DNA from: a virus
Lineage: Duplodnaviria; Caudoviricetes
Length of the DNA stretch: 54,277 nt
IMG/VR virus record: IMGVR_UViG_3300010373_000058
Coordinates: 1 to 54,277 of that record
Reading direction: 5' to 3' (one strand)
The notes beneath the pieces were generated by a model. The model ran no database searches and had not been told where the DNA came from. It saw only the letters and a list, made by a program, of their open reading frames with translations. Both the position numbers and the translations under genes were made by a program. Shown here one piece after another: positions 1 to 54,277 of this stretch. The number at the start of each line of letters is the position of its first letter. Within the stretch, counting starts at the first letter, position 1.

Positions 1-16
1 CCATCAAGCTGGACAA
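1..16 (+). repeat. Terminal overlap with window end (CCATCAAGCTGGACAA = 54257-54272); circular or circularly permuted genome
   Basis: 16-nt exact match. The ORF starting at 54118 reads in frame across the join to TGA 72-74. Confidence 0.8.
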
Positions 17-79
17 TCTTCAGGCGTTCAAGGATATGTTCAGCCAGATCGCACCTCTTTTACCCGGAACCTGACCTTT

Positions 80-295
80 ATGTTCAAAACCCTTGCAGCC
101 AATCCCCGGACCTCGCTGGCGGGCCTGTTGATGATGGGCACCGGCATCACCCACATCATCTTCGCCATCTCGAAACACACGGCCACCGAGACGGACATCA
201 GCGCCACGGTCACATCCATCCTGACCGGGCTGGGACTCATGGCCGCCGGTGACGCCGCCAGGCCTGACAAACCCGCAACCCCACCCACGACATGA
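80..295 (+). CDS. Holin-like small membrane protein
   Basis: 71 aa with two hydrophobic segments; ATGA overlap with a downstream lipoprotein gene. Confidence 0.55.
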   Translation: MFKTLAANPRTSLAGLLMMGTGITHIIFAISKHTATETDISATVTSILTGLGLMAAGDAARPDKPATPPTT

Positions 296-663
296 ACTAC
301 ATCAAACTGTTGATTGCGGCTGTTCTCATTGGATTCCTTCCTCTGGCCGAAGGCTGCAAGAGCGCACCGAAGAACGCCTACGTAACGGCCAACACCGCCA
401 GCATCACGGTCGAGGCTGCCATGAAGCTGTGGGACACCTACGTTGCCCAGCAACACCCTTCCGTGGCCACCGAGTTAAAGGTGAAGGCCGCCTATGACGC
501 CTACCGGGCGGCTGACGTGGCCCTGCTCAAGGCAGGCAAGGCGATGCTGGTGGAACAATCCGACGCCAACACAACCTCGTGGAAACAGGCGGAAGCGGTC
601 CTGACCGCATCGGCCAATGACGTGTACAACCTGCTCAAGAGTTTGGGCGTTAAACTACCCTGA
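292..663 (+). CDS. Lipoprotein (possible spanin/lysis accessory)
   Basis: Signal peptide ending LAEGC (lipobox-like); helical body; follows holin-like gene. Confidence 0.55.
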   Translation: MNYIKLLIAAVLIGFLPLAEGCKSAPKNAYVTANTASITVEAAMKLWDTYVAQQHPSVATELKVKAAYDAYRAADVALLKAGKAMLVEQSDANTTSWKQAEAVLTASANDVYNLLKSLGVKLP

Positions 664-666
664 TTT

Positions 667-963
667 ATGGCTCTATCACAAACCACTGCCGACGCCATCG
701 CCGAAGGGCTTGGCACCATCGAACCCTTTGTCGCGCCTCTCAACCCACTGATACCTTTCGTGTTCTCAGTGGTTCAGCAGGGGATACAGGCCGAGCCAAA
801 GCTGGAAGCGGCTCTCAAAGCTCTGTTCGGTCAGACGACCCTCACGCCGGCTGATTTCGACGCGGCCATTGCCCACATCCAGCAGACCACCTACGAATCT
901 CTGGTGCCGCATACGGCCATTCCTCAGCCCATCCCCGGCCCTGTCCCACAACCTCCAGGTTGA
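667..963 (+). CDS. Hypothetical protein (lysis module)
   Basis: Tightly packed ORF, Pro-rich tail. Confidence 0.6.
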   Translation: MALSQTTADAIAEGLGTIEPFVAPLNPLIPFVFSVVQQGIQAEPKLEAALKALFGQTTLTPADFDAAIAHIQQTTYESLVPHTAIPQPIPGPVPQPPG

Positions 964-1175
964 ATCTTATGAAAGACAAACTTGTAATTTTCCCAAAGGA
1001 AATTGCCAGACTCCAGTTCTGTGAAATGGTCGAAACAATCAATGGGGAGATGAAATTGAGAATGCGAAATCATCTCAAGAGGGCTGCTAAAAAGCTTTAC
1101 AATAAGAACTGGCCTGGATTGTTAAAAACCGGTAAAAGAGTTTGATCCCCGGTTGTTACCTGTTTCTGAGCCATC

Positions 1176-1643
1176 ATGGAGAAACCCTCTATGTCATGGT
1201 GGACGAGAACAGGTATTGCCTTTTCTTCAACGTTAAAGGACATCCCCTGGTACTCGAGAATTCGCCCATTCAGATTAGCGTTAAAGTCGCCTCTCAGTTT
1301 GGGTGTTTTCACCCTATGCTGGCTGTCATTGGTGGGATGCAGTTCGACACCAAAATCGGTCCCACAGATTCAACGGCCCGCAGCGGGTGGAGGACCGCCT
1401 CCCATTCCCCCTATAAAACGCGCAGGAACGGCTCAGAGAAGCGTTTTCACACCGACCAGCATAAAGACGCAGTACCTCGTTTTGAGCCTTGGGGAACAGA
1501 CCACGCGAACGGAATTGGGGGTTTCAGCGGTCCCAACGGGATTTACGCCGTTATTGACCCTGCCACCGGGAACCATCATCGTCCATGACTATGACTACAC
1601 GAATACCTCTGCTCGTTTTTATCGGTGTCGCCCTTTGCCTTAG
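1176..1643 (+). CDS. Putative lipoprotein ending in an RFYR motif (start uncertain)
   Basis: LSLVGC lipobox-like segment, Pro-rich linker, C-terminal TNTSARFYR. Confidence 0.45.
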   Translation: MEKPSMSWWTRTGIAFSSTLKDIPWYSRIRPFRLALKSPLSLGVFTLCWLSLVGCSSTPKSVPQIQRPAAGGGPPPIPPIKRAGTAQRSVFTPTSIKTQYLVLSLGEQTTRTELGVSAVPTGFTPLLTLPPGTIIVHDYDYTNTSARFYRCRPLP

Positions 1644-1956
1644 CGCACTGGCGGACAGTGTGTGGGTGGTCTGGCAGGCGGGAGACGCCTCGACCACAGG
1701 CTACCTGGTCACGTACGGGTCGGGAGGAACCAGCAACACGGTGTCGGTGGGCACGAACTCAGTTTCGATCACCAACGGCGTAACAGGTCAGGTTTTCACC
1801 GGACCCGCCGTGAAGCTCACCGGCATCGTGGCCGGTTCGCCCTACGCCTACTTTGTGCGGGCAACGAACGCCGATGGTCTGGTAAGTGTTCCCTCACCTG
1901 TGCTGGTCAAGACTGTGCCGGTGGCACCGCAGGGCACGGCGGTAGTGAGTCCTTGA
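1585..1956 (+). CDS. Secreted fibronectin type III domain protein
   Basis: Signal peptide; W...GY.V.YG...L.G...G..Y.Y.VRATN.DG..S.PS is the FN3 pattern. Confidence 0.7.
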   Translation: MTMTTRIPLLVFIGVALCLSALADSVWVVWQAGDASTTGYLVTYGSGGTSNTVSVGTNSVSITNGVTGQVFTGPAVKLTGIVAGSPYAYFVRATNADGLVSVPSPVLVKTVPVAPQGTAVVSP

Positions 1957-1962
1957 CAAAGT

Positions 1963-2268
1963 TTACGAAGTTGAATCCACCATCATTATTAGTCTTACGA
2001 GCCACTTCATCCCTCTTCTTCGTTTATTCATCCTTCGTTCCTTTGACTTCCTCTTATGTAATCTCTCGTGGCAGGAATTACACAGGGTTTGAATGTCATC
2101 AATCGTACAGTCCGAAATGTGTTTTCTGTAATGCAAGTGATGTCCTCTTAGGTTTTTGGAAGACCCACAAATAGTGCATTGGAAATTGTCTCTACTGAAA
2201 GCTGACTTCCTGAGTTTTCTCCAATGTGAAGATTCGAGGTATTTGTAATATTCTGTTCTTCTGCTCAT
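1963..2268 (-). CDS. HNH endonuclease
   Basis: YL.S.HW...R....RD..C..CG....L..HH..Y......L..LCNSCHERLH. Confidence 0.85.
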   Translation of the reverse strand: MSRRTEYYKYLESSHWRKLRKSAFSRDNFQCTICGSSKNLRGHHLHYRKHISDCTIDDIQTLCNSCHERLHKRKSKERRMNKRRRGMKWLVRLIMMVDSTS

Positions 2269-2319
2269 GCCATCACGTTAGGGGAGAGTTCTGCTCGGAA
2301 TAGGATTCTTGCAGTGATT

Positions 2320-2727
2320 TTATTCACTAAAAGTCCTGAAAAACCGCATCGGTTCTTCTGCTGCCTGAATGTTGGTTGAGACGGTGTTATCCGCCTCTGC
2401 CGGGTCATCAGTCTGCAACAGTGGTTCCCAGTCCACAAGGTTGGTCGAGGTTTCAACAATCCAGGTGGTCGCCAGCCCAACGTTCTGAGTGGCCATAGTT
2501 ATCGAAGTGACCACGAAACTGCCCGGTGGATTGCTCGACAGGATTGACGCCGAAAAGTTGTTGATTTCGTTGGTGAGTTCCTTGAGCCGCGCATTGTTAA
2601 TCTCGTTCACCCTCCGTTGCATCTTGTAAACCATGTAACCACCGACGACAACGACCGTGAGTGTCGCCACGATGATGACCATTGCCAGAGTAAGTGAACC
2701 CCGAGAGGTTGAGAATCGGATTTTCAT
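2320..2727 (-). CDS. Membrane-anchored protein with prepilin-like N-terminus and Verrucomicrobia-type C-terminal motif
   Basis: SRG|SLTL plus hydrophobic helix; WIVETSTNLVDWEPL...MRFFR. Confidence 0.6.
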   Translation of the reverse strand: MKIRFSTSRGSLTLAMVIIVATLTVVVVGGYMVYKMQRRVNEINNARLKELTNEINNFSASILSSNPPGSFVVTSITMATQNVGLATTWIVETSTNLVDWEPLLQTDDPAEADNTVSTNIQAAEEPMRFFRTFSE

Positions 2728-2948
2728 TTACCAGCCTTTCGGTCGAGGACGTGAAAGATTGAGGTGAGCAGCATCCCCGCCAGAAGGCCACTGACAAAGC
2801 TGGCCACGCCCTGACGCGCCATGACTGTTTCAAGCTCGAAACAGAGTATCATTCCCGTGGTGCAGAGCACGGCGATGACCAGCAGCCCGGCTAGGGGCTG
2901 TCGATCAGTCCAGTGATTGAGCCGTTGGAACCAGGTGGTTATTTTCAT
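2724..2948 (-). CDS. Small two-TM membrane protein
   Basis: Two hydrophobic stretches in 74 aa. Confidence 0.6.
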   Translation of the reverse strand: MKITTWFQRLNHWTDRQPLAGLLVIAVLCTTGMILCFELETVMARQGVASFVSGLLAGMLLTSIFHVLDRKAGK

Positions 2949-3053
2949 GTGACCTTTCTCGTTGGTTAAACTCGCCCCCGACCTGCCGGTGAGTATGCCA
3001 TCAGATTGCGAACTGGCGGCAGGTCCGACAAGTCAGGGACGATATACATAAAT

Positions 3054-3223
3054 TGGTGAGCGCGGCAGACAATTTCAGTCTGCACTTTACCAGACGGGCA
3101 GATATGCTTAACTATTCTGGCACGTATTTGTGGAGCTTACTGCGTTCCGCCAGTTGCTTTCGCATTGCTGACCTTCGCATACCACCAATCACTGCCCGCT
3201 GCGTCTTATTCCGCCACGCGCTC
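3054..3223 (-). ncRNA. tRNA-like RNA 1 (170 nt) with enlarged anticodon domain and encoded CCA
   Basis: GAGCGCG/CGCGCTC acceptor stem + A-CCA; D arm TGGCGGAATAAGACGC; T arm GCAGAC-TGAAATT-GTCTGC; central domain closed by GCGGGCAG/CTGCCCGT. Confidence 0.7.
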
Positions 3224-3232
3224 ATAAATCAA

Positions 3233-3381
3233 TTCTGTCGCACCCACCGTTTCCTCACCCGGAGGCTGACCAGTAACCAGGATTGCGATGGTCATTTAAT
3301 GGATCACCCGGCACGACCGGGCATATTTCGACGCAGAGCTCGTTGGGACACTGCACCGGGCTGTTGCCGGGTGCGACAGAA
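3233..3381 (-). ncRNA. Structured non-coding domain upstream of tRNA-like RNA 1
   Basis: Perfect 13-bp terminal inverted repeat TTCTGTCGCACCC/GGGTGCGACAGAA plus internal stems. Confidence 0.5.
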
Positions 3382-3850
3382 AGTAATACCCCGTCCCATC
3401 TCCCCGCGACATGGCCAAATGAAAGAAAAGCCATGCAACGGGCGCACGAAGACAGGACGGGGTAAAATCATTTTTCGTAATTTTTTTCAGGGGGCAAGGT
3501 AAGACAGTCCCATTTCAATTCTGAATCGGGAGCGTAACTTTCCCCGGATGCAGTTCTGACACGAATCATTCCTTCGCAGCTTGGATGGGTGTACAGGAAT
3601 TGGAAATCCGCCGACAAACCGTGCGATGTCCATACCCCGTCTCTGGTAACAGTTGAGTTCATTTGTTAAAAGTTCTCGTACTCCGTAAGGTCTATTTCAT
3701 CTCCGGTTGTAGCATCCCTGGCTTTCACTACATTCCCGATTGCAGTCTCGGTGAACGACACGGTTATCCTTCCTCCAACCGGACCCTGTCCAGTTCTACC
3801 CTTGGACCAGGCAGACAACTGTTCTGTTTGTTCCTCTGTTAGATGGAAAG

Positions 3851-4219
3851 TCATTCGGATGCCTTCCAGTGCGTTATTACCCCGTTCCACATCCCTCCCC
3901 CTGACCAGAATCCACCCGATGCGCTTTTCAATAATTTCGTATGAAATCCAGTCGATGAATTGATTGTGTCGCACACGGTTCCATCCTTCGGGGATTCTTC
4001 ATCAAGAGAAATCCACGGTCGTGGTAGATCGGGAACTTCAACATAGGAAATCTTATTGTGATAACCAGAACCAATTCCGTGGTACGTGTGTCCAGGGTAA
4101 TGCTTGTAATGCCCACGGTCCCAAAACTTCCACCACCTACGGTTTGTACATGACGATAAGTTCAATTCCGATTGGCATTTAGCGCAATAAAATACAGTGG
4201 TTACAACTTGTATCTTCAT
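3851..4219 (-). CDS. Hypothetical phage protein (DUF551-like C-terminus)
   Basis: WISLDEESP...VITHW pattern; CxxC near N-terminus. Confidence 0.55.
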   Translation of the reverse strand: MKIQVVTTVFYCAKCQSELNLSSCTNRRWWKFWDRGHYKHYPGHTYHGIGSGYHNKISYVEVPDLPRPWISLDEESPKDGTVCDTINSSTGFHTKLLKSASGGFWSGGGMWNGVITHWKASE

Positions 4220-4474
4220 TCATCCTCCTTGGTCGTTAGGGCGCTTATGTTTGAGAATCCATTTAGCGATCCCATTCATCGCGCTCTTGGTTCTTGGATC
4301 AATTTTGCGATAGTCGTTTACACCGTCGTCGTAGCCCTCGTCTTTCCTGACTTCTTCGAGCGCAGCACGCCAGATGGTTTTGGCCAGCGCCCTAACCACG
4401 CGCTGCATTGAACCGCCGCTTCGCTTGCGGTTCAGTTTGCGCCGGTCAATTCGGTGAGATGATTTCTTTTTCAT
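4220..4474 (-). CDS. Cassette-borne hypothetical protein
   Basis: Start lies inside attC-like site 4390-4513; cassette ends GTTAGGGCGCT/AGCGCCCTAAC. Confidence 0.6.
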   Translation of the reverse strand: MKKKSSHRIDRRKLNRKRSGGSMQRVVRALAKTIWRAALEEVRKDEGYDDGVNDYRKIDPRTKSAMNGIAKWILKHKRPNDQGG

Positions 4475-4513
4475 AGTTCCTTACAGCGTCGGTCAGTGTG
4501 CTTGTCGTTAGCC
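4390..4513 (+). mobile_element. attC-like site H
   Basis: CCCTAAC-CACGC-GCTGCATTGAACCG...CGGTCAGTGTGC-TTGTC-GTTAGCC. Confidence 0.7.
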
Positions 4514-4755
4514 ACCATTGGCCATGTAGGTTGTTTCGCCGCCCATTCCATGAGCTTCCACACTGCATCGCACCGTATGGATTCAGGTACATCTTCGTGT
4601 TCATGGGCTAGTGATGCCAGCAGGTCGAACCTTGAGTTTGCTATAGCGGGCCCATTCGGATGCGCCACTAGATACCAGCCGTTTTGTTCGTCCAGTATGG
4701 CGATGATTGGGTGGTTTTCTCCGAAAGTGGATAACAGGTCAGATGGATCGCTCAT
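4471..4755 (-). CDS. Cassette-borne hypothetical protein (start taken at MSDPSDLL)
   Basis: Reads into attC H and stops in its loop. Confidence 0.55.
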   Translation of the reverse strand: MSDPSDLLSTFGENHPIIAILDEQNGWYLVAHPNGPAIANSRFDLLASLAHEHEDVPESIRCDAVWKLMEWAAKQPTWPMVANDKHTDRRCKEL

Positions 4756-4917
4756 AGATGTTCTTTCCCGGCCATAGGCCAAAACCTTCGATTCCCGCAA
4801 TAGTAGGTCATGTGTCTGCCGACATGCCCGGCCTTTCGTTCGCACACGCGATATTTTCCTGGGTCGCGTTCATCGCTTCTCATTACCGTTGCCGACAGGC
4901 ATTTGCACGACCCGTCA

Positions 4918-5100
4918 TCAGACCGTGAACGTGACACTGTAACCCCCTTCTTCTCTCGCCTTGGTCTGGAGCTTCACGGGGACATAGGCCGCATAGATTA
5001 AAACGTCATGCCGTTCGTCATTGGTGGCAACCTTGAATGATTTTCGGCGCTCTATGAGCTTCCTGATTTGAGGCTTTGAAAGCGTTCTGCCGTTTTGCAT
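4918..5100 (-). CDS. Small putative DNA-binding protein
   Basis: KSFKV...L.T....GGYSV, similar to divergent neighbour 5200-5466. Confidence 0.5.
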   Translation of the reverse strand: MQNGRTLSKPQIRKLIERRKSFKVATNDERHDVLIYAAYVPVKLQTKAREEGGYSVTFTV

Positions 5101-5106
5101 GGTCGC

Positions 5107-5192
5107 AATTTGCGGCAGATTAACAGGCTTGTCAAAGGAATTTTAATTTTGTTTGAAAAAGTTCTTGCGCGGGGTCGCGGGACTGATAAATT
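5107..5192. promoter_or_regulatory. Divergent sigma70-type promoters, probably leaderless
   Basis: Minus: TTGACA(5135-5130)-17-CAAATT, ATG at 5100. Plus: TTGCGC(5165-70)-16-TAAATT(5187-92) with TG extension, ATG at 5200. Confidence 0.6.
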
Positions 5193-5199
5193 GCAACCC

Positions 5200-5466
5200 A
5201 TGAACCCGACCAACGGAGAAATCAAGATTGAGAAGAAAGTTCCACTGCCATCCAAGGGTGCGTATTCAAATTTGGGTGGTCGGAACAAAGGCAAAGGTAA
5301 GTGGCAAACGATTCTGTCTAAACTTCAAGTTGGAGATTCCTTTTTCGTTGGCAACCGTACTACGTCTCAGTTAAGCAGTTCGATTGCAAAGTCCAAAAAA
5401 CATTTTGATATAATACTGACAATGAGAACCGTCGAGGGCGGCGTGCGGATCTGGCGTGTCAAGTAG
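5200..5466 (+). CDS. Small putative DNA-binding protein
   Basis: IKIEKKVPLP...L.VGDSFFV...RTVEGGVRIWRV, a common small phage family. Confidence 0.7.
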   Translation: MNPTNGEIKIEKKVPLPSKGAYSNLGGRNKGKGKWQTILSKLQVGDSFFVGNRTTSQLSSSIAKSKKHFDIILTMRTVEGGVRIWRVK

Positions 5467-6110
5467 AACGAACATGAAACCGACCAGGGCACAAAGAAGG
5501 AAGCAATTGGACGACCAGCTTTTGAGGGCCGGATTCGAGCTTCAATGTGCCATCCGCGAAATGCGGTCGATACTAATTCAACTGGAAGATAAACAGCAAG
5601 TATGGACCCGTGCGGCAGATGCTCTTCGAGCGGCGCGAGAAGAACTCAAATCTAAGGCTTAATCTGTCAGCAACATGAGCGACGAAAATCAATTTGCATC
5701 AGGAGTAATTAGTATGGCGAGGAATTGTATCTCAGCCGTTCAGCTTATGCGTACAGGTAAATGGGATTTGAATGATGTGGAAAGATGGCTCAATGCCGTA
5801 ATCTCAAACGACTCGAATTATCTCCGGCAAGTTCTAATAGAACTCAAGCAAAGGAAGAAATGAACGACCTTGTAATCAGCGATGCCGCGATAAAGGCCGT
5901 CGAGAAATGTCGCGAGGTTTCATTTCATGTCCCGCTCATGCAGAAAGCCGTGCAACTGGCGATAAACGCGGAAGTGTCCCGAATAGCTGGGCCCGTCAAG
6001 GAGGCTGCTCAAATTGCATGGCTGGCACTGGACAGTCGTAATGAGAAAGAACTGGTTATCGCAAAATCAGTAATAGAAATCTGTCTTGAATATTGGAACT
6101 CGAATTGCAA

Positions 6111-6323
6111 ATGAAAACAACAGACGATGGAGGGCCAGCTTATCCTTGTGAGCACAGAAATAGTCCGGCGATAGAACTGTACCAAGGGATGTCTCTCCGA
6201 GACGCCTTTGCAATGGCGGTATTGCAGGCTTCCCATTGGCCAAGTTTAACCTCCTTTCCGGACATGGTAGCCAAAGAATGTTACCGGATGGCCGACGCCA
6301 TGATTGCCGAAAGAAAGAAATGA
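6111..6323 (+). CDS. Conserved phage hypothetical protein
   Basis: DGGPAYP...GMSLRDAFA...Y.MADAM motif. Confidence 0.75.
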   Translation: MKTTDDGGPAYPCEHRNSPAIELYQGMSLRDAFAMAVLQASHWPSLTSFPDMVAKECYRMADAMIAERKK

Positions 6324-6863
6324 AACAACCCGATTGGGCCGAGCCAATGGGCGAGAGTCAGGTGCATCCGTATGAGCGGGATGGAACCCATCCACGCATC
6401 ATTGACGATTCATCGGGGCGATGTGGACGACGATTCAGCGGACTGGGCTGGTTGAATCAGGGAATGACCGATGATGATGTTGAGGCAGAGAAGAAAGAGA
6501 GCGAGCAATGGTTCAAAGATCATGGCTGCGGAACAACGCCAGAAGAGATTGACCAATGGCTTGAACGAAATGGGTGGAGGAAACCATGAAACAAGATTAC
6601 GCAAAACAGTACCTTCCGCACGTCGACGCATTCGGTGATGGGGAGTTGCAAAGTAAGAGCATGGATGGACGTTGGATTGATTGGCCAGAAGGATTGCGCT
6701 GCGATTTTTCTGACCCTCCGGATTTCTACCGCCGACGACCGAAGAAGATTGAGTGTTGGGCGGTGGTGTCTCCCAATGGTGCTCAATACTTATTTAGTAT
6801 AGAAGACCACGCAAAGCAATGGGCAATCAACAACGGTCGCATCGTCCACTTGAAGGAGGTTGA

Positions 6864-7067
6864 ATGACCGTTTACGACAATCTTCCTTCGCCTCAACTTT
6901 CGCCTGATGCACTGGCCGAGTTTCGTAAGATTGTGAACGGAGACAGCAACATCGACGGTGAAGAGCTTGGCCGCGAGGGATTGGTTTATCGGCTGAGTTG
7001 GACGGAAAACAAATGGTCACTGACAAATTACGGGGTTCATCTGGCCAGGAGAATGACTGATTTATGA
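6864..7067 (+). CDS. Hypothetical protein
   Basis: ATGA-coupled early gene; its stop overlaps the start of tRNA-like RNA 2. Confidence 0.6.
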   Translation: MTVYDNLPSPQLSPDALAEFRKIVNGDSNIDGEELGREGLVYRLSWTENKWSLTNYGVHLARRMTDL

Positions 7068-7220
7068 GCGCGTGGCGAAATGTAAAGACGCTAGGACACG
7101 TAGAGACGGAACGGGACGTGTCAATCCTCCGTGGGGGTTTCTCGCACGGGAGTAACGCAAGGCGAAAGCCGGAAACTCTGGTTGCACCGACTCTTGCAGG
7201 TTCCAATCCTGCCGCGCTCA
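7066..7220 (+). ncRNA. tRNA-like RNA 2 (155 nt) with multibranched central domain
   Basis: GAGCGCG/CGCGCTC + A73; D arm TGGCGAAATGTAAAGACGC; T arm GCAGG-TTCCAAT-CCTGC; internal stems GACACGT/ACGTGTC, CCGTG/CACGG, GGC-GAAA-GCC. Confidence 0.75.
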
Positions 7221-7227
7221 CTGATTT

Positions 7228-7581
7228 ATGAAAGCAATCACCTGCGATGCCATTATCACTGGAATCAGCAGCCGGTCAGATCGCAGCTTGTCTCTACGAT
7301 TGGCTACTCCTGAATTGTCCGCAGAGGAATGCACCGCTTTTCACCAGATCAAGGGATTGAATTTGAAAGCCCTGTTTCAACCTTCTGATTCTGTTCCGCA
7401 GGAACTTGTCACCGTTCACAATGACCTGGATATTAAAACTCCATCTCAACGGCTGCGTTCGGTCATTTATATTCTTTGGAAACAAATCAAGCCGGATGAA
7501 ACCAATTTTGAACTGTTTTACCTCGATCAGATGAACGAGGTAATAGAACGATTTAAGGCCCAACTTGAACCACGGCCTTGA
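7228..7581 (+). CDS. Conserved phage hypothetical protein
   Basis: KTPSQRLRSVIY motif; in early operon. Confidence 0.65.
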   Translation: MKAITCDAIITGISSRSDRSLSLRLATPELSAEECTAFHQIKGLNLKALFQPSDSVPQELVTVHNDLDIKTPSQRLRSVIYILWKQIKPDETNFELFYLDQMNEVIERFKAQLEPRP

Positions 7582-7600
7582 AAGAAAGAACCAAAATACC

Positions 7601-8206
7601 ATGCACTGGAAAGAAAGCGGTCAATACGAAAACCCACCAGCAGGATCACATCTCGCTCGTTGCATTCATGTCATTGACATGGGCACTCAAAAACACACTT
7701 TCGGAGGGGAGGAATGGACAAGCCGGGACGTTAGAATTACCTGGGAATTGCCCACTGAACTAATGGAAGGCAAGTATAACCCGGAAGTAAAAGGTAAACC
7801 ATTCGCAGTCAGCAAAACATTCAAACAGTCGTTGCATAACGCTTCTTCGCTTAGAGGATTTCTTGAAAGCTGGCGCGGACGAAAGTTCACCAAGGAAGAA
7901 TTGTCCAGTTACGATCCTCGCAAGCTGCCAGGCGTTCCTTGCCGCATTACATTGATTGAGAACGGAGATTACATCAACGTGGATGGCATCGCCCCGATAG
8001 GCAGGAATGAGAAGTGTCCGGATCAGGTGAATCCATCTGTTTACTTCTCACTTGAACCTGACCAGTACAACCCCGGAGTCATGGCCGCTCTGACAGATAA
8101 GACAAGGGAAAAGATTCAGAACTCACCGGAGTTTGCTGCATTGATGAGATCAACCGAACCTGCCACAGAAAAGCCAAATGATACGGAAGACGATGTGGCA
8201 TTCTGA
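7601..8206 (+). CDS. Putative ssDNA-binding/replication accessory protein
   Basis: G.H.ARC...ID.GTQ...WEL...L..FLESWRG; acidic C-terminus EDDVAF typical of SSBs. Confidence 0.6.
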   Translation: MHWKESGQYENPPAGSHLARCIHVIDMGTQKHTFGGEEWTSRDVRITWELPTELMEGKYNPEVKGKPFAVSKTFKQSLHNASSLRGFLESWRGRKFTKEELSSYDPRKLPGVPCRITLIENGDYINVDGIAPIGRNEKCPDQVNPSVYFSLEPDQYNPGVMAALTDKTREKIQNSPEFAALMRSTEPATEKPNDTEDDVAF

Positions 8207-8689
8207 ACATGAACGAAACCTGGTACCATTGGATAATCGAATTCGTGCCGGAAGATTCCCACAATCCACGGAAACAAATCACGTTCGTTGGCACGATGGA
8301 AGAGGCTGAAAAGGAATCTGAGAGGAGTATGCCGGACTTCGAGGTTAACGAGGTGGTGTTCCAAAGACGCTGGAGTTACGCTGATTGTTGCGAACGATGC
8401 GGTGAGAGAATCAGGGGAAGGATAATCGTTATCGGTGGATACAGGCTGTGCGGATTGTGTTTCACGGAAAGTATGTTGACAGTCAGTTAAACGCAAAATG
8501 AACGAAACTGATGAGCACTGCAAAGACATCGCATGGGAGATGTTCTGCGCCGCGCACCCGGTAGAAGCGAACCAGCATAATCCAGATGGCTTCTGGAAAT
8601 ACTTTCATGCTCGCGCCCCGAACGTAACCCGAAGTAAAATGGTCGAGATGCTGAAACAGTGCGAAGAACCTCCAGCGAATGATTGAGAT

Positions 8690-9040
8690 ATGCAAATGAA
8701 CCCGCTCGCACGACAGGCCGCTGAGGATTGGTTTAAAGACCCACCTGGGAATCCAGACTGGTCTCCAAGCATTAGCCGGAAGGAATACATAGAAGACATG
8801 GTGAACCGTCTCGCCGGTCATTTGGAACCGTATTTGCGCAGGGAAGTATCGCATCTGGTGGAAGCGTTGGGCGTCATTATAGAGGAATACGAAGACAGGA
8901 AAATTCATTTTGGAGATGAATACCTTTGGAAGAAGAACGAAGATTCAGCGCAAGTAACAGTCGTGAAAGCCCTGCACGATTTCTACAATAACGCTGCCGG
9001 TGAGCCACTGCCGCCGACAGCGAACGTGAACGACAAATAG
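8690..9040 (+). CDS. Hypothetical protein terminating within attC A
   Basis: ORF track; stop TAG in the attC loop. Confidence 0.55.
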   Translation: MQMNPLARQAAEDWFKDPPGNPDWSPSISRKEYIEDMVNRLAGHLEPYLRREVSHLVEALGVIIEEYEDRKIHFGDEYLWKKNEDSAQVTVVKALHDFYNNAAGEPLPPTANVNDK

Positions 9041-9112
9041 AACCTATGAAAATCAAGCAAGCATCGAAACGGAAACGCGGGCGGCAGTTGCGCTCCACTG
9101 GCATTGTTAGCC
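8986..9112 (-). mobile_element. attC-like site A
   Basis: Plus: CAATAAC..TGCCGGTGAGCCACTGCCGCC...GGCGGCAGTTGCGCTCCACTGGCA..GTTAGCC. Confidence 0.7.
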
Positions 9113-9321
9113 TGCGTCGAAAAAGAAAGAACTGGCATAGCTGCCCGACGTGCCGCCAAGACATGCGTGAAGAACCGCACGACGGACTTAACGGCAAAGA
9201 CTGCCCGCAATGCGGACAGGGAATGTCATGGAGACGCGCAAAACGCAAGCAGCTAACGACCAAGCTCACCCCACTGCCGCTGGCGGGACGGGTGGAGCGC
9301 AGAAAGGACTTTGAAATATGA
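9046..9321 (+). CDS. Cassette-borne zinc-ribbon protein
   Basis: CPTC...CPQC; starts in attC A, stops in attC B. Confidence 0.65.
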   Translation: MKIKQASKRKRGRQLRSTGIVSLRRKRKNWHSCPTCRQDMREEPHDGLNGKDCPQCGQGMSWRRAKRKQLTTKLTPLPLAGRVERRKDFEI

Positions 9322-9379
9322 GCAAAACTTTGAACGTGAAAAGCGCGGCGGCAGTTGCGGGTGCAGCGCCTTGTACGGC
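9251..9379 (-). mobile_element. attC-like site B (degenerate R'' GCCGTAC)
   Basis: Minus: GCCGTAC-AAGGC-GCTGCACC...GGTGAGC-TTGGTC-GTTAGCT. Confidence 0.7.
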
Positions 9380-9731
9380 GATTCCGCGTGAGCATCTGCT
9401 GGCAATGCTGAAAGATGCCGCGTGGTATTCCGGCGGGCGCAGAGAATACGGCGACCATCAAGGCTACAGCTACGACGTGAACGAAGAAACGTCCCTGCGT
9501 GATGTGCTCTATCGTGACGAACCGTCGAACGCTCTAAAAAAATCTTCAACTATTTTTGACCGCATAAACATTGGTCGGAAATGGTGTCGGTGTCTGAAAA
9601 TCACAAACCCGACCCGCATGAACACGATGCGAAATCGTGTCAAGCCCCCGACTAAACATCAAGAATCATCAAGCGGGCGTGGACGGAACTGCTCAAAATC
9701 TCAAACGCAGAAAACCCATCTGGTAAAATAG
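9318..9731 (+). CDS. Cassette-borne hypothetical protein (C-terminus may be read-through past cassette end at 9530)
   Basis: Start in attC B loop; core-like GTCGAAC at 9524-9530. Confidence 0.4.
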   Translation: MSKTLNVKSAAAVAGAAPCTAIPREHLLAMLKDAAWYSGGRREYGDHQGYSYDVNEETSLRDVLYRDEPSNALKKSSTIFDRINIGRKWCRCLKITNPTRMNTMRNRVKPPTKHQESSSGRGRNCSKSQTQKTHLVK

Positions 9732-9737
9732 TAGCGT

Positions 9738-10142
9738 ATGAAACACATATACAACGACGGCGGCAGCGGGACGAAGAAGCAGCGCGACTGTGTTGTGCGT
9801 GCAATCGCAATCGCTACCGGAAAACCATACGCGGAAGTCCGCGACACCATCAACCATCTGGCCGATGAAGTCTATTTCGACGGCTCGGATGCGTCAGCCG
9901 GAGTCCACAAGCAACTCTACAAAGACTATCTCAAGTCCTTGGGCTGGGTGTGGACTGCAACCATGAGCATCGGCAGCGGATGCAAAGTCCACCTGCGCGA
10001 CGGAGAACTGCCGATGGGAACTCTCATCGTGTCAGTGTCGCGGCATCTGGTTGCCGTGATTGATGGCGTGATACACGACACCCACGACTGCTCACGCGAA
10101 GGAACAAGGTGCGTCTATGGCTACTGGCGCAAGGCGGCATAA
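9738..10142 (+). CDS. Conserved phage hypothetical protein
   Basis: YNDGG...DCVVRAIAIATG.PY...HL.AVIDG.I.DT.D; TGG-TAAAAT extended -10 just upstream. Confidence 0.75.
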   Translation: MKHIYNDGGSGTKKQRDCVVRAIAIATGKPYAEVRDTINHLADEVYFDGSDASAGVHKQLYKDYLKSLGWVWTATMSIGSGCKVHLRDGELPMGTLIVSVSRHLVAVIDGVIHDTHDCSREGTRCVYGYWRKAA

Positions 10143-10247
10143 CGGCGGGAACTGAGACACCGCCGAACTGCGGTGTCCGAACTCTAAAAAATCTTATGGC
10201 AAAAAAGAAAGCGATAACGGCGGTTGTCTCCAGTGACCCTGTTAGGC
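10137..10247 (-). mobile_element. attC-like site D
   Basis: Plus: GCATAAC..ACTGAGACACCGCCG...CGGCGGTTGTCTCCAGT..GTTAGGC. Confidence 0.75.
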
Positions 10248-10423
10248 CGCTGGGCATCCTGTCTGTAATAGGAGCAAGAAACCGCTCCGATAAACTCAGC
10301 GAACACGCTGTATGGGCGGAAGTCATAGTGACTGACGAGCAAGGCAAAGAATGGATATTTGATGTCTCTGCGTTCAACTATGCAATGCGGCCTAACGACC
10401 AGATCAGGCGCGTGGCCGATTAA
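10196..10423 (+). CDS. Cassette-borne hypothetical protein
   Basis: ATG inside attC D, stop inside attC E. Confidence 0.6.
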   Translation: MAKKKAITAVVSSDPVRPLGILSVIGARNRSDKLSEHAVWAEVIVTDEQGKEWIFDVSAFNYAMRPNDQIRRVAD

Positions 10424-10498
10424 CCCGCGCCTCCAAATTTATGAGCAAACATCGAACTGCTAAAGCCCCGCCACGTCGCCTGCATCGGATGGTTGGGC
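10390..10498 (-). mobile_element. attC-like site E
   Basis: Minus: GCCCAAC-CATCC-GATGCAGGCGACGTGGC...GCCACGCGCCTGATC-TGGTC-GTTAGGC. Confidence 0.8.
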
Positions 10499-10755
10499 CT
10501 ATCCGTCGTGACTGCGCCGTGCGCAAATACTCGACGTGTGGAAGTGCTGACCTCCACGAACTCGACTGGAGCAACTGGTTTCAAGACAACGGCTACATCC
10601 ATGTGCGCCGATTCCGTGCTGATGAAGGCGAAACGTGGCATCGAGTGTATCCGAAAAACATCAAAGGCCGAATCTGTAAACGTGTCGCCTGCGTAGATGG
10701 CTCGCCACACTGGTTGCACGATAGGCCCAACGAGAAAGCTGACCTACCCGGATGA
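10441..10755 (+). CDS. Cassette-borne hypothetical protein
   Basis: ATG in attC E, stop in attC F. Confidence 0.65.
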   Translation: MSKHRTAKAPPRRLHRMVGPIRRDCAVRKYSTCGSADLHELDWSNWFQDNGYIHVRRFRADEGETWHRVYPKNIKGRICKRVACVDGSPHWLHDRPNEKADLPG

Positions 10756-10831
10756 GCGCCGCCGAAACCATTCTATCGCCAGAGGACGTAGCCCGGCGCT
10801 CATCCGGGTTAGGTCCAGCGCCTTGTTACGC
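10725..10831 (-). mobile_element. attC-like site F
   Basis: Minus: GCGTAAC-AAGGC-GCTGGACCTAACCCGGATGAGCGCC...GGCGCTCATCCGGGTAGGTCAGC-TTTCTC-GTTGGGC. Confidence 0.85.
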
Positions 10832-11363
10832 CTCATTGTCGAGGGTGCGGGACATGCCAAACTCTGACACCTTCGATGTGCCATCCATCGCGGGCTTCGT
10901 GAAGAAGTATCTGATGAAATCACAAATCTCGGTGGACTGCTTCTCGCGCAACAAACGCTGGACAACCTACACCAACGACCTGAACCCGAACACGGCGGCG
11001 GAACACCACATGGACGCCGAGGACTTCCTGACGATGATCGCAGACAAGGGCATCGTGGCCGACCTGGTAATCTGTGACCCGCCATACTCGCCGCGCCAGG
11101 TAAAGGAGTGCTACGACTCCATCGGGCTGCCGATGAAGCAAACGGACGCGCTACTCGGCATGACGCGCAAACGGCTCAAGCGGCAAATCAACCGCCTCGT
11201 GCCAGTCGGCGGCGTGGTGCTGCACTTCGGATGGAACACGGTCGGCATGGGTAAAGGATGGGACATCGAAGAAATCATGCTCGTCTGCCACGGCAGCGAC
11301 CACAACGACACAATCTGTATGGCCGAAAGGAAAACGCCCGAATTACAGGAGACGTTCCTATGA
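10752..11363 (+). CDS. Cassette-borne amino-methyltransferase-like protein (putative DNA adenine MTase)
   Basis: VDCFSRN (motif I-like), TNDLNP, catalytic DPPY. Confidence 0.75.
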   Translation: MSAAETILSPEDVARRSSGLGPAPCYASLSRVRDMPNSDTFDVPSIAGFVKKYLMKSQISVDCFSRNKRWTTYTNDLNPNTAAEHHMDAEDFLTMIADKGIVADLVICDPPYSPRQVKECYDSIGLPMKQTDALLGMTRKRLKRQINRLVPVGGVVLHFGWNTVGMGKGWDIEEIMLVCHGSDHNDTICMAERKTPELQETFL

Positions 11364-11533
11364 GGCGTAACATAGCAATAGGCCAAACCGGGGAAACAAA
11401 CTCCAAATTAAAAGGCGCTCAAAGGAATCTCGCAAGCGTTGGTCTGACAATTCACTTCGCAAACGTGAGAAGTTGAGGGTTGAACGGTCGATTGCCAGAG
11501 AGCAGGATTTGGAAGATGAAATGAGGCTGTTGT

Positions 11534-11896
11534 ATGCCAACCTGGACAAGCGATGATCTCAGAGCCTATCAAGCTCGTGTTAAGAGGGTACGTTCCACCG
11601 AGCCAGAATGCCCTGAGAGGCGTTCACTGGTCGGTCCTGCACAGAGAGAAGCTAAGGGCTGGACTGGCGCTCAGAAGGGCACTGGAGAGCGAATGCGGGT
11701 CATTTTCACCGTCTATGCCCAGCGACCAAACGACTGGGACAACTACCGGCTCAAAGACGCTCAGGATTGCCTTGTCGAAGCTGGATTATTGGTTGACGAC
11801 AATTGGCGCGTTCTCGAAGGATTCGTCAGGTCTGAAAAGGCACACTCAAAAGAGGAGGAAAGGACCGAAATAGAGATTATCGGGCCAGTTTCCTGA
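11534..11896 (+). CDS. RusA-like Holliday junction resolvase
   Basis: RP.DWDN...KD..DCL..AG.L.DD acidic catalytic pattern. Confidence 0.65.
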   Translation: MPTWTSDDLRAYQARVKRVRSTEPECPERRSLVGPAQREAKGWTGAQKGTGERMRVIFTVYAQRPNDWDNYRLKDAQDCLVEAGLLVDDNWRVLEGFVRSEKAHSKEEERTEIEIIGPVS

Positions 11897-12218
11897 GTAT
11901 GTCTTTCAATGATTCACACATCTTGGCGTCCTCAAATGAGAAGCAACATATCCGTTCGGCCTGTGAAAGTGCCAGTTCAGCCTCGTTCCGCATCGCTAGC
12001 AGCTTGTTTTTCAGGTCTTCGTTTTGACGCCTGAGCATCTCAACGCCGTTTGATTCCCAAGAGGACAGGTCTTTACCTTCTGGAGACAGGATTTTCATTT
12101 TGTAGCCGAGTAGTAAAGGACAATTGCGATACCGAACAGGCACAGGACCAGGAGCCAGATGGTGATTGCCTCGGCGTCAAAGGACGCTTTCAGGCAGCGC
12201 AGGAATTCAGTTAGTTTC

Positions 12219-12253
12219 ATATACGAACAAATGTCGCCTAATCCTTGTTAGCT
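12219..12253 (+). repeat. attI-like array-leading site 1
   Basis: ATATACGAACAAATGTCGCCTAATCCTT-GTTAG; 26/28 identical to 13478-13505. Confidence 0.6.
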
Positions 12254-12535
12254 GCTTGCGTGTTTTGCCACTTCCGCCGCCCATTCCTTGAGCGTGCTTT
12301 TCTCGTTGAGCCGTTCGATCCATTCTTCCGGGATGTCACGGCAGATTTGCTCCTCGACGTGCATGGCGATTTCCACATGGTCGAGACTGTCCAGGCCGAG
12401 CGTTTCAGTCGTATCGTTCTCGGTGGCACTTTCGCTGTGATTTTCATGTATCCATTCGAGCACCGCAGTTAACAATTCAGTGCAGGACAACTCGGTCGGC
12501 ATCTTTGGATTAGGCGTTGCGTCTTGGTTTTTCAT
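12248..12535 (-). CDS. acpP: Cassette-borne acyl carrier protein
   Basis: LGLDSLDHVEIAMHVEE with the phosphopantetheine Ser; acidic; ATG in attC I. Confidence 0.8.
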   Translation of the reverse strand: MKNQDATPNPKMPTELSCTELLTAVLEWIHENHSESATENDTTETLGLDSLDHVEIAMHVEEQICRDIPEEWIERLNEKSTLKEWAAEVAKHASS

Positions 12536-12598
12536 AGGTCTTTTTGCTTTTGATAGCACTCGGTTTTACCCGCCGAGTGCCTGACTTCACCGTTCGGC
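12467..12598 (+). mobile_element. attC-like site I
   Basis: AGTTAAC-AATTC-AGTGCAGGACAACTCGG...CCGAGTGCCTGACT-TCACC-GTTCGGC. Confidence 0.75.
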
Positions 12599-12828
12599 GA
12601 TTCGCCCGTCCAGTTCCACGGCACGGTCAGGTTGCCCATGTCGTCACACGGAATTGTTGCATCTATTTCCGAGTTGTATGGCTGACACCATTCATCGCAT
12701 CGCGGGCAGTTCTCACCGCTTGGCGGTAGCGGGTCATGGCCCGGCGACTTCCACCGATGCTCACATTCCGGGCAGTGAAAGAAACGCCAACCAATCCGAA
12801 CAACGGGATTCGTCTCAGGGGATTTCAT
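12532..12828 (-). CDS. Cassette-borne zinc-ribbon protein
   Basis: CPEC...CPRC; bounded by GTTCGGC (12592) and TCCGAAC (12795). Confidence 0.6.
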   Translation of the reverse strand: MKSPETNPVVRIGWRFFHCPECEHRWKSPGHDPLPPSGENCPRCDEWCQPYNSEIDATIPCDDMGNLTVPWNWTGESPNGEVRHSAGKTECYQKQKDL

Positions 12829-13477
12829 CCAACGCCTTTCTCAGGGCTTCACATTGCGAAGCTATAAAGAGGTAAAAATTCAATGCTTGCAGACCATCAA
12901 TTCTGTCCAATAACTCTTTTGCCGCCCGTTTCAAATCCAATTGCGCCTCGCTCCTGGCCCTGATCTGAGCCTTGAGCGATTCGATTTCGTCCTGTTCGTC
13001 CATGATGGGTGAGGCTATCTGTTCGATAAACTTCTCCATCGGTTCGTTTCTCAGGAACTCGGTGTCACCGGCCCTGAGTGCTGCTGCGGTTTTCATTGGT
13101 TTCATTTTGGTGATGGAAGTTTGCTGCCATAGTAAACGAATCGTTCAGAATCGTGTGCGTATCTTTTCACGATCTTCTCCAAGAAGCTGCGCTTGCTTTT
13201 CAGTCCATCCGGCAGGAACATTCGGAAGCCGCACTTGCGGACTGCTGAGCACACGGCATGGACATCATCAGCACCAGGTCCACGTCGGTCAGGGTTTGTC
13301 CACTCGAATCGGATTGGCGCTCGTTCACATTTAGGACATTTCATAATCGTGATTCCATGAGATCAGCGGCCAGATTGGCTATATCATCCCTCGTGGCAGC
13401 GTCCGGGTGAATGGACAGGGTTGGCACGAGCAAGAGCCAGTCGGCATTTCTCCAATCAGGTTTCATTTTGGTTGGTG

Positions 13478-13512
13478 ATATACGAACAAGTGTCGTCTAA
13501 TCCTTGTTAGGC
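13478..13512 (+). repeat. attI-like array-leading site 2
   Basis: ATATACGAACAAGTGTCGTCTAATCCTT-GTTAGGC. Confidence 0.6.
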
Positions 13513-13698
13513 GACTTTGCACTCATCGCATGTGTCCTCACCGTTCATCACGTCCACCCAGGCGGTTTTACAGACGGTGCATTTCGCCTCTCGGACAGCT
13601 TTCGATTCTTTCGCCTGTTGCTCTGCGATGTAGTCGTCCATCTCGCAGTCGCGGGCAAACTCTTGGTCTTCGATTGATGGGCCATTTGGATTGCGCAT
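13507..13698 (-). CDS. Cassette-borne small CxxC protein (start uncertain)
   Basis: CTVC...CDEC; stop TAA lies in the core site. Confidence 0.5.
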   Translation of the reverse strand: MRNPNGPSIEDQEFARDCEMDDYIAEQQAKESKAVREAKCTVCKTAWVDVMNGEDTCDECKVA

Positions 13699-13705
13699 AT
13701 TCGTC

Positions 13706-13798
13706 GCCGAAGCATGCGCTCCAGCGAACCACGCCATCGCGCTCTTGTTGCATTGTTACGGTTTGCTCGGCGTGGTCGCTGAGCTTGGGTCGTTATGC
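13706..13798 (+). mobile_element. attC-like site J (R'' AAC>AAG)
   Basis: GCCGAAG-CATGC-GCTCCAGCGAACCACGCC...GGCGTGGTCGCTGAGC-TTGGGTC-GTTATGC. Confidence 0.75.
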
Positions 13799-14031
13799 CG
13801 ACAGGCCATGCGAAAGAGTTCCGTTGAGATACCCCACACATTGGAAGCAGTTCCGGCGTCACCTTTTTTCTCTAGCGCCTTTGAGATTTCGAGCAGCTTT
13901 TCGGAGAGTTTGAACAGCTCATCATTGTCGGCATAACCCGGCGCTGGAGGCAGCGGCTTGCCGCCCGGTGCGTTCAGCCATTCCTCTACTTCGGGAGACT
14001 CGTTGTAGTATTTTTCGATTTCAGGATTCAT
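13756..14031 (-). CDS. Cassette-borne hypothetical protein
   Basis: ATG in attC K, stop in attC J. Confidence 0.65.
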   Translation of the reverse strand: MNPEIEKYYNESPEVEEWLNAPGGKPLPPAPGYADNDELFKLSEKLLEISKALEKKGDAGTASNVWGISTELFRMACRHNDPSSATTPSKP

Positions 14032-14058
14032 CGCCGTGCCTCAGCTTGTTAGTTCTGT
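13931..14058 (+). mobile_element. attC-like site K
   Basis: GCATAAC-CCGGC-GCTGGAGGCAGCGGC...GCCGTGCCTCAGC-TTGTTA-GTTCTGT. Confidence 0.75.
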
Positions 14059-14303
14059 GGCTTCACCCACGAGAGTCTTGCGTGCTCTACGCAGGCGATT
14101 TCGCAGATTTGATTTATCACGAGGTCGCACGCTTCGGCTGTATCTTCCGGGTCTTGCCCTTCGATGTCTTGGTTCTGGTATGCCTCGCAGAGCGTGAAGA
14201 TTCGCTCCAACGCCGCCACAGAATCACACACAGCAGCCAACAGCGCCTCACTTGTTGGCTGGCCAACGCCGTTGGCGTTGGCGGATGTCGCTTTGTCAAT
14301 CAT
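14049..14303 (-). CDS. Acidic hypothetical protein (probable cassette)
   Basis: Bounded by GTTCTGTGGC (14052) and GCCACAGAAT (14215). Confidence 0.55.
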   Translation of the reverse strand: MIDKATSANANGVGQPTSEALLAAVCDSVAALERIFTLCEAYQNQDIEGQDPEDTAEACDLVINQICEIACVEHARLSWVKPQN

Positions 14304-14629
14304 GGCTTGTAACTTTCGATTTCATCGGCCCGGCGGAACAGTTCACGGCCCTGATGCCGCAACCAGGCCGCCGCATGTTTTCTTTCTTCAAGGCTGGCAT
14401 CGCCGTTGTAAAGATACCCGAGTTGGCCGGAGATGATAGCCCCTTTGCTTTCGCTGGCAATCGCCCTGAGCCGGCGCTTGAAGTTTTCACCAGGATCACA
14501 TTCGCAAATCGCGGCTATGTCCACGGCAGTTTTCCAGCCGCCACTGTTCCGGAGCAATCTACGCAACCATTGGACATCATCATCCGAAACAACCGGAGCC
14601 TTGCCCGTCAGCAGGTCAAGCTGTGTCAT
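14300..14629 (-). CDS. Putative winged-helix protein
   Basis: W.TA.DIA...KRRLRAIA...IISGQ.GY. Confidence 0.55.
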   Translation of the reverse strand: MTQLDLLTGKAPVVSDDDVQWLRRLLRNSGGWKTAVDIAAICECDPGENFKRRLRAIASESKGAIISGQLGYLYNGDASLEERKHAAAWLRHQGRELFRRADEIESYKP

Positions 14630-15307
14630 AGACTGTCCTCGAATTCAGGAACTGGCTTGTCCAGCAATGCGACGGCATCAAGCAGGCAATCGCGGCATAG
14701 CCAAAGAGAATGAGCTATCTTTCCCAACTTGGACGACACTACAATTCCAAATTCCACTACTGGAGTTGGCTTTTTGCATCGGTCGCAGAGTGCGCCCGGA
14801 CATTCGCAAACAAACATTTTCATCGCGCAACCTTTCCGGCGAGGATGATGAGTGCGCCCCACCAGAGGCAGAGGATTATTGTCATGGCTTCACCTTTGAT
14901 TCGTGGAACCTGGCAGCGATCCTCACTTGTTCGTTCCTCAATTCTTGCAGCAGTTCCAGCACCTTGTCCCCGGCGTCCCTGGCAATCAGAGTTTGCGCGT
15001 GAATCTGAGTCTGGATTGACCTGATTGTTTTAATGTCTTGCTCGGTATATTCGATGTTCATGGCTGGCGTTTCTTATTTTTCCTAGGTGTAAGTTTGGCC
15101 TTTATGCGATCACTTCGAGACCAATACTGATACTGCGGATCGGTATAGGTGCCTTCTCGTTCGTTGGAGTCTATCAGGCCGAGCAGATGGTTTACCTCGG
15201 CTTGCGTCAATTGGCAGGAGACAAGTTTCATTTTGTCTTTTTCCTGTGCCTGGCCGCGCCCCACAGAATGAGCATGGCGATCCAGAGCAGGATTGAGTCG
15301 GGGAGGT

Positions 15308-15682
15308 TCACTTCACAGACTGGTCAAGGGCGGATCGGGCTTTGCAAATAGGACATGAACAACCCATTTCAACTCCGTCGGTAATGTAATTGAAACAGCC
15401 TTCCTTGTAGCCTCTGGATTGTTTTGGAATGTAATTTGAAAAGCAATCGATTGCGTTTTCCAGGGCTTCCCGCAACCGTTTGTTTTCGGCCAGCATGGAG
15501 GGGGCGGCTTCGATCAGCCTGGCATTGGCCCATGCTTGCTCGATGCTGTCAGGGCGATTAAGCAATTCAAATTTGGTGTAACCACCGTCAACAATCTTAA
15601 TCTTCCACGGTCCTGGCGTATGCTGTGCTTTGCTCACACTCCCTTGCTCGTCTCCCGTTTGTTGTTTGTTGGTGGTTGTCAT
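15308..15682 (-). CDS. Conserved phage hypothetical protein (HTPGPW family)
   Basis: HTPGPW...ANARLIEAAP motif. Confidence 0.75.
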   Translation of the reverse strand: MTTTNKQQTGDEQGSVSKAQHTPGPWKIKIVDGGYTKFELLNRPDSIEQAWANARLIEAAPSMLAENKRLREALENAIDCFSNYIPKQSRGYKEGCFNYITDGVEMGCSCPICKARSALDQSVK

Positions 15683-15687
15683 GGGGG

Positions 15688-16299
15688 TTAAGTTAGTTTC
15701 TCATACCTGTTCACATATTCCTCGCGGTCGAAAATGAATAATGAGTATTGATCTGCAAAAGCTTCGGCGATCCCCGGTAAAGTGCGGCTTCTGTTTTTCC
15801 AACGATCAGGACCGGGTGATTCAAAGTGGATTCGCGGCTTTCTTCCATCGACAATGTTTGTTGGTTGTAGCCCCGGCAGGTTTTTGAGCCACAAACAGGT
15901 TGCCTTGGTTTCGCCATGACCGAACTGCCAGGGATGGATGATCTGGTCAGGCTTGCGAATGCGAGTGGACAAAACGCCAATCGGGTTTTCAAGTGCGATG
16001 TGGGGTATTGGCGCATTCAACAACGCCTTCACGAATTCAAAAGCTAAATCCTGTTCAGTCCTTCGGTCCTTGAACCATCTGGCACCGGATGACGCCAGAT
16101 AGGTGCAAGGCGGATGCGCAATCATCAAATCCCAGTGATCCTGATAGACGGTCAATACATCGCACTGAAAATGTTTGCCCGGCCTCTCACTTGGCAGCAG
16201 GTCACACGACCAAGCGTCATGGCCGCGAGCGGCAAAGGCGTCTCGGACGATTCCTGAAAATTCACACCCGATTAAAATTCTGGCCATATTCAAATCCAT
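15688..16299 (-). CDS. DNA cytosine methyltransferase-like protein (start may be 16287)
   Basis: ILIGCEFSG (motif I), AHPPC (catalytic Cys), ENP, KATCLWL. Confidence 0.8.
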   Translation of the reverse strand: MDLNMARILIGCEFSGIVRDAFAARGHDAWSCDLLPSERPGKHFQCDVLTVYQDHWDLMIAHPPCTYLASSGARWFKDRRTEQDLAFEFVKALLNAPIPHIALENPIGVLSTRIRKPDQIIHPWQFGHGETKATCLWLKNLPGLQPTNIVDGRKPRIHFESPGPDRWKNRSRTLPGIAEAFADQYSLFIFDREEYVNRYEKLT

Positions 16300-16698
16300 C
16301 GGGGTTGAAACTCACGACGCAACACAGCAGACCAGAAAGCACGTTTGATTTCGGGATTGTCGCGCTCGTCATACACTGGCGTGTTGTCCTTGTCACTCGT
16401 CACGGTCGCAAGCAGCCCGTTGCCGATTGCGGGAAACACTTCGACGCCGTGAAGGTTGGATACGAGAATGAATTGTTTGCTGGTAGTCATGGGATTTGAA
16501 GTCCGGTAATCAACTGCCGCAACTGCTCCGCCGTGTAACCATTGACCTTGCGTCCGGTCTTCAATGCCTTGACGCGCATCTCGGTCAATTGCTCGCGATT
16601 CTTTGCCTTGAGTGCGTTGCACTGCTCAACGGTCACGCCAAAGAGCTTGGCGAATTGTTCAATTGTGGGTTTGTTCGTTGTCATATTCATACAGAGGT

Positions 16699-17045
16699 TT
16701 AGTTGCCGTGAAGTTCGATCAAGTTGTGAATTACTAATTTCCGGCAATCATCTGGCAACTCGAAAAAAGAAACTCGCTTTCCAAGATGATTTTTGCGTCC
16801 AATCGGAGGAGCAAATCCCCATTTGTTTACGTCAATCTGTCTGTCTCTTTCGCCATGCTGCCCGAAACCTTGCGGATGATAAGGTTCCGCATTCATCCCC
16901 AGGTGCCAAAAGACACCGCCTGTTTTGTGTCTATATCGTCCGGTAAAAACCACAGTGTAACGGTCAACAGTTTCTCCGCCATCGTCATAGCAACGAACAA
17001 ACTTTTCAGCTTGTCCTGCTTCCAATTCTGATTTATCCAGAGTCA
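16699..17045 (-). CDS. Conserved early phage protein
   Basis: RCYD.GG.T.DRYTVVF...P.GFGQH...HLGKR..F..LP. Confidence 0.65.
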
Positions 17046-17077
17046 TATTTTGCCTGTTTGTTGTTTGGTGGGGGTTG

Positions 17078-17236
17078 TCATGGTTGTTTTGTTGGTTGAC
17101 TGTTAAGTTTGCGCTGCAAATTCCAAGATCGCATCCGATCAGACCGCCGCTTTCGCTCCTCATCGCTCAACGTCTTCGGACGACCCTTGCAGGCCAGACC
17201 GCCGAGACGACCTAGTGCTTGTGCGTTCTTATTCAT
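17078..17236 (-). CDS. Small basic protein (not in ORF track)
   Basis: MNKNAQALGRLGGLACKGRPKTLSDEERKRRS...; ALGRLGG motif; ATGA overlaps at both ends. Confidence 0.6.
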   Translation of the reverse strand: MNKNAQALGRLGGLACKGRPKTLSDEERKRRSDRMRSWNLQRKLNSQPTKQP

Positions 17237-17917
17237 AGGATCACTCGCACGTCAGCGTCCAGCGGGAGGATTGTCGTCACATGGCTATCCCACCGGACTG
17301 TGGCCTTGTCTCCAGAGATGCTGTCCACCGTGCCGGTGTCATAGTCTTCGCCTGACCCGGCGGCCACGCGGTTTCCCGGCGACAGGATGCTTCCAGTGGC
17401 GTTGATTTCGTAGTGGCCTCCGATGGTCTTAGTGATTTGTGATGTCATATCAGTCCTTTGCTTGTGCGGGGTTAACAGCCGAATTCTCGCTCCACCTGCT
17501 CGCAAATCCATGTGTTGTCGAAACTCTCGACCCCGTAGCTCTTACGTCCCATCCTGCGCGACCGGCGAAGCCAGCGAATCAAGCACGCCGCCGAATGCCT
17601 CTGGTCAATCCTGATTTTCAATTTCATGCTTCTACACTAAGCCGCTTTTATGCCAATCTAAAAACCGCTATTCCGTTAACCGTTATCGTTCACTTGATAA
17701 TCCTCAAGACACTTGGACACATTACACTCGCATTGCATCCAGTCGGACATTGCTCTGTCCAAGTAAAGGTTGCTTGACCAGTTACCAACAGCGCCAGTCC
17801 CCGCCTAAATCGCGCTACGTTGCCCTATAAACGACTTTTACACCCATTCCGCTACTCTGACATGCTACTCGTCCTTACTCACTTGCCTTGCGTAACTCCC
17901 AAGTGTAAAACTACCAC

Positions 17918-18286
17918 ATGGCCAATGCTAATCTCGACAAGCTCACCGAAAATAAGTCCGGAGGTCGTAAATACTACCACCAACTGCTTGCTCTCCAAGA
18001 CGATCTGTTCCTTAGAGCAATGAAAGAGCAGGAAGACAATGGCAAAGCAGCAAGTTGTGCGCGTGCTTGGGAGGTTCTTGAGGAGCGTAAGCGCATAATG
18101 CGTGGCAAGCTCAAGCCAGGCTCAATTAACGCCAGGGACGATTCAGCGGCTGGGCCACGCAAACGCCAGCAGCGCGACAAGTCGCCAGCACCAGCTCAAC
18201 CCATCGTTTACCCGCCGCCGGGCGAAGATTCGGCCCCGAGCGTGATGAACGAAGGACCAGCCATCGATCCTCCTGACACGACATAA
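17918..18286 (+). CDS. Hypothetical protein, possible terminase small subunit
   Basis: Helical, isolated ORF with its own promoter (TTGCCT-17-TAAAAC), before a long non-coding region. Confidence 0.35.
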   Translation: MANANLDKLTENKSGGRKYYHQLLALQDDLFLRAMKEQEDNGKAASCARAWEVLEERKRIMRGKLKPGSINARDDSAAGPRKRQQRDKSPAPAQPIVYPPPGEDSAPSVMNEGPAIDPPDTT

Positions 18287-18828
18287 TCGATATTGTGCGA
18301 AAGAAGTTTTGTTGAGTTGCAACGTGTTGCGTTGAGTTGGTCCGAAACAAGGTGCTAGTACTCTGCCAGTTGTGGGTCAGACACAAGAATTGTCTTGACT
18401 CAGTAACGTTAAACCCCCTTACAATCCCCCAGTCTTTCCGAAGCATTCGCGTGTGGCAAGGAATCTCTTTGCACGGCCAGACCGTCCCCACGGGTGGCAC
18501 CGGGGAGGGGCTATCGGACTGACGCCATGCGTATTACTCCCCCACGCCTAAAGGACTACTTGGTATTTTGGATAAGTTTATATTCGATCTAACGCACAGG
18601 TCTTTTCAAGTACCTGATTTCTAAGATACTTCAATGGGCTGATTTTACTTTGATTTATTGATGGGCAAAGGTTTTCTATGGACTCTTTCGAAACAGAACC
18701 AACACCAACACCATCCCCAGAGGAGTCACGGTGAGTAACAAAGGTTGTGACCAGGTAACGGGAGGTAGTTACGGTCCCCCTTAACAATCCCCCTATCGTA
18801 CAGAATCAGAATCATACACAGAAGCAGA

Positions 18829-18874
18829 GTCAAGGTTTGTCAATAGTCGTCAATTGTCAAATTTGACGCTTGAC
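18829..18874. repeat. GTCAA/TTGAC repeat cluster, candidate iterons/origin
   Basis: GTCAA at 18829, 18839, 18849, 18856; TTGAC at 18863, 18870; just upstream of the initiator gene. Confidence 0.45.
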
Positions 18875-18904
18875 ATCAATAGGAGTTTTAGGAAGTGTGT
18901 GGTT

Positions 18905-19558
18905 ATGTTTGGGAAACATTTTGAGAGGATGTATCAGGGGTCTATGAGGGGAGCAGGGGCGGACGTATTTGCGGTGTGGGGGTATGCGATTTCACATGCC
19001 AGGCCGGATTCGTTGGTGGAGATGAATTCGGAGATCGTGGCTTTTTTGATTGGGATGCCTCAGCAGAGGGTTGAGAAGGCGCTTGAATTTTTGCAGTCAC
19101 CTGACCCCAAGAGCAGGAACAAGGAGTATGAAGGGAGAAGGATGGTTAAGAGGGGGGAGTTCGAGTATTTTCTTCCCAGCCTTGCTTATTACCGGGGGGT
19201 AAAGTCGTTGGAAGATTTGAGGGAATACAACCGTGTTAAGCAGCGGGAGAGCCGGGAACGGAGGAAGGGATTTGTGGAGACTGAGGAATCGGAGACGGAG
19301 GTTGAACCCCATGACGGTTTTCCAAGGACGAAGGAGGATGCGGTGGCGCACAGCGATTTTGTGGGGTGCACCAAAGAGTTTGCGGAGACGACCTGGAACA
19401 AGGCGATGAGCAGGAGTGGTCGGGATTCCAAGGGTCAGGTCATCAGGAGTTGGAGACACTTTCTGGCTTCGGAACACGCCTATCACAAGGGAAGGCCGGA
19501 CATTAACGGAAACCAAAAAAGGAGTCCGGAATGGGACAAGACAATTCGAGAGCCTTAG
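18905..19558 (+). CDS. Phage replication initiator-like protein
   Basis: MFGK.F..MY.GSM.GAG; YNR.KQRESR linker; directly before DnaB. Confidence 0.6.
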   Translation: MFGKHFERMYQGSMRGAGADVFAVWGYAISHARPDSLVEMNSEIVAFLIGMPQQRVEKALEFLQSPDPKSRNKEYEGRRMVKRGEFEYFLPSLAYYRGVKSLEDLREYNRVKQRESRERRKGFVETEESETEVEPHDGFPRTKEDAVAHSDFVGCTKEFAETTWNKAMSRSGRDSKGQVIRSWRHFLASEHAYHKGRPDINGNQKRSPEWDKTIREP

Positions 19559-20820
19559 AGGAACTTCCCCCGCACGACCCCGTTGCGGAGTGGTTTTTGT
19601 TGTGTTGCCTGGTCCACCGACCGCAACTCATCAAGGGGATCAAACCCATCCTGTTCTATATCGAGGAATGTCGCAGGGTGATTTTGAAGATGCAACAGTT
19701 TCTACTTGAAGGAAGGGAATGCGTTGCCGACCCGGCCTTGTTCCTTCACGAGTTGGGAAGGGCGCTGGACACGCATTATCACGAGCCGTTGACCAGGGCG
19801 TTCGTGCAGCTTCCTTCCCCGGAAAACTGGACCTACTGGCTGGATATTCTGGTCGCTCACTGGAAGGCCCGACGGTTGTTGCAGATTTCACCCCGAATTT
19901 CAGATGCCTCCTACCAGCTTCAACAGGGAAATTCCTCGCCGGTCGAGAGTATTCGCAAGGAACTCCATGAGATAGACACCGAATCGGCGGGAATGTCGTC
20001 CGGTAAAAAGGTGGGGGAAATGGTCAGGCCGGTCATCGATGAACTGGAAAAACAGTTCTCGAATCAGGGTGTGTTTCCCGGTCTGACCACCGGATTGTCG
20101 AATCTGGACCGGGCAACGGCGGGACTTCAAAAGGGAAGGTTCTACATCATCGCCGGAAGACCCGGTGAAGGCAAAAGTTCGATGCTGTTGTCGCTCGCCG
20201 CCCATGTCGCTTCCCTGGGTAAAAAGGTGGTCTATTACAGCCTCGAAATGCCGGGGGAAGAACTTACCGGTAGATTGATTTCGTCCATGTCAAGGGTGGT
20301 CCTGGGAAAGTTCTCCAGGGGAACGGCCACCCAGGAGGATTTTGAAAGGGTCAGCCGGGCTTCGCTGGAGGTGAAGAAACTTGACCTGTGCATCGTGGAT
20401 TCCATGTCCGGTCTGCAACAGATTATTCATCACGCAGGTGTCGAGTCGGCTCGTGGATTGTGCGATTTGATCGTGGTCGATTACCTGCAACGAATCAGGA
20501 TTCCTGGGTTCAGGGGGAACCGGAATGATCTGGTGACGGAAATCAGCAACGCCATCAAGGACATTGCCATGAGCGCCAATGTTCCCGTCCTCTCCGCCGC
20601 CCAGTTGAATCGGAGTGTCACCAGGGAGGACCGGCACCCGAACCTTTCAGATTTGAGGGACAGCGGCTCTCTGGAACAGGATGCCGATTTCGTTGGGCTA
20701 TTGCATTCGGAGAATCAGAATGAAACCAGGATGCTCGTCGCCAAGAACCGCAGCGGCGATACCGGAGTGATAACGTTCACCTTCCGAAGGGAAATCACCC
20801 GGTTCGATTCACCGGTATGA
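19531..20820 (+). CDS. dnaB: Replicative DNA helicase
   Basis: GRPGEGKS, YSLEM, IVVDYLQ, AQLNR, DLRDSGSLEQDAD, KNRSG. Confidence 0.95.
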   Translation: MGQDNSRALEELPPHDPVAEWFLLCCLVHRPQLIKGIKPILFYIEECRRVILKMQQFLLEGRECVADPALFLHELGRALDTHYHEPLTRAFVQLPSPENWTYWLDILVAHWKARRLLQISPRISDASYQLQQGNSSPVESIRKELHEIDTESAGMSSGKKVGEMVRPVIDELEKQFSNQGVFPGLTTGLSNLDRATAGLQKGRFYIIAGRPGEGKSSMLLSLAAHVASLGKKVVYYSLEMPGEELTGRLISSMSRVVLGKFSRGTATQEDFERVSRASLEVKKLDLCIVDSMSGLQQIIHHAGVESARGLCDLIVVDYLQRIRIPGFRGNRNDLVTEISNAIKDIAMSANVPVLSAAQLNRSVTREDRHPNLSDLRDSGSLEQDADFVGLLHSENQNETRMLVAKNRSGDTGVITFTFRREITRFDSPV

Positions 20821-21007
20821 ACTCCCTCTACTCAATGGTCAAACACTGGCACGACCTCCATCCCGACATCAGCAATGATACCATGTGGGAACTGGTCCGA
20901 CCAGAGTTCACCGGGGATAATCCACAGTGGTTGAGAAAAACCATGTGCGCCTATTTGAACCGGTTCAGAAGAGAGTTCAACAGAAGGTTTGAACACCTGA
21001 CACTGCA

Positions 21008-21265
21008 ATGATACGACCACTCAACAAAAAAATACTCGTCCTGGATGAACCGGACCCGTTGAAGTCCACTGGTGGAATCCATCTGACCAGGCAGTGGGAA
21101 CATCCTTCCGGAACCGCCAGGGTGATTTCTGTGTCGGAAGGAACCGTGGACTTGAAACCAGGCGACCGGGTGTTGACCCGTCCCTACGCAGGTAAAGAGG
21201 TCGAGCACGACGGGAAAACTTACCGGTTGCTGGAAGCATCGGAGATTATAGGTGTGCAGTTATGA
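21008..21265 (+). CDS. groES: Co-chaperonin GroES-like protein
   Basis: IRPLNKKILV...STGGI.L...V.SV..G..D.KPGDRVL...YAG.EV..DG..Y.LL....IIG. Confidence 0.9.
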   Translation: MIRPLNKKILVLDEPDPLKSTGGIHLTRQWEHPSGTARVISVSEGTVDLKPGDRVLTRPYAGKEVEHDGKTYRLLEASEIIGVQL

Positions 21266-21423
21266 GTCAGAGGAATCTTGAAAAATATCTGAGGGAACAT
21301 CCTGTTTTCGGTCCGGAGGTGTACCTGCCGCACTTCGGGGTGTGGGCGCTGAAGAACCGGCGGGGTGAAACTGACCTCGTACTGACGTTGACTCTACCGG
21401 ACTGAGAGACTACCGTCCTGCCC

Positions 21424-23301
21424 ATGCCCGTACGACTGGTGGATGGTCAGTTCGATTTCTCTCAGGGGGTGGACAGCAACGCGCCCCGCACCAAGGCGTC
21501 CCGGTTCGTTCCGCACGGAGTCAATCCCTCGCAGGTGGCGTGGTGCGTCAACGGGAACATGCGCGGCGGTCCCATAGGACAAAGACCCACCCTGCAACCC
21601 CTCGTAGGAGACGCGCCCTGGTCGGGGATATTCCAGGGAGGATGGCTTTATCAACCGGATGTCACCGACCCGATTCTGATTCTGGTCATCGGCGGAAGGG
21701 TGTACCGGGTCCGGGTGGATACCGACAACTCAGTTACCGACCTCTCGGCACTCTACGCCACCGGTTCGGACGACCTCACCATGCCACTGGTCGAGCAATG
21801 TCATTTCACGCAGTCGGAAATGTTTCTCATCATCCAGGCCGGGGATTTTGTCACGCTGCCATTGTTCTACGATTTCGGAGAGGAAGGGGTCAGGCCGGAA
21901 AGTTTAAGGCGAAGCAACGGACTGGCGTTCCCCGGTGTGTCCAGTTCACAGAACGAAATACCCGCCGCGGGTCCGATGGATTATTACGCGCAACGGACGT
22001 GGTACGCGTTTGGGCGTGGTTACGTGGGGTCGGACATCGTGGACAACACTTCGAGCGGGTCGTCCGCCTTCGATTTCAGGGATTCGGTGTTGAAACTCAC
22101 CGAGAACCCCGTGGCCTACGGCGGGGATGCCTTCGGGGTTCCTACTCTGGCCGGGAACATCCGGGCGCTGGCGCACGCCAGCAACATTGATTCCGCATTG
22201 GGTGACGCGCAGTTGTTCGTGTTTACAAGAAGGGCGGTTTATTCCTGTGTGGCTCCGATCACCCGTAATGACTGGACCTCTACCACGATCAACAACATGC
22301 CCCTGCAAAAGCTGGTGTTGAACAAGGGCGGTTCCTACGGGGACAGGTGCATCGTTCCGGTCAATGGAGATTTGTTCTTTCCCTCGCCACCGGACGGTAA
22401 CATCCGTTCCATTCAGGCCACGCTAAGGTATCAGCAACAGTGGGGTTATGTGCCACTGTCAAACAACATCAACCGCGCCCTGAACTTCAACAACCGGTCG
22501 TTGCTGCATGCCAGCACCGGAATCCAGTTCGACAACCGTTTGTTGATGAGTGAACTTCCCATCCTGACACCCGCAGGGGTGGCGAATCAGGCGGTTGCCC
22601 CTCTTGATTTCGACATCATCAGCACACTCGAAGAGAGGCTTCCTCCTGCCTGGGAAGGGGTGTACGACTTTTCCGGTGGACCGTTGATACTCCAGATGTG
22701 GGAAGGGGATTTTGGCGGAAGGGAAAGAGCTTTCACCGCCGCATGGTCGGAACTCAACAACCGGATTGAAGTTTGGGAAATACGCGGGGACGTGAGATTC
22801 GACAACGTGGCCGGTGGAGGTGGCGGAACCCGTGTCACTCGGGTAATCGAGTTTCCCGCCTACACCTTCGATTTGCCGATGGCCCTCAAGGAACTGGACA
22901 GCGCCGAATTCTGGTTCGACAAGATTTTGGGCACGGTCGATTGCGAGGCGTTCTACCGTCCGGACATGACCTCATGCTGGAATCCCTGGTCGGCCTTCAA
23001 GCTGTGCGCCGCCAGGGATTGCACCGAAGACCCGGACGATCCGTGCCCCGACAACGGGTATCCCAAGGAACCGTGGTGCGAACAGGACGCCGTGCCGGTG
23101 GTGATTGGGAAACCTCCCATTCCAAAATGTATTCCCAACGCGGCTTCAAAACCAAGACCGTCGATTCATGGCTACCAGTTTCAGGTGAAGCTGGTGACTA
23201 AGGGCTGGTGCCGGTTGAGAGGGATGCTGCTCTACGCCCAGCACCGGGAGAAGGCTCCCTATCAGGGAATCGCTTGCACCCCCGTTGACTCGACATTATA
23301 G
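21424..23301 (+). CDS. Putative tail tubular/stabilisation protein
   Basis: 625 aa, beta-rich; position at start of tail module. Confidence 0.55.
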   Translation: MPVRLVDGQFDFSQGVDSNAPRTKASRFVPHGVNPSQVAWCVNGNMRGGPIGQRPTLQPLVGDAPWSGIFQGGWLYQPDVTDPILILVIGGRVYRVRVDTDNSVTDLSALYATGSDDLTMPLVEQCHFTQSEMFLIIQAGDFVTLPLFYDFGEEGVRPESLRRSNGLAFPGVSSSQNEIPAAGPMDYYAQRTWYAFGRGYVGSDIVDNTSSGSSAFDFRDSVLKLTENPVAYGGDAFGVPTLAGNIRALAHASNIDSALGDAQLFVFTRRAVYSCVAPITRNDWTSTTINNMPLQKLVLNKGGSYGDRCIVPVNGDLFFPSPPDGNIRSIQATLRYQQQWGYVPLSNNINRALNFNNRSLLHASTGIQFDNRLLMSELPILTPAGVANQAVAPLDFDIISTLEERLPPAWEGVYDFSGGPLILQMWEGDFGGRERAFTAAWSELNNRIEVWEIRGDVRFDNVAGGGGGTRVTRVIEFPAYTFDLPMALKELDSAEFWFDKILGTVDCEAFYRPDMTSCWNPWSAFKLCAARDCTEDPDDPCPDNGYPKEPWCEQDAVPVVIGKPPIPKCIPNAASKPRPSIHGYQFQVKLVTKGWCRLRGMLLYAQHREKAPYQGIACTPVDSTL

Positions 23302-23308
23302 GTGAATC

Positions 23309-24271
23309 ATGCCGACCATACCGTGCAATAACATCCAGAATTCATGTCTCCCATGCTTGGAGTCGCCTATCGAGAATTTGTCGGCGGAATTGCCCGATCC
23401 ACCGACTTTTCTTTCTGTGTTCGATTATCCCGGCCCTCCTCCCTTGGGTAATCTGTTCGCCACACCCGGATGTCTCTCGTGGTGTTTCTCCACCGTAAGC
23501 CAGCAGGACGCCGATGATTGTTCGAGGAACTCGGCCATCAATTGCGCCGTGACGGACGGGGGTTCGGGAGATTCCGGATGCCGCACCGGATGGTGCGCTC
23601 CTGTCCGTGGAGACGGGTATTCTCCAAGAAATGTGTTCCACAGCGGGCCACAGTCCTGCACCGTGTTCTGTCCGGATGGAACCCCGTTCGTGTTCGACCT
23701 TCCTGCCGGAGTTGTGGTGAGCCCAATATCACAGGCCGACGCCGATGAACGGGCGGCGGCCATCTGCCGGAAACGTTCGGAGGGACACATCCTTTGCCTG
23801 ACCGATGCCACCGTGCCGGAAACTTGCGTGAACGAATTCTACTTCTTCGCGTTCATCGCCGACGGCGGACCTCAAGTAAGGGAACCGTTCACGTTCGCCC
23901 TTCTCGCGGGAACACTTCCAGATGGAATGACCATCACCAGTGACGGGTTCCTGACCGGCACACCGAGTTCCAGCGGGTCGTTCACCTTCACGGTTCAGGT
24001 CGTGGCTGACAGCGGTGAATCGGCTCAGAAATCTTTCACCATGCAGGTCGTGGAAATAACCACATCGACACTTCCAGACGGTACACAGGGAACTTCCTAC
24101 TCGCAGGCATTGTCCGAGAACGGGGGTATCGCTCCGTTCTCATGGCAGGTCACAACCGGAAGTCTTCCCACCGGACTGACTCTGGACGAAACCACGGGTG
24201 TTATTTCAGGAACTCCCACCGTGGGCGGGGACTACAACTTCACGGTGACTTTACAGGACGAGGCGACATGA
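23309..24271 (+). CDS. Cys-rich virion protein with two putative Ig domains
   Basis: Repeated G.LP.G.T....G..SGTP...G...FTV. Confidence 0.75.
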   Translation: MPTIPCNNIQNSCLPCLESPIENLSAELPDPPTFLSVFDYPGPPPLGNLFATPGCLSWCFSTVSQQDADDCSRNSAINCAVTDGGSGDSGCRTGWCAPVRGDGYSPRNVFHSGPQSCTVFCPDGTPFVFDLPAGVVVSPISQADADERAAAICRKRSEGHILCLTDATVPETCVNEFYFFAFIADGGPQVREPFTFALLAGTLPDGMTITSDGFLTGTPSSSGSFTFTVQVVADSGESAQKSFTMQVVEITTSTLPDGTQGTSYSQALSENGGIAPFSWQVTTGSLPTGLTLDETTGVISGTPTVGGDYNFTVTLQDEAT

Positions 24272-24646
24272 TTCCCTGCCACAGAGACCTTGAATTCGCG
24301 CAGGTAACGGCCCTCGCCTGGGTGATGAACTTCGACAATTACCGGGTTCGCTGGACCGACCACACCGAGGTCAGGGACCGGAACAGCGGACGGGCAGTAA
24401 GGATTCAGCGGGGCAAAGACTGGGCGCATCAGGGATTCGACCACATCAACTTCGTCAAGGTGAACGCATGAACGCATGGCACTTCATGGAACGTGTAAAT
24501 GGATTCGTCGTGCTGGTCCGTTTCAAGAACCGTTCGATGTCGGTGGGAAACGGGGAATTGCACCTGAGCATTTTGAACTCCGGAAATCAGCGTCCGGTCT
24601 GCAAACGCTGGTGGAGAATCGAACTCTGGTGGAGCGGGAGGAAATA

Positions 24647-25219
24647 ATGGCCATCGCCTGCACAAAAGATTTGAGCATCCACATCGGGGGAGGGTACTGG
24701 ACATTCTTCGATTTGAACGGATTTCCCGGTGTTGGAACCAACACCCAATGTACATCGGTAAAGAACGTCACCTCGAACACACAGGCCAATCTCAATTTCA
24801 CCCTGGACACGGGATCGAATGACCGCCAAGGACCGGTGGTTTGCTGGGACTGCGATTTTCCGGGTGGCAACATGCAGTTGACAACAGCCTTCTTTGGACC
24901 GTTCGGAGTGGATACACTTGTCACCATTACCGGAGCTTTGACACTTGCCTGCGCCTCCACGGTTCTGCTGGACGGAGCCTGTAATCCAAATCCGGATACA
25001 ACATCATCACAGTTCATACTCGAGTACACCGACGGGATAGGAGTAGGCGTTCTACAAGTGGAGACCTGCACCCCGGCAGAGGCCAGCAAGCTGGTGGCTA
25101 TCAATGCTAGTTTCACGCAGCATGTAGCCGATCCGCCATTGTTCCTGAGAATCATACTCGCGTCGCACGGCGCGGGCATGTTCAATCAGGTCAATTGCGG
25201 AGTCACCTTCACGCCCTGA
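24647..25219 (+). CDS. Putative virion structural protein
   Basis: Beta-rich Thr/Asn/Cys composition; start taken at MAIAC. Confidence 0.5.
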   Translation: MAIACTKDLSIHIGGGYWTFFDLNGFPGVGTNTQCTSVKNVTSNTQANLNFTLDTGSNDRQGPVVCWDCDFPGGNMQLTTAFFGPFGVDTLVTITGALTLACASTVLLDGACNPNPDTTSSQFILEYTDGIGVGVLQVETCTPAEASKLVAINASFTQHVADPPLFLRIILASHGAGMFNQVNCGVTFTP

Positions 25220-25265
25220 ATGTAATGCGCTTGCAATCCAAACGCTAAAGTGGCATTGGTCAGAT

Positions 25266-25925
25266 ATGTTCGCCTCACGATACATAGACCTTACAGGAAA
25301 GCGATTTGGGAAGCTTTGTGTAATTCGATTTAATGGATTGAACAAGCACAGCAGCGCAACATGGTTGTGTCGGTGTGATTGCGGTGTTGAGAAAGTGATT
25401 GATGGTAATCCACTCAGGAGGGGTGTGGTGAAGTCGTGTAATTGCTCGATTGGTGGAAAGACCCACGGAATAGGACACACGGCTTTCTATTCAGCGTGGT
25501 TTTCCATGATTTCAAGATGCTACAATCCTAAACGCAATGATTATCGTAACTATGGCGGAAGGGGGATCAGGGTGTGTGAGTTTTTGAGAGCCAGCCCGAT
25601 CAACCTCCTTCAAACGGTTGGGGAAAAGCCAAACCGTGGAATGAGTTTGGACCGGAGAAACAATGAAGGGCATTATTCTTGCGGCGCGTGCTCGGAATGT
25701 TTTAGATGTGGATACCCGTTGAACATAAGGTGGGCAACGGCGCAACAACAATGCAGGAATACCAGATTTAACAGGATGCTTACTGTTGGGACAGAGACAA
25801 GATGCTGTAAAGAGTGGGCAGAGATTTCCGGAATAAAGTACCATACGTTTTATGCGCGTTTACGTCGCGGTCGTGATCCGTTCATAAACAGGAAGGAACA
25901 AAATCGTGCCAGCAAGCAGGCTTAG
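25266..25925 (+). CDS. HNH homing endonuclease
   Basis: DLTGKRFGKL, CRCDCG, YGGRGIRVC, SLDR.NN...N.RWAT..QQ.RN. Confidence 0.9.
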   Translation: MFASRYIDLTGKRFGKLCVIRFNGLNKHSSATWLCRCDCGVEKVIDGNPLRRGVVKSCNCSIGGKTHGIGHTAFYSAWFSMISRCYNPKRNDYRNYGGRGIRVCEFLRASPINLLQTVGEKPNRGMSLDRRNNEGHYSCGACSECFRCGYPLNIRWATAQQQCRNTRFNRMLTVGTETRCCKEWAEISGIKYHTFYARLRRGRDPFINRKEQNRASKQA

Positions 25926-26994
25926 ACTTTACGACCTGATTACAGATAGATTCTATGCGGAAGCTGTGGGCTATTGTGGTGGGGACATTGCCGCAATAGC
26001 GGACGTAACCAACCGTGTACAGGAAAGATTGATGACGTGCAGAGAAGCTGGAAACGATGGGTGGTTCGGAGGCTATGCGGAGATGGCCTTCAATGTTTCC
26101 CAAACCAATCCGTTCATTACCATGCCCCGTGGTGTGGCTCGGGCCATACGGTTCGACATGTGCCAGCGTCCGTTGCGGATTCAGAACCAGTTTTACGAGT
26201 ATCTTCAATTCGGTTCCGGCAAATGGCCCAAGCTGAACTGCAATTCAACCTCGACCATCTGCCACACCGGACCACGCGAGGCGTTCAGGAGAAATACCGC
26301 CGTAACTTTCACGGACCTGACCACGCCCGGTTACGGACTCAGGTTTTATCCCGGTGACGCCGCCGATGCGGGTCTTCGGGTTCTGGTCGGTTGCACCGAT
26401 GCCAATGCTCAAACGGTGTACACCCTGGACGGACCGGTTCAGGTGAACGGGGTGTTCACATCCCTGGGACTGCCATTCGTTGACCTGGCGCTTCCGGGCA
26501 CATCGGTGCCCCTGGAACTGGGGTCCATCACGGCCATTCAAAAGGACATCACACTCGGTCCCTTGAGCATCTATCAGGTGAACCTGACGACGGGCGATCA
26601 AACGTTGTTGTCCATCATGGAACCCGGTGAGACCGTTGCCTTCTACACCCGGTATTATCTCAACTCCGTCCCCACCAATTGCTGCCCCTCCCCGGTGGCT
26701 GGACAGGTGCAGGTGACGGCGATGGTGAAGCTGGACCTTGTTCCGGCGAGGGTGCCCACCGATTATCTTCTGATACAAAGCAAGGAAGCCATCATCAACG
26801 AGGCAGAGAGCGCAAGACTGGGAAGCAGCGACAGCGCCGATGGAAAATCACAGGCAGCAGAGCGGCACCGTGCCGCCGTGCGCTATTTGCAGGGGATGTT
26901 GGTTCACCATGAGGGCAAGGAATTTCCGGCAATCAACTTCGCACCTTTCGGCAACCAGAGATTGAGCAATCAACGCATCGGTTTGATGACCTGA
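25906..26994 (+). CDS. Putative head-tail adaptor/tail tubular protein
   Basis: Size and position in podovirus-like module. Confidence 0.45.
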   Translation: MPASRLRLYDLITDRFYAEAVGYCGGDIAAIADVTNRVQERLMTCREAGNDGWFGGYAEMAFNVSQTNPFITMPRGVARAIRFDMCQRPLRIQNQFYEYLQFGSGKWPKLNCNSTSTICHTGPREAFRRNTAVTFTDLTTPGYGLRFYPGDAADAGLRVLVGCTDANAQTVYTLDGPVQVNGVFTSLGLPFVDLALPGTSVPLELGSITAIQKDITLGPLSIYQVNLTTGDQTLLSIMEPGETVAFYTRYYLNSVPTNCCPSPVAGQVQVTAMVKLDLVPARVPTDYLLIQSKEAIINEAESARLGSSDSADGKSQAAERHRAAVRYLQGMLVHHEGKEFPAINFAPFGNQRLSNQRIGLMT

Positions 26995-26998
26995 TATT

Positions 26999-27898
26999 AT
27001 GCCTACCAGCGCAGGAATAGCAGCCGGTTCGGTTCCGGGTTGGAACAGTGACTTCACACAGTTCACTCCCTACTACCAGCCTATTCCTACCAGACCTAAC
27101 TCCGTTTCAGGTTCTTCGGGTGGGGGAGCATCCGGAGTAACCACCATTTCATCAGGCTCATCCACGGGAGTTCCCTATACAGTGGGCGGAGGAGTGGTTC
27201 CCAATGCCGGGGCTTTGGAAGCTCAGAGTTCGATGGACATAGGGCAATTGCTCAATCCGGGGAATAACTTTCCTGACGTAAACCGTCAGGCGGCGGAACT
27301 GTCTGCTGGACGTGGAATTCCCGGAAGCGCGGCGGCTTACGGAACCGGACTTAGGATGACCGATGAAGAGCGACTGAAAAGAATCGCCCTTGGAGAAAAC
27401 CTTTTGTCGGGGGCTTATGCCAGAAACCAGCCGAACGTCATCACGCCCTATCAACAATCCCAAATCGACATTCAACGTGGATACCTTGACCTCGCCCGGC
27501 AGAGGGGACAAATCAGCCAGAGCGAGTATGATAATCAATTGCGAAGATTGAACCAGCCCAACATCACCTATTCAGGAACACCCGGAGTGGGAGCATCAAG
27601 CCCGGTTCAAGGAGGGGGATTCACAGGCTACCCGGCAGTGGGCGCTACTTCCGGAACTCTTCCGTATGATAATAGCAGTCCCTACATACTTCCCAATCCT
27701 GGAATGACCTATCCTAATCCTTCCGGTGGGATTCTTCCTCTTTATCCTGGGGGTCCTGTGGGTGATGGTGGTGAGTTCGACTGGAACTCCGCTCTGGACC
27801 AGTTGGGACTAGGCGACAACACTGATTTAGGTTCCGGTGAAGGCGATTTCGGTTTGGGAGATTTCAGTGGAGGAGAAGATTATGGCGGATACGCCTGA
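26999..27898 (+). CDS. Putative internal virion/ejection protein
   Basis: Gly/Ser-rich, low complexity. Confidence 0.5.
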   Translation: MPTSAGIAAGSVPGWNSDFTQFTPYYQPIPTRPNSVSGSSGGGASGVTTISSGSSTGVPYTVGGGVVPNAGALEAQSSMDIGQLLNPGNNFPDVNRQAAELSAGRGIPGSAAAYGTGLRMTDEERLKRIALGENLLSGAYARNQPNVITPYQQSQIDIQRGYLDLARQRGQISQSEYDNQLRRLNQPNITYSGTPGVGASSPVQGGGFTGYPAVGATSGTLPYDNSSPYILPNPGMTYPNPSGGILPLYPGGPVGDGGEFDWNSALDQLGLGDNTDLGSGEGDFGLGDFSGGEDYGGYA

Positions 27899-28802
27899 CG
27901 ATACCGAGGTGATGGACGAGAGACAAGGGATTCCAGCACGAACCCCTGACGAAAACTATTCCTCTTCTACGGTAATGTCTCCAGTGATTCCCCCTCAGTA
28001 TTCTGACCCATACCTTAACGACCCGTCTCTAAAACAGTTTGTTCCTCCGGGATTCACAGGGGACAGGTTCGACCTTGTTCAAAAGAACCCATTGTCGGCA
28101 TCGGCCATGCAGAGTTTCGTTCAGAGACAGTCCGAACAAAACGCCGTCGAGGAAAATAATTACCGGAAGATTATAGACCAGTCCAGGAGAACTGAAGATT
28201 CCCTGAAAGCCATAGCCGCCGCCCGAAAATTCATCGCCACCCGTAAACTGGGAAACGACCTTCAAGCCGCCATGAAATCAGGGCTTCCGGCTGAACAGGC
28301 TCTGGTCCACAGTTTGATGGCAAATCCCGAAGCGTGGTACGACCACCCGCAGGTGTTGACCTCGGCCATGAAAGCCGTGCGTCCGGTCACTCCACCGATG
28401 AGTCTTCCCAATGTTGCGGTTCCGATCACCGATGAATCAGGCCGGGTTCTGGGTCATGCGGTTCAGTCCTCTCCCAACGCCCGACATATCCAGTGGGAAC
28501 GACCTCCGGCACCGGAAGGGAGACTGACCGACATCGAGAAACAGACCTTGCTGGAACTCAACCGGCAGGAGACTCAAATCCGGAAGAACGATCCGCCAGT
28601 TGGTAAAAAGTTCCAGAAGGAACGCGACGAATACAATTCCAGACTGGCCGACATAGAGGCACAGAGACAGAGGATTCTTAAGAAGGACACTGCTACGGTA
28701 AAAACTCTGACAAGGGACATCGCGGCGGCATTGTTGAAGCAGGCAGGGGGAGACAAGGCAAAAGCCCGTCAACTGGCCAAGGACGCCGGATACCAGTTCT
28801 AA
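27882..28802 (+). CDS. Putative internal virion/ejection protein
   Basis: Helical; C-terminal L.QAGGD..KAR.LA...GY motif. Confidence 0.5.
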   Translation: MADTPDDTEVMDERQGIPARTPDENYSSSTVMSPVIPPQYSDPYLNDPSLKQFVPPGFTGDRFDLVQKNPLSASAMQSFVQRQSEQNAVEENNYRKIIDQSRRTEDSLKAIAAARKFIATRKLGNDLQAAMKSGLPAEQALVHSLMANPEAWYDHPQVLTSAMKAVRPVTPPMSLPNVAVPITDESGRVLGHAVQSSPNARHIQWERPPAPEGRLTDIEKQTLLELNRQETQIRKNDPPVGKKFQKERDEYNSRLADIEAQRQRILKKDTATVKTLTRDIAAALLKQAGGDKAKARQLAKDAGYQF

Positions 28803-28806
28803 AGGT

Positions 28807-31800
28807 ATGGCTGATATTTTTGACACGCTGGAAGAACCGGCAGCGTCAGGAGACATATTTGACGAGATAGTTCCCGATGAAAGGGAACAGAAGGGCAAGG
28901 AGCTTCGTGCTCAGATGGTCGGTGTTCGTGGCGAGGTGATTCCTAAACTGGCCCGTGGATTCAGCGCCACGGTTGAAGCTCCGGGGAAGTTACTCCGTTC
29001 GATGGATGAAGACTTCAATACCCCAGCCGAAAACGTAATCCCATACAGCCATCTTGCACAGGGCGCAGATCAATTCGGAACAGTTCCACAAATCATACCT
29101 CCGGGACACATGGAAACCCCGGAGGTGCCAATCAGTCCCAAGGCACAGGAAATGTCCGACATAAACGCGCTAAGACAGGACATACAGGAAAAGGAACACC
29201 CTGCCAGAACAGCAGCCATACGAACCGCAGAGGGTCTAAGGCAGGGTTTAATCAGGCCATCCGGAGCCATACCGTTACTGGCAACCGCCGTAGCTCCGGA
29301 GGTGTTGGCACCATTCTGGATGATTCAGGGGTCTCAGGGAGTCCATGATGCCGTGGAAAAAATAAGGGAATCAAGGAAGGAAGGGAACAGTGAGAAATAC
29401 TGGGAAGGAGTGTACGAACTGGGGGTAAACCTTCCCGTGGCAATGGGTGGAACAAAGGGAACTCTCAACACCATACCAGGACGAATTGCACTTCCACGAT
29501 CACTCGCCGCCGTAGCCGAAACCCAACCCGAAATCACAACCGCAAAGGAACCCAATGCCCTACAAAAGCAATCAACAGAGGAAGTTCTTCGAGATGTGCC
29601 GAAACAGCCCTCAGAAAGCGCACGGGAAGTGTCCGCCGAAAAAGGTACTCGAGGAGTTCCACAACGCGATGTATCACAAGAAACAACGGGGGGAACCGAA
29701 GTACCACTGAGCGAACCAACGCTTGAGTCGTCCACCAAGGAATTGAGAGCCGATCAGGAACTGTTCAACAGGTTGTCAACGGAAGGGAATAAAAAGTATA
29801 TCGAACACATGAAGGCGGGAGGAGAAGAACCCACTCCGGAAATAAGGGAGATGCTTGAATCCGCCGAAGACATAAAGAACAAGTACCAGGGAAAGCAGCC
29901 TTCTCAAATAACGCCAGAACAGGCACTCATCTATGCCCGTCATCGGGCTAAAACAGGATCACAATTCGTTCATGCCAATGAAAAGGTTCCGGGAATAAAT
30001 GCTCCAGAAGTTGAAACCGCCGAACCCGAAAAGGAGGTGACGGACAGTGAAAAAGAAACGCAAGGGAAAGAGGAAGGGGTACTGACCCCACCCACTGAAA
30101 AGCCCGCCGAGCCGGTAAAGCCGGAGGCGGCACATCTTCCTGTGCGAGATGTTCTATCCAAGACCCACAATGGAACTGGTGATTTAGCAATCGGAGGGGT
30201 TTATGAATGGACTCATCCCGATCCTAAGTTTCAAGAGTTCAATAGACGGGTTATTGTCGCTGGAAAACAAGTTGGAGATAAAGTTCCCACATACTCATTT
30301 ACAGGACCGGAAGGACTCATGGGGCTGCCCCCAAAATCGGCATTGCCAGAATTGACATCAATAAAAGAACTGTCGCTAGTAAAAGAGTCCACTCATAAAC
30401 CGGAGTCGGCACAACCCACCCCCGTCAAGCCGGAGACGAGTGGGAAGCAGCCGTGGGAGATGACGAAATCGGAGTTCGGAGATGATTCAACAATAAAACC
30501 GTCTGGTAAGGACGCATATCTAATCGATCCCAATGGTCAAAGGTGGCTATCTGCTGGCACAAGATCAAAGGCTAGGGCGGTCGAAGTTACACACAGGGCA
30601 ATCGTTCAACGCGCTATAAATGAAGGCAAACCAGTTCCACCCGAAGTGCTAGAGGATTATCCTGACCTGAAACCATCCCCCGAATCCGTTCCTCAATCAG
30701 TTGAACCTTCGATACCGGAAAAAATAGTCACCGCGATAGAGTCTGAGGCTCAGAAGGCACGTGAACGATTGTCTAAGCGTGGCACCATTTTCGGGTCCGG
30801 TCCTATGCATGAACTTCCCAACATCCGGGACCACGCCATTATTCTGGCCTCGAAGATTGCCAGAGGAACGTTCGAGGTGGGGAAATGGACGGCTGAGATG
30901 GTTGCCAAGTACGGTGAAGCAATCCGACCTCATTTACAGGCCATCATCACCGAGGCGCACAAGGTCATACGGGAATGGGCCAATCCCAAAGAGGCGGCCT
31001 TAACCGACCCCACGACACCGATTCAAAAAATCCAGTCCGTGTTCACCCCCGGACTTGAGGCCGGTCGTAACATCAAGGAAGGCATCCAATCGTTGTTGCT
31101 GCCTTCGGCCAAGGGACCGGCACAACTCGAAGCTGCTGAAATGCTAGGGGCAAGACTGGGCGAGATGCACCATTCACAGGAAGCGTCGGCGTCTGCACTT
31201 GTAAAACCTTCAAAGGAATTCGACAGGTTGGGAGTCCACAACCCAAACATTGAACTGACCGAAAATCCCGGCATTCGGTTCATGTCCGATGTGTCTCAGG
31301 GACGCGACCTTGGTAAATTCAAAAAGACCGGGGAACTTGTAAGGAAGGAATTCGACAAACGACTGGAGCAACTGGAAGAAGTCGGCGCCGAGGTTCAGAA
31401 TGTGCGCGAGAACTATTTCCCCGGCATGTGGACTCGGGATTCAAGGCTGGCGTTCAACGCCGCGATGGAATCGGCCATCAAAGAGGGAATCATCCCTGAG
31501 ACTTTCGACATCAATGACGCTACACCTGAACAAAAAAGCTGGATACGGGGCGCGTCGGAAAAGATGCAGGCGGAAGGAAAAGGTTCCGACCGTGACATGC
31601 TATCCTACTTCACCCGGAAACCCCTCAAGGGACGGGAAAGTTTCAGGAAACAGAAGGTGTTCGACGACATAATGACCGGGGTCGAGTTCGGACTGAAACC
31701 CATTTCCAACAACCCGATTGATCTGGTGATTGGAAAACTCGCTGAGATGGACAAATCGGTGATGGCCAACCGGTTTTTCCGTCAAGTGGACGACGCCGGT

Positions 31801-33456
31801 AAACTGAGGATCATACGTCCGGGTCAGGAGGTTCCAGAAGGATGGGTGAAACTCGACGACCGTTACGGAACGATTTACGGACCACGATCACCTTCCGGTG
31901 AATTCGGACATCGCATCATGGGTTACAGGATAGTTCCAGAACCCGTTGGAGAAGTGGTCAACAACTACCTGTCATCCAGCCTCTACAACAACCGGTATGT
32001 TGGCACACTGTACAAGGCATGGATGGCTTCTGCCAACGCTTTGAATCAATCCCAGTTGGGTGTGGGAAGCGCGTTTCACGCCGGGTTCACCACGGCGGAT
32101 GTTCAGGTTTCAGCCGGGGCAAGTTTACTAAAGGATATTTACGGACTCGTTCGAGGGAACCGGTATCTGTCGGACCTCGAATCCACTTTCGGTAAATGGA
32201 CAGTTTCATCGGTTAGAACCGCCATTACAGGGGACAAGGTGTTGAACGCATGGCGGAATCCCGATGGGGTTATTGACCCAAGGATAAGGGAAGTGGTACG
32301 AGCCACGGAACTGGCCGGGGGAGGGTACCGTCTGGAAAAGGGACTGGCCACGGAACAGACCGCACAACTCCGTCGGGACTGGTTTTCTGGAAAAAGGTTG
32401 AAGGCCGCCCTACGGTCTCCGGTGGCATTCACGGAACTGATGGCCAAACCCATCATGCAATTCCTCGTGCCACGCCAAAAGGCGGGCGTGTTCTCAGAAC
32501 TGGCGTGGCGCATCATAGACCAAAATCCCGGAAAATCATTGGAGGAACTCACCCCACAATTCCGCCAGGCATGGAACCGTGTTGATTCAAGATTGGGACA
32601 GGTGTTGTACGACCGTTTGTTCATCAACAACACGGCCAAGAACATTGTTCAAGGATTGGTTCGTGCTCCCGGTTGGACGGGGGGAACCATCGCTGAAATC
32701 GGCGGAGCCTTTCCCGACGCTTACAAGTTCCTCAAAGAATGGAAAGACACCGGAAAACCTCCGGAGAACATTCCCGACCGGGTGGCCTATACCGCCTCTC
32801 TGCTCCTCACCGTGGGTGCGTTGAACGCAATCCTTACCCGATTGTTCACAGGTTCAAATCCACAGGGACTGGATTACGTCGCGTTCCGAACCGGAAACAA
32901 GGACGAGCAGGGGAACGAAGAAAGGTTTCTGTTGCCGACCTACGTGAAGGATTTGCTGGCCTACTCACGGGATTTCAGAAGAACCGTCGAGCACAAGACA
33001 CACCCGTTGCTGGGAATGTTCGAGGAAATTTCCAATAACCGTGATTATTACGGGTACGAGATACGAAACCCGCACGCGGGACTACCTGAGCAGGGCAAGG
33101 AGATTGCCGAGTATGTCATCAAATCGTTCGAGCCGTTCTGGACCCGTGGGGCGCGCAAGGAGATTCAGAGGGATTCATCGCTTGGCAAGGTGGCGCTTCC
33201 CTACGTAGGCGTCATGCCCGCCCCGGCCAACATCAATCGAACCCGAATTCAGAACAAGATATCCGAACTGTATCACATTAGAACCGGAGACAGAACCAAA
33301 CCCTACGGTTCACAGGAACAGGACGCAGAAAAACGATCTGCAAGGAACCGTTCCAATCTGGATGTGTACATGTTCCAACGCCTTCCCCGAACCGATCAGT
33401 TGGAGCTTAGGAATTCAATGACACCGGAAGAACGCGCCCGTTACCTTCTGAGATGA
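28807..33456 (+). CDS. Large ejection/polyvalent-like protein
   Basis: 1549 aa; DIFD N-terminal repeats; KQPWEMT...GKPVP.EVL.DYPDL module; helical C-terminal half. Confidence 0.6.
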   Translation: MADIFDTLEEPAASGDIFDEIVPDEREQKGKELRAQMVGVRGEVIPKLARGFSATVEAPGKLLRSMDEDFNTPAENVIPYSHLAQGADQFGTVPQIIPPGHMETPEVPISPKAQEMSDINALRQDIQEKEHPARTAAIRTAEGLRQGLIRPSGAIPLLATAVAPEVLAPFWMIQGSQGVHDAVEKIRESRKEGNSEKYWEGVYELGVNLPVAMGGTKGTLNTIPGRIALPRSLAAVAETQPEITTAKEPNALQKQSTEEVLRDVPKQPSESAREVSAEKGTRGVPQRDVSQETTGGTEVPLSEPTLESSTKELRADQELFNRLSTEGNKKYIEHMKAGGEEPTPEIREMLESAEDIKNKYQGKQPSQITPEQALIYARHRAKTGSQFVHANEKVPGINAPEVETAEPEKEVTDSEKETQGKEEGVLTPPTEKPAEPVKPEAAHLPVRDVLSKTHNGTGDLAIGGVYEWTHPDPKFQEFNRRVIVAGKQVGDKVPTYSFTGPEGLMGLPPKSALPELTSIKELSLVKESTHKPESAQPTPVKPETSGKQPWEMTKSEFGDDSTIKPSGKDAYLIDPNGQRWLSAGTRSKARAVEVTHRAIVQRAINEGKPVPPEVLEDYPDLKPSPESVPQSVEPSIPEKIVTAIESEAQKARERLSKRGTIFGSGPMHELPNIRDHAIILASKIARGTFEVGKWTAEMVAKYGEAIRPHLQAIITEAHKVIREWANPKEAALTDPTTPIQKIQSVFTPGLEAGRNIKEGIQSLLLPSAKGPAQLEAAEMLGARLGEMHHSQEASASALVKPSKEFDRLGVHNPNIELTENPGIRFMSDVSQGRDLGKFKKTGELVRKEFDKRLEQLEEVGAEVQNVRENYFPGMWTRDSRLAFNAAMESAIKEGIIPETFDINDATPEQKSWIRGASEKMQAEGKGSDRDMLSYFTRKPLKGRESFRKQKVFDDIMTGVEFGLKPISNNPIDLVIGKLAEMDKSVMANRFFRQVDDAGKLRIIRPGQEVPEGWVKLDDRYGTIYGPRSPSGEFGHRIMGYRIVPEPVGEVVNNYLSSSLYNNRYVGTLYKAWMASANALNQSQLGVGSAFHAGFTTADVQVSAGASLLKDIYGLVRGNRYLSDLESTFGKWTVSSVRTAITGDKVLNAWRNPDGVIDPRIREVVRATELAGGGYRLEKGLATEQTAQLRRDWFSGKRLKAALRSPVAFTELMAKPIMQFLVPRQKAGVFSELAWRIIDQNPGKSLEELTPQFRQAWNRVDSRLGQVLYDRLFINNTAKNIVQGLVRAPGWTGGTIAEIGGAFPDAYKFLKEWKDTGKPPENIPDRVAYTASLLLTVGALNAILTRLFTGSNPQGLDYVAFRTGNKDEQGNEERFLLPTYVKDLLAYSRDFRRTVEHKTHPLLGMFEEISNNRDYYGYEIRNPHAGLPEQGKEIAEYVIKSFEPFWTRGARKEIQRDSSLGKVALPYVGVMPAPANINRTRIQNKISELYHIRTGDRTKPYGSQEQDAEKRSARNRSNLDVYMFQRLPRTDQLELRNSMTPEERARYLLR

Positions 33457-36233
33457 CGGTCAAACCAAAGTCGTTTTCCGCCTACGGACTGGAGTGGCCC
33501 AACGGCACCACGTCCATCGCCATTCACGTCTATTGCATCCGTAACGGGGGACTGTTCAAGGACGCCAACGGAAAGAATGTGGGCGCACCCCTGTTCAACC
33601 TGTACCGGGAGATGCAAACCTTGTTGTGGGGAGAAAGATGCGAGCACCATGACTGGAGCGATTTGATGTTGAAGACCATTTTGGAGAACAGAATCACTAC
33701 AGTTCAGGGGCCGCATGACAGTGGAAAAACGCATGTCATGGCCAGGTATGCGCTGGTGGATTATTTCTGTTTCCCAAAGGAAACACTGATTCTGATGTCT
33801 TCCACCGACCTGCGGGGATTGGAATTGAGGGTGTGGGGAGAAGTGAAGGAGCTTTTTAATCTCGCAAGGGAATCATGGCCGGAAGCTCCGGGAACCGCCG
33901 TGGATTCAATGCACGGGATATTCACGGACGAAATAGGAGACAACGGCGATGCAAGGGACATCCGACGCGGACTTATTTGCATTCCCGTACTCGACAGTGA
34001 CAATCAGTGGAAGGGAATCCAAAAATGGGTGGGAGTAAAACAAAAGAGAAGAAGAATGCTGGCCGACGAGACCCAATTTTATGCTTCTCCGTTCCTGGAC
34101 ACACTGGCAAACATCAACAAACAAAGGTCTGATTTCAAGGGGGTGTTCGTTGGTAATCCAATCGGAGACGGAGACCCTCTCGACAAACTGGCCGAGCCAA
34201 TGGACGGTTGGAGCAATCTTCCTGAAATAAATGCCACGACCACATGGAAAAACAGGATGGGTGGAATCACCATACAGTTGCTAGGTTCGGATTCTCCCGC
34301 CATACGGTTCCCCGGAAAGTACGGGTATCTGATAGACCAGTCGGACATTGATTATGTGGAGTCCTACTGGGGAAGGGAGAGTTCAAAGTGGTGGAATCAA
34401 GTGCTAGGAATGCGTCCCCCTTCGATAGATGCCAGAAGAGTGATAACTCGCGATCTGGTGGACAAATTCGGAGCACAAAAAGAAGTGATATGGGGTGTTG
34501 GAGAAATCATCACGGTGTACGCGGTGGATGCCGGTTATGGTGGAGACCGTTGTATCGGTGGAGAAGCAAGGTTCGGAAAGGACATCAACGGTAAGCTCGT
34601 CATATCCCTAGGAAAACCAAGGTCTATTCCTGTCAGAATGTATCCCAAGAGCACGCCTGCGGAAGACAGGATTCCTCCCGAAGACCAGATTGCGGAATAC
34701 GTGAAGGCAGATTGTGAACGTCTTGGAATCCCATCCGCCAATGTGTTCCATGATTCCACGGGCAGGGGTTCTCTGGGTTCGGCGTTCGCAAGACTTTGGA
34801 GGCATGACACAAACCCGGTGGAATTCGGAGGTTCTCCGACTCCCAGGCCGGTCTTGGCCGACCTGTTCATCTACGACGAAAAGTTGAAGAAAAAGAGGTT
34901 GCAACGGTGTGACGAGCACTACGTTAAAAGGGTCAGCGAACTTCATTACAGCGTCAGATACGTAATCGAAGGCAAGCAGATGCGAGACCTTCCCAATGAC
35001 GTAAGGGACGAACTCTGCATCCGTAACTGGGATCGAGTAAAAGGTGACAAAATAGAAGTCGAGGGAAAGGAGGAAACCAAGGACAGATTTGGAAGAAGCC
35101 CGGACCTCGCAGATTGGTGTTTTTCGGGAGACACAAAAATTTTAACTCCCTATGGAAATATATCAATACGCACTCTTTTGCCAGGAGACATTGTTGTAAC
35201 CCCGATGGGACACCGAAGGATAAACAAAGTGTCTGTAAACTTCGTTGAAACGATCACGGAAACGACATTCTCTAATGGCTCGATGCTCAGTGGACGCGGG
35301 GAGCATCCGGTGTACACCTGGGATTCCGGGTGGGTAAGACTGGCAGACTTGTCGTTGACAAATGAGGTCGAATCCGCCATACATCTTCCTCTATGGGAAA
35401 TGCAGAGAAGATTATCTACAAACGAAGAACCTACCGGATTCAGAGCAGCGGAAGATACTATCAGGACGACAACCGGTCGGGTGCGAAGGAGCGACTTCTT
35501 CACAGACGAATTTGGTCAGATAAACACGGACCCATTCCACCTGGTTTCTGCGTTCATCACCGAAATGGGAACTGGCGTGATAATCGCCTTGAGAACTTGG
35601 AACTCATGGGTCGGTCGGCTCACGCCTCAATGCACCTTCGTAAACGCTGGAAGAAGCCCAAAGAACGAAGGTTTCTCCTCCGGGAGCTGAAAAAAGCATC
35701 TTCCCTTGCCGCTGCATGGCATAGATCACCAGAGGGATTCAGGTGGCACAGTCAAAACACGCGGAATCAATGGTCAAACAAGAAACCGGTTGGATGCAGT
35801 TGCGTGGAGTGTGGCAGAGCGTTTACGTCGATTCACCCCAGGGTGGCTCTGGTCTGCTCTATTCGATGTGCCAACCTGCGAGCTATACGAAAGGCTGGAT
35901 TTGTTAAGCGCGTTTGCAAGGTGTGTAACAAGGAATTCAGTGCCAGAAAACACGCAAGGAGCTGCCACTGTTCCCGTCATTGTGCGGCAATTACAATTGC
36001 CAGAATCAAAGCCGGTTTACAATCTTTCGATTGAACGGGACCACGTTTATTATGCCAACGGAATTCTCGTTTCAAACTGCGCCATAGCTGTTGAAGGAGC
36101 CAGACAAAGAGGATTTCTAATTGCAAGGATGGAACCCGACCACAAGGTAAACCTTCCCGACGAACGTTGGAAGGAAGAACTCCGTGAACGCGCCCGTAAA
36201 GCGAAACAATCCTACGCCTTGACTTACAAGTAA
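33453..36233 (+). CDS. terL: Terminase large subunit with intein; one in-frame TGA at 35688-35690
   Basis: Walker A GPHDSGKT, Walker B MLADE, nuclease motifs AVD, HDSTG, SPDLADW|CAIAVEG; both ORF pieces are in the same frame. Confidence 0.85.
35118..36077 (+). mobile_element. Intein in TerL nuclease domain
   Basis: Block A CFSGDTKILTP.G, block B-like GRGEHPVY, block F/G VYNLSIERDHVYYANGILVSN|C. Confidence 0.9.
35393..36034 (+). CDS. HNH homing endonuclease nested out of frame within the intein
   Basis: LHRRIW...GPIP.G..VHHRNGN..DNRLENLEL; C-terminal CxxC zinc fingers. Confidence 0.85.
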   Translation: MGNAEKIIYKRRTYRIQSSGRYYQDDNRSGAKERLLHRRIWSDKHGPIPPGFCVHHRNGNWRDNRLENLELMGRSAHASMHLRKRWKKPKERRFLLRELKKASSLAAAWHRSPEGFRWHSQNTRNQWSNKKPVGCSCVECGRAFTSIHPRVALVCSIRCANLRAIRKAGFVKRVCKVCNKEFSARKHARSCHCSRHCAAITIARIKAGLQSFD

Positions 36234-36258
36234 GTGAACACTAACCTTACACACGACC

Positions 36259-36960
36259 ATGAGACTTAAATCAAGAAGCATGTTTCCACCGGGAGAATTT
36301 CAAGTGCTCCACGCGGAGGCGGGAATGAAGGAGCCGTTCAAGGGATCGTTCAACGAAGCTGTCATGTTTGAGAGGGCTTTCAGGCGAAAGAACCCGGCAC
36401 TCGCTCAAAAGCTGGGCCTTCCCGATGACCAGACCTCCGTGGAGAACTGGGTAGATGAATATAATTCGATCCGTTGTGTGGCCCACGGATGGACGCAGTT
36501 CGTCAATCTGGAAAGCTCGGTATCGGCATCCGAATTCACCATTCCTGACAGTGGCTCAAAAAAAAACTGGCCAAGGGCTGCTGTGGGCGGGGCTAAGGCG
36601 GCTGCTGATGCGTATGCGTCTCTGTTCAAGGATGGCCCGGTTGAACGTTCACTGGCCGAGGACCGAGCGGCGATTTGCAGTCAATGTCCGCAGAACAACA
36701 CCAATACCTCTCTTGCCTCCATCTTTACAACTGCTGCTGCGTCGGCTGTCACGTCGTTGATTGGCATGGTTCGGGACATGAGCCTGACCACCTCTCTGGA
36801 TAATCACCTTGGAATTTGTGACGCCTGCCTGTGCCCGATGAAGGCCAAGGTGCATGTGAAGATTGGAACCCTTACCGGATCGATTCCAAACGACGTGTGG
36901 CCAAAGCTGGAAAGAACCAAGGTGAAGTGCTGGATGTTATCAGAATCAGGGCGCAATTAA
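36259..36960 (+). CDS. CxxC-containing hypothetical protein
   Basis: RAAIC..CP.N; C.AC.CP.KAKVH; upstream TTGACT-17-TAACCT promoter. Confidence 0.65.
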   Translation: MRLKSRSMFPPGEFQVLHAEAGMKEPFKGSFNEAVMFERAFRRKNPALAQKLGLPDDQTSVENWVDEYNSIRCVAHGWTQFVNLESSVSASEFTIPDSGSKKNWPRAAVGGAKAAADAYASLFKDGPVERSLAEDRAAICSQCPQNNTNTSLASIFTTAAASAVTSLIGMVRDMSLTTSLDNHLGICDACLCPMKAKVHVKIGTLTGSIPNDVWPKLERTKVKCWMLSESGRN

Positions 36961-36961
36961 A

Positions 36962-37870
36962 ATGGCCTGCTGGATGATACCCACTGCTTCACCCTGCTTC
37001 ATAATACTGGGCCGGTTCGGGGATGTAATACAACTTTTGCCGTCTTTCATGGAGATTCACCGTCGAACCGGCCACAAACCAGTTGTCATCACCTCAACGG
37101 AATACGGCAGTGTTTACGATGGGGTAAGCTATGTTCAACCCTATCTGTTGAGGGAACACTGGTGGTCGGGTATCCCCAAGGCAAAGAGAATCGCTCAGGA
37201 ACTTTTCGGTCATGGAATTGTCTGCCAGTTCTGGCATGAACCACCGAAGCATGACGACACCATAGGACACGGGGGAAGGAACTGGACCACGCTGCAAAGC
37301 CACGGTCAGAGTCATGGGGTGAATCTCGACTACGACCCCGACTACGGAACTTCAATGGCCAGACGATGCGGTTTCTCAAGAGACGAATGGGTGAATCTTC
37401 CACTGATATTCGACCGAAGGAGTGCCGCACGGGAGGAAATGCTGTTGAGGAATGTTCGTGGAACGGACCCGAGGCCGATGTTGCTGTTCAACTTTCAGGG
37501 AATCAGTTCACCGTTCGCTTTTGCGCCGGAAATACTCAATCCACTGATGCAGAGGTATGGGAAACATTTCAAGCTGGTTGACCTTGGACAAATCAACGCG
37601 CACCGAATCTACGACATGCTGGTGCTGTACGATCACGCGGCGGGGTTGATAACCAGCGACACGGCCACGGCGCATCTGGCACCGGGTTCAAACATTCCCT
37701 GGGTCATGTGTCACGTTGACGGTTGGACTCAATCTGTGCCCAAGGGAAACTGTCAGTTGTCCATAGGTTACAACGAGACGCCACGCAGGATAAATGATGT
37801 GATGAACGTTGTAGAAGGCTGGAAGAAAAATGCCCATATTCCATCTGTACAGTCTCTACAACCCGCCTGA
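36962..37870 (+). CDS. Glycosyltransferase, GT9/heptosyltransferase-like (GT-B)
   Basis: LGRFGDVIQLLP and LITSDTATAHLA match the GD and DS/T..HLA motifs. Confidence 0.7.
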   Translation: MACWMIPTASPCFIILGRFGDVIQLLPSFMEIHRRTGHKPVVITSTEYGSVYDGVSYVQPYLLREHWWSGIPKAKRIAQELFGHGIVCQFWHEPPKHDDTIGHGGRNWTTLQSHGQSHGVNLDYDPDYGTSMARRCGFSRDEWVNLPLIFDRRSAAREEMLLRNVRGTDPRPMLLFNFQGISSPFAFAPEILNPLMQRYGKHFKLVDLGQINAHRIYDMLVLYDHAAGLITSDTATAHLAPGSNIPWVMCHVDGWTQSVPKGNCQLSIGYNETPRRINDVMNVVEGWKKNAHIPSVQSLQPA

Positions 37871-38507
37871 CCCGGAAACTCAAAGGCGGCATCGGGTGGC
37901 GCAGTTGACCTGGACCCGGCAACCGTGGGAACCTATGGGGGTTTCCAACGACCAGCTTCAACGACAGTGGCAGGAGGAAATGCGGTCCTTCCCTTACATC
38001 CGGGATTTGTTCGATTACTCAATCAGTGGTCAAGACCCGGAAACCATCATCTGTTACACCAACTCGGACATCATGGTTCGGGGGGATTGCTGCCTGTTGT
38101 TGAGCGCGGTGATGCAGGGCACGGACGCCTGTTACTCGTACCGTAGAGACTTTCAACATAGCATCGAAAAACCGATTGAAGACGGCGATTACGAGAAGGG
38201 ACTTCCCTACGCCGGAAGCGATTTGTTCGCGTTCAGGGTAATTTGGTGGAGGACTCATCGGGGACTCATGCCGGACATGATACTGGGATTCGAGGCATAC
38301 GACCCCGTGTTGAGATTACTGGCCGAACGCACCAATCCAAAAGCGCAGGTGCATCTTCCGGATGTCATCTGTCACGAACGGCACGGCACACTTTGGGAGA
38401 ATCACAGGAACAGATACCGTCTGAGGGCGCAACTGCACAATCTCGCTCTGGCAAAGACGTTCTTTCGTTCCAACGGAGTTGACCCGGCAGTACATGGTAT
38501 AAGATGA
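37830..38507 (+). CDS. Glycosyltransferase-like protein (GT-A type)
   Basis: ICYTNSDI (DxD-like), G.DLFAF, H..H near C-terminus. Confidence 0.5.
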   Translation: MPIFHLYSLYNPPDPETQRRHRVAQLTWTRQPWEPMGVSNDQLQRQWQEEMRSFPYIRDLFDYSISGQDPETIICYTNSDIMVRGDCCLLLSAVMQGTDACYSYRRDFQHSIEKPIEDGDYEKGLPYAGSDLFAFRVIWWRTHRGLMPDMILGFEAYDPVLRLLAERTNPKAQVHLPDVICHERHGTLWENHRNRYRLRAQLHNLALAKTFFRSNGVDPAVHGIR

Positions 38508-38716
38508 AGACGGACAAGGAACTTTGGGATGCCGGTTACGAGTACGCTCAAGGCCACATGACCATTGCACTGGGCGTCTGTGGGGATTGCGGAGGAACGG
38601 TAATGCGAGGAACTTCACAAAACAGCATGGCATGGCAGGAAGGAAGATGCGTTGAGTGCGGAAAACGTCCAGACCCGATTCTGCCTGTTTTGAAAATGAA
38701 CAAGGTGGACACCTGA

Positions 38717-39466
38717 ATGAAAATAATCTGTTTCACCATGAGCTACTGGGATGACGAGGTGCAGGCTCAAAAGGCCGGGGAACTGTTGATGCCGTGGAAA
38801 CAGACCGTGGACAAATGGTTTAAACCCGTTCACAGGTTTGTGTCCTGTGGAACATGGTCGGAACCTTCGTTGTCACAGTTGGGTGCAGACGTTCCCATCA
38901 TCAACGCCGGGGCTGTGAAGGACCGGCCCTACGATGTAATCTGGCACAATTATTCCGGGTGCGCCTATGGGGCGGCGTTTCACTACGCGCTGACCATGAA
39001 CTACTGGGATTTGATAGCCATACTCGACACCGAAACACTGATCGGGAACGTGGATTTCGATGCTGTGCTGAACGAATTTCTAAAACGACCTGAAATCCAT
39101 TTGAATCAGGACTGGCACGGAAGACCGGGGGGACCGTTGCAGGTCTGGAAACGAGAGGGATTATCGAGATGGTTGAACTATCGTCAAAGGGCAAACTTCA
39201 TTCCCAAGCCCGAAACCGTGGAAGGAGTGGAGCCTGAACCACCGATGTTGTTGGAAGATGAAATGGGAATCATCTACAAAGACCTGTGGTGGAATCCGTG
39301 GCCGGAATTCCCAACCTTGAGGCAGGATTGCGGTGAAGACTCGGAAAAGTACGTCACCCCGGAAGAAACCCTGAAATGGCCGTTCATCCGTAAACCTCAC
39401 CCATCAATCGTGGAACGGTATCTGGCCGAACAGACGCCCCTTGCCAGACCCGTAAAAGACGCGTAG
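38717..39466 (+). CDS. Glycosyltransferase-like protein
   Basis: WDLIAILDTETL (DxD-like after a beta strand); clustered with other GT-like genes. Confidence 0.4.
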   Translation: MKIICFTMSYWDDEVQAQKAGELLMPWKQTVDKWFKPVHRFVSCGTWSEPSLSQLGADVPIINAGAVKDRPYDVIWHNYSGCAYGAAFHYALTMNYWDLIAILDTETLIGNVDFDAVLNEFLKRPEIHLNQDWHGRPGGPLQVWKREGLSRWLNYRQRANFIPKPETVEGVEPEPPMLLEDEMGIIYKDLWWNPWPEFPTLRQDCGEDSEKYVTPEETLKWPFIRKPHPSIVERYLAEQTPLARPVKDA

Positions 39467-39476
39467 AAGTGACACC

Positions 39477-40124
39477 ATGAATTTCAAGAATCCCATCCCG
39501 ATTGGACACAAGTTCGGACGGCTTACCATCCTGTCGTTGGCTGGAATTAAAAAGTATCCCTCTGGGGCCAAGCATACCCTAGTCAGGTGTATGTGCGATT
39601 GCGGGAAAAAATCTACCGTACATCTAAATTTTCTAAAACGAGGTCACACCAATTCCTGCGGATGTTACCAGAGGCAGCGAATAACTGAGTCCCACACAAA
39701 GCATGGAGAGGCTAGAAAGGGAAATGAATCGCCGCTTTACAAAGTGTGGAAGTCAATGAATCAACGCTGTAACGATCCAAACAGTAACACCTATCGGTAC
39801 TATGGGAAAAGGGGCATAAAAGTTGTTTGGAACTCTTTTGAGGATTTCCGAAGGGATATGTCCAAAGACTATCGAATGGGACTGACCATCGACAGAAAAG
39901 ACAACGAAGGTAATTACTCCAAGCAAAATTGCAGATGGGTCACCCAAAAAGAACAAAATCGCAACTACGGAAGAAACCGAATTTTAACCTACAAAGGAGA
40001 AAGTCTTCCAATGGTGGTTTGGGCGGAGAGGTGTGGAATTACACAAGGCACGTTCGGGAATAGAATCCGTTCTGGTTGGTCAATTAACAGGGCAATCAAC
40101 ACACCAATCAGAGGTTCACTATGA
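39477..40124 (+). CDS. HNH homing endonuclease
   Basis: KFGRLT, CMCDCG, SCGC, YGKRGIKV, TIDRKDN.GNY...NCRWVT.KEQNRN. Confidence 0.9.
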   Translation: MNFKNPIPIGHKFGRLTILSLAGIKKYPSGAKHTLVRCMCDCGKKSTVHLNFLKRGHTNSCGCYQRQRITESHTKHGEARKGNESPLYKVWKSMNQRCNDPNSNTYRYYGKRGIKVVWNSFEDFRRDMSKDYRMGLTIDRKDNEGNYSKQNCRWVTQKEQNRNYGRNRILTYKGESLPMVVWAERCGITQGTFGNRIRSGWSINRAINTPIRGSL

Positions 40125-42466
40125 ACTTTACTAATGCAAGAGCCATAGAACAATTAGTTTGGCAAATGAGACTAGCAGATTACCCCCGTTCCAAGGACCG
40201 GGCGAGAATCAATGGTCTTGCCAATGGCGACCCTCCCTACGGACTGAACGCTCAACCGGAACGTGAAATCAACGTCAACGACCTTTCTCTCACCCGATTG
40301 TCACATGACGCAAGATTGCAGCTTTATCAGGCGTTCAACAAACCGGGTAACTTCTTCACCGCCAGAACCGATATGTCGGCGCAAAGCAAGAGGGCTGAAC
40401 GAGGCAATCTGGTGACGGGGTTCATCAACCGGAAGATGAAACGGAACGATTTCTATTTTGAGACCATGCGTTCCAAGTTCGCCTTGCAGGTGATTCACGG
40501 CATCGGCCCTTCCAACTGGGACACAACCGACCGATGGTGTCCTGTTCCGGTGGGAATTGAGGACGTGATGATTCCAAGCCGGACACTGTTGACCTTCCAA
40601 AACCTTCCATTCTTTGCCGTGTGGCGCGGTTTTACAGGGGTGGAACTGAAACGGTTGACCCGTCATCCGGAATCTAATCCCGGCTGGAACATGCCGGTGG
40701 TTGAACGGGCCATCAAATGGATTGACGAACAAACAGCCAAACTTTGGGGAGGGACAACGTGGGCGGAATACTGGGTGCCAGAGAAGTGGACCGAACGGTT
40801 CAAGGAAGATTCCGGTGTGTACGCCAGCGACCTTGTTCCGACCATTGATTGCTGGGATTTCTATTACTGGGACGACGACGGACAACACGAAGGATGGAGA
40901 AGGAGAATCGTGTTCGATGCCGAGGGAGGATACGGCGCATGGGGAGGAGATACCGGGTACGGCGAACAGGAGAAGATGCCGGACAAAAACCTGCTCGGAG
41001 ACAAGGGACTGTTTCTTTACGACTCAGGAAATCGTGTGGTGGCCGACAAGCTCAGTGAGATTATGCACTTCCAGTTTGCCGACCTTAGCGCCGTGGCTCC
41101 GTTCAGGTATCACTCGGTGCGTTCCCTTGGATTTCTTCTCTACGCGGCCTGCCACCTTCAAAACCGTTTGAGGTGCTCTTTTTCGGAAGCTGTGTTTGAG
41201 AACCTGATGATGTACATGCGGGTCAGTTCTCTGGATGACGCCGAACGCGCCCTAAAGATCGAACTGGCCAATCGCGGAATCATAGATGAGACGGTTCATT
41301 TCCTGAATCCCACGGAACGCTGGAACCCGAACGCGCAACTGGCCGAGGCTGGGATGAACGAGTTCAAGCAAATCATCGCTGACAACAGCAGCAGTTACGT
41401 TCAGAACAACAACCTTTCAAGGGACAGGGTGGAGAAGACCAAGTTTCAGGTCATGGCCGAAGTAAACGCCATGCAGACGCTCGTGGGTGCCGCGCTTCAA
41501 CAATCCTATCGGTATGCCGCCAGTGAATACCGGGAGATATTCAGGCGGTTTATGAAGCGGGATTCCACCGACCCGGATGTGATTGAGTTTCGTGGGTTCT
41601 GCAAAAAGAACGGGATACCGGACACTCTGCTTGTCCCTGACGCATGGGACATCGAACCGGAACGCATCATGGGCAGCGGGAACAAGACCCTCGAAATGGC
41701 CATTGCCCAGCAACTGATGGAATGGCGTTCAGCCTACGGTCCACAGGCGCAGCAGCAGATTCTACGCATGGCGACACTGGCCACCGTGGACGATGCAGCC
41801 GTTACCAAGGCGCTCGTGCCAGAAGAACCGGGAGTAAGCAATGCCAAGAAGGACGCCACTCTGGCGGTGGGTTCACTCATGGCCGGTGGAAAGGTGGAGT
41901 TTACCGAAGACCAGAACCGGATTGAACTTGCCCAAACATTGCTGGTGGAACTCTCGTTGCTGGTCAATCAGGTAAAGGCCACCGGTGGAATGGTGAGTGA
42001 CGCCGGTCAGTTGATTGGTTTCCAGAACTTCCTGAAACATGTCAGCGAATTGATTGCTGAGATTTCACAGGACAAGGCGCAGGGCGAACTGGCCAAGAAA
42101 ATGGCTCAGGCGAGTGGAAATCTTGCCAATGAAATCAAGGGATTCGCTCAACGATTCCAGCAGAAACAAAAGGCCGAGGCATCCAAGAACGGGAACGGTG
42201 GACTGGACGATCAGACTCGGGCCAAGGTCGCCGCCACACTGCTCACGGCCAAGGTCAAGGCGGCCAACACCCGTGAGAGTCACGCACAAAGGACGGCTCA
42301 GAGACAGGCCGAGTCTGAATTGGCAATGCAACAGCGTGAACGAGAGAACAAGCAACAATTACGGCACGAGGCTCAAAGACAAGCATTGGACGTGGCCGCT
42401 CAGGACTTGAAGACGGCTGCGGAGATACGAAGGGCGAGAAAGGTAAAACCGGATGCCGGAGGGTGA
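40121..42466 (+). CDS. Portal protein
   Basis: 781 aa between TerL and scaffold/capsid; long Q/A-rich coiled-coil C-terminus as in P22-like portals. Confidence 0.7.
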   Translation: MNFTNARAIEQLVWQMRLADYPRSKDRARINGLANGDPPYGLNAQPEREINVNDLSLTRLSHDARLQLYQAFNKPGNFFTARTDMSAQSKRAERGNLVTGFINRKMKRNDFYFETMRSKFALQVIHGIGPSNWDTTDRWCPVPVGIEDVMIPSRTLLTFQNLPFFAVWRGFTGVELKRLTRHPESNPGWNMPVVERAIKWIDEQTAKLWGGTTWAEYWVPEKWTERFKEDSGVYASDLVPTIDCWDFYYWDDDGQHEGWRRRIVFDAEGGYGAWGGDTGYGEQEKMPDKNLLGDKGLFLYDSGNRVVADKLSEIMHFQFADLSAVAPFRYHSVRSLGFLLYAACHLQNRLRCSFSEAVFENLMMYMRVSSLDDAERALKIELANRGIIDETVHFLNPTERWNPNAQLAEAGMNEFKQIIADNSSSYVQNNNLSRDRVEKTKFQVMAEVNAMQTLVGAALQQSYRYAASEYREIFRRFMKRDSTDPDVIEFRGFCKKNGIPDTLLVPDAWDIEPERIMGSGNKTLEMAIAQQLMEWRSAYGPQAQQQILRMATLATVDDAAVTKALVPEEPGVSNAKKDATLAVGSLMAGGKVEFTEDQNRIELAQTLLVELSLLVNQVKATGGMVSDAGQLIGFQNFLKHVSELIAEISQDKAQGELAKKMAQASGNLANEIKGFAQRFQQKQKAEASKNGNGGLDDQTRAKVAATLLTAKVKAANTRESHAQRTAQRQAESELAMQQRERENKQQLRHEAQRQALDVAAQDLKTAAEIRRARKVKPDAGG

Positions 42467-42534
42467 CGCTGAACTTGCAGACGATGGACTTCCAGAAGAC
42501 ATAAAGGAAGACGAACCCGGAGACGAAGGCGAAG

Positions 42535-44883
42535 ATGAGTGACCTCAGTGAAAAAACAATTCTCGTGGTGGACAGTGGGATGTTCCTTCCGTTCGCTCTT
42601 AGGATGTCCGATTCATTCGGGCGTGTGTTGTTCTGGAATCCTGTGGAACAGGCGTCCCCAAGGGTTCACGAGGCGCAGATAGGAGAAGGATTCGATGAAA
42701 TCATCGTGGTTGAATCAATCTTCTCAGAACTGGACGATGTGGATGTGTTCGCTTTTCCCGACTGCATCCATCCTGCGTTGCAGAACTGGTTGAGGGAACA
42801 GGGAAAGGCTGTGTGGGGAAGCGGTGTGGCGGTCAATCTCGAATGGAACCGGGAACTGTTCCGCATTCACATGGAAGACCTGGGCCTTCCGGTTCACCCC
42901 TACCACATCGCCCACGGGCTGTCCGACCTGACCGATTATCTCAAGGACAAGAAAGACCAGTACATCCGCATCAGCCGGTATCGAGGCAACGGAGAGACAT
43001 GGCGCTGGATTGACTCCGAACTGTCCTCGAATCGCCTGGACGAACTCGCCATCGAATACGGACCTATTCAAGAGACGATAGATTTCCTGGTTGAATCGGC
43101 ATTCGACGCGAAGGAGGTTGGCTATGACGGGTTCTTTTACGGTGGAAGATTTCCCGGTTCGGCTTTTCATGGAATTGAGAGAAAGGACAAAAGCTACTTC
43201 GGAGCACTGTGCGATTACGATGACCTTCCAAAACCACTAAAGACCGTCACCGATTCAATCGGACCGCTTCTGGAAAAGATGGGATACGCAAACAACTTTC
43301 ACGCGGAAGTCAGGGTGACGCCGGACGGTACTCCCTACTTCACGGACCCTACCTGTTTCAGCGAAGATACAGAGATTTTAACGGACTCTGGATGGAAGTT
43401 CTTCAAAGAGTTAAGTGGTGATGAACGTGTTTGTACTCTTGAGCCAAACACCAACCATATTGAGTACCACAAACCTTCCCGGCATGTCAGATATTGGTAC
43501 TCGGGTCAAATGTTGGAAATTGCAAACAGAAAACGAGATTTGGAGCTTTTAGTGACTCCCGGTCATTCTGTATGGGGAAGGACGAAACCGCACAAGCCAT
43601 TGTCAGAATTCAGAGCGGATTCGCTTCCTCCACAATTGTCAATTCCAAGAACTGGTATTTGGAACGGGGTGGAAGTGTCTGATTTTGTACTTCCCGCTTA
43701 CTCTAACAGATGGAGTAGCGGAAAAGGAAAACACATCGAAAAAACGATTTACCTTCCAGCCGTGACCATTCCAATGGATTCCTGGATCAGGTTCCTCGGG
43801 GTTTTCTTATCAGAGGGTCACACCAGCAGGTGGCAGGTTGTAATTACCCAAACAAAATATCGTGAAAAGATATGGGAGATACTGAAGACCCTCCCATTCG
43901 ACTGGAGGCCGTATCCGAAGGGATTCAGAACAAGCAGTATTCAATTGTCTTCGTTCCTTGCAAGTACGGGATTAAGGCACGAGAGGGGGATACATCCGTT
44001 TTTAAAGATGCTGAGCAGCCGTCAAATAAACTTGTTTCTTGATTCCTATTGTCTTGGTGATGGTTCAAATCGTAGAGGCAACAGACTGATAAGTACCACT
44101 TCCAAAAACACTGCTAATGACATTCAGGAGTTGTTTCTAAAGGCTGGGAGTGTTGCGTCCATTAGGACTATTACAAAGGCCGGTTCGGAGGTGGCCATAT
44201 CAAACGGTAAATACATCACCAAGCATGATTCACTTCTTGTTCGGGAGCGAATCAGATTCAAGGATTTCTGGTTGGAGGGTGGAAATCGAAAACATCTCTA
44301 CATAAATCCAGTTTCTTACCAAGGAATGGTGTACGACGTAACAGTAAATAATCATATTTTGTACGTCAGGAGAAACGGAAAGCCCTGTTGGTCTGGAAAC
44401 TGTCGCCACGCAAGCCCAGCAGGAGAACCCTTGCTTGAAGCGTGCTCAAATCTTCCCGAAGTCGTGTTGGCTGCGGCGCATGGTGAATACATCGAACCGG
44501 AGTGGGAATCGAAGTTCGTGGCTCAGGTGTTGATTGACCACAAGGACGACGGCAAGGAACACTGGCGAACGGTCAGAGTGCCCGACCTGCGATGGGTTAA
44601 ACTTTACAACGCATCCAAGGTTGGAAACGACCTTTACGCAATCCCGCCACTGCCACATTCCTGCGCGTCCATAGGATCGGTGCTGGGTCAGGGGAACACA
44701 CCGGAAGAAGCCGTTGAAGAACTCAAGAAACACGCGGCTGAACTTGAAGGACAGGACGTTGTCGTGGACACCGCATCGCTGGCTGCGGCCATTGCTGAGA
44801 GTGATTCTGATGAACCCGGTTCGGTCGAAATGGGCGGGGCAGACTCTCAGGAAGCCGTGGAACTGGCAAGAGACGAAGATTAA
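42535..44883 (+). CDS. PurD-like ATP-grasp ligase with intein
   Basis: VWGSG...LE.NR; YFTDPT|CRHASP aligns with PurD E.N.RFGDP; spliced length 433 aa. Confidence 0.7.
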   Translation: MSDLSEKTILVVDSGMFLPFALRMSDSFGRVLFWNPVEQASPRVHEAQIGEGFDEIIVVESIFSELDDVDVFAFPDCIHPALQNWLREQGKAVWGSGVAVNLEWNRELFRIHMEDLGLPVHPYHIAHGLSDLTDYLKDKKDQYIRISRYRGNGETWRWIDSELSSNRLDELAIEYGPIQETIDFLVESAFDAKEVGYDGFFYGGRFPGSAFHGIERKDKSYFGALCDYDDLPKPLKTVTDSIGPLLEKMGYANNFHAEVRVTPDGTPYFTDPTCFSEDTEILTDSGWKFFKELSGDERVCTLEPNTNHIEYHKPSRHVRYWYSGQMLEIANRKRDLELLVTPGHSVWGRTKPHKPLSEFRADSLPPQLSIPRTGIWNGVEVSDFVLPAYSNRWSSGKGKHIEKTIYLPAVTIPMDSWIRFLGVFLSEGHTSRWQVVITQTKYREKIWEILKTLPFDWRPYPKGFRTSSIQLSSFLASTGLRHERGIHPFLKMLSSRQINLFLDSYCLGDGSNRRGNRLISTTSKNTANDIQELFLKAGSVASIRTITKAGSEVAISNGKYITKHDSLLVRERIRFKDFWLEGGNRKHLYINPVSYQGMVYDVTVNNHILYVRRNGKPCWSGNCRHASPAGEPLLEACSNLPEVVLAAAHGEYIEPEWESKFVAQVLIDHKDDGKEHWRTVRVPDLRWVKLYNASKVGNDLYAIPPLPHSCASIGSVLGQGNTPEEAVEELKKHAAELEGQDVVVDTASLAAAIAESDSDEPGSVEMGGADSQEAVELARDED
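43354..44400 (+). mobile_element. Intein with LAGLIDADG endonuclease
   Basis: CFSEDTEILT..GW, VTPGH, FLGVFLSEG, FLDSYCLGDG, VYDVTV..H.LYVRRNGK..WSGN|C. Confidence 0.92.
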
Positions 44884-45135
44884 ACTTGCGTAAGTCAGAC
44901 CCGTTTGTAAGTTACGCATGTGACCGACAACCCCTGCGAGCTTCCAGTTTACGCCCGACCCCCCGGATGCGGTCCTACTCCAAAGGGGATACCGATTGTC
45001 GAGAAACCGCACAAGATGGCGAAGGGCATCGTCAAGGTATCTAAGTTGATGAAGGGCTTGAGCAAGACCATGCCGCTCAAGAGAAGCCTTGTGAAACGAA
45101 TCAAGGCGTACCCGAAGACCAACAAGAAGCGGTAT

Positions 45136-45223
45136 TTCTAACAACGAAGTCAGGCACGGCGGACCTGACGCACCGAATTAACCCGCAGCGCAACCCGCCG
45201 CTGCCTGCACTGACTGGTTAGGA
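45136..45223 (-). mobile_element. attC-like site L
   Basis: Minus: TCCTAAC-CAGTC-AGTGCAGGCAGCGGCGG...CCGCCGTGCCTGACT-TCGTT-GTTAGAA. Confidence 0.75.
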
Positions 45224-45230
45224 GTCCTTT

Positions 45231-45713
45231 ATGAGTAGAAGTGGATATAGCGACGAATGTGAAAATCTCGAACTGTATCGAGCATCTGTGGATCGTGCGC
45301 TGCACGGAAAACGCGGACAAGCGTTCCTGCGTGAACTCGCCGCCGCGATGGACGCAATGCCTGAGAAAGTGCTCATCGCTGGAGAACTGGTGAGCGAAAA
45401 AGGCGAGTGCTGCACCATCGGCGTGGTGTGCAAAACTCGCCAACTGGATGTCAGCCGCGTGGACTACTACGATCCTGATTCCGTCGCCAAGGCAATCGGC
45501 GTAGCGCGTTCGATGGCTGCCGAAATCGAACACATGAACGACGAGTGGGGAACGGCAAGTGAACTGCCGAACGAGCGATGGAATCGGATGCGTAAATGGG
45601 TGTCCGACAACCTCGCGGCTCAGACTCCTAAAGACGAGATCAGGCACACCGGAACAGAGACTCACAGTGAACAAGAAAACAAAGGGCCGGTGTTGCCTGA
45701 ATCGAAGCGTTAG
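45231..45713 (+). CDS. Cassette-borne conserved phage protein
   Basis: SRSGYSD...GKRGQAFLREL..A.DAMP.K.LI...NDE...RW.RMR.WV; reads through attC M. Confidence 0.75.
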   Translation: MSRSGYSDECENLELYRASVDRALHGKRGQAFLRELAAAMDAMPEKVLIAGELVSEKGECCTIGVVCKTRQLDVSRVDYYDPDSVAKAIGVARSMAAEIEHMNDEWGTASELPNERWNRMRKWVSDNLAAQTPKDEIRHTGTETHSEQENKGPVLPESKR

Positions 45714-45715
45714 AA
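45626..45715 (-). mobile_element. attC-like site M (R' GTT>TTT)
   Basis: Minus: TTCTAAC-GCTTC-GATTCAGGCAACACCGG...CCGGTGTGCCTGATC-TCGTC-TTTAGGA. Confidence 0.7.
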
Positions 45716-45719
45716 GCAC

Positions 45720-46031
45720 ATGCCACTTCAGCCCAAGACACGGTTTCTGGAACAAGACCCCAAGGTGCTTGAAGCCTACCTTTCCACACTCGGTTCGGAC
45801 CAGTTCCTCAAGGCGGCTGAGGCATCCCTGTTGCAACTGGTGGTCAACACCAAGCCGGTCTCGGCAGACATTCATTCGTCTGCTGCCGCATGGAACCAGA
45901 TTGAAGGGGCCAGAAGGTTTCTGGACACGTTGCTGTCCATTGCCGAGAAGACCGCTCCGGTGAGCCGTGAAAAGCCAGGATACGAACTCAGTTACACGCC
46001 AGTCAAGCCTCCGTTACCAAAACAAAAATGA
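45720..46031 (+). CDS. Hypothetical head-module protein
   Basis: Helical, ~100 aa, between portal and scaffold. Confidence 0.55.
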   Translation: MPLQPKTRFLEQDPKVLEAYLSTLGSDQFLKAAEASLLQLVVNTKPVSADIHSSAAAWNQIEGARRFLDTLLSIAEKTAPVSREKPGYELSYTPVKPPLPKQK

Positions 46032-46343
46032 GCGAAGCAAGGTACATCTTGAAAACGATTGTCCTGTCCAAGAGTGACGCTGAAAAGTTTCGCAAGCAGG
46101 AGATTGAAGTGGCAACGGCAGCCGTGAGGAACCTTTATTCGGAAGCATCCGACGCGGCCAGGAAGTTGAAGGAATTGATTGATTCACCGTTGAGAACCGA
46201 GCGAACGGATTATGTGCGAATCGGACCCGGACACCCGGACTGGGACAAGGCCGAGCATGAAATGACAACAGGCCAGATGGCGTACGATATTTTACACGGA
46301 TTCAAAGTGGACGAGACATCAAAAGAACTACTAATCTAAACCT

Positions 46344-47642
46344 ATGTCTGAAACACTCACCGCACCACCACCGCCCACTCCAGCACCATCCGCTCCAGCC
46401 AAGGCAGCCCCGGCACCGGCAAAACCTTCTGCACCTGCCAGAGACCCCAAGGAAGGGTTCATGTCAGGTCTCAAAGCTGCGGCGGAAAAGGGGCCGAACC
46501 TCAAGAACGTTGAACCACAGGTAAAGAAGGCGTTTGAGGCTGATTTGTCGAAACCCACCCAACCCTCGACGGAACCACCCAAGGCACCAGAAAAGGCACC
46601 CCAAACGCCCGCAGAGCCACCCAAAACTCAAGGTGAACAAACACCTCCTGCACAGGAACAGAAGGCTCCTGTGGAAGCCAAGGGCGAAAAGAAGCCCGGC
46701 GCGTGGCAACTCAAGGAACGATACGAGAAACTCGCCCGTGAATACGAGAAAAGGGCCGTGGAAGCCGAATCCAAGCTGGCGCAGATGGGGGATGCGGACA
46801 AACTTCGTCAACGGGCTGAACAGGCCGAGACAAGGCTCAAGGAACTGGATGAACACATCCGATACGTGGACTATTCCAAGAGCGAGGAATTCAAGACCAA
46901 GTACCAGCAACCCTACGAAGAGGCGTGGACCCATGCGGTTAATGATTTGAAGGAATTGCAGGTCTCATTACCGGACGGAAACCAGAGGACGGGAACTGTG
47001 CAAGACCTTCTGGCGCTGGCCAACCTTCCACTTGGGGAAGCCCGAAGGCGGGCCAATGATATGTTCGGAGAAGCGGCGGATGATGTCATGGCCCATTACC
47101 GGAAGGTTCGAGAACTCAGTTCGGCTCAAACGAGAGCCTTGGAAGAGGCCAGGAAGAACGGTGCAGAACGACAGACACAGCAGACCACGGCGCAAAAGAC
47201 CGCGATGGAACAGACAGCAAAATTGTTTCACCAATTCCGTGAGGAAGACTCGGCGAAGTACGACTTCCTGAAACCCAAAGAGGGCGACGAGCAATGGAAC
47301 TCGAAGCTCAAACAGGCCACCGATTACGTGGACAGCGCGTTTTCCAGCAGTTCAAGTGACCCGCGACTTACACCCGAACAAAGGGCGGAAATCGTGAGGA
47401 AACACGCCAGCGTACGGGGACGGGCCATTGGATTCACCACGTTGAAGATGGAGAACACCCGGTTGAAGAACGAACTGGCGGAACGCGACAAGATCATCGC
47501 CCAGTACAAGGGTGGTGAACCCAACAACGGTCAGCCGCACGGGGGCGAAGCTGCCAGCACCGCACCTATTGACGCTATGGAACGGTTCAGGCAGAAGGCA
47601 TTCAGCATCGCCGGTAAGAACCCTAAACGTATGACGCCATGA
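46344..47642 (+). CDS. Capsid scaffolding protein
   Basis: Pro/Ala/Lys-rich N-terminus and coiled coil, upstream of MCP. Confidence 0.7.
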   Translation: MSETLTAPPPPTPAPSAPAKAAPAPAKPSAPARDPKEGFMSGLKAAAEKGPNLKNVEPQVKKAFEADLSKPTQPSTEPPKAPEKAPQTPAEPPKTQGEQTPPAQEQKAPVEAKGEKKPGAWQLKERYEKLAREYEKRAVEAESKLAQMGDADKLRQRAEQAETRLKELDEHIRYVDYSKSEEFKTKYQQPYEEAWTHAVNDLKELQVSLPDGNQRTGTVQDLLALANLPLGEARRRANDMFGEAADDVMAHYRKVRELSSAQTRALEEARKNGAERQTQQTTAQKTAMEQTAKLFHQFREEDSAKYDFLKPKEGDEQWNSKLKQATDYVDSAFSSSSSDPRLTPEQRAEIVRKHASVRGRAIGFTTLKMENTRLKNELAERDKIIAQYKGGEPNNGQPHGGEAASTAPIDAMERFRQKAFSIAGKNPKRMTP

Positions 47643-48086
47643 CCCCCGAAGAGCTTGGAATTAAAACCCCCTCTGGTGCCATCGGTGTTCACAAAGGCCG
47701 GGTAATCTTTCAACATGGTGAAACGGTCCTTGGATTCGATCCACCGCAGGCCATCCTGCTTGCCTCGTTGCTGCTTCAAAACGCGGTCAAGGCGATGAAC
47801 CCTGCAAGTGAAGTGGTAAAGGAAGCCGTGGACAAGGCTTTCGGGGAAGAACCTGCCAAACAAAATTGAACCTTCGATTTCAAAGATTCGACCGGGTGTT
47901 GAAAACCCGGTTCCGTAATCACACCAGACCATTGCCAACCGGGTTGCACCTGTTACCAACGGTTAGGGTCAACAACTGGATGCCCAAATACCCGTTCTAT
48001 CATGTGTCCTTCGTGTGGCTGTGCTGGACATGGGACGTATGGTGGTTGACCGGCCTTGCTGGAATGGGTTCCCGTAATTCTGTCTC

Positions 48087-48313
48087 TTGACAGATTCAAC
48101 TCCTTCGCGTAGTAGTCCCCTCAAGCAAGCATCCGCTTTGTGATGTCGAGCGGGAGTTAGACCCGCAAAAAGTCCGGTGGCACTTTCAAAGCCGCCTCAG
48201 CTTAGCAGTCTGAAGTACGCTGACTTCAAAGAATCCCCGCCAGAACTGTCCGCGCATGTGCGCTTTGTCAGGGTCTGACGGAAACCAATTAACTTTGAAA
48301 GTCAGACAAGCGT
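48087..48313 (+). promoter_or_regulatory. Putative promoter and structured 5' leader of major capsid gene
   Basis: TTGACA at 48087 (weak -10); hairpins GCGGG/CCCGC, GGTGGC/GCCGCC, TGAAGT/ACTTCA, GTCTGAC/GTCAGAC. Confidence 0.5.
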
Positions 48314-49699
48314 ATGGCAGACATCATCAGTTGCGACCAATTTACACAACTCCTTGTAGATCAACAACCTGTCTACGACGAGTTGATTCTGAGAGACATC
48401 ACCCCCGTCGATTCCTGGATTGGCAACGTCGCCACCGGGACATTCCCCAACCACGAAGGCGTGGAACGGCGTCTGGATCGTTTCCGTGACGTGTGGCCCA
48501 ACACCACGAAGGTATGGACCCGCACCCAGTATGCCTCCTGTCTTGGGACGCCCTGCGACAAGACCGAGTACAACATCGGTTGGGGTTCGGAACGAATCAC
48601 CTACTTTCTGGAGGAACAAAGCTGGCAGACACCACTGCTGTGCTTCGACCAGTTGATGCACGTCACGCATTCGGTGGAACAATTCGAGCAGATTATCACC
48701 GACATCCTGCGTCCGTCCACCTCGGCAATCATGTCCATGTTCCTTCGCAAAAGGGCTTTGGACCATGCCAGCAAGCGTTTCTTCACCAGTTCAGCGGGCA
48801 GCCTGAGTGAGTTCACCTTCCAATGGACGACCGTTGGTGACGAGGAAATCTACTTTGATTGCTCGGTCAATCCAAACGACTGCGGAAAACTGACTCCCCA
48901 GGCGTTGCAGGTCCGGTTTAATCCGCTCATGCGGGTGGGTTACGCCGGCAAGAATCCTTTCAAGGACACGGCACCGTTCATCGAACTGGTAACGGACATC
49001 GAGACCTGCTGGGAACTGGACCGACTTGGCGGTTCCACAGGGGTAGGCGGCACGCCATCCATCGCCGGTAACTGGAGGTTCACGGAATGGGGCGCTCAGG
49101 AAGCCTACTGGCGCTACGGGTTCAGCGGTCAGATTGGAAATTTCATGGTTCGCACCGACTGGGCCGGTCTTCGGTTCAACTTCGTGGGCGACCTTGGCGC
49201 ATCGGCCAACGGCGGCAACGGGAATCGTTACCGTTACCAGTTGGTGTTGCCCTACAAGAACGACACCACGGGCGGCGCGGGTGGAGACCCCGGCCTGGGA
49301 CGCATCGACAACCCGGACTTCGACAAGGCGCATTTCCGAATCGCCTACATCATGCACAAGAAGGCGTTGACCGCCCTGGTTAGCGACTCGACCCCCATCA
49401 ATCCTGAAATGCCGTTCTCAGCCCGCGACTTTGCCGGGCGATGGCAGTTCGTGATGGACAACCTTGGCGCGGATGTGAACGGGTGCGTCATTGAGAACAA
49501 ACGGCGCAACAAGGGCCAGTTCATCGGCGACTTCAAACTGGCCATCCGACCCGAGTACACGGAGTTCCTGAACGTGTTCTTCTACAAGGGCGAACCGCTC
49601 TGCGTGCCCTACATCAACACCTGCTCGCCTGATCCCGGATACCCGGTTCAGTCCTATCAGTCTGCAAATGAGGCTTGTGATGGTTCAATTCCAGACTAA
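48314..49699 (+). CDS. Major capsid protein
   Basis: 461 aa after scaffold; strongly C/G-ending codons; long structured leader. Confidence 0.7.
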   Translation: MADIISCDQFTQLLVDQQPVYDELILRDITPVDSWIGNVATGTFPNHEGVERRLDRFRDVWPNTTKVWTRTQYASCLGTPCDKTEYNIGWGSERITYFLEEQSWQTPLLCFDQLMHVTHSVEQFEQIITDILRPSTSAIMSMFLRKRALDHASKRFFTSSAGSLSEFTFQWTTVGDEEIYFDCSVNPNDCGKLTPQALQVRFNPLMRVGYAGKNPFKDTAPFIELVTDIETCWELDRLGGSTGVGGTPSIAGNWRFTEWGAQEAYWRYGFSGQIGNFMVRTDWAGLRFNFVGDLGASANGGNGNRYRYQLVLPYKNDTTGGAGGDPGLGRIDNPDFDKAHFRIAYIMHKKALTALVSDSTPINPEMPFSARDFAGRWQFVMDNLGADVNGCVIENKRRNKGQFIGDFKLAIRPEYTEFLNVFFYKGEPLCVPYINTCSPDPGYPVQSYQSANEACDGSIPD

Positions 49700-50217
49700 A
49701 CGGAAGTCCAACTCTTACGATTGATGATACGTTGAGCGACTCCGAAAGAAACCCCAAAACGCTTTCGGAGTCGCTTGTAACCCCAACCTTCTTCGGAATG
49801 AAGACGACGCATTTCGACCACTTGAAAAGCCTTAAGTTTGCTTTGTGGATGAGATTCTCCGCGTCTGGTTTTCCATCGTTCTTTCCAAAGTCGCTTAAGG
49901 GTTTCTGCTTGTGGCTTAAGTCTTCCCTTTTTAAGGGCATCAATCGTGTTTTGTTTTCCGCTTCCGATCCAAAGATGTTCGGGATTAACGCAAGACCTGT
50001 TATCCCCTCTTGGACAATTGTGGCAAACCATCATTCCTTTTGGAATCGGTCCCCGGTGAGCAATCCAGGAAAATCTGTGAGCGTAGATCGTTTTCCCGAA
50101 GTCTCTCAACATTCCGTACCCGGCTGCGGATTTCGCTCTTGTCCAGAGCCAGCATCCGTTTTGGTTAACTTCATAAGCCTTATCAAAGAAGTGCTTTCCA
50201 CTAATAATCGTAGTCAT
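49696..50217 (-). CDS. HNH homing endonuclease (antisense to late operon)
   Basis: GCWLW...GYG...AHRFSW...GPIP.G..VCH.C..DNRSCVNPEHL..G...N..D; GE.HP.SKL. Confidence 0.9.
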   Translation of the reverse strand: MTTIISGKHFFDKAYEVNQNGCWLWTRAKSAAGYGMLRDFGKTIYAHRFSWIAHRGPIPKGMMVCHNCPRGDNRSCVNPEHLWIGSGKQNTIDALKKGRLKPQAETLKRLWKERWKTRRGESHPQSKLKAFQVVEMRRLHSEEGWGYKRLRKRFGVSFGVAQRIINRKSWTSV

Positions 50218-50257
50218 TGGGGTATGGTATCTCAGTGATTACACAAGTCCACCAAAT

Positions 50258-50560
50258 ATGCCAAAATACGATAATTCGGGTTACGACGAAGAGCCGGACG
50301 ACCAGCAGGACGCGGTGCATGGCGAGGACGACGGTTCACCATCGGCAGTGCTTCCCAAGAGCATTCTCATGGGGAAGAAGTTCAATGTGGGCGACGAGGT
50401 GGTGTTGAAAATCACCAGCATTGGCGAGGACGAAATCGGTGTGGAATACGCCCTGTCCAAGGGCGAAGGAGAGAAGAAGGACGACGAATCCTCCGAATCC
50501 ATGCCGGACGATGAAATGGGCGAAGGGGAACCCGCCATGAGCGGTGGCAACTACGACTGA
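50258..50560 (+). CDS. Highly acidic small protein
   Basis: D/E-rich with a short beta core. Confidence 0.6.
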   Translation: MPKYDNSGYDEEPDDQQDAVHGEDDGSPSAVLPKSILMGKKFNVGDEVVLKITSIGEDEIGVEYALSKGEGEKKDDESSESMPDDEMGEGEPAMSGGNYD

Positions 50561-50568
50561 CATGAATC

Positions 50569-50946
50569 ATGGCCACCGACGCGAACTCACTTCTGGAAGC
50601 GTCCAAGTGTTACGAAAACTGCACCGCACCGGGTCAGTGGCAGTTGTTGAAACTTGGGTTGTTGCAGCAAATCCTACTCGCCTCAAATCCAATGGCTGAT
50701 ACCAGCGTCAATGCGTTGTTGGAAGACGCCAAGTGTTACGCCTGTCTTTCACCCGGCATCTGGATGCTGCTAGAACTGGCCCTGTTGCAGCAGATAGTCA
50801 ACAACGGCGGTGGTGGTGGAGGAGGTGTGGGATCGGTGTTGTGCGGAACCGTGGACCCAACGACTGCACCCACCGGAACCTGCGCGATTTATTACCGCAC
50901 TGATACGGGAACCATATTCGTCTGGAACGGCGCTGCGTGGTTATAG
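50569..50946 (+). CDS. Virion-associated protein with internal tandem repeat
   Basis: Two copies of N.LLE..KCY..C..PG.W.LL.L.LLQQI; C-terminal G..DP...YYRTDTG..FVWNG..W. Confidence 0.6.
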   Translation: MATDANSLLEASKCYENCTAPGQWQLLKLGLLQQILLASNPMADTSVNALLEDAKCYACLSPGIWMLLELALLQQIVNNGGGGGGGVGSVLCGTVDPTTAPTGTCAIYYRTDTGTIFVWNGAAWL

Positions 50947-50961
50947 ACAATCGCATGAGCC

Positions 50962-51315
50962 ATGACGCCGGAATTCGAGGTTGTAGAGGATGGCGACCGG
51001 CGATTCTACCTGATTAAAGAACCGCCCGAATTCGAGCACAACATCCCGCTTGGCCAGTTGATGCTGGTCAAGGATGTGGTTGTTCAGGAAAAGTGGAAGC
51101 TGGATAATGTCATCGGTCGGAAGCTGGACTGGTTGATAGAGCAGCATGTTAAATTCAACAACCATCTCTACCACCTCGAAACCGAGATCATTCGCGGGAA
51201 ACAATTCCGTAAATTCGTATGGTCCAGGGTGGCCATCTTTGTTGGGATGGGCGTGGCACTGCTGGAATTCCTTGTTCACATTGCCCCGATACTCGCCGCA
51301 CACTGGTTTTCGTGA
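50962..51315 (+). CDS. Membrane protein with C-terminal TM helix
   Basis: Hydrophobic C-terminal segment. Confidence 0.55.
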   Translation: MTPEFEVVEDGDRRFYLIKEPPEFEHNIPLGQLMLVKDVVVQEKWKLDNVIGRKLDWLIEQHVKFNNHLYHLETEIIRGKQFRKFVWSRVAIFVGMGVALLEFLVHIAPILAAHWFS

Positions 51316-51317
51316 AA

Positions 51318-51778
51318 TGCCGGAAAGCACCGTAAAGCAAATAGATGACTACTACAAGCTGATGGGTGAAAGGACAGTGAAGGGGGAGGTGTCTCCAAGG
51401 CCGTTGAAGTTTCTGGTGATTGACGACGATGAAAACTTCCAGTTGTTGATGAAGGCCAGCTTCTCCAGAAAGGGATTCGTGCTGGACGGCGCGTTGAACT
51501 CGGAAGAAGGCAGGAACAAGGCGAGGGTTCAGCAACCGCCCTACACGCTCATCATCATGGATATTCAGGGGATAGGCGAACCCGCCTCACAGGCGTTGAT
51601 GAAGTTGAAGGACGCGGCTCCGTCCAGTCCGGTGGCGCTGTGCACGGGATTCCCGATGCACGACCAGGTGCAGGAGTGCATGAAACACGGACCTTTCTGG
51701 CTGTTGGAAAAACCTCTCGACGTTGGCCGGTTATCGGCCATATTCGAGCATTACCGGGACATGCTGTGCCCGACCTGA
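51318..51778 (+). CDS. Stand-alone response regulator receiver domain (CheY-like)
   Basis: FLVIDDDE, LIIMDI (phospho-Asp), LCTG, LLEKP. Confidence 0.85.
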
Positions 51779-51779
51779 T

Positions 51780-52556
51780 ATGAAGAAACGAAATCTGTGG
51801 CTGTTCATTCTGGTGCTCATCACCCTGCCGATGATCGCCGCCATATTCCAGAACACGTTCACCACCGATTCAGTGGGTAGAACTCCATTGGTGATGACCA
51901 CGACCACCTCTCCAATGGTTCCACTGGCCCACATGGCGGATGATTCGGATGGGATCATTCACATCAACCCGAATGTCACCTATACCCGAACCAATCTTAA
52001 CCTGTCTGGCAACCTGACCAACAACGCCACGAGATCAACCAATGGCATTTTCCCTCTGGATGTTGGAGCTTCAAAGCTGTCCCGAACTGATTCAAATACA
52101 AAGCTGGCCGCAGTAACCGTTGGAACCGGACTGTCCTTCGATGGCACCACACTAAGTGCCACCGGAGGTGTGGCAGGTTCGCAGACAAATACTCCCATCG
52201 TTCTGACACTGGGCGGGACCGGAGGCACGAATGTCAGCGGCGGTGACTGGAGCCTTGGCAGCGCCAGCGGGACGACGTTCAAGTTGATTCTGACGGCGAA
52301 TGCCTATTTCGGGCCAACCTCATTCAGCAATGTTCCCAACACCAATGGACAACAGAACGCCATTTTGTACATCTATCAGGATGGAACCGGCACTCGAACT
52401 GTTACCTGGACCAACAGCGTATTTTCCTTTGTGAATGGTGTAGCCCTGGTACAAACCACCAACGCGGGGGCACTGGACACTTACAGCCTGTTCAACGATT
52501 TGCAGACCAATGGCCAGATAAACGTGGTTCCGGCAAACAATTTACGAAGACCATAA
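51780..52556 (+). CDS. Fibre-like Thr/Asn/Gly-rich protein with signal-like N-terminus
   Basis: VGTGLSFDGTTL and YQDGTGTRTVTW motifs common in phage fibre proteins. Confidence 0.55.
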   Translation: MKKRNLWLFILVLITLPMIAAIFQNTFTTDSVGRTPLVMTTTTSPMVPLAHMADDSDGIIHINPNVTYTRTNLNLSGNLTNNATRSTNGIFPLDVGASKLSRTDSNTKLAAVTVGTGLSFDGTTLSATGGVAGSQTNTPIVLTLGGTGGTNVSGGDWSLGSASGTTFKLILTANAYFGPTSFSNVPNTNGQQNAILYIYQDGTGTRTVTWTNSVFSFVNGVALVQTTNAGALDTYSLFNDLQTNGQINVVPANNLRRP

Positions 52557-52575
52557 TGACGGGTTAATTCGTACC

Positions 52576-53067
52576 ATGCAAATAAAGCTAGAACGAGGAA
52601 TAGTAAACATTGACGAACCCGATCTTGGACCAATGATGGAGTTTTCAAGAAAATGGAATATCGACAATAACGGATATGTTGCCTGTTTCATCAGTAAGAA
52701 CAAGAAGAACGCAAAGGTATATCTTCACCGATGGATACTGGGTTTGCACCGAAAGGAGGTAAGCCGGTTTATAGTTGTGGACCACATCAATCACGACCGG
52801 TCGGACAACAGAAAGTCGAATTTGAGAGTTTGCAACATGGCTGACAATGCCGCTCATCGCAAATATCAAAAGAAGAAAGGCTCTTCCAGATTTATTGGAG
52901 TTGCGTGGCATAAGAAAAATAAAAGATGGGAGGCGTACGCTTACAGGGACAGAAAGACAATATATCTGGGGCAGTTCGACACGCAGGAAGAAGCAGCCAA
53001 AGCGAGAGATTCATTTGTGCAACATGCTTACCGTGGATTCGCAACTCTTAATGTAGTTGGAAATTGA
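52576..53067 (+). CDS. HNH-AP2 homing endonuclease
   Basis: LHR.I...VDHINHDRSDNRKSNLR; SRFIGV.W......W.A...YLG.F.T.EEAA.ARD. Confidence 0.92.
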   Translation: MQIKLERGIVNIDEPDLGPMMEFSRKWNIDNNGYVACFISKNKKNAKVYLHRWILGLHRKEVSRFIVVDHINHDRSDNRKSNLRVCNMADNAAHRKYQKKKGSSRFIGVAWHKKNKRWEAYAYRDRKTIYLGQFDTQEEAAKARDSFVQHAYRGFATLNVVGN

Positions 53068-53987
53068 TGAAGACCCTTGCTTCAAAATCATGTCTTCTCT
53101 CTTTTCTGCTTTGTCTATCCGCTCAAGCTGGACGGGCGGTGTTTCCAGGTTACGACGCTCAGGTGATTGACTGGAACAACCGGTCAAGCACGAACAACGG
53201 AGGATTTGCCGGGGCGCAAAATGCGTCCATAAAACCCTCGACCCGTCTGGCGGCAACGGAGTTCATGCGGGCGATTCGCAACGCTGGATTTTATCCTGGT
53301 AAAATTCTTCGTTTGAATCTGTTCGCGGGAAATGATTTCCATACCGGAGCTTCCGATACCGTTCTTGGAGCGGTTCAGACGCCGTTGATTGCAGACAAAG
53401 GAAGCGCGATAGATGTTTCCTCGCAGGCTCAAGGGGGCTGGACATATAAAGAACAAGGCTCTGGAGGGGGATTGTCTGACCCTGGAGCTTCTGGTAATTT
53501 GGATACAGGGGTCATTCCATCAAATGATTTTCCGGCAAATACAAACATTCATTTTTTTGTTTATGTTGTATCTCAAAGCACCGAAGCAACTTGGTCATTT
53601 GGAGGGCAGGATGGTTCTGGACACGAATGGGGTCTTGTTGGGCCTTCATTTACTGCGGTAGGAACAAGGCATGATATTTGTGGCTCAGGGACAGCATATA
53701 CGGATAATAATGGAAGCGGAGGATACTTTTCACAAGTTGAAACGACTTCTCCACAAGCATATAAGAACGGAGTTTTTAAGGCTTCACAGGCTCCGGTTGC
53801 ACAAAGTCTTCCGACAGTTACAACGTTTGTTTTTGCGCTCAATCTTAACGGTGGTCGGTCATCTTCAACAACCAAAACACTCGCTGGATATAGTTTTGGA
53901 ACGAAATTCGATAATAGCGGACTTGCTGCTCCCATTTATTACAACGCCTGGCAAAGATTTGAAACCTGCTTAGGCAGACAACAATGA
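53064..53987 (+). CDS. Putative lectin-like/receptor-binding protein with signal-like N-terminus
   Basis: Beta-rich, LDTG motif, C-terminal LGRQ. Confidence 0.45.
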   Translation: MMKTLASKSCLLSFLLCLSAQAGRAVFPGYDAQVIDWNNRSSTNNGGFAGAQNASIKPSTRLAATEFMRAIRNAGFYPGKILRLNLFAGNDFHTGASDTVLGAVQTPLIADKGSAIDVSSQAQGGWTYKEQGSGGGLSDPGASGNLDTGVIPSNDFPANTNIHFFVYVVSQSTEATWSFGGQDGSGHEWGLVGPSFTAVGTRHDICGSGTAYTDNNGSGGYFSQVETTSPQAYKNGVFKASQAPVAQSLPTVTTFVFALNLNGGRSSSTTKTLAGYSFGTKFDNSGLAAPIYYNAWQRFETCLGRQQ

Positions 53988-54117
53988 AACTCATTAGATT
54001 CATCGGTGGATGCGTGGCGGTTGTGATCGTTCTGGCCGCCTGTTTTTTCAGTCTGGTGGATTCTGCTCTTGGCAAAGAGACGACCACCGGGTAAGTTAAC
54101 CCCAACAAACCAAACCT

Positions 54118-54277
54118 ATGCCAAACTCATGGACATTCGACCAGCCCAACACACTGGTCTTCGAGAACCCTTCAGTGGGACAAATCCTGACCATCACCAA
54201 CACCGGTTCGGGTGAATGGCAGGCGGCGCTCACGAAGAGCGGCGCTGACAAGGGAACCATCAAGCTGGACAACTTGC
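54118..54277 (+). CDS. Hypothetical protein continuing across the circular join to 74
   Basis: MPNSWTFDQP...GTIKLDNL|QAFKDMFSQIAPLLPGT*. Confidence 0.6.
   Translation, partial: MPNSWTFDQPNTLVFENPSVGQILTITNTGSGEWQAALTKSGADKGTIKLDNL

Follow-up and report, generated by a model that had tools for sequence, protein, structure and literature searches.

How could integron-type gene cassettes have entered, and perhaps still move through, a phage genome that encodes no integron integrase? The question is raised by the viral record IMGVR_UViG_3300010373_000058, analysed here over its full 54,277 bp (the window; CheckV completeness 96%). About ten small accessory genes of this genome are integron-type gene cassettes, accompanied by two docking sites and by no integrase of the phage's own. 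The first-pass annotation had recognised no tyrosine recombinase, and this was confirmed for the whole window, where neither TIGR02249 nor PF00589 (tyrosine recombinases) nor PF00239 (serine recombinases), the latter two at E <= 1, gave any match; likewise, no intI gene or intI remnant was found with TIGR02249 and PF00589. Since the phage has no integrase, the cassettes are suggested to have been inserted by an integron integrase supplied in trans. We consider it fairly probable that its attC and attI-type sites received their cassettes in this way, and that these are probably still exchangeable.

Clusters of attC sites without integrase (CALINs) in virulent phages, methyltransferase cassettes included, and the recombination of phage attC clusters by IntI1 are described in passages of Qi et al. 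2023 (PMC9892861); the novelty first attached to integrase-less phage cassettes was therefore overstated. New here are the methyltransferase unit in unrelated viral contigs, the phage IntI clade, the two attI-like sites, the differences of a relative (L187) at two crossover points, and the identity of the gene-sense strand with the attC bottom strand.

Eleven attC sites and their statistical support

A covariance model (R1) was trained on 25 attC-like sites from six other viral contigs (L018, L019, L028, L029, L030 and L032), none of them from the window, and run unfiltered over both strands of the entire window. At E <= 0.01 it returned exactly the 11 hairpins to which attC architecture had previously been assigned, and no others (54.9 to 21 bits, E 8.8e-12 to 2.9e-3, values that are rough because of a short calibration; Table 1), the next-best match having E 0.19. 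The extents marked earlier proved too short for the four sites of the minus-strand blocks. In a class 1 integron, R1 also found the two authentic attC (aadA12, 47.7 bits; lnu(F), 39.2 bits), each on the strand opposite to the cassette genes, and nothing further at E < 0.01 in the rest of that 12.9-kb locus.

A strict pattern-plus-duplex scan of the + strand gave five sites (shuffle mean 0.47, maximum 2; n = 30), and three exact inverted repeats of at least 12 nt, 60-1500 apart and starting with GTT, were present (shuffle mean 0.17, maximum 1; n = 60); at a loose threshold the scan did no better than shuffles (39 sites vs 22-43). When the 11 sites are aligned, pairing in the stem reaches 92%, with double changes in 13 of 15 pairs. 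Pairing falls to 71% in the R-box helix of the array as it stands, a value to be expected of hybrid boxes. Degenerate boxes (GTA at 9373, AAA at 45630-45632, GAAG at 13709-13712 and CAATAAC at 8986) would fit decay of those sites. Judged by sequence and predicted fold, the 11 hairpins belong to the class of genuine integron attC recombination sites.

Within the loop of attC 8986..9112, ORF 8690-9040 reaches its stop codon and ORF 9046-9321 starts, and the AAC box of attC 45136..45223 contains the stop codon of ORF 44920-45141. It is hardly credible, however, that the hairpins serve only to terminate transcription or, as RNA structures, to couple translation between small phage genes, with no role in recombination. 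That reading would account for the stop codon, ribosome site and start codon in the loops at 8986, 9251, 10137 and 10390, and attC sites are thought to be weak terminators according to a passage of Qi et al. 2023 (PMC9892861), but it leaves unexplained the AAC/GTT boxes, the complementary unit ends, the compensating changes between copies, the match to authentic attC, the intI linkage and the junction polymorphisms. A second role of this kind may well exist.

Strand and coding polarity

In gene sense, the arm far from the AAC box carries the extra bases that stay unpaired; for the most part these are a C followed by a T at a distance of 6 bp, giving a layout of 3 bp, bulge, 6 bp, bulge on that arm; the authentic aadA12 attC has the same layout. 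At attC 13706..13798 an extra C and A are seen on the 5' arm, read on the + (top) strand. The first-pass annotation was thus right about the presence of extra bases, but the G and A it named occur only on the complementary strand. In the bottom strand of attC, AAC lies in R' and the extra-helical bases on the other arm, as given in a passage of Nivina et al. 2016 (PMC5027507). Three criteria identify the attC bottom strand as the gene-sense one, opposite to bacterial arrays: where the extra bases lie, which strand of authentic attC R1 matches, and how the sites are oriented relative to intI in related arrays. The canonical crossover would hence be AA|C at the 5' side of the hairpin in gene sense, with G|TT on the opposite strand, rather than the G|TT that had been marked for the seven plus-strand sites.

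The longest ORF of an interval lies on the bottom strand in 7 of the 10 window intervals, on the top strand in one and ambiguously in two, vs the top strand in 9 of 11 intervals of bacterial-type loci. With coding polarity reversed relative to canonical cassettes, a bacterial Pc-type promoter could not express these genes. The polarity of sites relative to genes is constant across five places and both transcription directions, and every array lies inside a one-directional phage operon. By canonical integron chemistry, the bottom strand would fold into a hairpin with extra-helical bases, and IntI would cut within the AAC of the R' box and exchange the end with that of a second attC or with an attI at its G|TT. 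In the sense of transcription, each cassette is made up of C, hairpin, GTTnnnn, ORF and nnnnAA, often with the ribosome site and start codon within the loop, and could probably still be excised and replaced.

Cassette limits and cargo

The reverse complementarity reported for the ends of five units is exact in all five quoted pairs, extending over 11 nt at 4235/4396, 10 nt at 10241/10396, 12 nt at 10492/10731 and 13792/13937, and 12 nt (13 with one base more) at 10825/11371. On the + (top) strand, cassette 1 runs from G|TT at 4235|4236 to G|TT at 4507|4508. The cassette at 45142..45631 has ends (45219 and 45623-45632) that pair save for the last base, while the box TTCTAAC at 45136 is complementary to GTTAGAA at 45709, which looks like the footprint of one cassette in one resident attC. 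Unit 9257-10142 is probably not a simple cassette, since its ends do not pair; its ORF 9738-10142 matches phrog_3754, and homologues of this ORF at 17 IMG/VR loci have 0 or 1 strict attC-like site apiece. The cassette at 13507..13792 has a degenerate AAC-side box.

Three of the 10 scanned cassette or unit ORFs match PHROG families and none matches a resistance family, which agrees with the phage-like, non-resistance cargo proposed at first. Among the functions then named, the methyltransferase holds (phrog_11619); an acyl carrier protein (ACP) could not be confirmed, and for the zinc ribbon in ORF 9046-9321 all Pfam matches are below their cut-offs. ORF 12238-12447 has no family match in Pfam or PHROGs. 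A protein homologue (42%) of the cassette at 10396..10730 lies between two attC-like sites in L032.

Table 1. Predicted recombination sites and cassettes, in window coordinates (E-values are rough)
Feature	Position	Strand	Evidence or remark
attC	4390..4513	- (= bottom strand)	R1 29.0 bits, E 2.9e-5
Cassette 1 (single), ORF 4220-4474 (-)	4236..4507	-	ends 4235/4396 paired; R1 attC match
attC, last of array 2, degenerate AAC-side box	8986..9112	+	R1 23.5 bits, E 6.8e-4
Cassette, ORF 9046-9321 (small Cys-rich protein)	8992..9256	+	ends 9106-9115/9249-9257 pair but for one indel
attC, box distal to AAC is GTA, not GTT	9251..9379	+	R1 33.3 bits, E 2.4e-6
Unit, ORFs 9318-9731 and 9738-10142	9257..10142	+	ends unpaired
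attC	10137..10247	+	R1 28.9 bits, E 3e-5; also strict scan
Cassette, ORF 10196-10423 (ATG in attC loop)	10143..10395	+	ends 10241/10396
attC	10390..10498	+	R1 49.4 bits, E 2.1e-10
Cassette, ORF 10441-10755 (ATG in attC loop)	10396..10730	+	ends 10492/10731
attC	10725..10831	+	R1 54.9 bits, E 8.8e-12
DNA methyltransferase cassette, ORF 10854-11363	10731..11370	+	phrog_11619, E 2.7e-36
Terminal AAC box (crossover 11370|11371) and conserved flank, head of array 2	11364..11400	+	L187 82% from 11368 rightwards
attI-like site 1, crossover 12247|12248	12215..12247	top (+)	motif shared with intI-proximal sequence
Cassette, ORF 12238-12447	12248..12592	-	start 12247-12255 and box 12465-12473 pair, one mismatch
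attC	12467..12598	-	R1 26.2 bits, E 1.4e-4
attI-like site 2, crossover 13506|13507	13478..13506	top (+)	motif shared with intI-proximal sequence
Cassette, ORF 13507-13737	13507..13792	-	between attI-like G|TT and G|TT of attC 13706-13798
attC	13706..13798	-	R1 39.2 bits, E 7.5e-8
Cassette, ORF 13756-14031	13793..14052	-	ends 13792/13937
attC, last of array 4	13931..14058	-	R1 27.7 bits, E 6e-5
attC	45136..45223	+	R1 49.4 bits, E 2.1e-10
Cassette, ORF 45231-45713	45142..45631	+	phrog_25637, E 1.4e-30
attC, box AAA, not AAC	45626..45715	+	R1 21.0 bits, E 2.9e-3; folded

attI-like docking sites

Two further sequences of the window appear to be docking sites of the attI type. Both motifs are matched by intI-proximal sequence in G004 and other IntI phages and agree with a consensus in many IntI loci, and they are homologous to the stretch between intI and the first cassette in IntI-encoding phages. 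The likeness among the three copies ends after G|TT, and the core resembles authentic attI1. The gene that follows site 1 on the - strand starts at the position of the intI start in relatives. The sequence at 11364..11400 may be a secondary or attI-type insertion site; its similarity to the attI-like motif is not significant. The two attI-like sites were absent from the first-pass annotation.

Exchange of cassettes among phages

The methyltransferase unit is ~90% identical at the nucleotide level to L018 and L019, only over 10804/10813-11366/11371; these two viral contigs are otherwise unrelated to the window and have nothing else in common with it. The homology ends at the AAC box (11366-11371), and the paired box sequences of the unit co-vary in a compensating manner across the three copies. 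Another cassette (~90%) is shared by L058 and L065 with limits exactly at G|TT and AA|C, adjoining attI in one and lying between two attC sites in the other. In both L058 vs L065 and L018 vs the window, the conserved module extends just from G|TT to AA|C, between hairpins that differ. The hairpin is thus not always inherited with the ORF, contrary to the prediction of a simple one-strand model.

A related metagenome contig of 1,153 bp, L187, is 82% identical to the window between 11368 and 12252. In place of the window's methyltransferase it has, left of TAA|C, another unit of 165 bp whose ends are complementary over 11 nt, and right of the attI-like G|TTAGC it diverges at 12252 and rejoins the window at 12942. 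Taken together, these alignments show cassette exchange between unrelated phages and junction polymorphism in a relative. Breakpoints in relatives had been expected at the cores, which holds for both junctions of L187, at the predicted crossover points, but not for a variant in Logan run X5 that lacks 13112-14306 and breaks at gene borders rather than att boxes. The X5 data are assembled contigs, which cannot show circular junctions; matches to them start at 9253 and 9255, within the AAC box of attC 9251..9379.

We think it unlikely that the arrays are relics, that is, real integron parts that took shape in some phage with its own IntI or in a bacterial integron, arrived by homologous or illegitimate recombination and are no longer recombined here. 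Such a history would agree with the lack of intI or a remnant of it, with degenerate boxes at at least 4 of the 11 sites, with the unpaired ends of unit 9257-10142 and with the X5 variant, and an off-target homologous or illegitimate route into phages is suggested in part of Qi et al. 2023 (PMC9892861). It sits poorly with five unit-end pairs that are perfect over 10-12 nt, with two L187 junctions that differ exactly at crossover boxes while the backbone is 18% diverged, and with sites at five places and in both transcription directions that always keep the same polarity to genes.

Integron integrases encoded by phages

The contig of L019 is a fragment of a phage genome that carries genes for the major head protein, portal and large terminase. 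Its integrase scores 267.8 bits on TIGR02249 (cut-off 265) and aligns with IntI1 over the full length, catalytic motifs included, at 38% identity; it is by these measures a bona fide integron integrase adjoining an attC array. The intI gene lies ~370 bp downstream of the nearest attC of the array, and its start codon is 30 nt past the AAC box that ends the first cassette. Relatives of this IntI are found in 47 further IMG/VR records, five with terminal repeats; all 47 have an integrase match (35 above the cut-off), as does each of the 10 records with a completeness of 90% or more.

The attC sites of the window share 77-91% identity with attC in intI-linked arrays. For instance, attC 45136..45223 is 91% identical to L054 7682-7758 and 89% to L064 7430-7504, both intI-proximal attC; attC 10390..10498 is 87% identical over 106 nt to L051 6249-6352, in an array adjoining intI in a 75-kb genome with terminal repeats; attC 8986..9112 is 78% identical to attC upstream of intI in L084 and L086; and attC 9251..9379 is 77% identical to L064 5521-5667. 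In addition, attC 10725..10831 has homologues in L018 (5166-5275) and in L019, there as the hairpin that precedes the same methyltransferase. By our count of the table for 48 loci, 174 of 183 R1 matches are on the intI strand and ~164 lie upstream of intI. The same attC and attI families are thus linked to phage intI genes, and the phage belongs to a largely undescribed cassette-swapping pool, some members of which have their own integron integrase.

That the units are moved by another hairpin-recognising system, such as an HUH single-strand transposase or a novel phage recombinase, is barely conceivable: the window has no recombinase of the families searched and hairpins are not always co-inherited with the ORF, but the full attC geometry and the strand bias of R1 matches adjoining IntI genes speak for an integron integrase. 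The enzyme acting in trans would come from an IntI-encoding phage of the same pool or from the host, probably a member of the Verrucomicrobiota, through its chromosomal integron. The original proposal that a host integrase shuffles five arrays stands as to integron-type cassettes at five places, with the host as one candidate source of the enzyme; the phage-encoded clade, whose arrays hold homologues of the window attC and of one cassette, is at least as good a candidate. Ongoing recombination in this phage, the identity of the IntI supplier and the reason for the reversed polarity are inferred.

It is very unlikely that the arrays are captured pieces of a host chromosomal integron, as described for Vibrio phages. 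Phages with fragments of sedentary chromosomal integrons are reported in a passage of Qi et al. 2023 (PMC9892861), and the linked IntI clade also occurs in large Verrucomicrobiota contigs, e.g. the 928-kb L105. However, the coding polarity differs from that of bacterial-type intervals, the loci are five and separate, three cargo ORFs are in PHROG families, and nucleotide homologues of window attC (E <= 1e-8) lie in phage IntI arrays, whereas 80 GTDB loci give just two weak matches (~76%). One attC, 13706..13798, has a match of 76% identity in L102, a contig binned to the Verrucomicrobiota. GTDB genomes contain 14 IntIs at 55-69% identity to the phage IntI, 12 of them in Verrucomicrobiota bins, and the next-best GTDB IntI of any phylum is at most 41% identical.

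attC sites in the window

The first-pass annotation had described eleven attC-type hairpins, five units with paired ends and no integrase, and this observation is upheld as a whole. A covariance model (R1) was built from 25 aligned attC-like sites of six other viral contigs (L018, L019, L028, L029, L030 and L032; none from the window), with the structure set by hand, and was searched against the window with filters off. At E ≤ 0.01 this model, which derives from phage-array sites and not from a curated attC set, returned exactly the eleven hairpins (21-55 bits), the next match having E = 0.19. Rfam, scanned against the entire window at E ≤ 1, yielded nothing; as none of its families matched the sites, we take this as uninformative on attC identity. 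R1 was also applied to an authentic class 1 integron with intI1 and the cassettes aadA12 and lnu(F) (plasmid NZ_MW390538.1; L039). Both attC sites were found (47.7 and 39.2 bits), with nothing else at E < 0.01 in 12.9 kb, and both matches lie on the strand opposite the cassette genes, that is, the bottom strand. In bacterial bins of several phyla, all 26 R1 matches fall on the intI strand, with the sites upstream of intI. Together, these results indicate that R1 acts as a general, strand-specific attC detector.

In folds and R1 alignments of the window sites, the central spacer is unpaired, the loop varies and extra-helical bases occur on the arm that faces AAC. The inner stem is 92% paired over the eleven sites, and 13 of its 15 pairs have changed on both sides. 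For the outer box helix (R helix) in its array setting, pairing is only 71%; this is expected of integrated cassettes, in which each attC of the array combines boxes from two different cassettes. Outer boxes of the form 5'-RYYYAAC...GTTRRRY-3' have both AAC and GTT at eight of the eleven sites, the exceptions being 9251 (GTA), 45626 (AAA) and 13706 (distal box CTT, not GTT, on the bottom strand); their four variable positions are often off R/Y. Hybrid boxes, in which the first bases of a unit pair with the box at its far end, are found over the arrays in general: all five unit-end pairs quoted in the first-pass annotation are exact reverse complements of 10-12 nt where it had placed them, and three further near-pairs stand beside them. 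Unit 9257-10142 has no such pairing.

Comparison with shuffled sequence shows how far these features exceed chance. Exact inverted repeats of at least 12 nt, 60-1500 apart, are only mildly enriched (nine in the window, shuffle mean 4.8), and those starting with GTT number three, whereas 60 shuffles averaged 0.17 and never exceeded 1. A strict scan, combining an AAC box, a GTT box, at least 5/7 box pairs and a strong inner duplex, finds five sites on the plus strand against 0.47 per shuffle. A loose scan for AAC...GTT with a duplex finds 39 sites, which is no excess over the 22-43 in shuffles, and hence only the strict threshold parts signal from chance.

A few other structures were considered and not counted. 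A strong 118-nt imperfect hairpin at 1724-1841 (-30 kcal/mol), with AAC and GTT on its flanks, is flagged by the strict scan and is not listed by R1 at E ≤ 10. Two GTT-started inverted repeats, 5917/6326 (10 nt) and 16669/17002 (12 nt, exact, flanking a 334-bp stretch), have no R1 match beside them and are ascribed to chance or something else.

Gene content and absence of a recombinase

The window, a full IMG/VR virus record of 54,277 bp, has no terminal repeats, is 96% complete by CheckV estimate, and codes for a DnaB-like helicase, long ORFs of structural size and two DNA methyltransferases, the phage having one on its backbone and the other in a cassette. No matches in the window were obtained with the integron integrase model TIGR02249, with the general tyrosine recombinase family PF00589 (even at E ≤ 1) or with the serine recombinase family PF00239; the first-pass annotation had likewise recognised no tyrosine recombinase. 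The labels 'ACP' and 'Zn ribbon', which the first-pass annotation had given to cargo genes, were not confirmed. An ORF between arrays 2 and 3 is RusA-like, just under the Pfam cut-off, and its protein is 91% identical in the metagenome contig L187.

Having no intI next to an attI and array, the window does not count as a complete integron. Cury et al. (2016, PMC4889954), in the part that defines the term, use CALIN for a cluster of attC sites without an integron integrase. Array 2 (five sites), array 4 (two) and array 5 (two) fall under this definition, each having at least two clustered attC sites and no intI nearby, and arrays 1 and 3 contain one attC apiece.

Features located in the window and in the viral loci compared with it
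Feature	Sequence	Position	Strand	Evidence
Methyltransferase cassette of array 2	window	10731-11370		
RusA-like ORF	window	11534-11896	+	PF05866, 21.4 bits (cut-off 22.8)
attI-like site 1	window	12215-12247	+	
attI-like site 2	window	13478-13506	+	
DNA methyltransferase, non-cassette	window	15688-16299	-	phrog_757, E 4.9e-67
attC-type site of G010	L174	10197-10326		E 3e-5
attC-type site of G010	L174	10729-10856		E 2.7e-10
Five attC sites beside a partial intI	L065	2333-4042		
attC-like sites of G001	L030	5332-15361		strict scan

Phage-encoded integron integrases

Integron integrases are encoded by other viral records. The IMG/VR contig G004 (30.3 kb), which holds locus L019, codes for major head, portal, protease and large terminase proteins and for a 317-aa protein that matches TIGR02249 with 267.8 bits (cut-off 265; positions 2-314 of 315). 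Aligned with IntI1 along its whole length, this protein shows 38% identity and lines up in the catalytic motifs (R, K, H-x-x-R, H and Y), and the KYP...W.W.W.FP stretch, which we take to be the IntI signature, contains no gap. By model score, catalytic residues and IntI-specific insertion it is an IntI. Its start codon lies 30 nt past the AAC box closing the first cassette.

Relatives of the G004 protein were found in 47 further IMG/VR records, making 48 in all (loci L045-L092; records G004 and G011-G057). All 47 match TIGR02249, 35 of them above the cut-off, and the match is present in each of the ten records that are at least 90% complete; direct terminal repeats occur in five IntI records. 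The IntI is 50-71% identical to that of G004 in about 24 of the 48. Over these loci R1 detects 183 sites at E ≤ 0.01, with at most about 14 beside one intI (L059). By the table count, 174 share the strand of intI and about 164 lie upstream of it, indicating a regular intI-to-attC orientation. In the three IntI genomes fetched in full the sites cluster beside intI, and one of them has two more about 9 kb away. Three window attC sites have homologues in intI-linked arrays (77-91% nucleotide identity over most or all of their length), and the site at 8986 has a 78% match there over about 100 nt.

Unlike almost all other loci, which have their sites upstream, the 4.1-kb fragment L065 carries five attC sites on the strand of its partial intI and downstream of it. 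The records of L029, L030 and L032, which are 23-85% complete, contain 6-15 sites by strict scan and no IntI. For instance, about 13-15 attC-like sites occur within a 10-kb stretch of L030, part of the 21.6-kb viral record G001, which has no IntI match and is 23% complete by CheckV.

Strand, crossover point and coding polarity

The 5' arm of the aadA12 attC, read on the sense (top) strand, includes two extra bases, one after 3 bp and the other 6 bp further in. The phage sites share this layout (3 bp, bulge, 6 bp, bulge); on their gene-sense strand the bulges occupy the AAC-distal arm. For the recombined bottom strand, the relevant part of Nivina et al. (2016, PMC5027507) places AAC in R' and the extra-helical bases on the other arm. 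In the window, R1 matches the plus strand at seven sites, within plus-strand gene blocks, and the minus strand at four, within a minus-strand block. Because R1 models the gene-sense strand and hits the bottom strand of authentic sites, the gene-sense strand of the phage cassettes corresponds to the attC bottom strand. It follows that the canonical crossover would be at AA|C, on the 5' side of each hairpin in the gene-sense strand; the G|TT crossover proposed in the first-pass annotation for plus-strand sites has to be changed on the basis of this strand assignment.

Read along the gene, a cassette would consist of C, the hairpin, GTTnnnn, the ORF and nnnnAA. The hairpin loop holds the start codon of the next ORF at 8986, 9251, 10137 and 10390, so that translation of each such cassette would begin within the cassette itself, with no more than a short C-terminal tail reaching into the next unit. 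Indirect evidence that recombination may occur at AA|C comes from sequence comparison, namely homology breakpoints at the boxes in the viral loci L018/L019 and L058/L065, in contig L187 and in contigs of the metagenome run X5.

Coding polarity was scored by the longest ORF of each interval, a crude measure that leaves two of ten window intervals and 19 of 76 phage intervals ambiguous. By this count the window has seven bottom-strand intervals and one top, and twelve phage IntI loci have 46 bottom and 11 top, their genes mostly being read towards intI. In contrast, five bacterial-type loci have nine of eleven intervals on the attC top strand (one bottom, one ambiguous), with the cassette genes pointing away from intI.

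attI-like sites

In G004, 30 nt separate the first cassette from intI, and the window has two copies of this stretch (attI-like sites 1 and 2), both followed by G|TT and then by unrelated sequence. With up to three mismatches allowed, the motif has two matches in the window compared with 0.11 expected by chance. Its consensus, an AAC box, a short spacer, an ATTAGGC-type box and TGTTCGYATAT in that order, also precedes intI in many IntI phage loci. The window core has GTCGCC, an adjacent TAA and the G|TTAG crossover in common with the attI1 core of the class 1 integron L039, and by this resemblance the motif may be regarded as a putative attI. In the window, genes other than intI come after it, and L187 has a different first cassette, the two sequences parting within 5 nt of G|TT. 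A search of IMG/VR with the 18-nt attI core gave five stretches; the extended motif occurs in the G004 contig and is absent from the other four, and no IntI was found in three of the records holding these (L043 being left out).

Upstream of intI, integrons of Verrucomicrobiota bins (L095, L097, L098, L099, L104 and L105) contain a TTGGACA...TGTCCAA palindrome together with repeated GGTTCGTATAT-type boxes, which may be a repressor operator and integrase-binding repeats. Only the TGTTCGYATAT part of this arrangement is kept in the phage attI-like motif.

Shared cassettes and junction polymorphism

The methyltransferase ORF of the window has homologues in 17 IMG/VR loci. Two of these, L018 and L019, are about 90% identical to the window unit at the nucleotide level, only from 10804/10813 to 11366/11371, the homology stopping in the AAC box. 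A search of the window proteins against both loci found none in common except the methyltransferase. The end boxes of the unit differ among the three copies, both ends changing together in each, and the same kind of hairpins stand between small ORFs in L018 and L019. Moreover, the IntI loci L058 and L065 share one cassette, about 90% identical exactly from G|TT to AA|C, which adjoins the attI-like sequence beside intI in L058 and lies between two attC sites in L065. The hairpin is not always inherited together with the ORF; recombination on both strands or hairpin turnover could be the reason.

Breakpoints at the boxes had been proposed in the first-pass annotation as a check on relatives, and contig L187 (1,153 bp), which matches window 11368-12252 at 82%, differs from it at two predicted crossover points. 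On the left, its homology begins inside the AAC box closing the methyltransferase cassette, beyond which L187 has another unit of 165 bp whose ends form an 11-nt exact complement. On the right, it breaks 5 nt past the G|TT of attI-like site 1; some 50 bases of different sequence follow before the match to the window resumes at 12942. L187 also conserves the site at the head of array 2. Scored against the attI-like motif, the sequence flanking the methyltransferase cassette on its right reaches 26-27.5, which is not significant (95th and 99th percentiles of random windows, 25 and 29).

Logan contigs of four runs were also compared with the window, the evidence used being two bridging contigs of X5, a freshwater metagenome, and the places where contigs start matching; such contigs cannot show circular junctions, and parts not covered by them carry no meaning. 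The X5 variant is 90-95% alike to the window. In one contig, 28 bases of other sequence link 7221 to 9253, so that the break falls within the AAC box of attC 9251; the match of further X5 contigs starts at 9255. The second joins 13111 to 14307, and the skipped stretch (13112-14306) ends at gene borders and not at att boxes; the contig consequently lacks attI-like site 2, its two cassettes and neighbouring small genes.

A search of IMG/VR with the DnaB-like helicase gave no backbone relative. ORF 7565-8206 led to one, G010, a complete phage of 56.7 kb with terminal repeats, no IntI and two attC-type sites, whose proteins are 30-57% identical to those of the window over about 12 genes; it is too distant for reading breakpoints.

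A possible phage-native integron class

Integrons are known as bacterial gene-capture devices, and the mosaicism of phage genomes is usually ascribed to homologous and illegitimate recombination. The first-pass annotation had interpreted the window as a phage that gains, loses and shuffles its own genes with a host integron integrase, and the core of this is supported, with the crossover strand corrected and with the host as one candidate source of the integrase. The chances seem about even that these loci represent an integron class native to phages, mainly those of Verrucomicrobiota, with intI, a conserved attI and arrays of at most about 14 cassettes whose genes lie on the bottom strand towards intI, and that integrase-less phages share the cassette pool through IntI acting in trans. 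As parts of this same evenly balanced reading, the cassettes would belong to a phage operon, often with the start codon in the attC loop; integrase-less phages such as that of the window would keep attI and attC at several loci; and IntI would be supplied to the window phage by co-infecting phages, prophages or the host.

If this is true, unrelated phages would have in integron recombination a general means of exchanging accessory genes, among them anti-restriction methyltransferases. As read from the sequences, site-specific integron recombination would act on the phage genes themselves in the window and its relatives, on the basis of one cassette in unrelated phages, a cassette on the attI side in one and between attC sites in another, and a relative differing at the crossover boxes. 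Many viral records with their own integron integrase, including genomes with terminal repeats, are brought to light, and the pool of phage cassettes is distinguished from that of bacteria by its reversed coding polarity. The finding matters to work on integrons and on phage genome evolution: should the recombination be active, it becomes testable how recombinase-less phages gain and lose counter-defence genes, where integron cassettes originate and whether phages carry them between bacteria.

Comparison with known systems

Small accessory phage genes flanked by repeated stem-loops are also known from T4-type phages, in which promoter-early stem-loops (PeSL) form mobile regulatory cassettes; their shuffling is ascribed to homologous recombination between the repeated promoter and stem-loop sequences. 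The window resembles these in its small accessory genes, in the stem-loops on their flanks and in the shuffling between phages. However, each of its units has its own complementary AAC/GTT box pair, and the sites match attC models.

Regular integrons (the class 1 integron L039 and the Verrucomicrobiota-bin loci L105, L106, L121 and L130) share with the phage loci the attC geometry, a bottom strand that is the intI strand, an attI or attI-like core adjoining the 5' end of intI and cassettes bounded by G|TT, whereas the window is without intI. In the part of PMC13323075 that defines its system, textbook gene orientation is likewise departed from; there, however, the comparison with the phage loci differs in that the latter have a regular intI-to-attC orientation (bottom strand on the intI strand, as in class 1), and it is the ORF inside the cassette that is inverted.

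Phage CALINs were surveyed by Qi, Rajabal, Ghaly, Tetu and Gillings (2023, PMC9892861) with IntegronFinder and HattCI on 10,705 NCBI phage genomes. The portions of that paper bearing on our case report 17 CALINs with at least two sites each, some of them in virulent phages, five methyltransferases among the phage cassettes, recombination by IntI1 of five of the six phage attC sites assayed, and also phages with integron-integrase genes; its section headings name Vibrio chromosomal integron fragments, a P1 phage with a class 1 mosaic, and a prophage of Shewanella. As far as these portions go, the window is like the reported CALINs in having attC clusters without intI, virulent phages being included there, methyltransferase cargo, divergent attC directions in one phage and an implied trans-acting integrase. 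It differs from them in having 11 sites in five places together with two attI-type sites, in the homology of its sites to those of a phage-encoded IntI clade, in the occurrence of the same cassette in unrelated phages, and in genes on the attC bottom strand. In the open-access PMC and bioRxiv literature (main texts) we found no report of a phage-native IntI clade, of attI sites in integrase-less phages or of reversed cassette polarity.

Relatives of the phage integrase in bacterial bins

GTDB genomes, one per species, were searched for relatives of the phage IntI. Fourteen IntIs are 55-69% identical to it, 12 of them in Verrucomicrobiota bins, and the next best match in any phylum is 41% or lower. 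Two of the fourteen, L105 (a 928-kb contig) and L106, have arrays of bacterial polarity. A Verrucomicrobia host, as guessed in the first-pass annotation, is plausible by this kinship of the integrases, which is an indirect route and the only one leading to it.

The closest GTDB match to the phage IntI (69%) is found in L093, a 15.7-kb contig binned as Polyangiaceae. It has six attC sites and small, tightly packed ORFs, with three intervals top, two bottom and one ambiguous by the crude longest-ORF count, and has the look of a phage contig that was assigned to a bacterial bin.

What the first reader, a model, noticed from the sequence alone, without database searches (positions are those of the whole stretch)
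8986..11371. attC sites are inverted relative to their ORFs and serve as translational couplers
Seen: by extrahelical-base position and spacer geometry, the canonical top strand of every site is antisense to the neighbouring ORFs. This holds for plus-strand arrays (9-11.4 kb, 45 kb) and minus-strand arrays (4.2-4.7, 12.2-14.3 kb). Most sites are translated. The upstream ORF runs into the hairpin and stops there, and the next ATG lies inside the site (stop 9040/ATG 9046; ATGA 9318-21; stop 10423/ATG 10441; ATGA 10752-55; 4471-74; 12532-35). Established: ordinary cassettes have the ORF ending before its own attC, in the sense of Pc. Inference: each cassette carries its attC at the 5' end of its gene, supplying its own start and a stop for whatever lies upstream, so any order gives a coupled operon. 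In a host integron these genes would be antisense to Pc and silent, so host arrays could store phage genes.
Basis: partly seen in the sequence, partly recalled or inferred. Interest (0 to 1): 0.85.

Follow-up and report, generated by a model that had tools for sequence, protein, structure and literature searches.

The report
Phage gene cassettes with back-to-front attC sites
This phage carries eleven integron-type recombination hairpins that all face the opposite way to its genes and sit on the gene junctions, and related phages have the same layout next to their own integron integrase.

Summary
A strand-aware attC covariance model built from class 1 integron sites finds 11 sites in the window. 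All 11 have their canonical top strand antisense to the local genes, on both plus- and minus-strand arrays.

The sites are real cassette boundaries:
- The stems covary.
- The 3' box of each site pairs with the 5' box of the next site, not with its own partner.
- A methyltransferase cassette, 91-94% identical as protein, recurs in otherwise unrelated phages. Similarity stops exactly at the next site's AAC.

Upstream genes stop inside the site in 11 of 11 cases. The first ATG of the next gene lies inside the site in 8 of 11. Whether those ATGs are used is not shown.

There is one new point. The window has no integrase, but related virus contigs encode a true integron integrase directly downstream of such arrays. 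The attC/intI geometry there is canonical and the cassette genes run towards intI. The window keeps two copies of the attI-like element that precedes intI in those relatives.

The host-storage idea is untested, and 4-base gene overlaps are common throughout this genome.

The parts
4390..4513 (-). attC-type site. The strand given is the gene strand, which is the structural bottom strand. The junction of ORF 4471-4845 and ORF 4220-4474 (ATGA at 4474-4471) lies in its loop.
   Evidence: R2 21.6 bits, E 1.4e-3, top strand '+'; R3 E 1.3e-6; junction
8986..9112 (+). attC-type site. Stop 9038-9040 and ATG 9046 lie in the loop.
   Evidence: R2 14.4 bits, E 0.17; R3 E 1.9e-6; fold; junction
9251..9379 (+). 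attC-type site with ATGA 9318-9321 in the loop. Its 3' core is GTA instead of GTT.
   Evidence: R2 11.8 bits, E 1.0; R3 E 5.6e-7
10137..10247 (+). attC-type site. The upstream stop is the TAA inside the 5' core GCATAAC (10140-10142). ATG 10196 lies in the loop.
   Evidence: R2 22.5 bits, E 7.5e-4; R3 E 4e-8
10390..10498 (+). Best attC-type site. Cores are GCCTAAC and GTTGGGC. On the gene strand the unpaired bases sit at positions 16 (C) and 23 (T) counted from the 3' end. Stop 10421-10423 and ATG 10441.
   Evidence: R1 19.8 bits; R2 36.4 bits, E 6.4e-8; fold; geometry counted on the sequence
10725..10831 (+). attC-type site upstream of the methyltransferase, with ATGA 10752-10755 at the arm/loop border.
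   Evidence: R2 23.4 bits, E 4e-4; ssDNA fold z -6.2; compensatory stem changes against L090
12467..12598 (-). attC-type site with ATGA 12535-12532 in the loop.
   Evidence: R2 11.0 bits, E 1.7; R3 E 1.3e-7
13706..13798 (-). attC-type site. Stop 13758-13756 and ATG 13737. Its 3' core is CTT instead of GTT.
   Evidence: R1 22.7 bits; R2 19.1 bits
13931..14054 (-). attC-type site. The upstream stop is the TAA in the 5' core (14051-14049). ATG 14031.
   Evidence: R2 16.9 bits, E 0.033; R3 E 3.2e-7
45136..45223 (+). attC-type site. The upstream stop is the TAA in the core TTCTAAC. The next gene starts after the site at 45231, and the 3' core GTTAGGAG supplies an AGGAG ribosome site.
   Evidence: R1 25.0 bits; R2 31.2 bits, E 2e-6; the N-terminus is conserved in homologs
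45626..45715 (+). attC-type site read through completely by ORF 45231-45713. It adds about 28 residues and gives the stop TAG inside the 3' core GTTAGAA. Its 5' core is AAA instead of AAC.
   Evidence: R2 19.7 bits; most listed homologs are 129-153 aa and cover 78-93% of the 160-aa query; tails diverge after '..QTP'
11364..11371 (+). Lone 5' core GGCGTAAC that ends the methyltransferase cassette and the plus array. ATGAGGCGTAAC (11360-11371) is a perfect 12-base complement of GTTACGCCTCAT (10828-10839).
   Evidence: Inverted repeat I1; sequence; similarity to L090 and L091 ends here
4235..4244 (-). Lone 5' core GCGCCCTAAC that ends the cassette of ORF 4220-4474. It is a 10-base complement of GTTAGGGCGC at the 3' end of site 4390-4513.
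   Evidence: Read
13478..13510 (-). attI-like element CTAAC|AAGGATTAGACGACACTTGTTCGTATAT. The same element abuts the intI start codon in related phages.
   Evidence: Direct repeat D1; BLAST hit to L090 7402-7443; comparison of sequences upstream of intI
12219..12251 (-). Second attI-like element, 94% identical to the first. It is followed by TATATGAAAC, as at the intI starts of L233 and L234.
10836..11363 (+). DNA methyltransferase cassette gene. The conserved core starts at about residue 29 of ORF 10752-11363. Possible starts are ATG 10752 (inside the site), TTG 10836 and ATG 10854.
   Evidence: phrog_11619 E 2.7e-36; homolog N-termini; 91-94% protein identity (about 90% as DNA) in L090/L224, L091, L135 and L136
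9046..10755 (+). Cassette genes between sites: 9046-9321 (zinc-ribbon-like ORFan), 9318-9731 with 9738-10142 (phrog_3754), 10196-10423, and 10441-10755.
12248..14031 (-). Minus-strand cassette genes next to sites: 13756-14031, 13507-13737 and 12248-12535.
45231..46031 (+). Cassette genes 45231-45713 (a widespread family) and 45720-46031.

Best explanation
The 11 hairpins are genuine integron-type attC sites. The segments between them are gene cassettes of a phage-borne integron family. In this family the gene lies on the attC bottom strand, the strand an integron integrase folds and cuts.

Read in the direction of the gene, a cassette runs as follows: C of the 5' core, then the hairpin, then the GTTRRRY core, then the gene, then RYYYAA. 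Each gene therefore has its own attC in front of it and ends in, or runs into, the attC of the next cassette. That next site provides the stop. The stop is often the TAA of YTAAC or the TAG of GTTAG.

In about half of the sites the variable loop carries a purine-rich ribosome site and the ATG of the cassette's own gene. The 3' arm is then read as the first 15-25 codons.

In related phages the array ends at a conserved attI-like element that abuts the start codon of a true integron integrase. The whole unit (cassettes, attI, intI) is co-directional. It is presumably transcribed from phage promoters towards intI.

This window has lost the integrase. It keeps two attI-like elements and two lone end cores, so it is an integrase-less array (CALIN) that could only recombine with IntI supplied in trans.

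Shown: site identity, strand, covariation, cassette-end pairing, the position of stops and ATGs, exchange of a cassette between unrelated phages, and IntI in relatives.

Inferred: cleavage at AA|C on the gene strand, use of the loop ATGs, and present activity.
For: 1. Strand-aware model and its control. R1 and R2 were built from class 1 attC top strands. On nine plasmid loci holding class 1 arrays, 19 of 19 hits fell on the cassette-sense strand. Eighteen are in arrays and one, L002:7920-7987, is unexplained.

2. Window. All 11 sites are antisense to the genes.

3. Geometry. [quoted passage not shown] I checked this on attC-aadA1, where G16 and T23 lie on the antisense strand. Site 10390-10498 has C16 and T23 on the gene strand.

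4. Covariation in 28 phage sites:
- The inner helix is 95.7% paired, and 9 of its 11 pairs change on both sides.
- 112 cells are changed on both sides, against 43+-5 in shuffles (0 of 500 shuffles reach it).
- Slid controls are 22-40% paired.

5. Cassette signature. The 3' core of site i pairs with the 5' core of site i+1 at a mean of 4.43 of 6 positions (n=21). The value is 3.07 within a site (n=28) and 2.63 for other combinations. Permutation p<1e-4. There are two perfect 12-base complements and one perfect 10-base complement.

6. Methyltransferase cassette. DNA is 90-91% identical in L090 and L091, and similarity stops at GGCnnAAC. The three downstream sequences are unrelated. The flanking cores covary: ACG/CGT, CAG/CTG, ATG/CAT.

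7. ORF 45231-45713. A 99%-identical relative diverges right after the codons of the 5' core.

8. Integrase in relatives. L090's virus record has an IntI scoring 267.9 bits on TIGR02249 (cut-off 265). It is 38% identical to IntI1 over its full length, including the HxLRH and Y motifs. It lies just downstream of the array, and the last cassette's cores match: GTTGTGCC and GGCACAAC.

9. The IntI family. 48 virus contigs encode IntI relatives. In the 47 that I scanned:
- 95 of 97 attC hits are on the strand opposite intI, and 93 lie upstream of it.
- Codon scoring favours the intI-sense strand, the inverted one, in 49 of 64 inter-site segments. The canonical strand wins 9 and 6 are ties. In the control on intI itself the true strand won 45 of 47.

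10. Stops and starts in the rest of the family. The upstream stop lies in the site in 76 of 83 cases. The first ATG lies in the site in 47 of 87, against 10 of 56 in the mirror reading.

11. In four of four methyltransferase cassettes that have a site, a loop ATG is in frame with the gene and the frame is open.
Against: - There is no integron integrase and no tyrosine recombinase in the window, so activity here is unproven and the sites may be relics.
- Only 1 of 8 stretches folds clearly better than shuffles.
- R1 missed 6 of the 11 sites. R2 gives E 0.17-1.7 for four of them. Their strong scores come from R3, which was trained partly on window sites.
- The first unpaired base on the gene strand is mostly C, not the usual G (alignments).
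- Three sites have one core triplet changed (GTA, CTT, AAA).
- The loop and inner stem upstream of the methyltransferase are far more diverged between the window, L090 and L091 than the gene is. Simple co-inheritance does not predict this.
- Use of the loop ATGs is not shown. Site-less methyltransferase homologs start about two codons before residue 29, so TTG 10836, just after the GTT core, could be the start here. Genes 45231 and 45720 start after their sites.
- ORF 9046-9321 has no homolog.
- The codon-score margin is only 1-3 bits for three short cassettes.
- In the family, 9 of 64 segments favour the canonical strand. That count contains some near-duplicate loci (L263/L265, L258/L266).
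- R1 failed to find three known attC sites in the control loci (qnrVC1, and arr-3 twice) at E<=1.
Confidence: 0.75

Rival explanations
1. The sites are true attC sites but only scars in this phage. Cassettes were captured once, from an integron-bearing phage or a host. The integrase was lost, and the placement of stops and starts in the hairpins is passive: any open frame simply runs on until the next stop. There is no present recombination and no role in expression.
For: - No IntI or other tyrosine recombinase in the window.
- Three sites have a damaged core triplet.
- The two attI-like elements are followed by unrelated 41-codon ORFs rather than by intI.
- A relative of this phage, L134 (57% identity in one protein), has no sites in the matching 20 kb.
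- 4-base overlaps occur at 15 junctions without a site.
Against: - Stems still pair and covary.
- Cassette-end cores still match perfectly over 10-12 bases.
- ATG-in-site is enriched on the gene strand across the family (p 2e-5).
- ATGA is one of the few invariant blocks in the methyltransferase-upstream site of three phages.
Confidence: 0.2
2. The hairpins are not integrase substrates. They are phage linker or regulatory stem-loops that resemble attC by convergence. Genes would be shuffled by homologous recombination between the conserved arm sequences, as proposed for the promoter-stem-loop cassettes of T4-type phages (recalled, not checked here).
For: - Conserved words such as TAACGACCAAG and CTTGTT flank the sites.
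- Similarity between methyltransferase cassettes begins inside the upstream site's 3' arm, not at a core.
- The window has no recombinase.
Against: - A model trained only on class 1 attC sites hits them at E down to 6e-8, with the right core triplets and the right positions of the unpaired bases.
- Relatives carry a bona fide IntI exactly where an integron would have it. In those loci 95 of 97 sites are in canonical geometry.
- Core-to-core covariation across the cassette fits exchange at the AAC/GTT triplet.
- The word YTAACGAC alone is not significant in the window: 5 found, 1.98 expected, and 4 of 100 shuffles reach 5.
Confidence: 0.05
3. The orientation is conventional and the genes are mis-called. 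The true genes would lie on the attC top strand, for example the 194-codon antisense ORF 8877-9461.
For: - Long antisense ORFs exist.
- The codon-score margin is small for three short cassettes.
- In the family, 9 of 64 segments score better on the canonical strand.
Against: Homology fixes the strand for several genes:
- the methyltransferase (phrog_11619, E 2.7e-36) and ORF 9738-10142 (phrog_3754);
- ORF 10441-10755;
- ORF 45231-45713, with more than 3,600 homologs.

The gene-sense strand scores higher in all 14 window segments that could be compared.
Confidence: 0.02

Closest known systems
Clusters of attC sites without integrase (CALINs) and integrons in phage genomes (Qi et al. 2023, PMC9892861; I read the abstract, section 3.4 and passages)
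   Same: Both are attC sites in arrays on phage genomes without a neighbouring integrase. Both have DNA methyltransferases among the cassettes. Five of the six phage attC sites tested in that paper were recombined by IntI1.
   Different: That paper reports 17 CALINs and a few integrons in isolated phages. In the parts I read it says nothing about attC strand relative to the genes, about genes starting inside attC, or about a large family of virus-encoded IntI.
Translational coupling through attI1 ORF-11/-17/-18 and short ORFs inside attC in class 1 integrons (review PMC8876359, passages)
   Same: Recombination sites are translated. The stop for the site-borne ORF is given by the TAG of the GTTRRRY core. 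Termination and reinitiation carry ribosomes across the hairpin to the next cassette.
   Different: There the mRNA carries the attC top strand, the site-borne ORFs are tiny non-functional peptides, and the cassette gene starts after the core. Here the mRNA carries the bottom strand. The real gene appears to start in the loop in about half of the sites, and the upstream gene gains a variable tail from the next site.
Ordinary integron cassette: gene, then attC, in the sense of Pc (class 1 arrays used as controls here)
   Same: Core triplets, imperfect palindrome, unpaired bases, length, cassette-end pairing, and the array lying upstream of the 5' end of intI with attC top strands pointing away from intI.
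   Different: The gene is on the other strand. In the class 1 controls the upstream gene stopped before the site in 8 of 15, at the core TAA in 4, and inside in 3. Six of 8 downstream genes started after the site. In the window 8 of 11 stops lie 28-85 bases inside the site.
'Inverted integron-integrase' group, e.g. Treponema (passage in Cury et al. 2016, PMC4889954)
   Same: intI and the cassette genes are co-directional.
   Different: [quoted passage not shown] In the phage family, 95 of 97 sites are opposite to intI, so here it is the genes that are flipped, not the integrase.
Reverse-oriented cassettes with their own promoters (often toxin-antitoxin pairs) in sedentary chromosomal integrons. 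This is recalled; no paper was read for it here.
   Same: A cassette gene antisense to its attC top strand.
   Different: Those are a minority within otherwise conventional arrays. Here the window is 11 of 11 inverted and the family about three quarters or more.

Membership tests
integron attC site | Inverse core RYYYAAC and core GTTRRRY at the two ends | tested here: met
   Eight of 11 sites have both the AAC and the GTT triplet. Three have one triplet changed by one base: 9251-9379 GTA, 13706-13798 CTT, 45626-45715 AAA.
integron attC site | Imperfect palindrome with paired L boxes and stem, kept by compensatory change | tested here: met
   In 28 phage sites the inner helix is 95.7% paired and 9 of 11 pairs change on both sides. 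Slid controls are 22-40% paired. The alignment was fitted to the model, which favours the structure.
integron attC site | Unpaired (extrahelical) bases on one arm only, at about positions 16 and 23/24, 6 bp apart, which define the bottom strand | tested here: met
   The rule comes from Nivina 2016 and was checked on attC-aadA1. Site 10390-10498 has C16 and T23. The model's unpaired columns are filled in all hits. The first base is mostly C rather than the usual G.
integron attC site | Length 57-141 bp, found by an attC covariance model, and clustered within 4 kb on one strand | tested here: met
   Lengths are 88-132 bp. R2 gives E<1 for 9 of 11 and E<=1.7 for all 11. The model was built by me from 19 class 1 hits; it is not IntegronFinder's own model.
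integron attC site | Recombined as a folded single strand by an integron integrase | not testable with these tools
   This needs a strand-specific attC x attI assay.
complete integron | intI gene next to the array | tested here: not met
   The window has no TIGR02249 and no PF00589 match, so it is a CALIN. The feature is met in relatives: L090 scores 267.9 bits (cut-off 265) and is 38% identical to IntI1.
complete integron | attI site between intI and the first cassette | tested here: inconclusive
   A conserved element, RYYYAAC-A(A/G)(G/T)GATTA...TGTTCGTATAT, abuts the intI ATG in most of the 24 relatives inspected. It occurs twice in the window. Its function is inferred from position only.
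conventional gene cassette | Gene in the sense of the attC top strand, ending before its own attC | tested here: not met
   The window is 11 of 11 antisense. In two tested cases the downstream site is not inherited with the gene.

The most novel reading that the evidence does not exclude
Phages have their own kind of integron that runs backwards. The cassette genes lie on the attC bottom strand. They are transcribed from phage promoters towards attI and a phage-encoded IntI. Each attC serves as the 5' leader of its gene, often holding its ribosome site and start codon, and also ends whatever gene lies before it. Cassettes such as DNA methyltransferases move between unrelated phages as units of the form attC-gene-RYYYAA. 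Such cassettes would be antisense to Pc in a bacterial integron, so phage and bacterial cassette pools would be kept functionally apart. This window would be an integrase-less member that depends on IntI from co-infecting relatives.
Probability: 0.5. Interest if true: 0.85.

Novelty: new variant of a known kind. Interest (0 to 1): 0.78.

Why it matters
Integrons are understood as bacterial devices in which promoterless genes are read from Pc, each followed by its attC. Here the same recombination sites are used the other way round, on viruses. That changes three things:
- where a new cassette enters the operon: at the far, integrase-proximal end;
- how it is expressed: by read-through, with the attC as the leader;
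- which cassette pool it can draw from.

It also offers a concrete mechanism for the modular exchange of small accessory and anti-restriction genes between unrelated phages. One methyltransferase cassette is 91-94% identical as protein in phages whose helicases share only 27-33%.

The variable C-terminal tails and N-terminal leaders encoded by attC are a warning for annotating small phage proteins.

The claims can be tested directly with standard attC x attI assays and translational fusions.

Tried and rejected
Approaches that led nowhere:
- Crude scans were not discriminating. A regex for cores plus folding, arm alignment (2 hits, shuffles 0-1) and constrained folding of all AAC..GTT pairs (real and shuffled scores overlapped).
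- The word YTAACGAC is not significant: 5 matches, 1.98 expected, and 4 of 100 shuffles reach 5.
- Rfam gave no match at its gathering scores and there are no tRNA genes.
- Two weak R2 hits were dropped as sites: 13543-13633 (E 0.53) and 2542-2602 (E 1.2). The first is absent with R3 and the second scores E 1.6. Both lie inside ORFs.
- Five further R2 hits at E 2.8-7 were not followed.
- ATG 10854 as the methyltransferase start was rejected, because the conserved N-terminal motif of site-less homologs lies upstream of it.
- The homolog search for ORF 9046-9321 found only the protein itself.
- The search for relatives of ORF 46344-47642 found none.
- ORF 7565-8206 gave one relative, L134, which has no sites.
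- No match for the 3' core of the last 45-kb site was found downstream, so the end of that array is undefined.
- Host identity could not be settled. Near-identical cassettes sit in MAG contigs labelled Burkholderiales and Acidobacteriota, which looks like phage contigs binned by chance.
- I ran no test for homologous cassettes in bacterial integrons.

Literature. Searches listed no paper that, by its title or abstract, deals with attC sites inverted relative to genes in phages, or with a large family of virus-encoded IntI. The library holds only open-access PMC papers and bioRxiv.

Full report
WHAT THE WINDOW IS. The window is a complete IMG/VR virus record of 54,277 b, linear, with a CheckV completeness of 96. 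Recognisable genes are few:
- a DnaB-type helicase (19531-20820), a RusA-like resolvase (11534-11896) and a methyltransferase (15688-16299);
- a weak large-terminase match (33453-35690);
- a second methyltransferase (10752-11363).

There is no tRNA gene, no Rfam match, no integron integrase and no tyrosine recombinase of any kind. The finding concerns small genes in blocks that switch strand: minus at about 2.3-5.1 kb, plus at 5.1-11.9 kb, minus at 11.9-17.5 kb, and plus from 17.9 kb on.

A STRAND-AWARE TEST. An attC site is nearly palindromic, so its strand has to be read from its asymmetry. Passages of Nivina et al. 2016 state the rule. On the bottom strand the 5'-AAC lies in the 5' core, and the unpaired bases lie on the opposite, 3' arm. 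These are usually G at position 16 and T at 23/24, six base pairs apart.

I checked the rule on attC-aadA1 of plasmid R100. G16 and T23 fall on the strand antisense to aadA1.

I then took class 1 arrays from nine plasmid loci and delimited 12 natural attC sites. Seven of them were aligned in the sense of their genes and used to build model R1 with the canonical pairs.

On the nine loci, 19 of 19 hits at E<=1 fell on the cassette-sense strand. Eighteen lie in arrays, including sites that were not used for training. One hit, L002:7920-7987, is unexplained. Three known sites were missed. R2 was rebuilt from those 19 hits.

THE SITES AND THEIR STRAND. R1 found five sites in the window at E<0.1, all antisense to the local genes. 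They are eleven sites, at 4390-4513, 8986-9112, 9251-9379, 10137-10247, 10390-10498, 10725-10831, 12467-12598, 13706-13798, 13931-14054, 45136-45223 and 45626-45715.

The top-strand match was on the minus strand wherever genes are plus, and on the plus strand wherever genes are minus. That is 11 of 11 (p 0.001). There was no opposite-strand match at E<=10.

A family model, R3, was built from 28 phage sites, four of them from this window. It separates these eleven (E<=1.3e-4) cleanly from everything else (E>=0.95).

Background is low:
- 3 hits at E<=0.1 in 1.06 Mb of unrelated virus loci;
- none at E<=0.5 in 77 of 80 bacterial loci.

Hairpin stability alone is weak evidence. Only 10722-10840 beats shuffles clearly (z -6.2). 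The other seven folded stretches range from +1.0 to -1.6.

THEY ARE CASSETTE BOUNDARIES. In an alignment of 28 phage sites the inner helix is 95.7% paired, and 9 of its 11 pairs change on both sides. Slid controls give 22-40% pairing. The alignment was fitted to the model, which favours the structure.

The outer four positions of the cores pair only about half the time within a site. Instead, the 3' core of one site pairs with the 5' core of the next. The mean is 4.43 of 6 positions, against 3.07 within a site and 2.63 for other combinations (permutation p<1e-4). A few cores were mis-picked by my script and were left in the count.

In the window the matches are perfect:
- 6 of 6 positions for 10137 to 10390, for 10390 to 10725, for 13931 to 13706 and for 45136 to 45626;
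- 12 bases for 10828-10839 with 11360-11371, and for 13937-13926 with 13803-13792;
- 10 bases for the end of the 4.4-kb cassette.

This is the classic mark of exchange at the conserved triplet.

WHICH SITE BELONGS TO WHICH GENE. Core pairing cannot settle this, but comparison can.

The methyltransferase block is 90-91% identical as DNA in L090 and L091. In all three phages it ends at ...ATGAGGC-nn-AAC, and the three downstream sequences are unrelated. The variable core bases covary across the gene: ACG/CGT, CAG/CTG and ATG/CAT.

The window shares little else with those phages. Helicase identity is 27-33%.

ORF 45231-45713 belongs to a family with more than 3,600 members in the search, and most of the listed ones are 129-153 aa long. 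A 99%-identical relative diverges right after '...QTP', which is at the codons of the 5' core (CCT AAC GAC gives P-N-D in relatives). The window protein carries a 28-residue tail encoded by site 45626-45715 and stops at the TAG of GTTAGAA.

So the downstream site does not travel with the gene. Together with the strand call, this places each cassette's attC at the 5' end of its gene.

One point does not fit neatly. The loop and inner stem upstream of the methyltransferase are much more diverged than the gene, although the stems changed in a compensatory way (ACCTA/TAGGT against AGCTA/TAGCT).

STOPS AND STARTS. In the window the upstream gene stops inside the site in 11 of 11 cases:
- three times at the TAA of the 5' core;
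- once at the TAG of the 3' core;
- seven times 28-68 bases in.

The first ATG that opens the next gene is inside the site in 8 of 11. It is after the site for 45231, where the core GTTAGGAG gives an AGGAG ribosome site and homologs confirm the N-terminus, and for 45720.

For the methyltransferase, site-less homologs begin M-x-ISRVWAMPN. This corresponds to residue 27-29 of ORF 10752-11363. ATG 10854 is therefore too late. The start is either TTG 10836, six bases after the GTT core, or the loop ATG 10752. A loop ATG is in frame and the frame is open in all four site-bearing versions (window, L090, L091, L096). ATGA is one of the few invariant blocks of that site.

Across 101 further sites of the family:
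- the upstream stop is in the site in 76 of 83;
- the first ATG is in the site in 47 of 87, against 10 of 56 in the mirror reading (Fisher p 2e-5).

In the class 1 controls stops mostly precede the site or use the core TAA, and starts mostly follow the site.

Four-base overlaps are not special to sites. They occur at 4 of 11 site junctions and at 15 other junctions in my gene list.

THE MISSING PARTNER. The virus record behind L090 encodes an integron integrase:
- 267.9 bits on TIGR02249, cut-off 265;
- 38% identical to IntI1 over its full length, with the LP..KYP..WPW.W.F stretch (recalled as the IntI-specific region), HxLRH and the tyrosine motif.

It lies at L090 7443-8396, directly after the array and in the same direction as the cassette genes. 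The last cassette's cores match: GTTGTGCC and GGCACAAC. Between that AAC and the intI ATG lies AAGGATTAGGCGACACCTGTTCGCATATC. The same contig appears in a MAG as L135.

Forty-eight virus contigs encode relatives of this IntI. In the 47 that I scanned:
- 36 have attC hits;
- 95 of the 97 hits are on the strand opposite intI, and 93 lie upstream of it. This is the canonical intI/attC geometry.

Codon scoring nevertheless puts the genes on the intI-sense strand in 49 of 64 inter-site segments. The canonical strand wins 9, and 6 are ties. Some near-duplicate loci are included. In the control on intI itself the true strand won 45 of 47.

One bacterial integron seen in passing (a Verrucomicrobiota MAG, L215) has its cassette gene in the conventional sense by my reading. 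That is a single case.

A conserved element, RYYYAAC-A(A/G)(G/T)GATTA...TGTTCGTATAT, abuts the intI start in most of the relatives inspected. It occurs twice in the window, at 13510-13478 and 12251-12219. Each copy is preceded by a cassette whose cores match, and each is followed by an unrelated 41-codon ORF. I read these as attI scars of a lost integrase. That is an inference from position.

HOW IT MOST LIKELY WORKS.

Shown: the architecture (attC, then gene, then half core), its strand, its conservation, and the exchange of a cassette between unrelated phages.

Inferred from the established IntI mechanism: the gene-sense strand folds, IntI cuts at AA|C of the 5' core, and cassettes enter at attI next to intI, which is the distal end of a co-directional transcription unit.

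Inferred from sequence statistics: in about half of the cassettes the variable loop holds the translation start, so the 3' arm is both stem and coding sequence. The upstream protein acquires a tail that depends on its neighbour.

Not shown: any activity in this integrase-less phage, any transcript, or any coupling beyond what compact phage genes show in general.

AGAINST WHAT IS KNOWN. attC clusters and a few integrons in phages are in print (Qi et al. 2023). Translation across attI and attC with stops from the core is known in class 1 integrons. What I did not find in seven searches is an array whose genes are systematically on the bottom strand, genes that start inside attC, or a large family of virus-encoded IntI with this layout. 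It also differs from the 'inverted integrase' group, in which intI shares the orientation of the attC sites. I therefore rate it a new variant of a known kind.

LIMITS.
- The canonical models are my own, built from few class 1 sites.
- E-values are rough.
- Four window sites rest mainly on the family model.
- Gene strand for three short cassettes rests on thin scores.
- The host is unknown.
- Supplementary tables of the phage-integron paper could not be seen.

Noticed in passing
window 15688-16299 (-); L061 9525-10787; L250 1049-1924: The window's other methyltransferase (phrog_757) has no sites beside it here. In L061 its homolog is flanked by two attC hits. In L250 the homolog lies between an attC hit and intI. 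The same gene is thus a cassette in other phages.
   Followed up: partly
window 45231-45713; proteins P0002, P0003, P0006: This gene family has more than 3,600 members in the search. Several close members end in '...TPND...' or '...TPN...' followed by unrelated tails. That suggests many copies in public data also run into an attC site.
   Followed up: partly
L096 3332-11448: A 21.6-kb virus contig has 13 very uniform attC hits in 8 kb, all antisense to its methyltransferase. No integrase lies on the contig, which is only 23% complete.
   Followed up: partly
L215, L220 (genome G004): A MAG labelled Verrucomicrobiota holds two integron integrases well above the cut-off (346 and 340 bits). The one cassette visible next to L215's intI has its gene in the conventional sense.
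   Followed up: partly
L135, L136 (genomes G001, G002): Methyltransferase cassettes 91-95% identical as protein sit on short contigs binned into MAGs of different phyla (Burkholderiales, Acidobacteriota). These are probably phage contigs binned by chance, so the labels say little about the host.
   Followed up: no
L002 7920-7987 (-): The class 1 attC model hits a GC-rich stretch inside the interrupted intI1 match of a Pseudomonas plasmid (26.6 bits). It is not one of the curated cassette sites and remains unexplained.
   Followed up: no
window 11534-11896 (+): A RusA-like Holliday-junction resolvase gene follows the end of the plus-strand array by about 160 bases.
   Followed up: no
window 12095-12222 (-) and 13341-13466 (-): Each attI-like element is followed by a 41-codon ORF beginning MK..., with the same TATATGAAAC-type start context as intI in relatives. 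These may be what is left after the integrase gene was replaced.
   Followed up: partly
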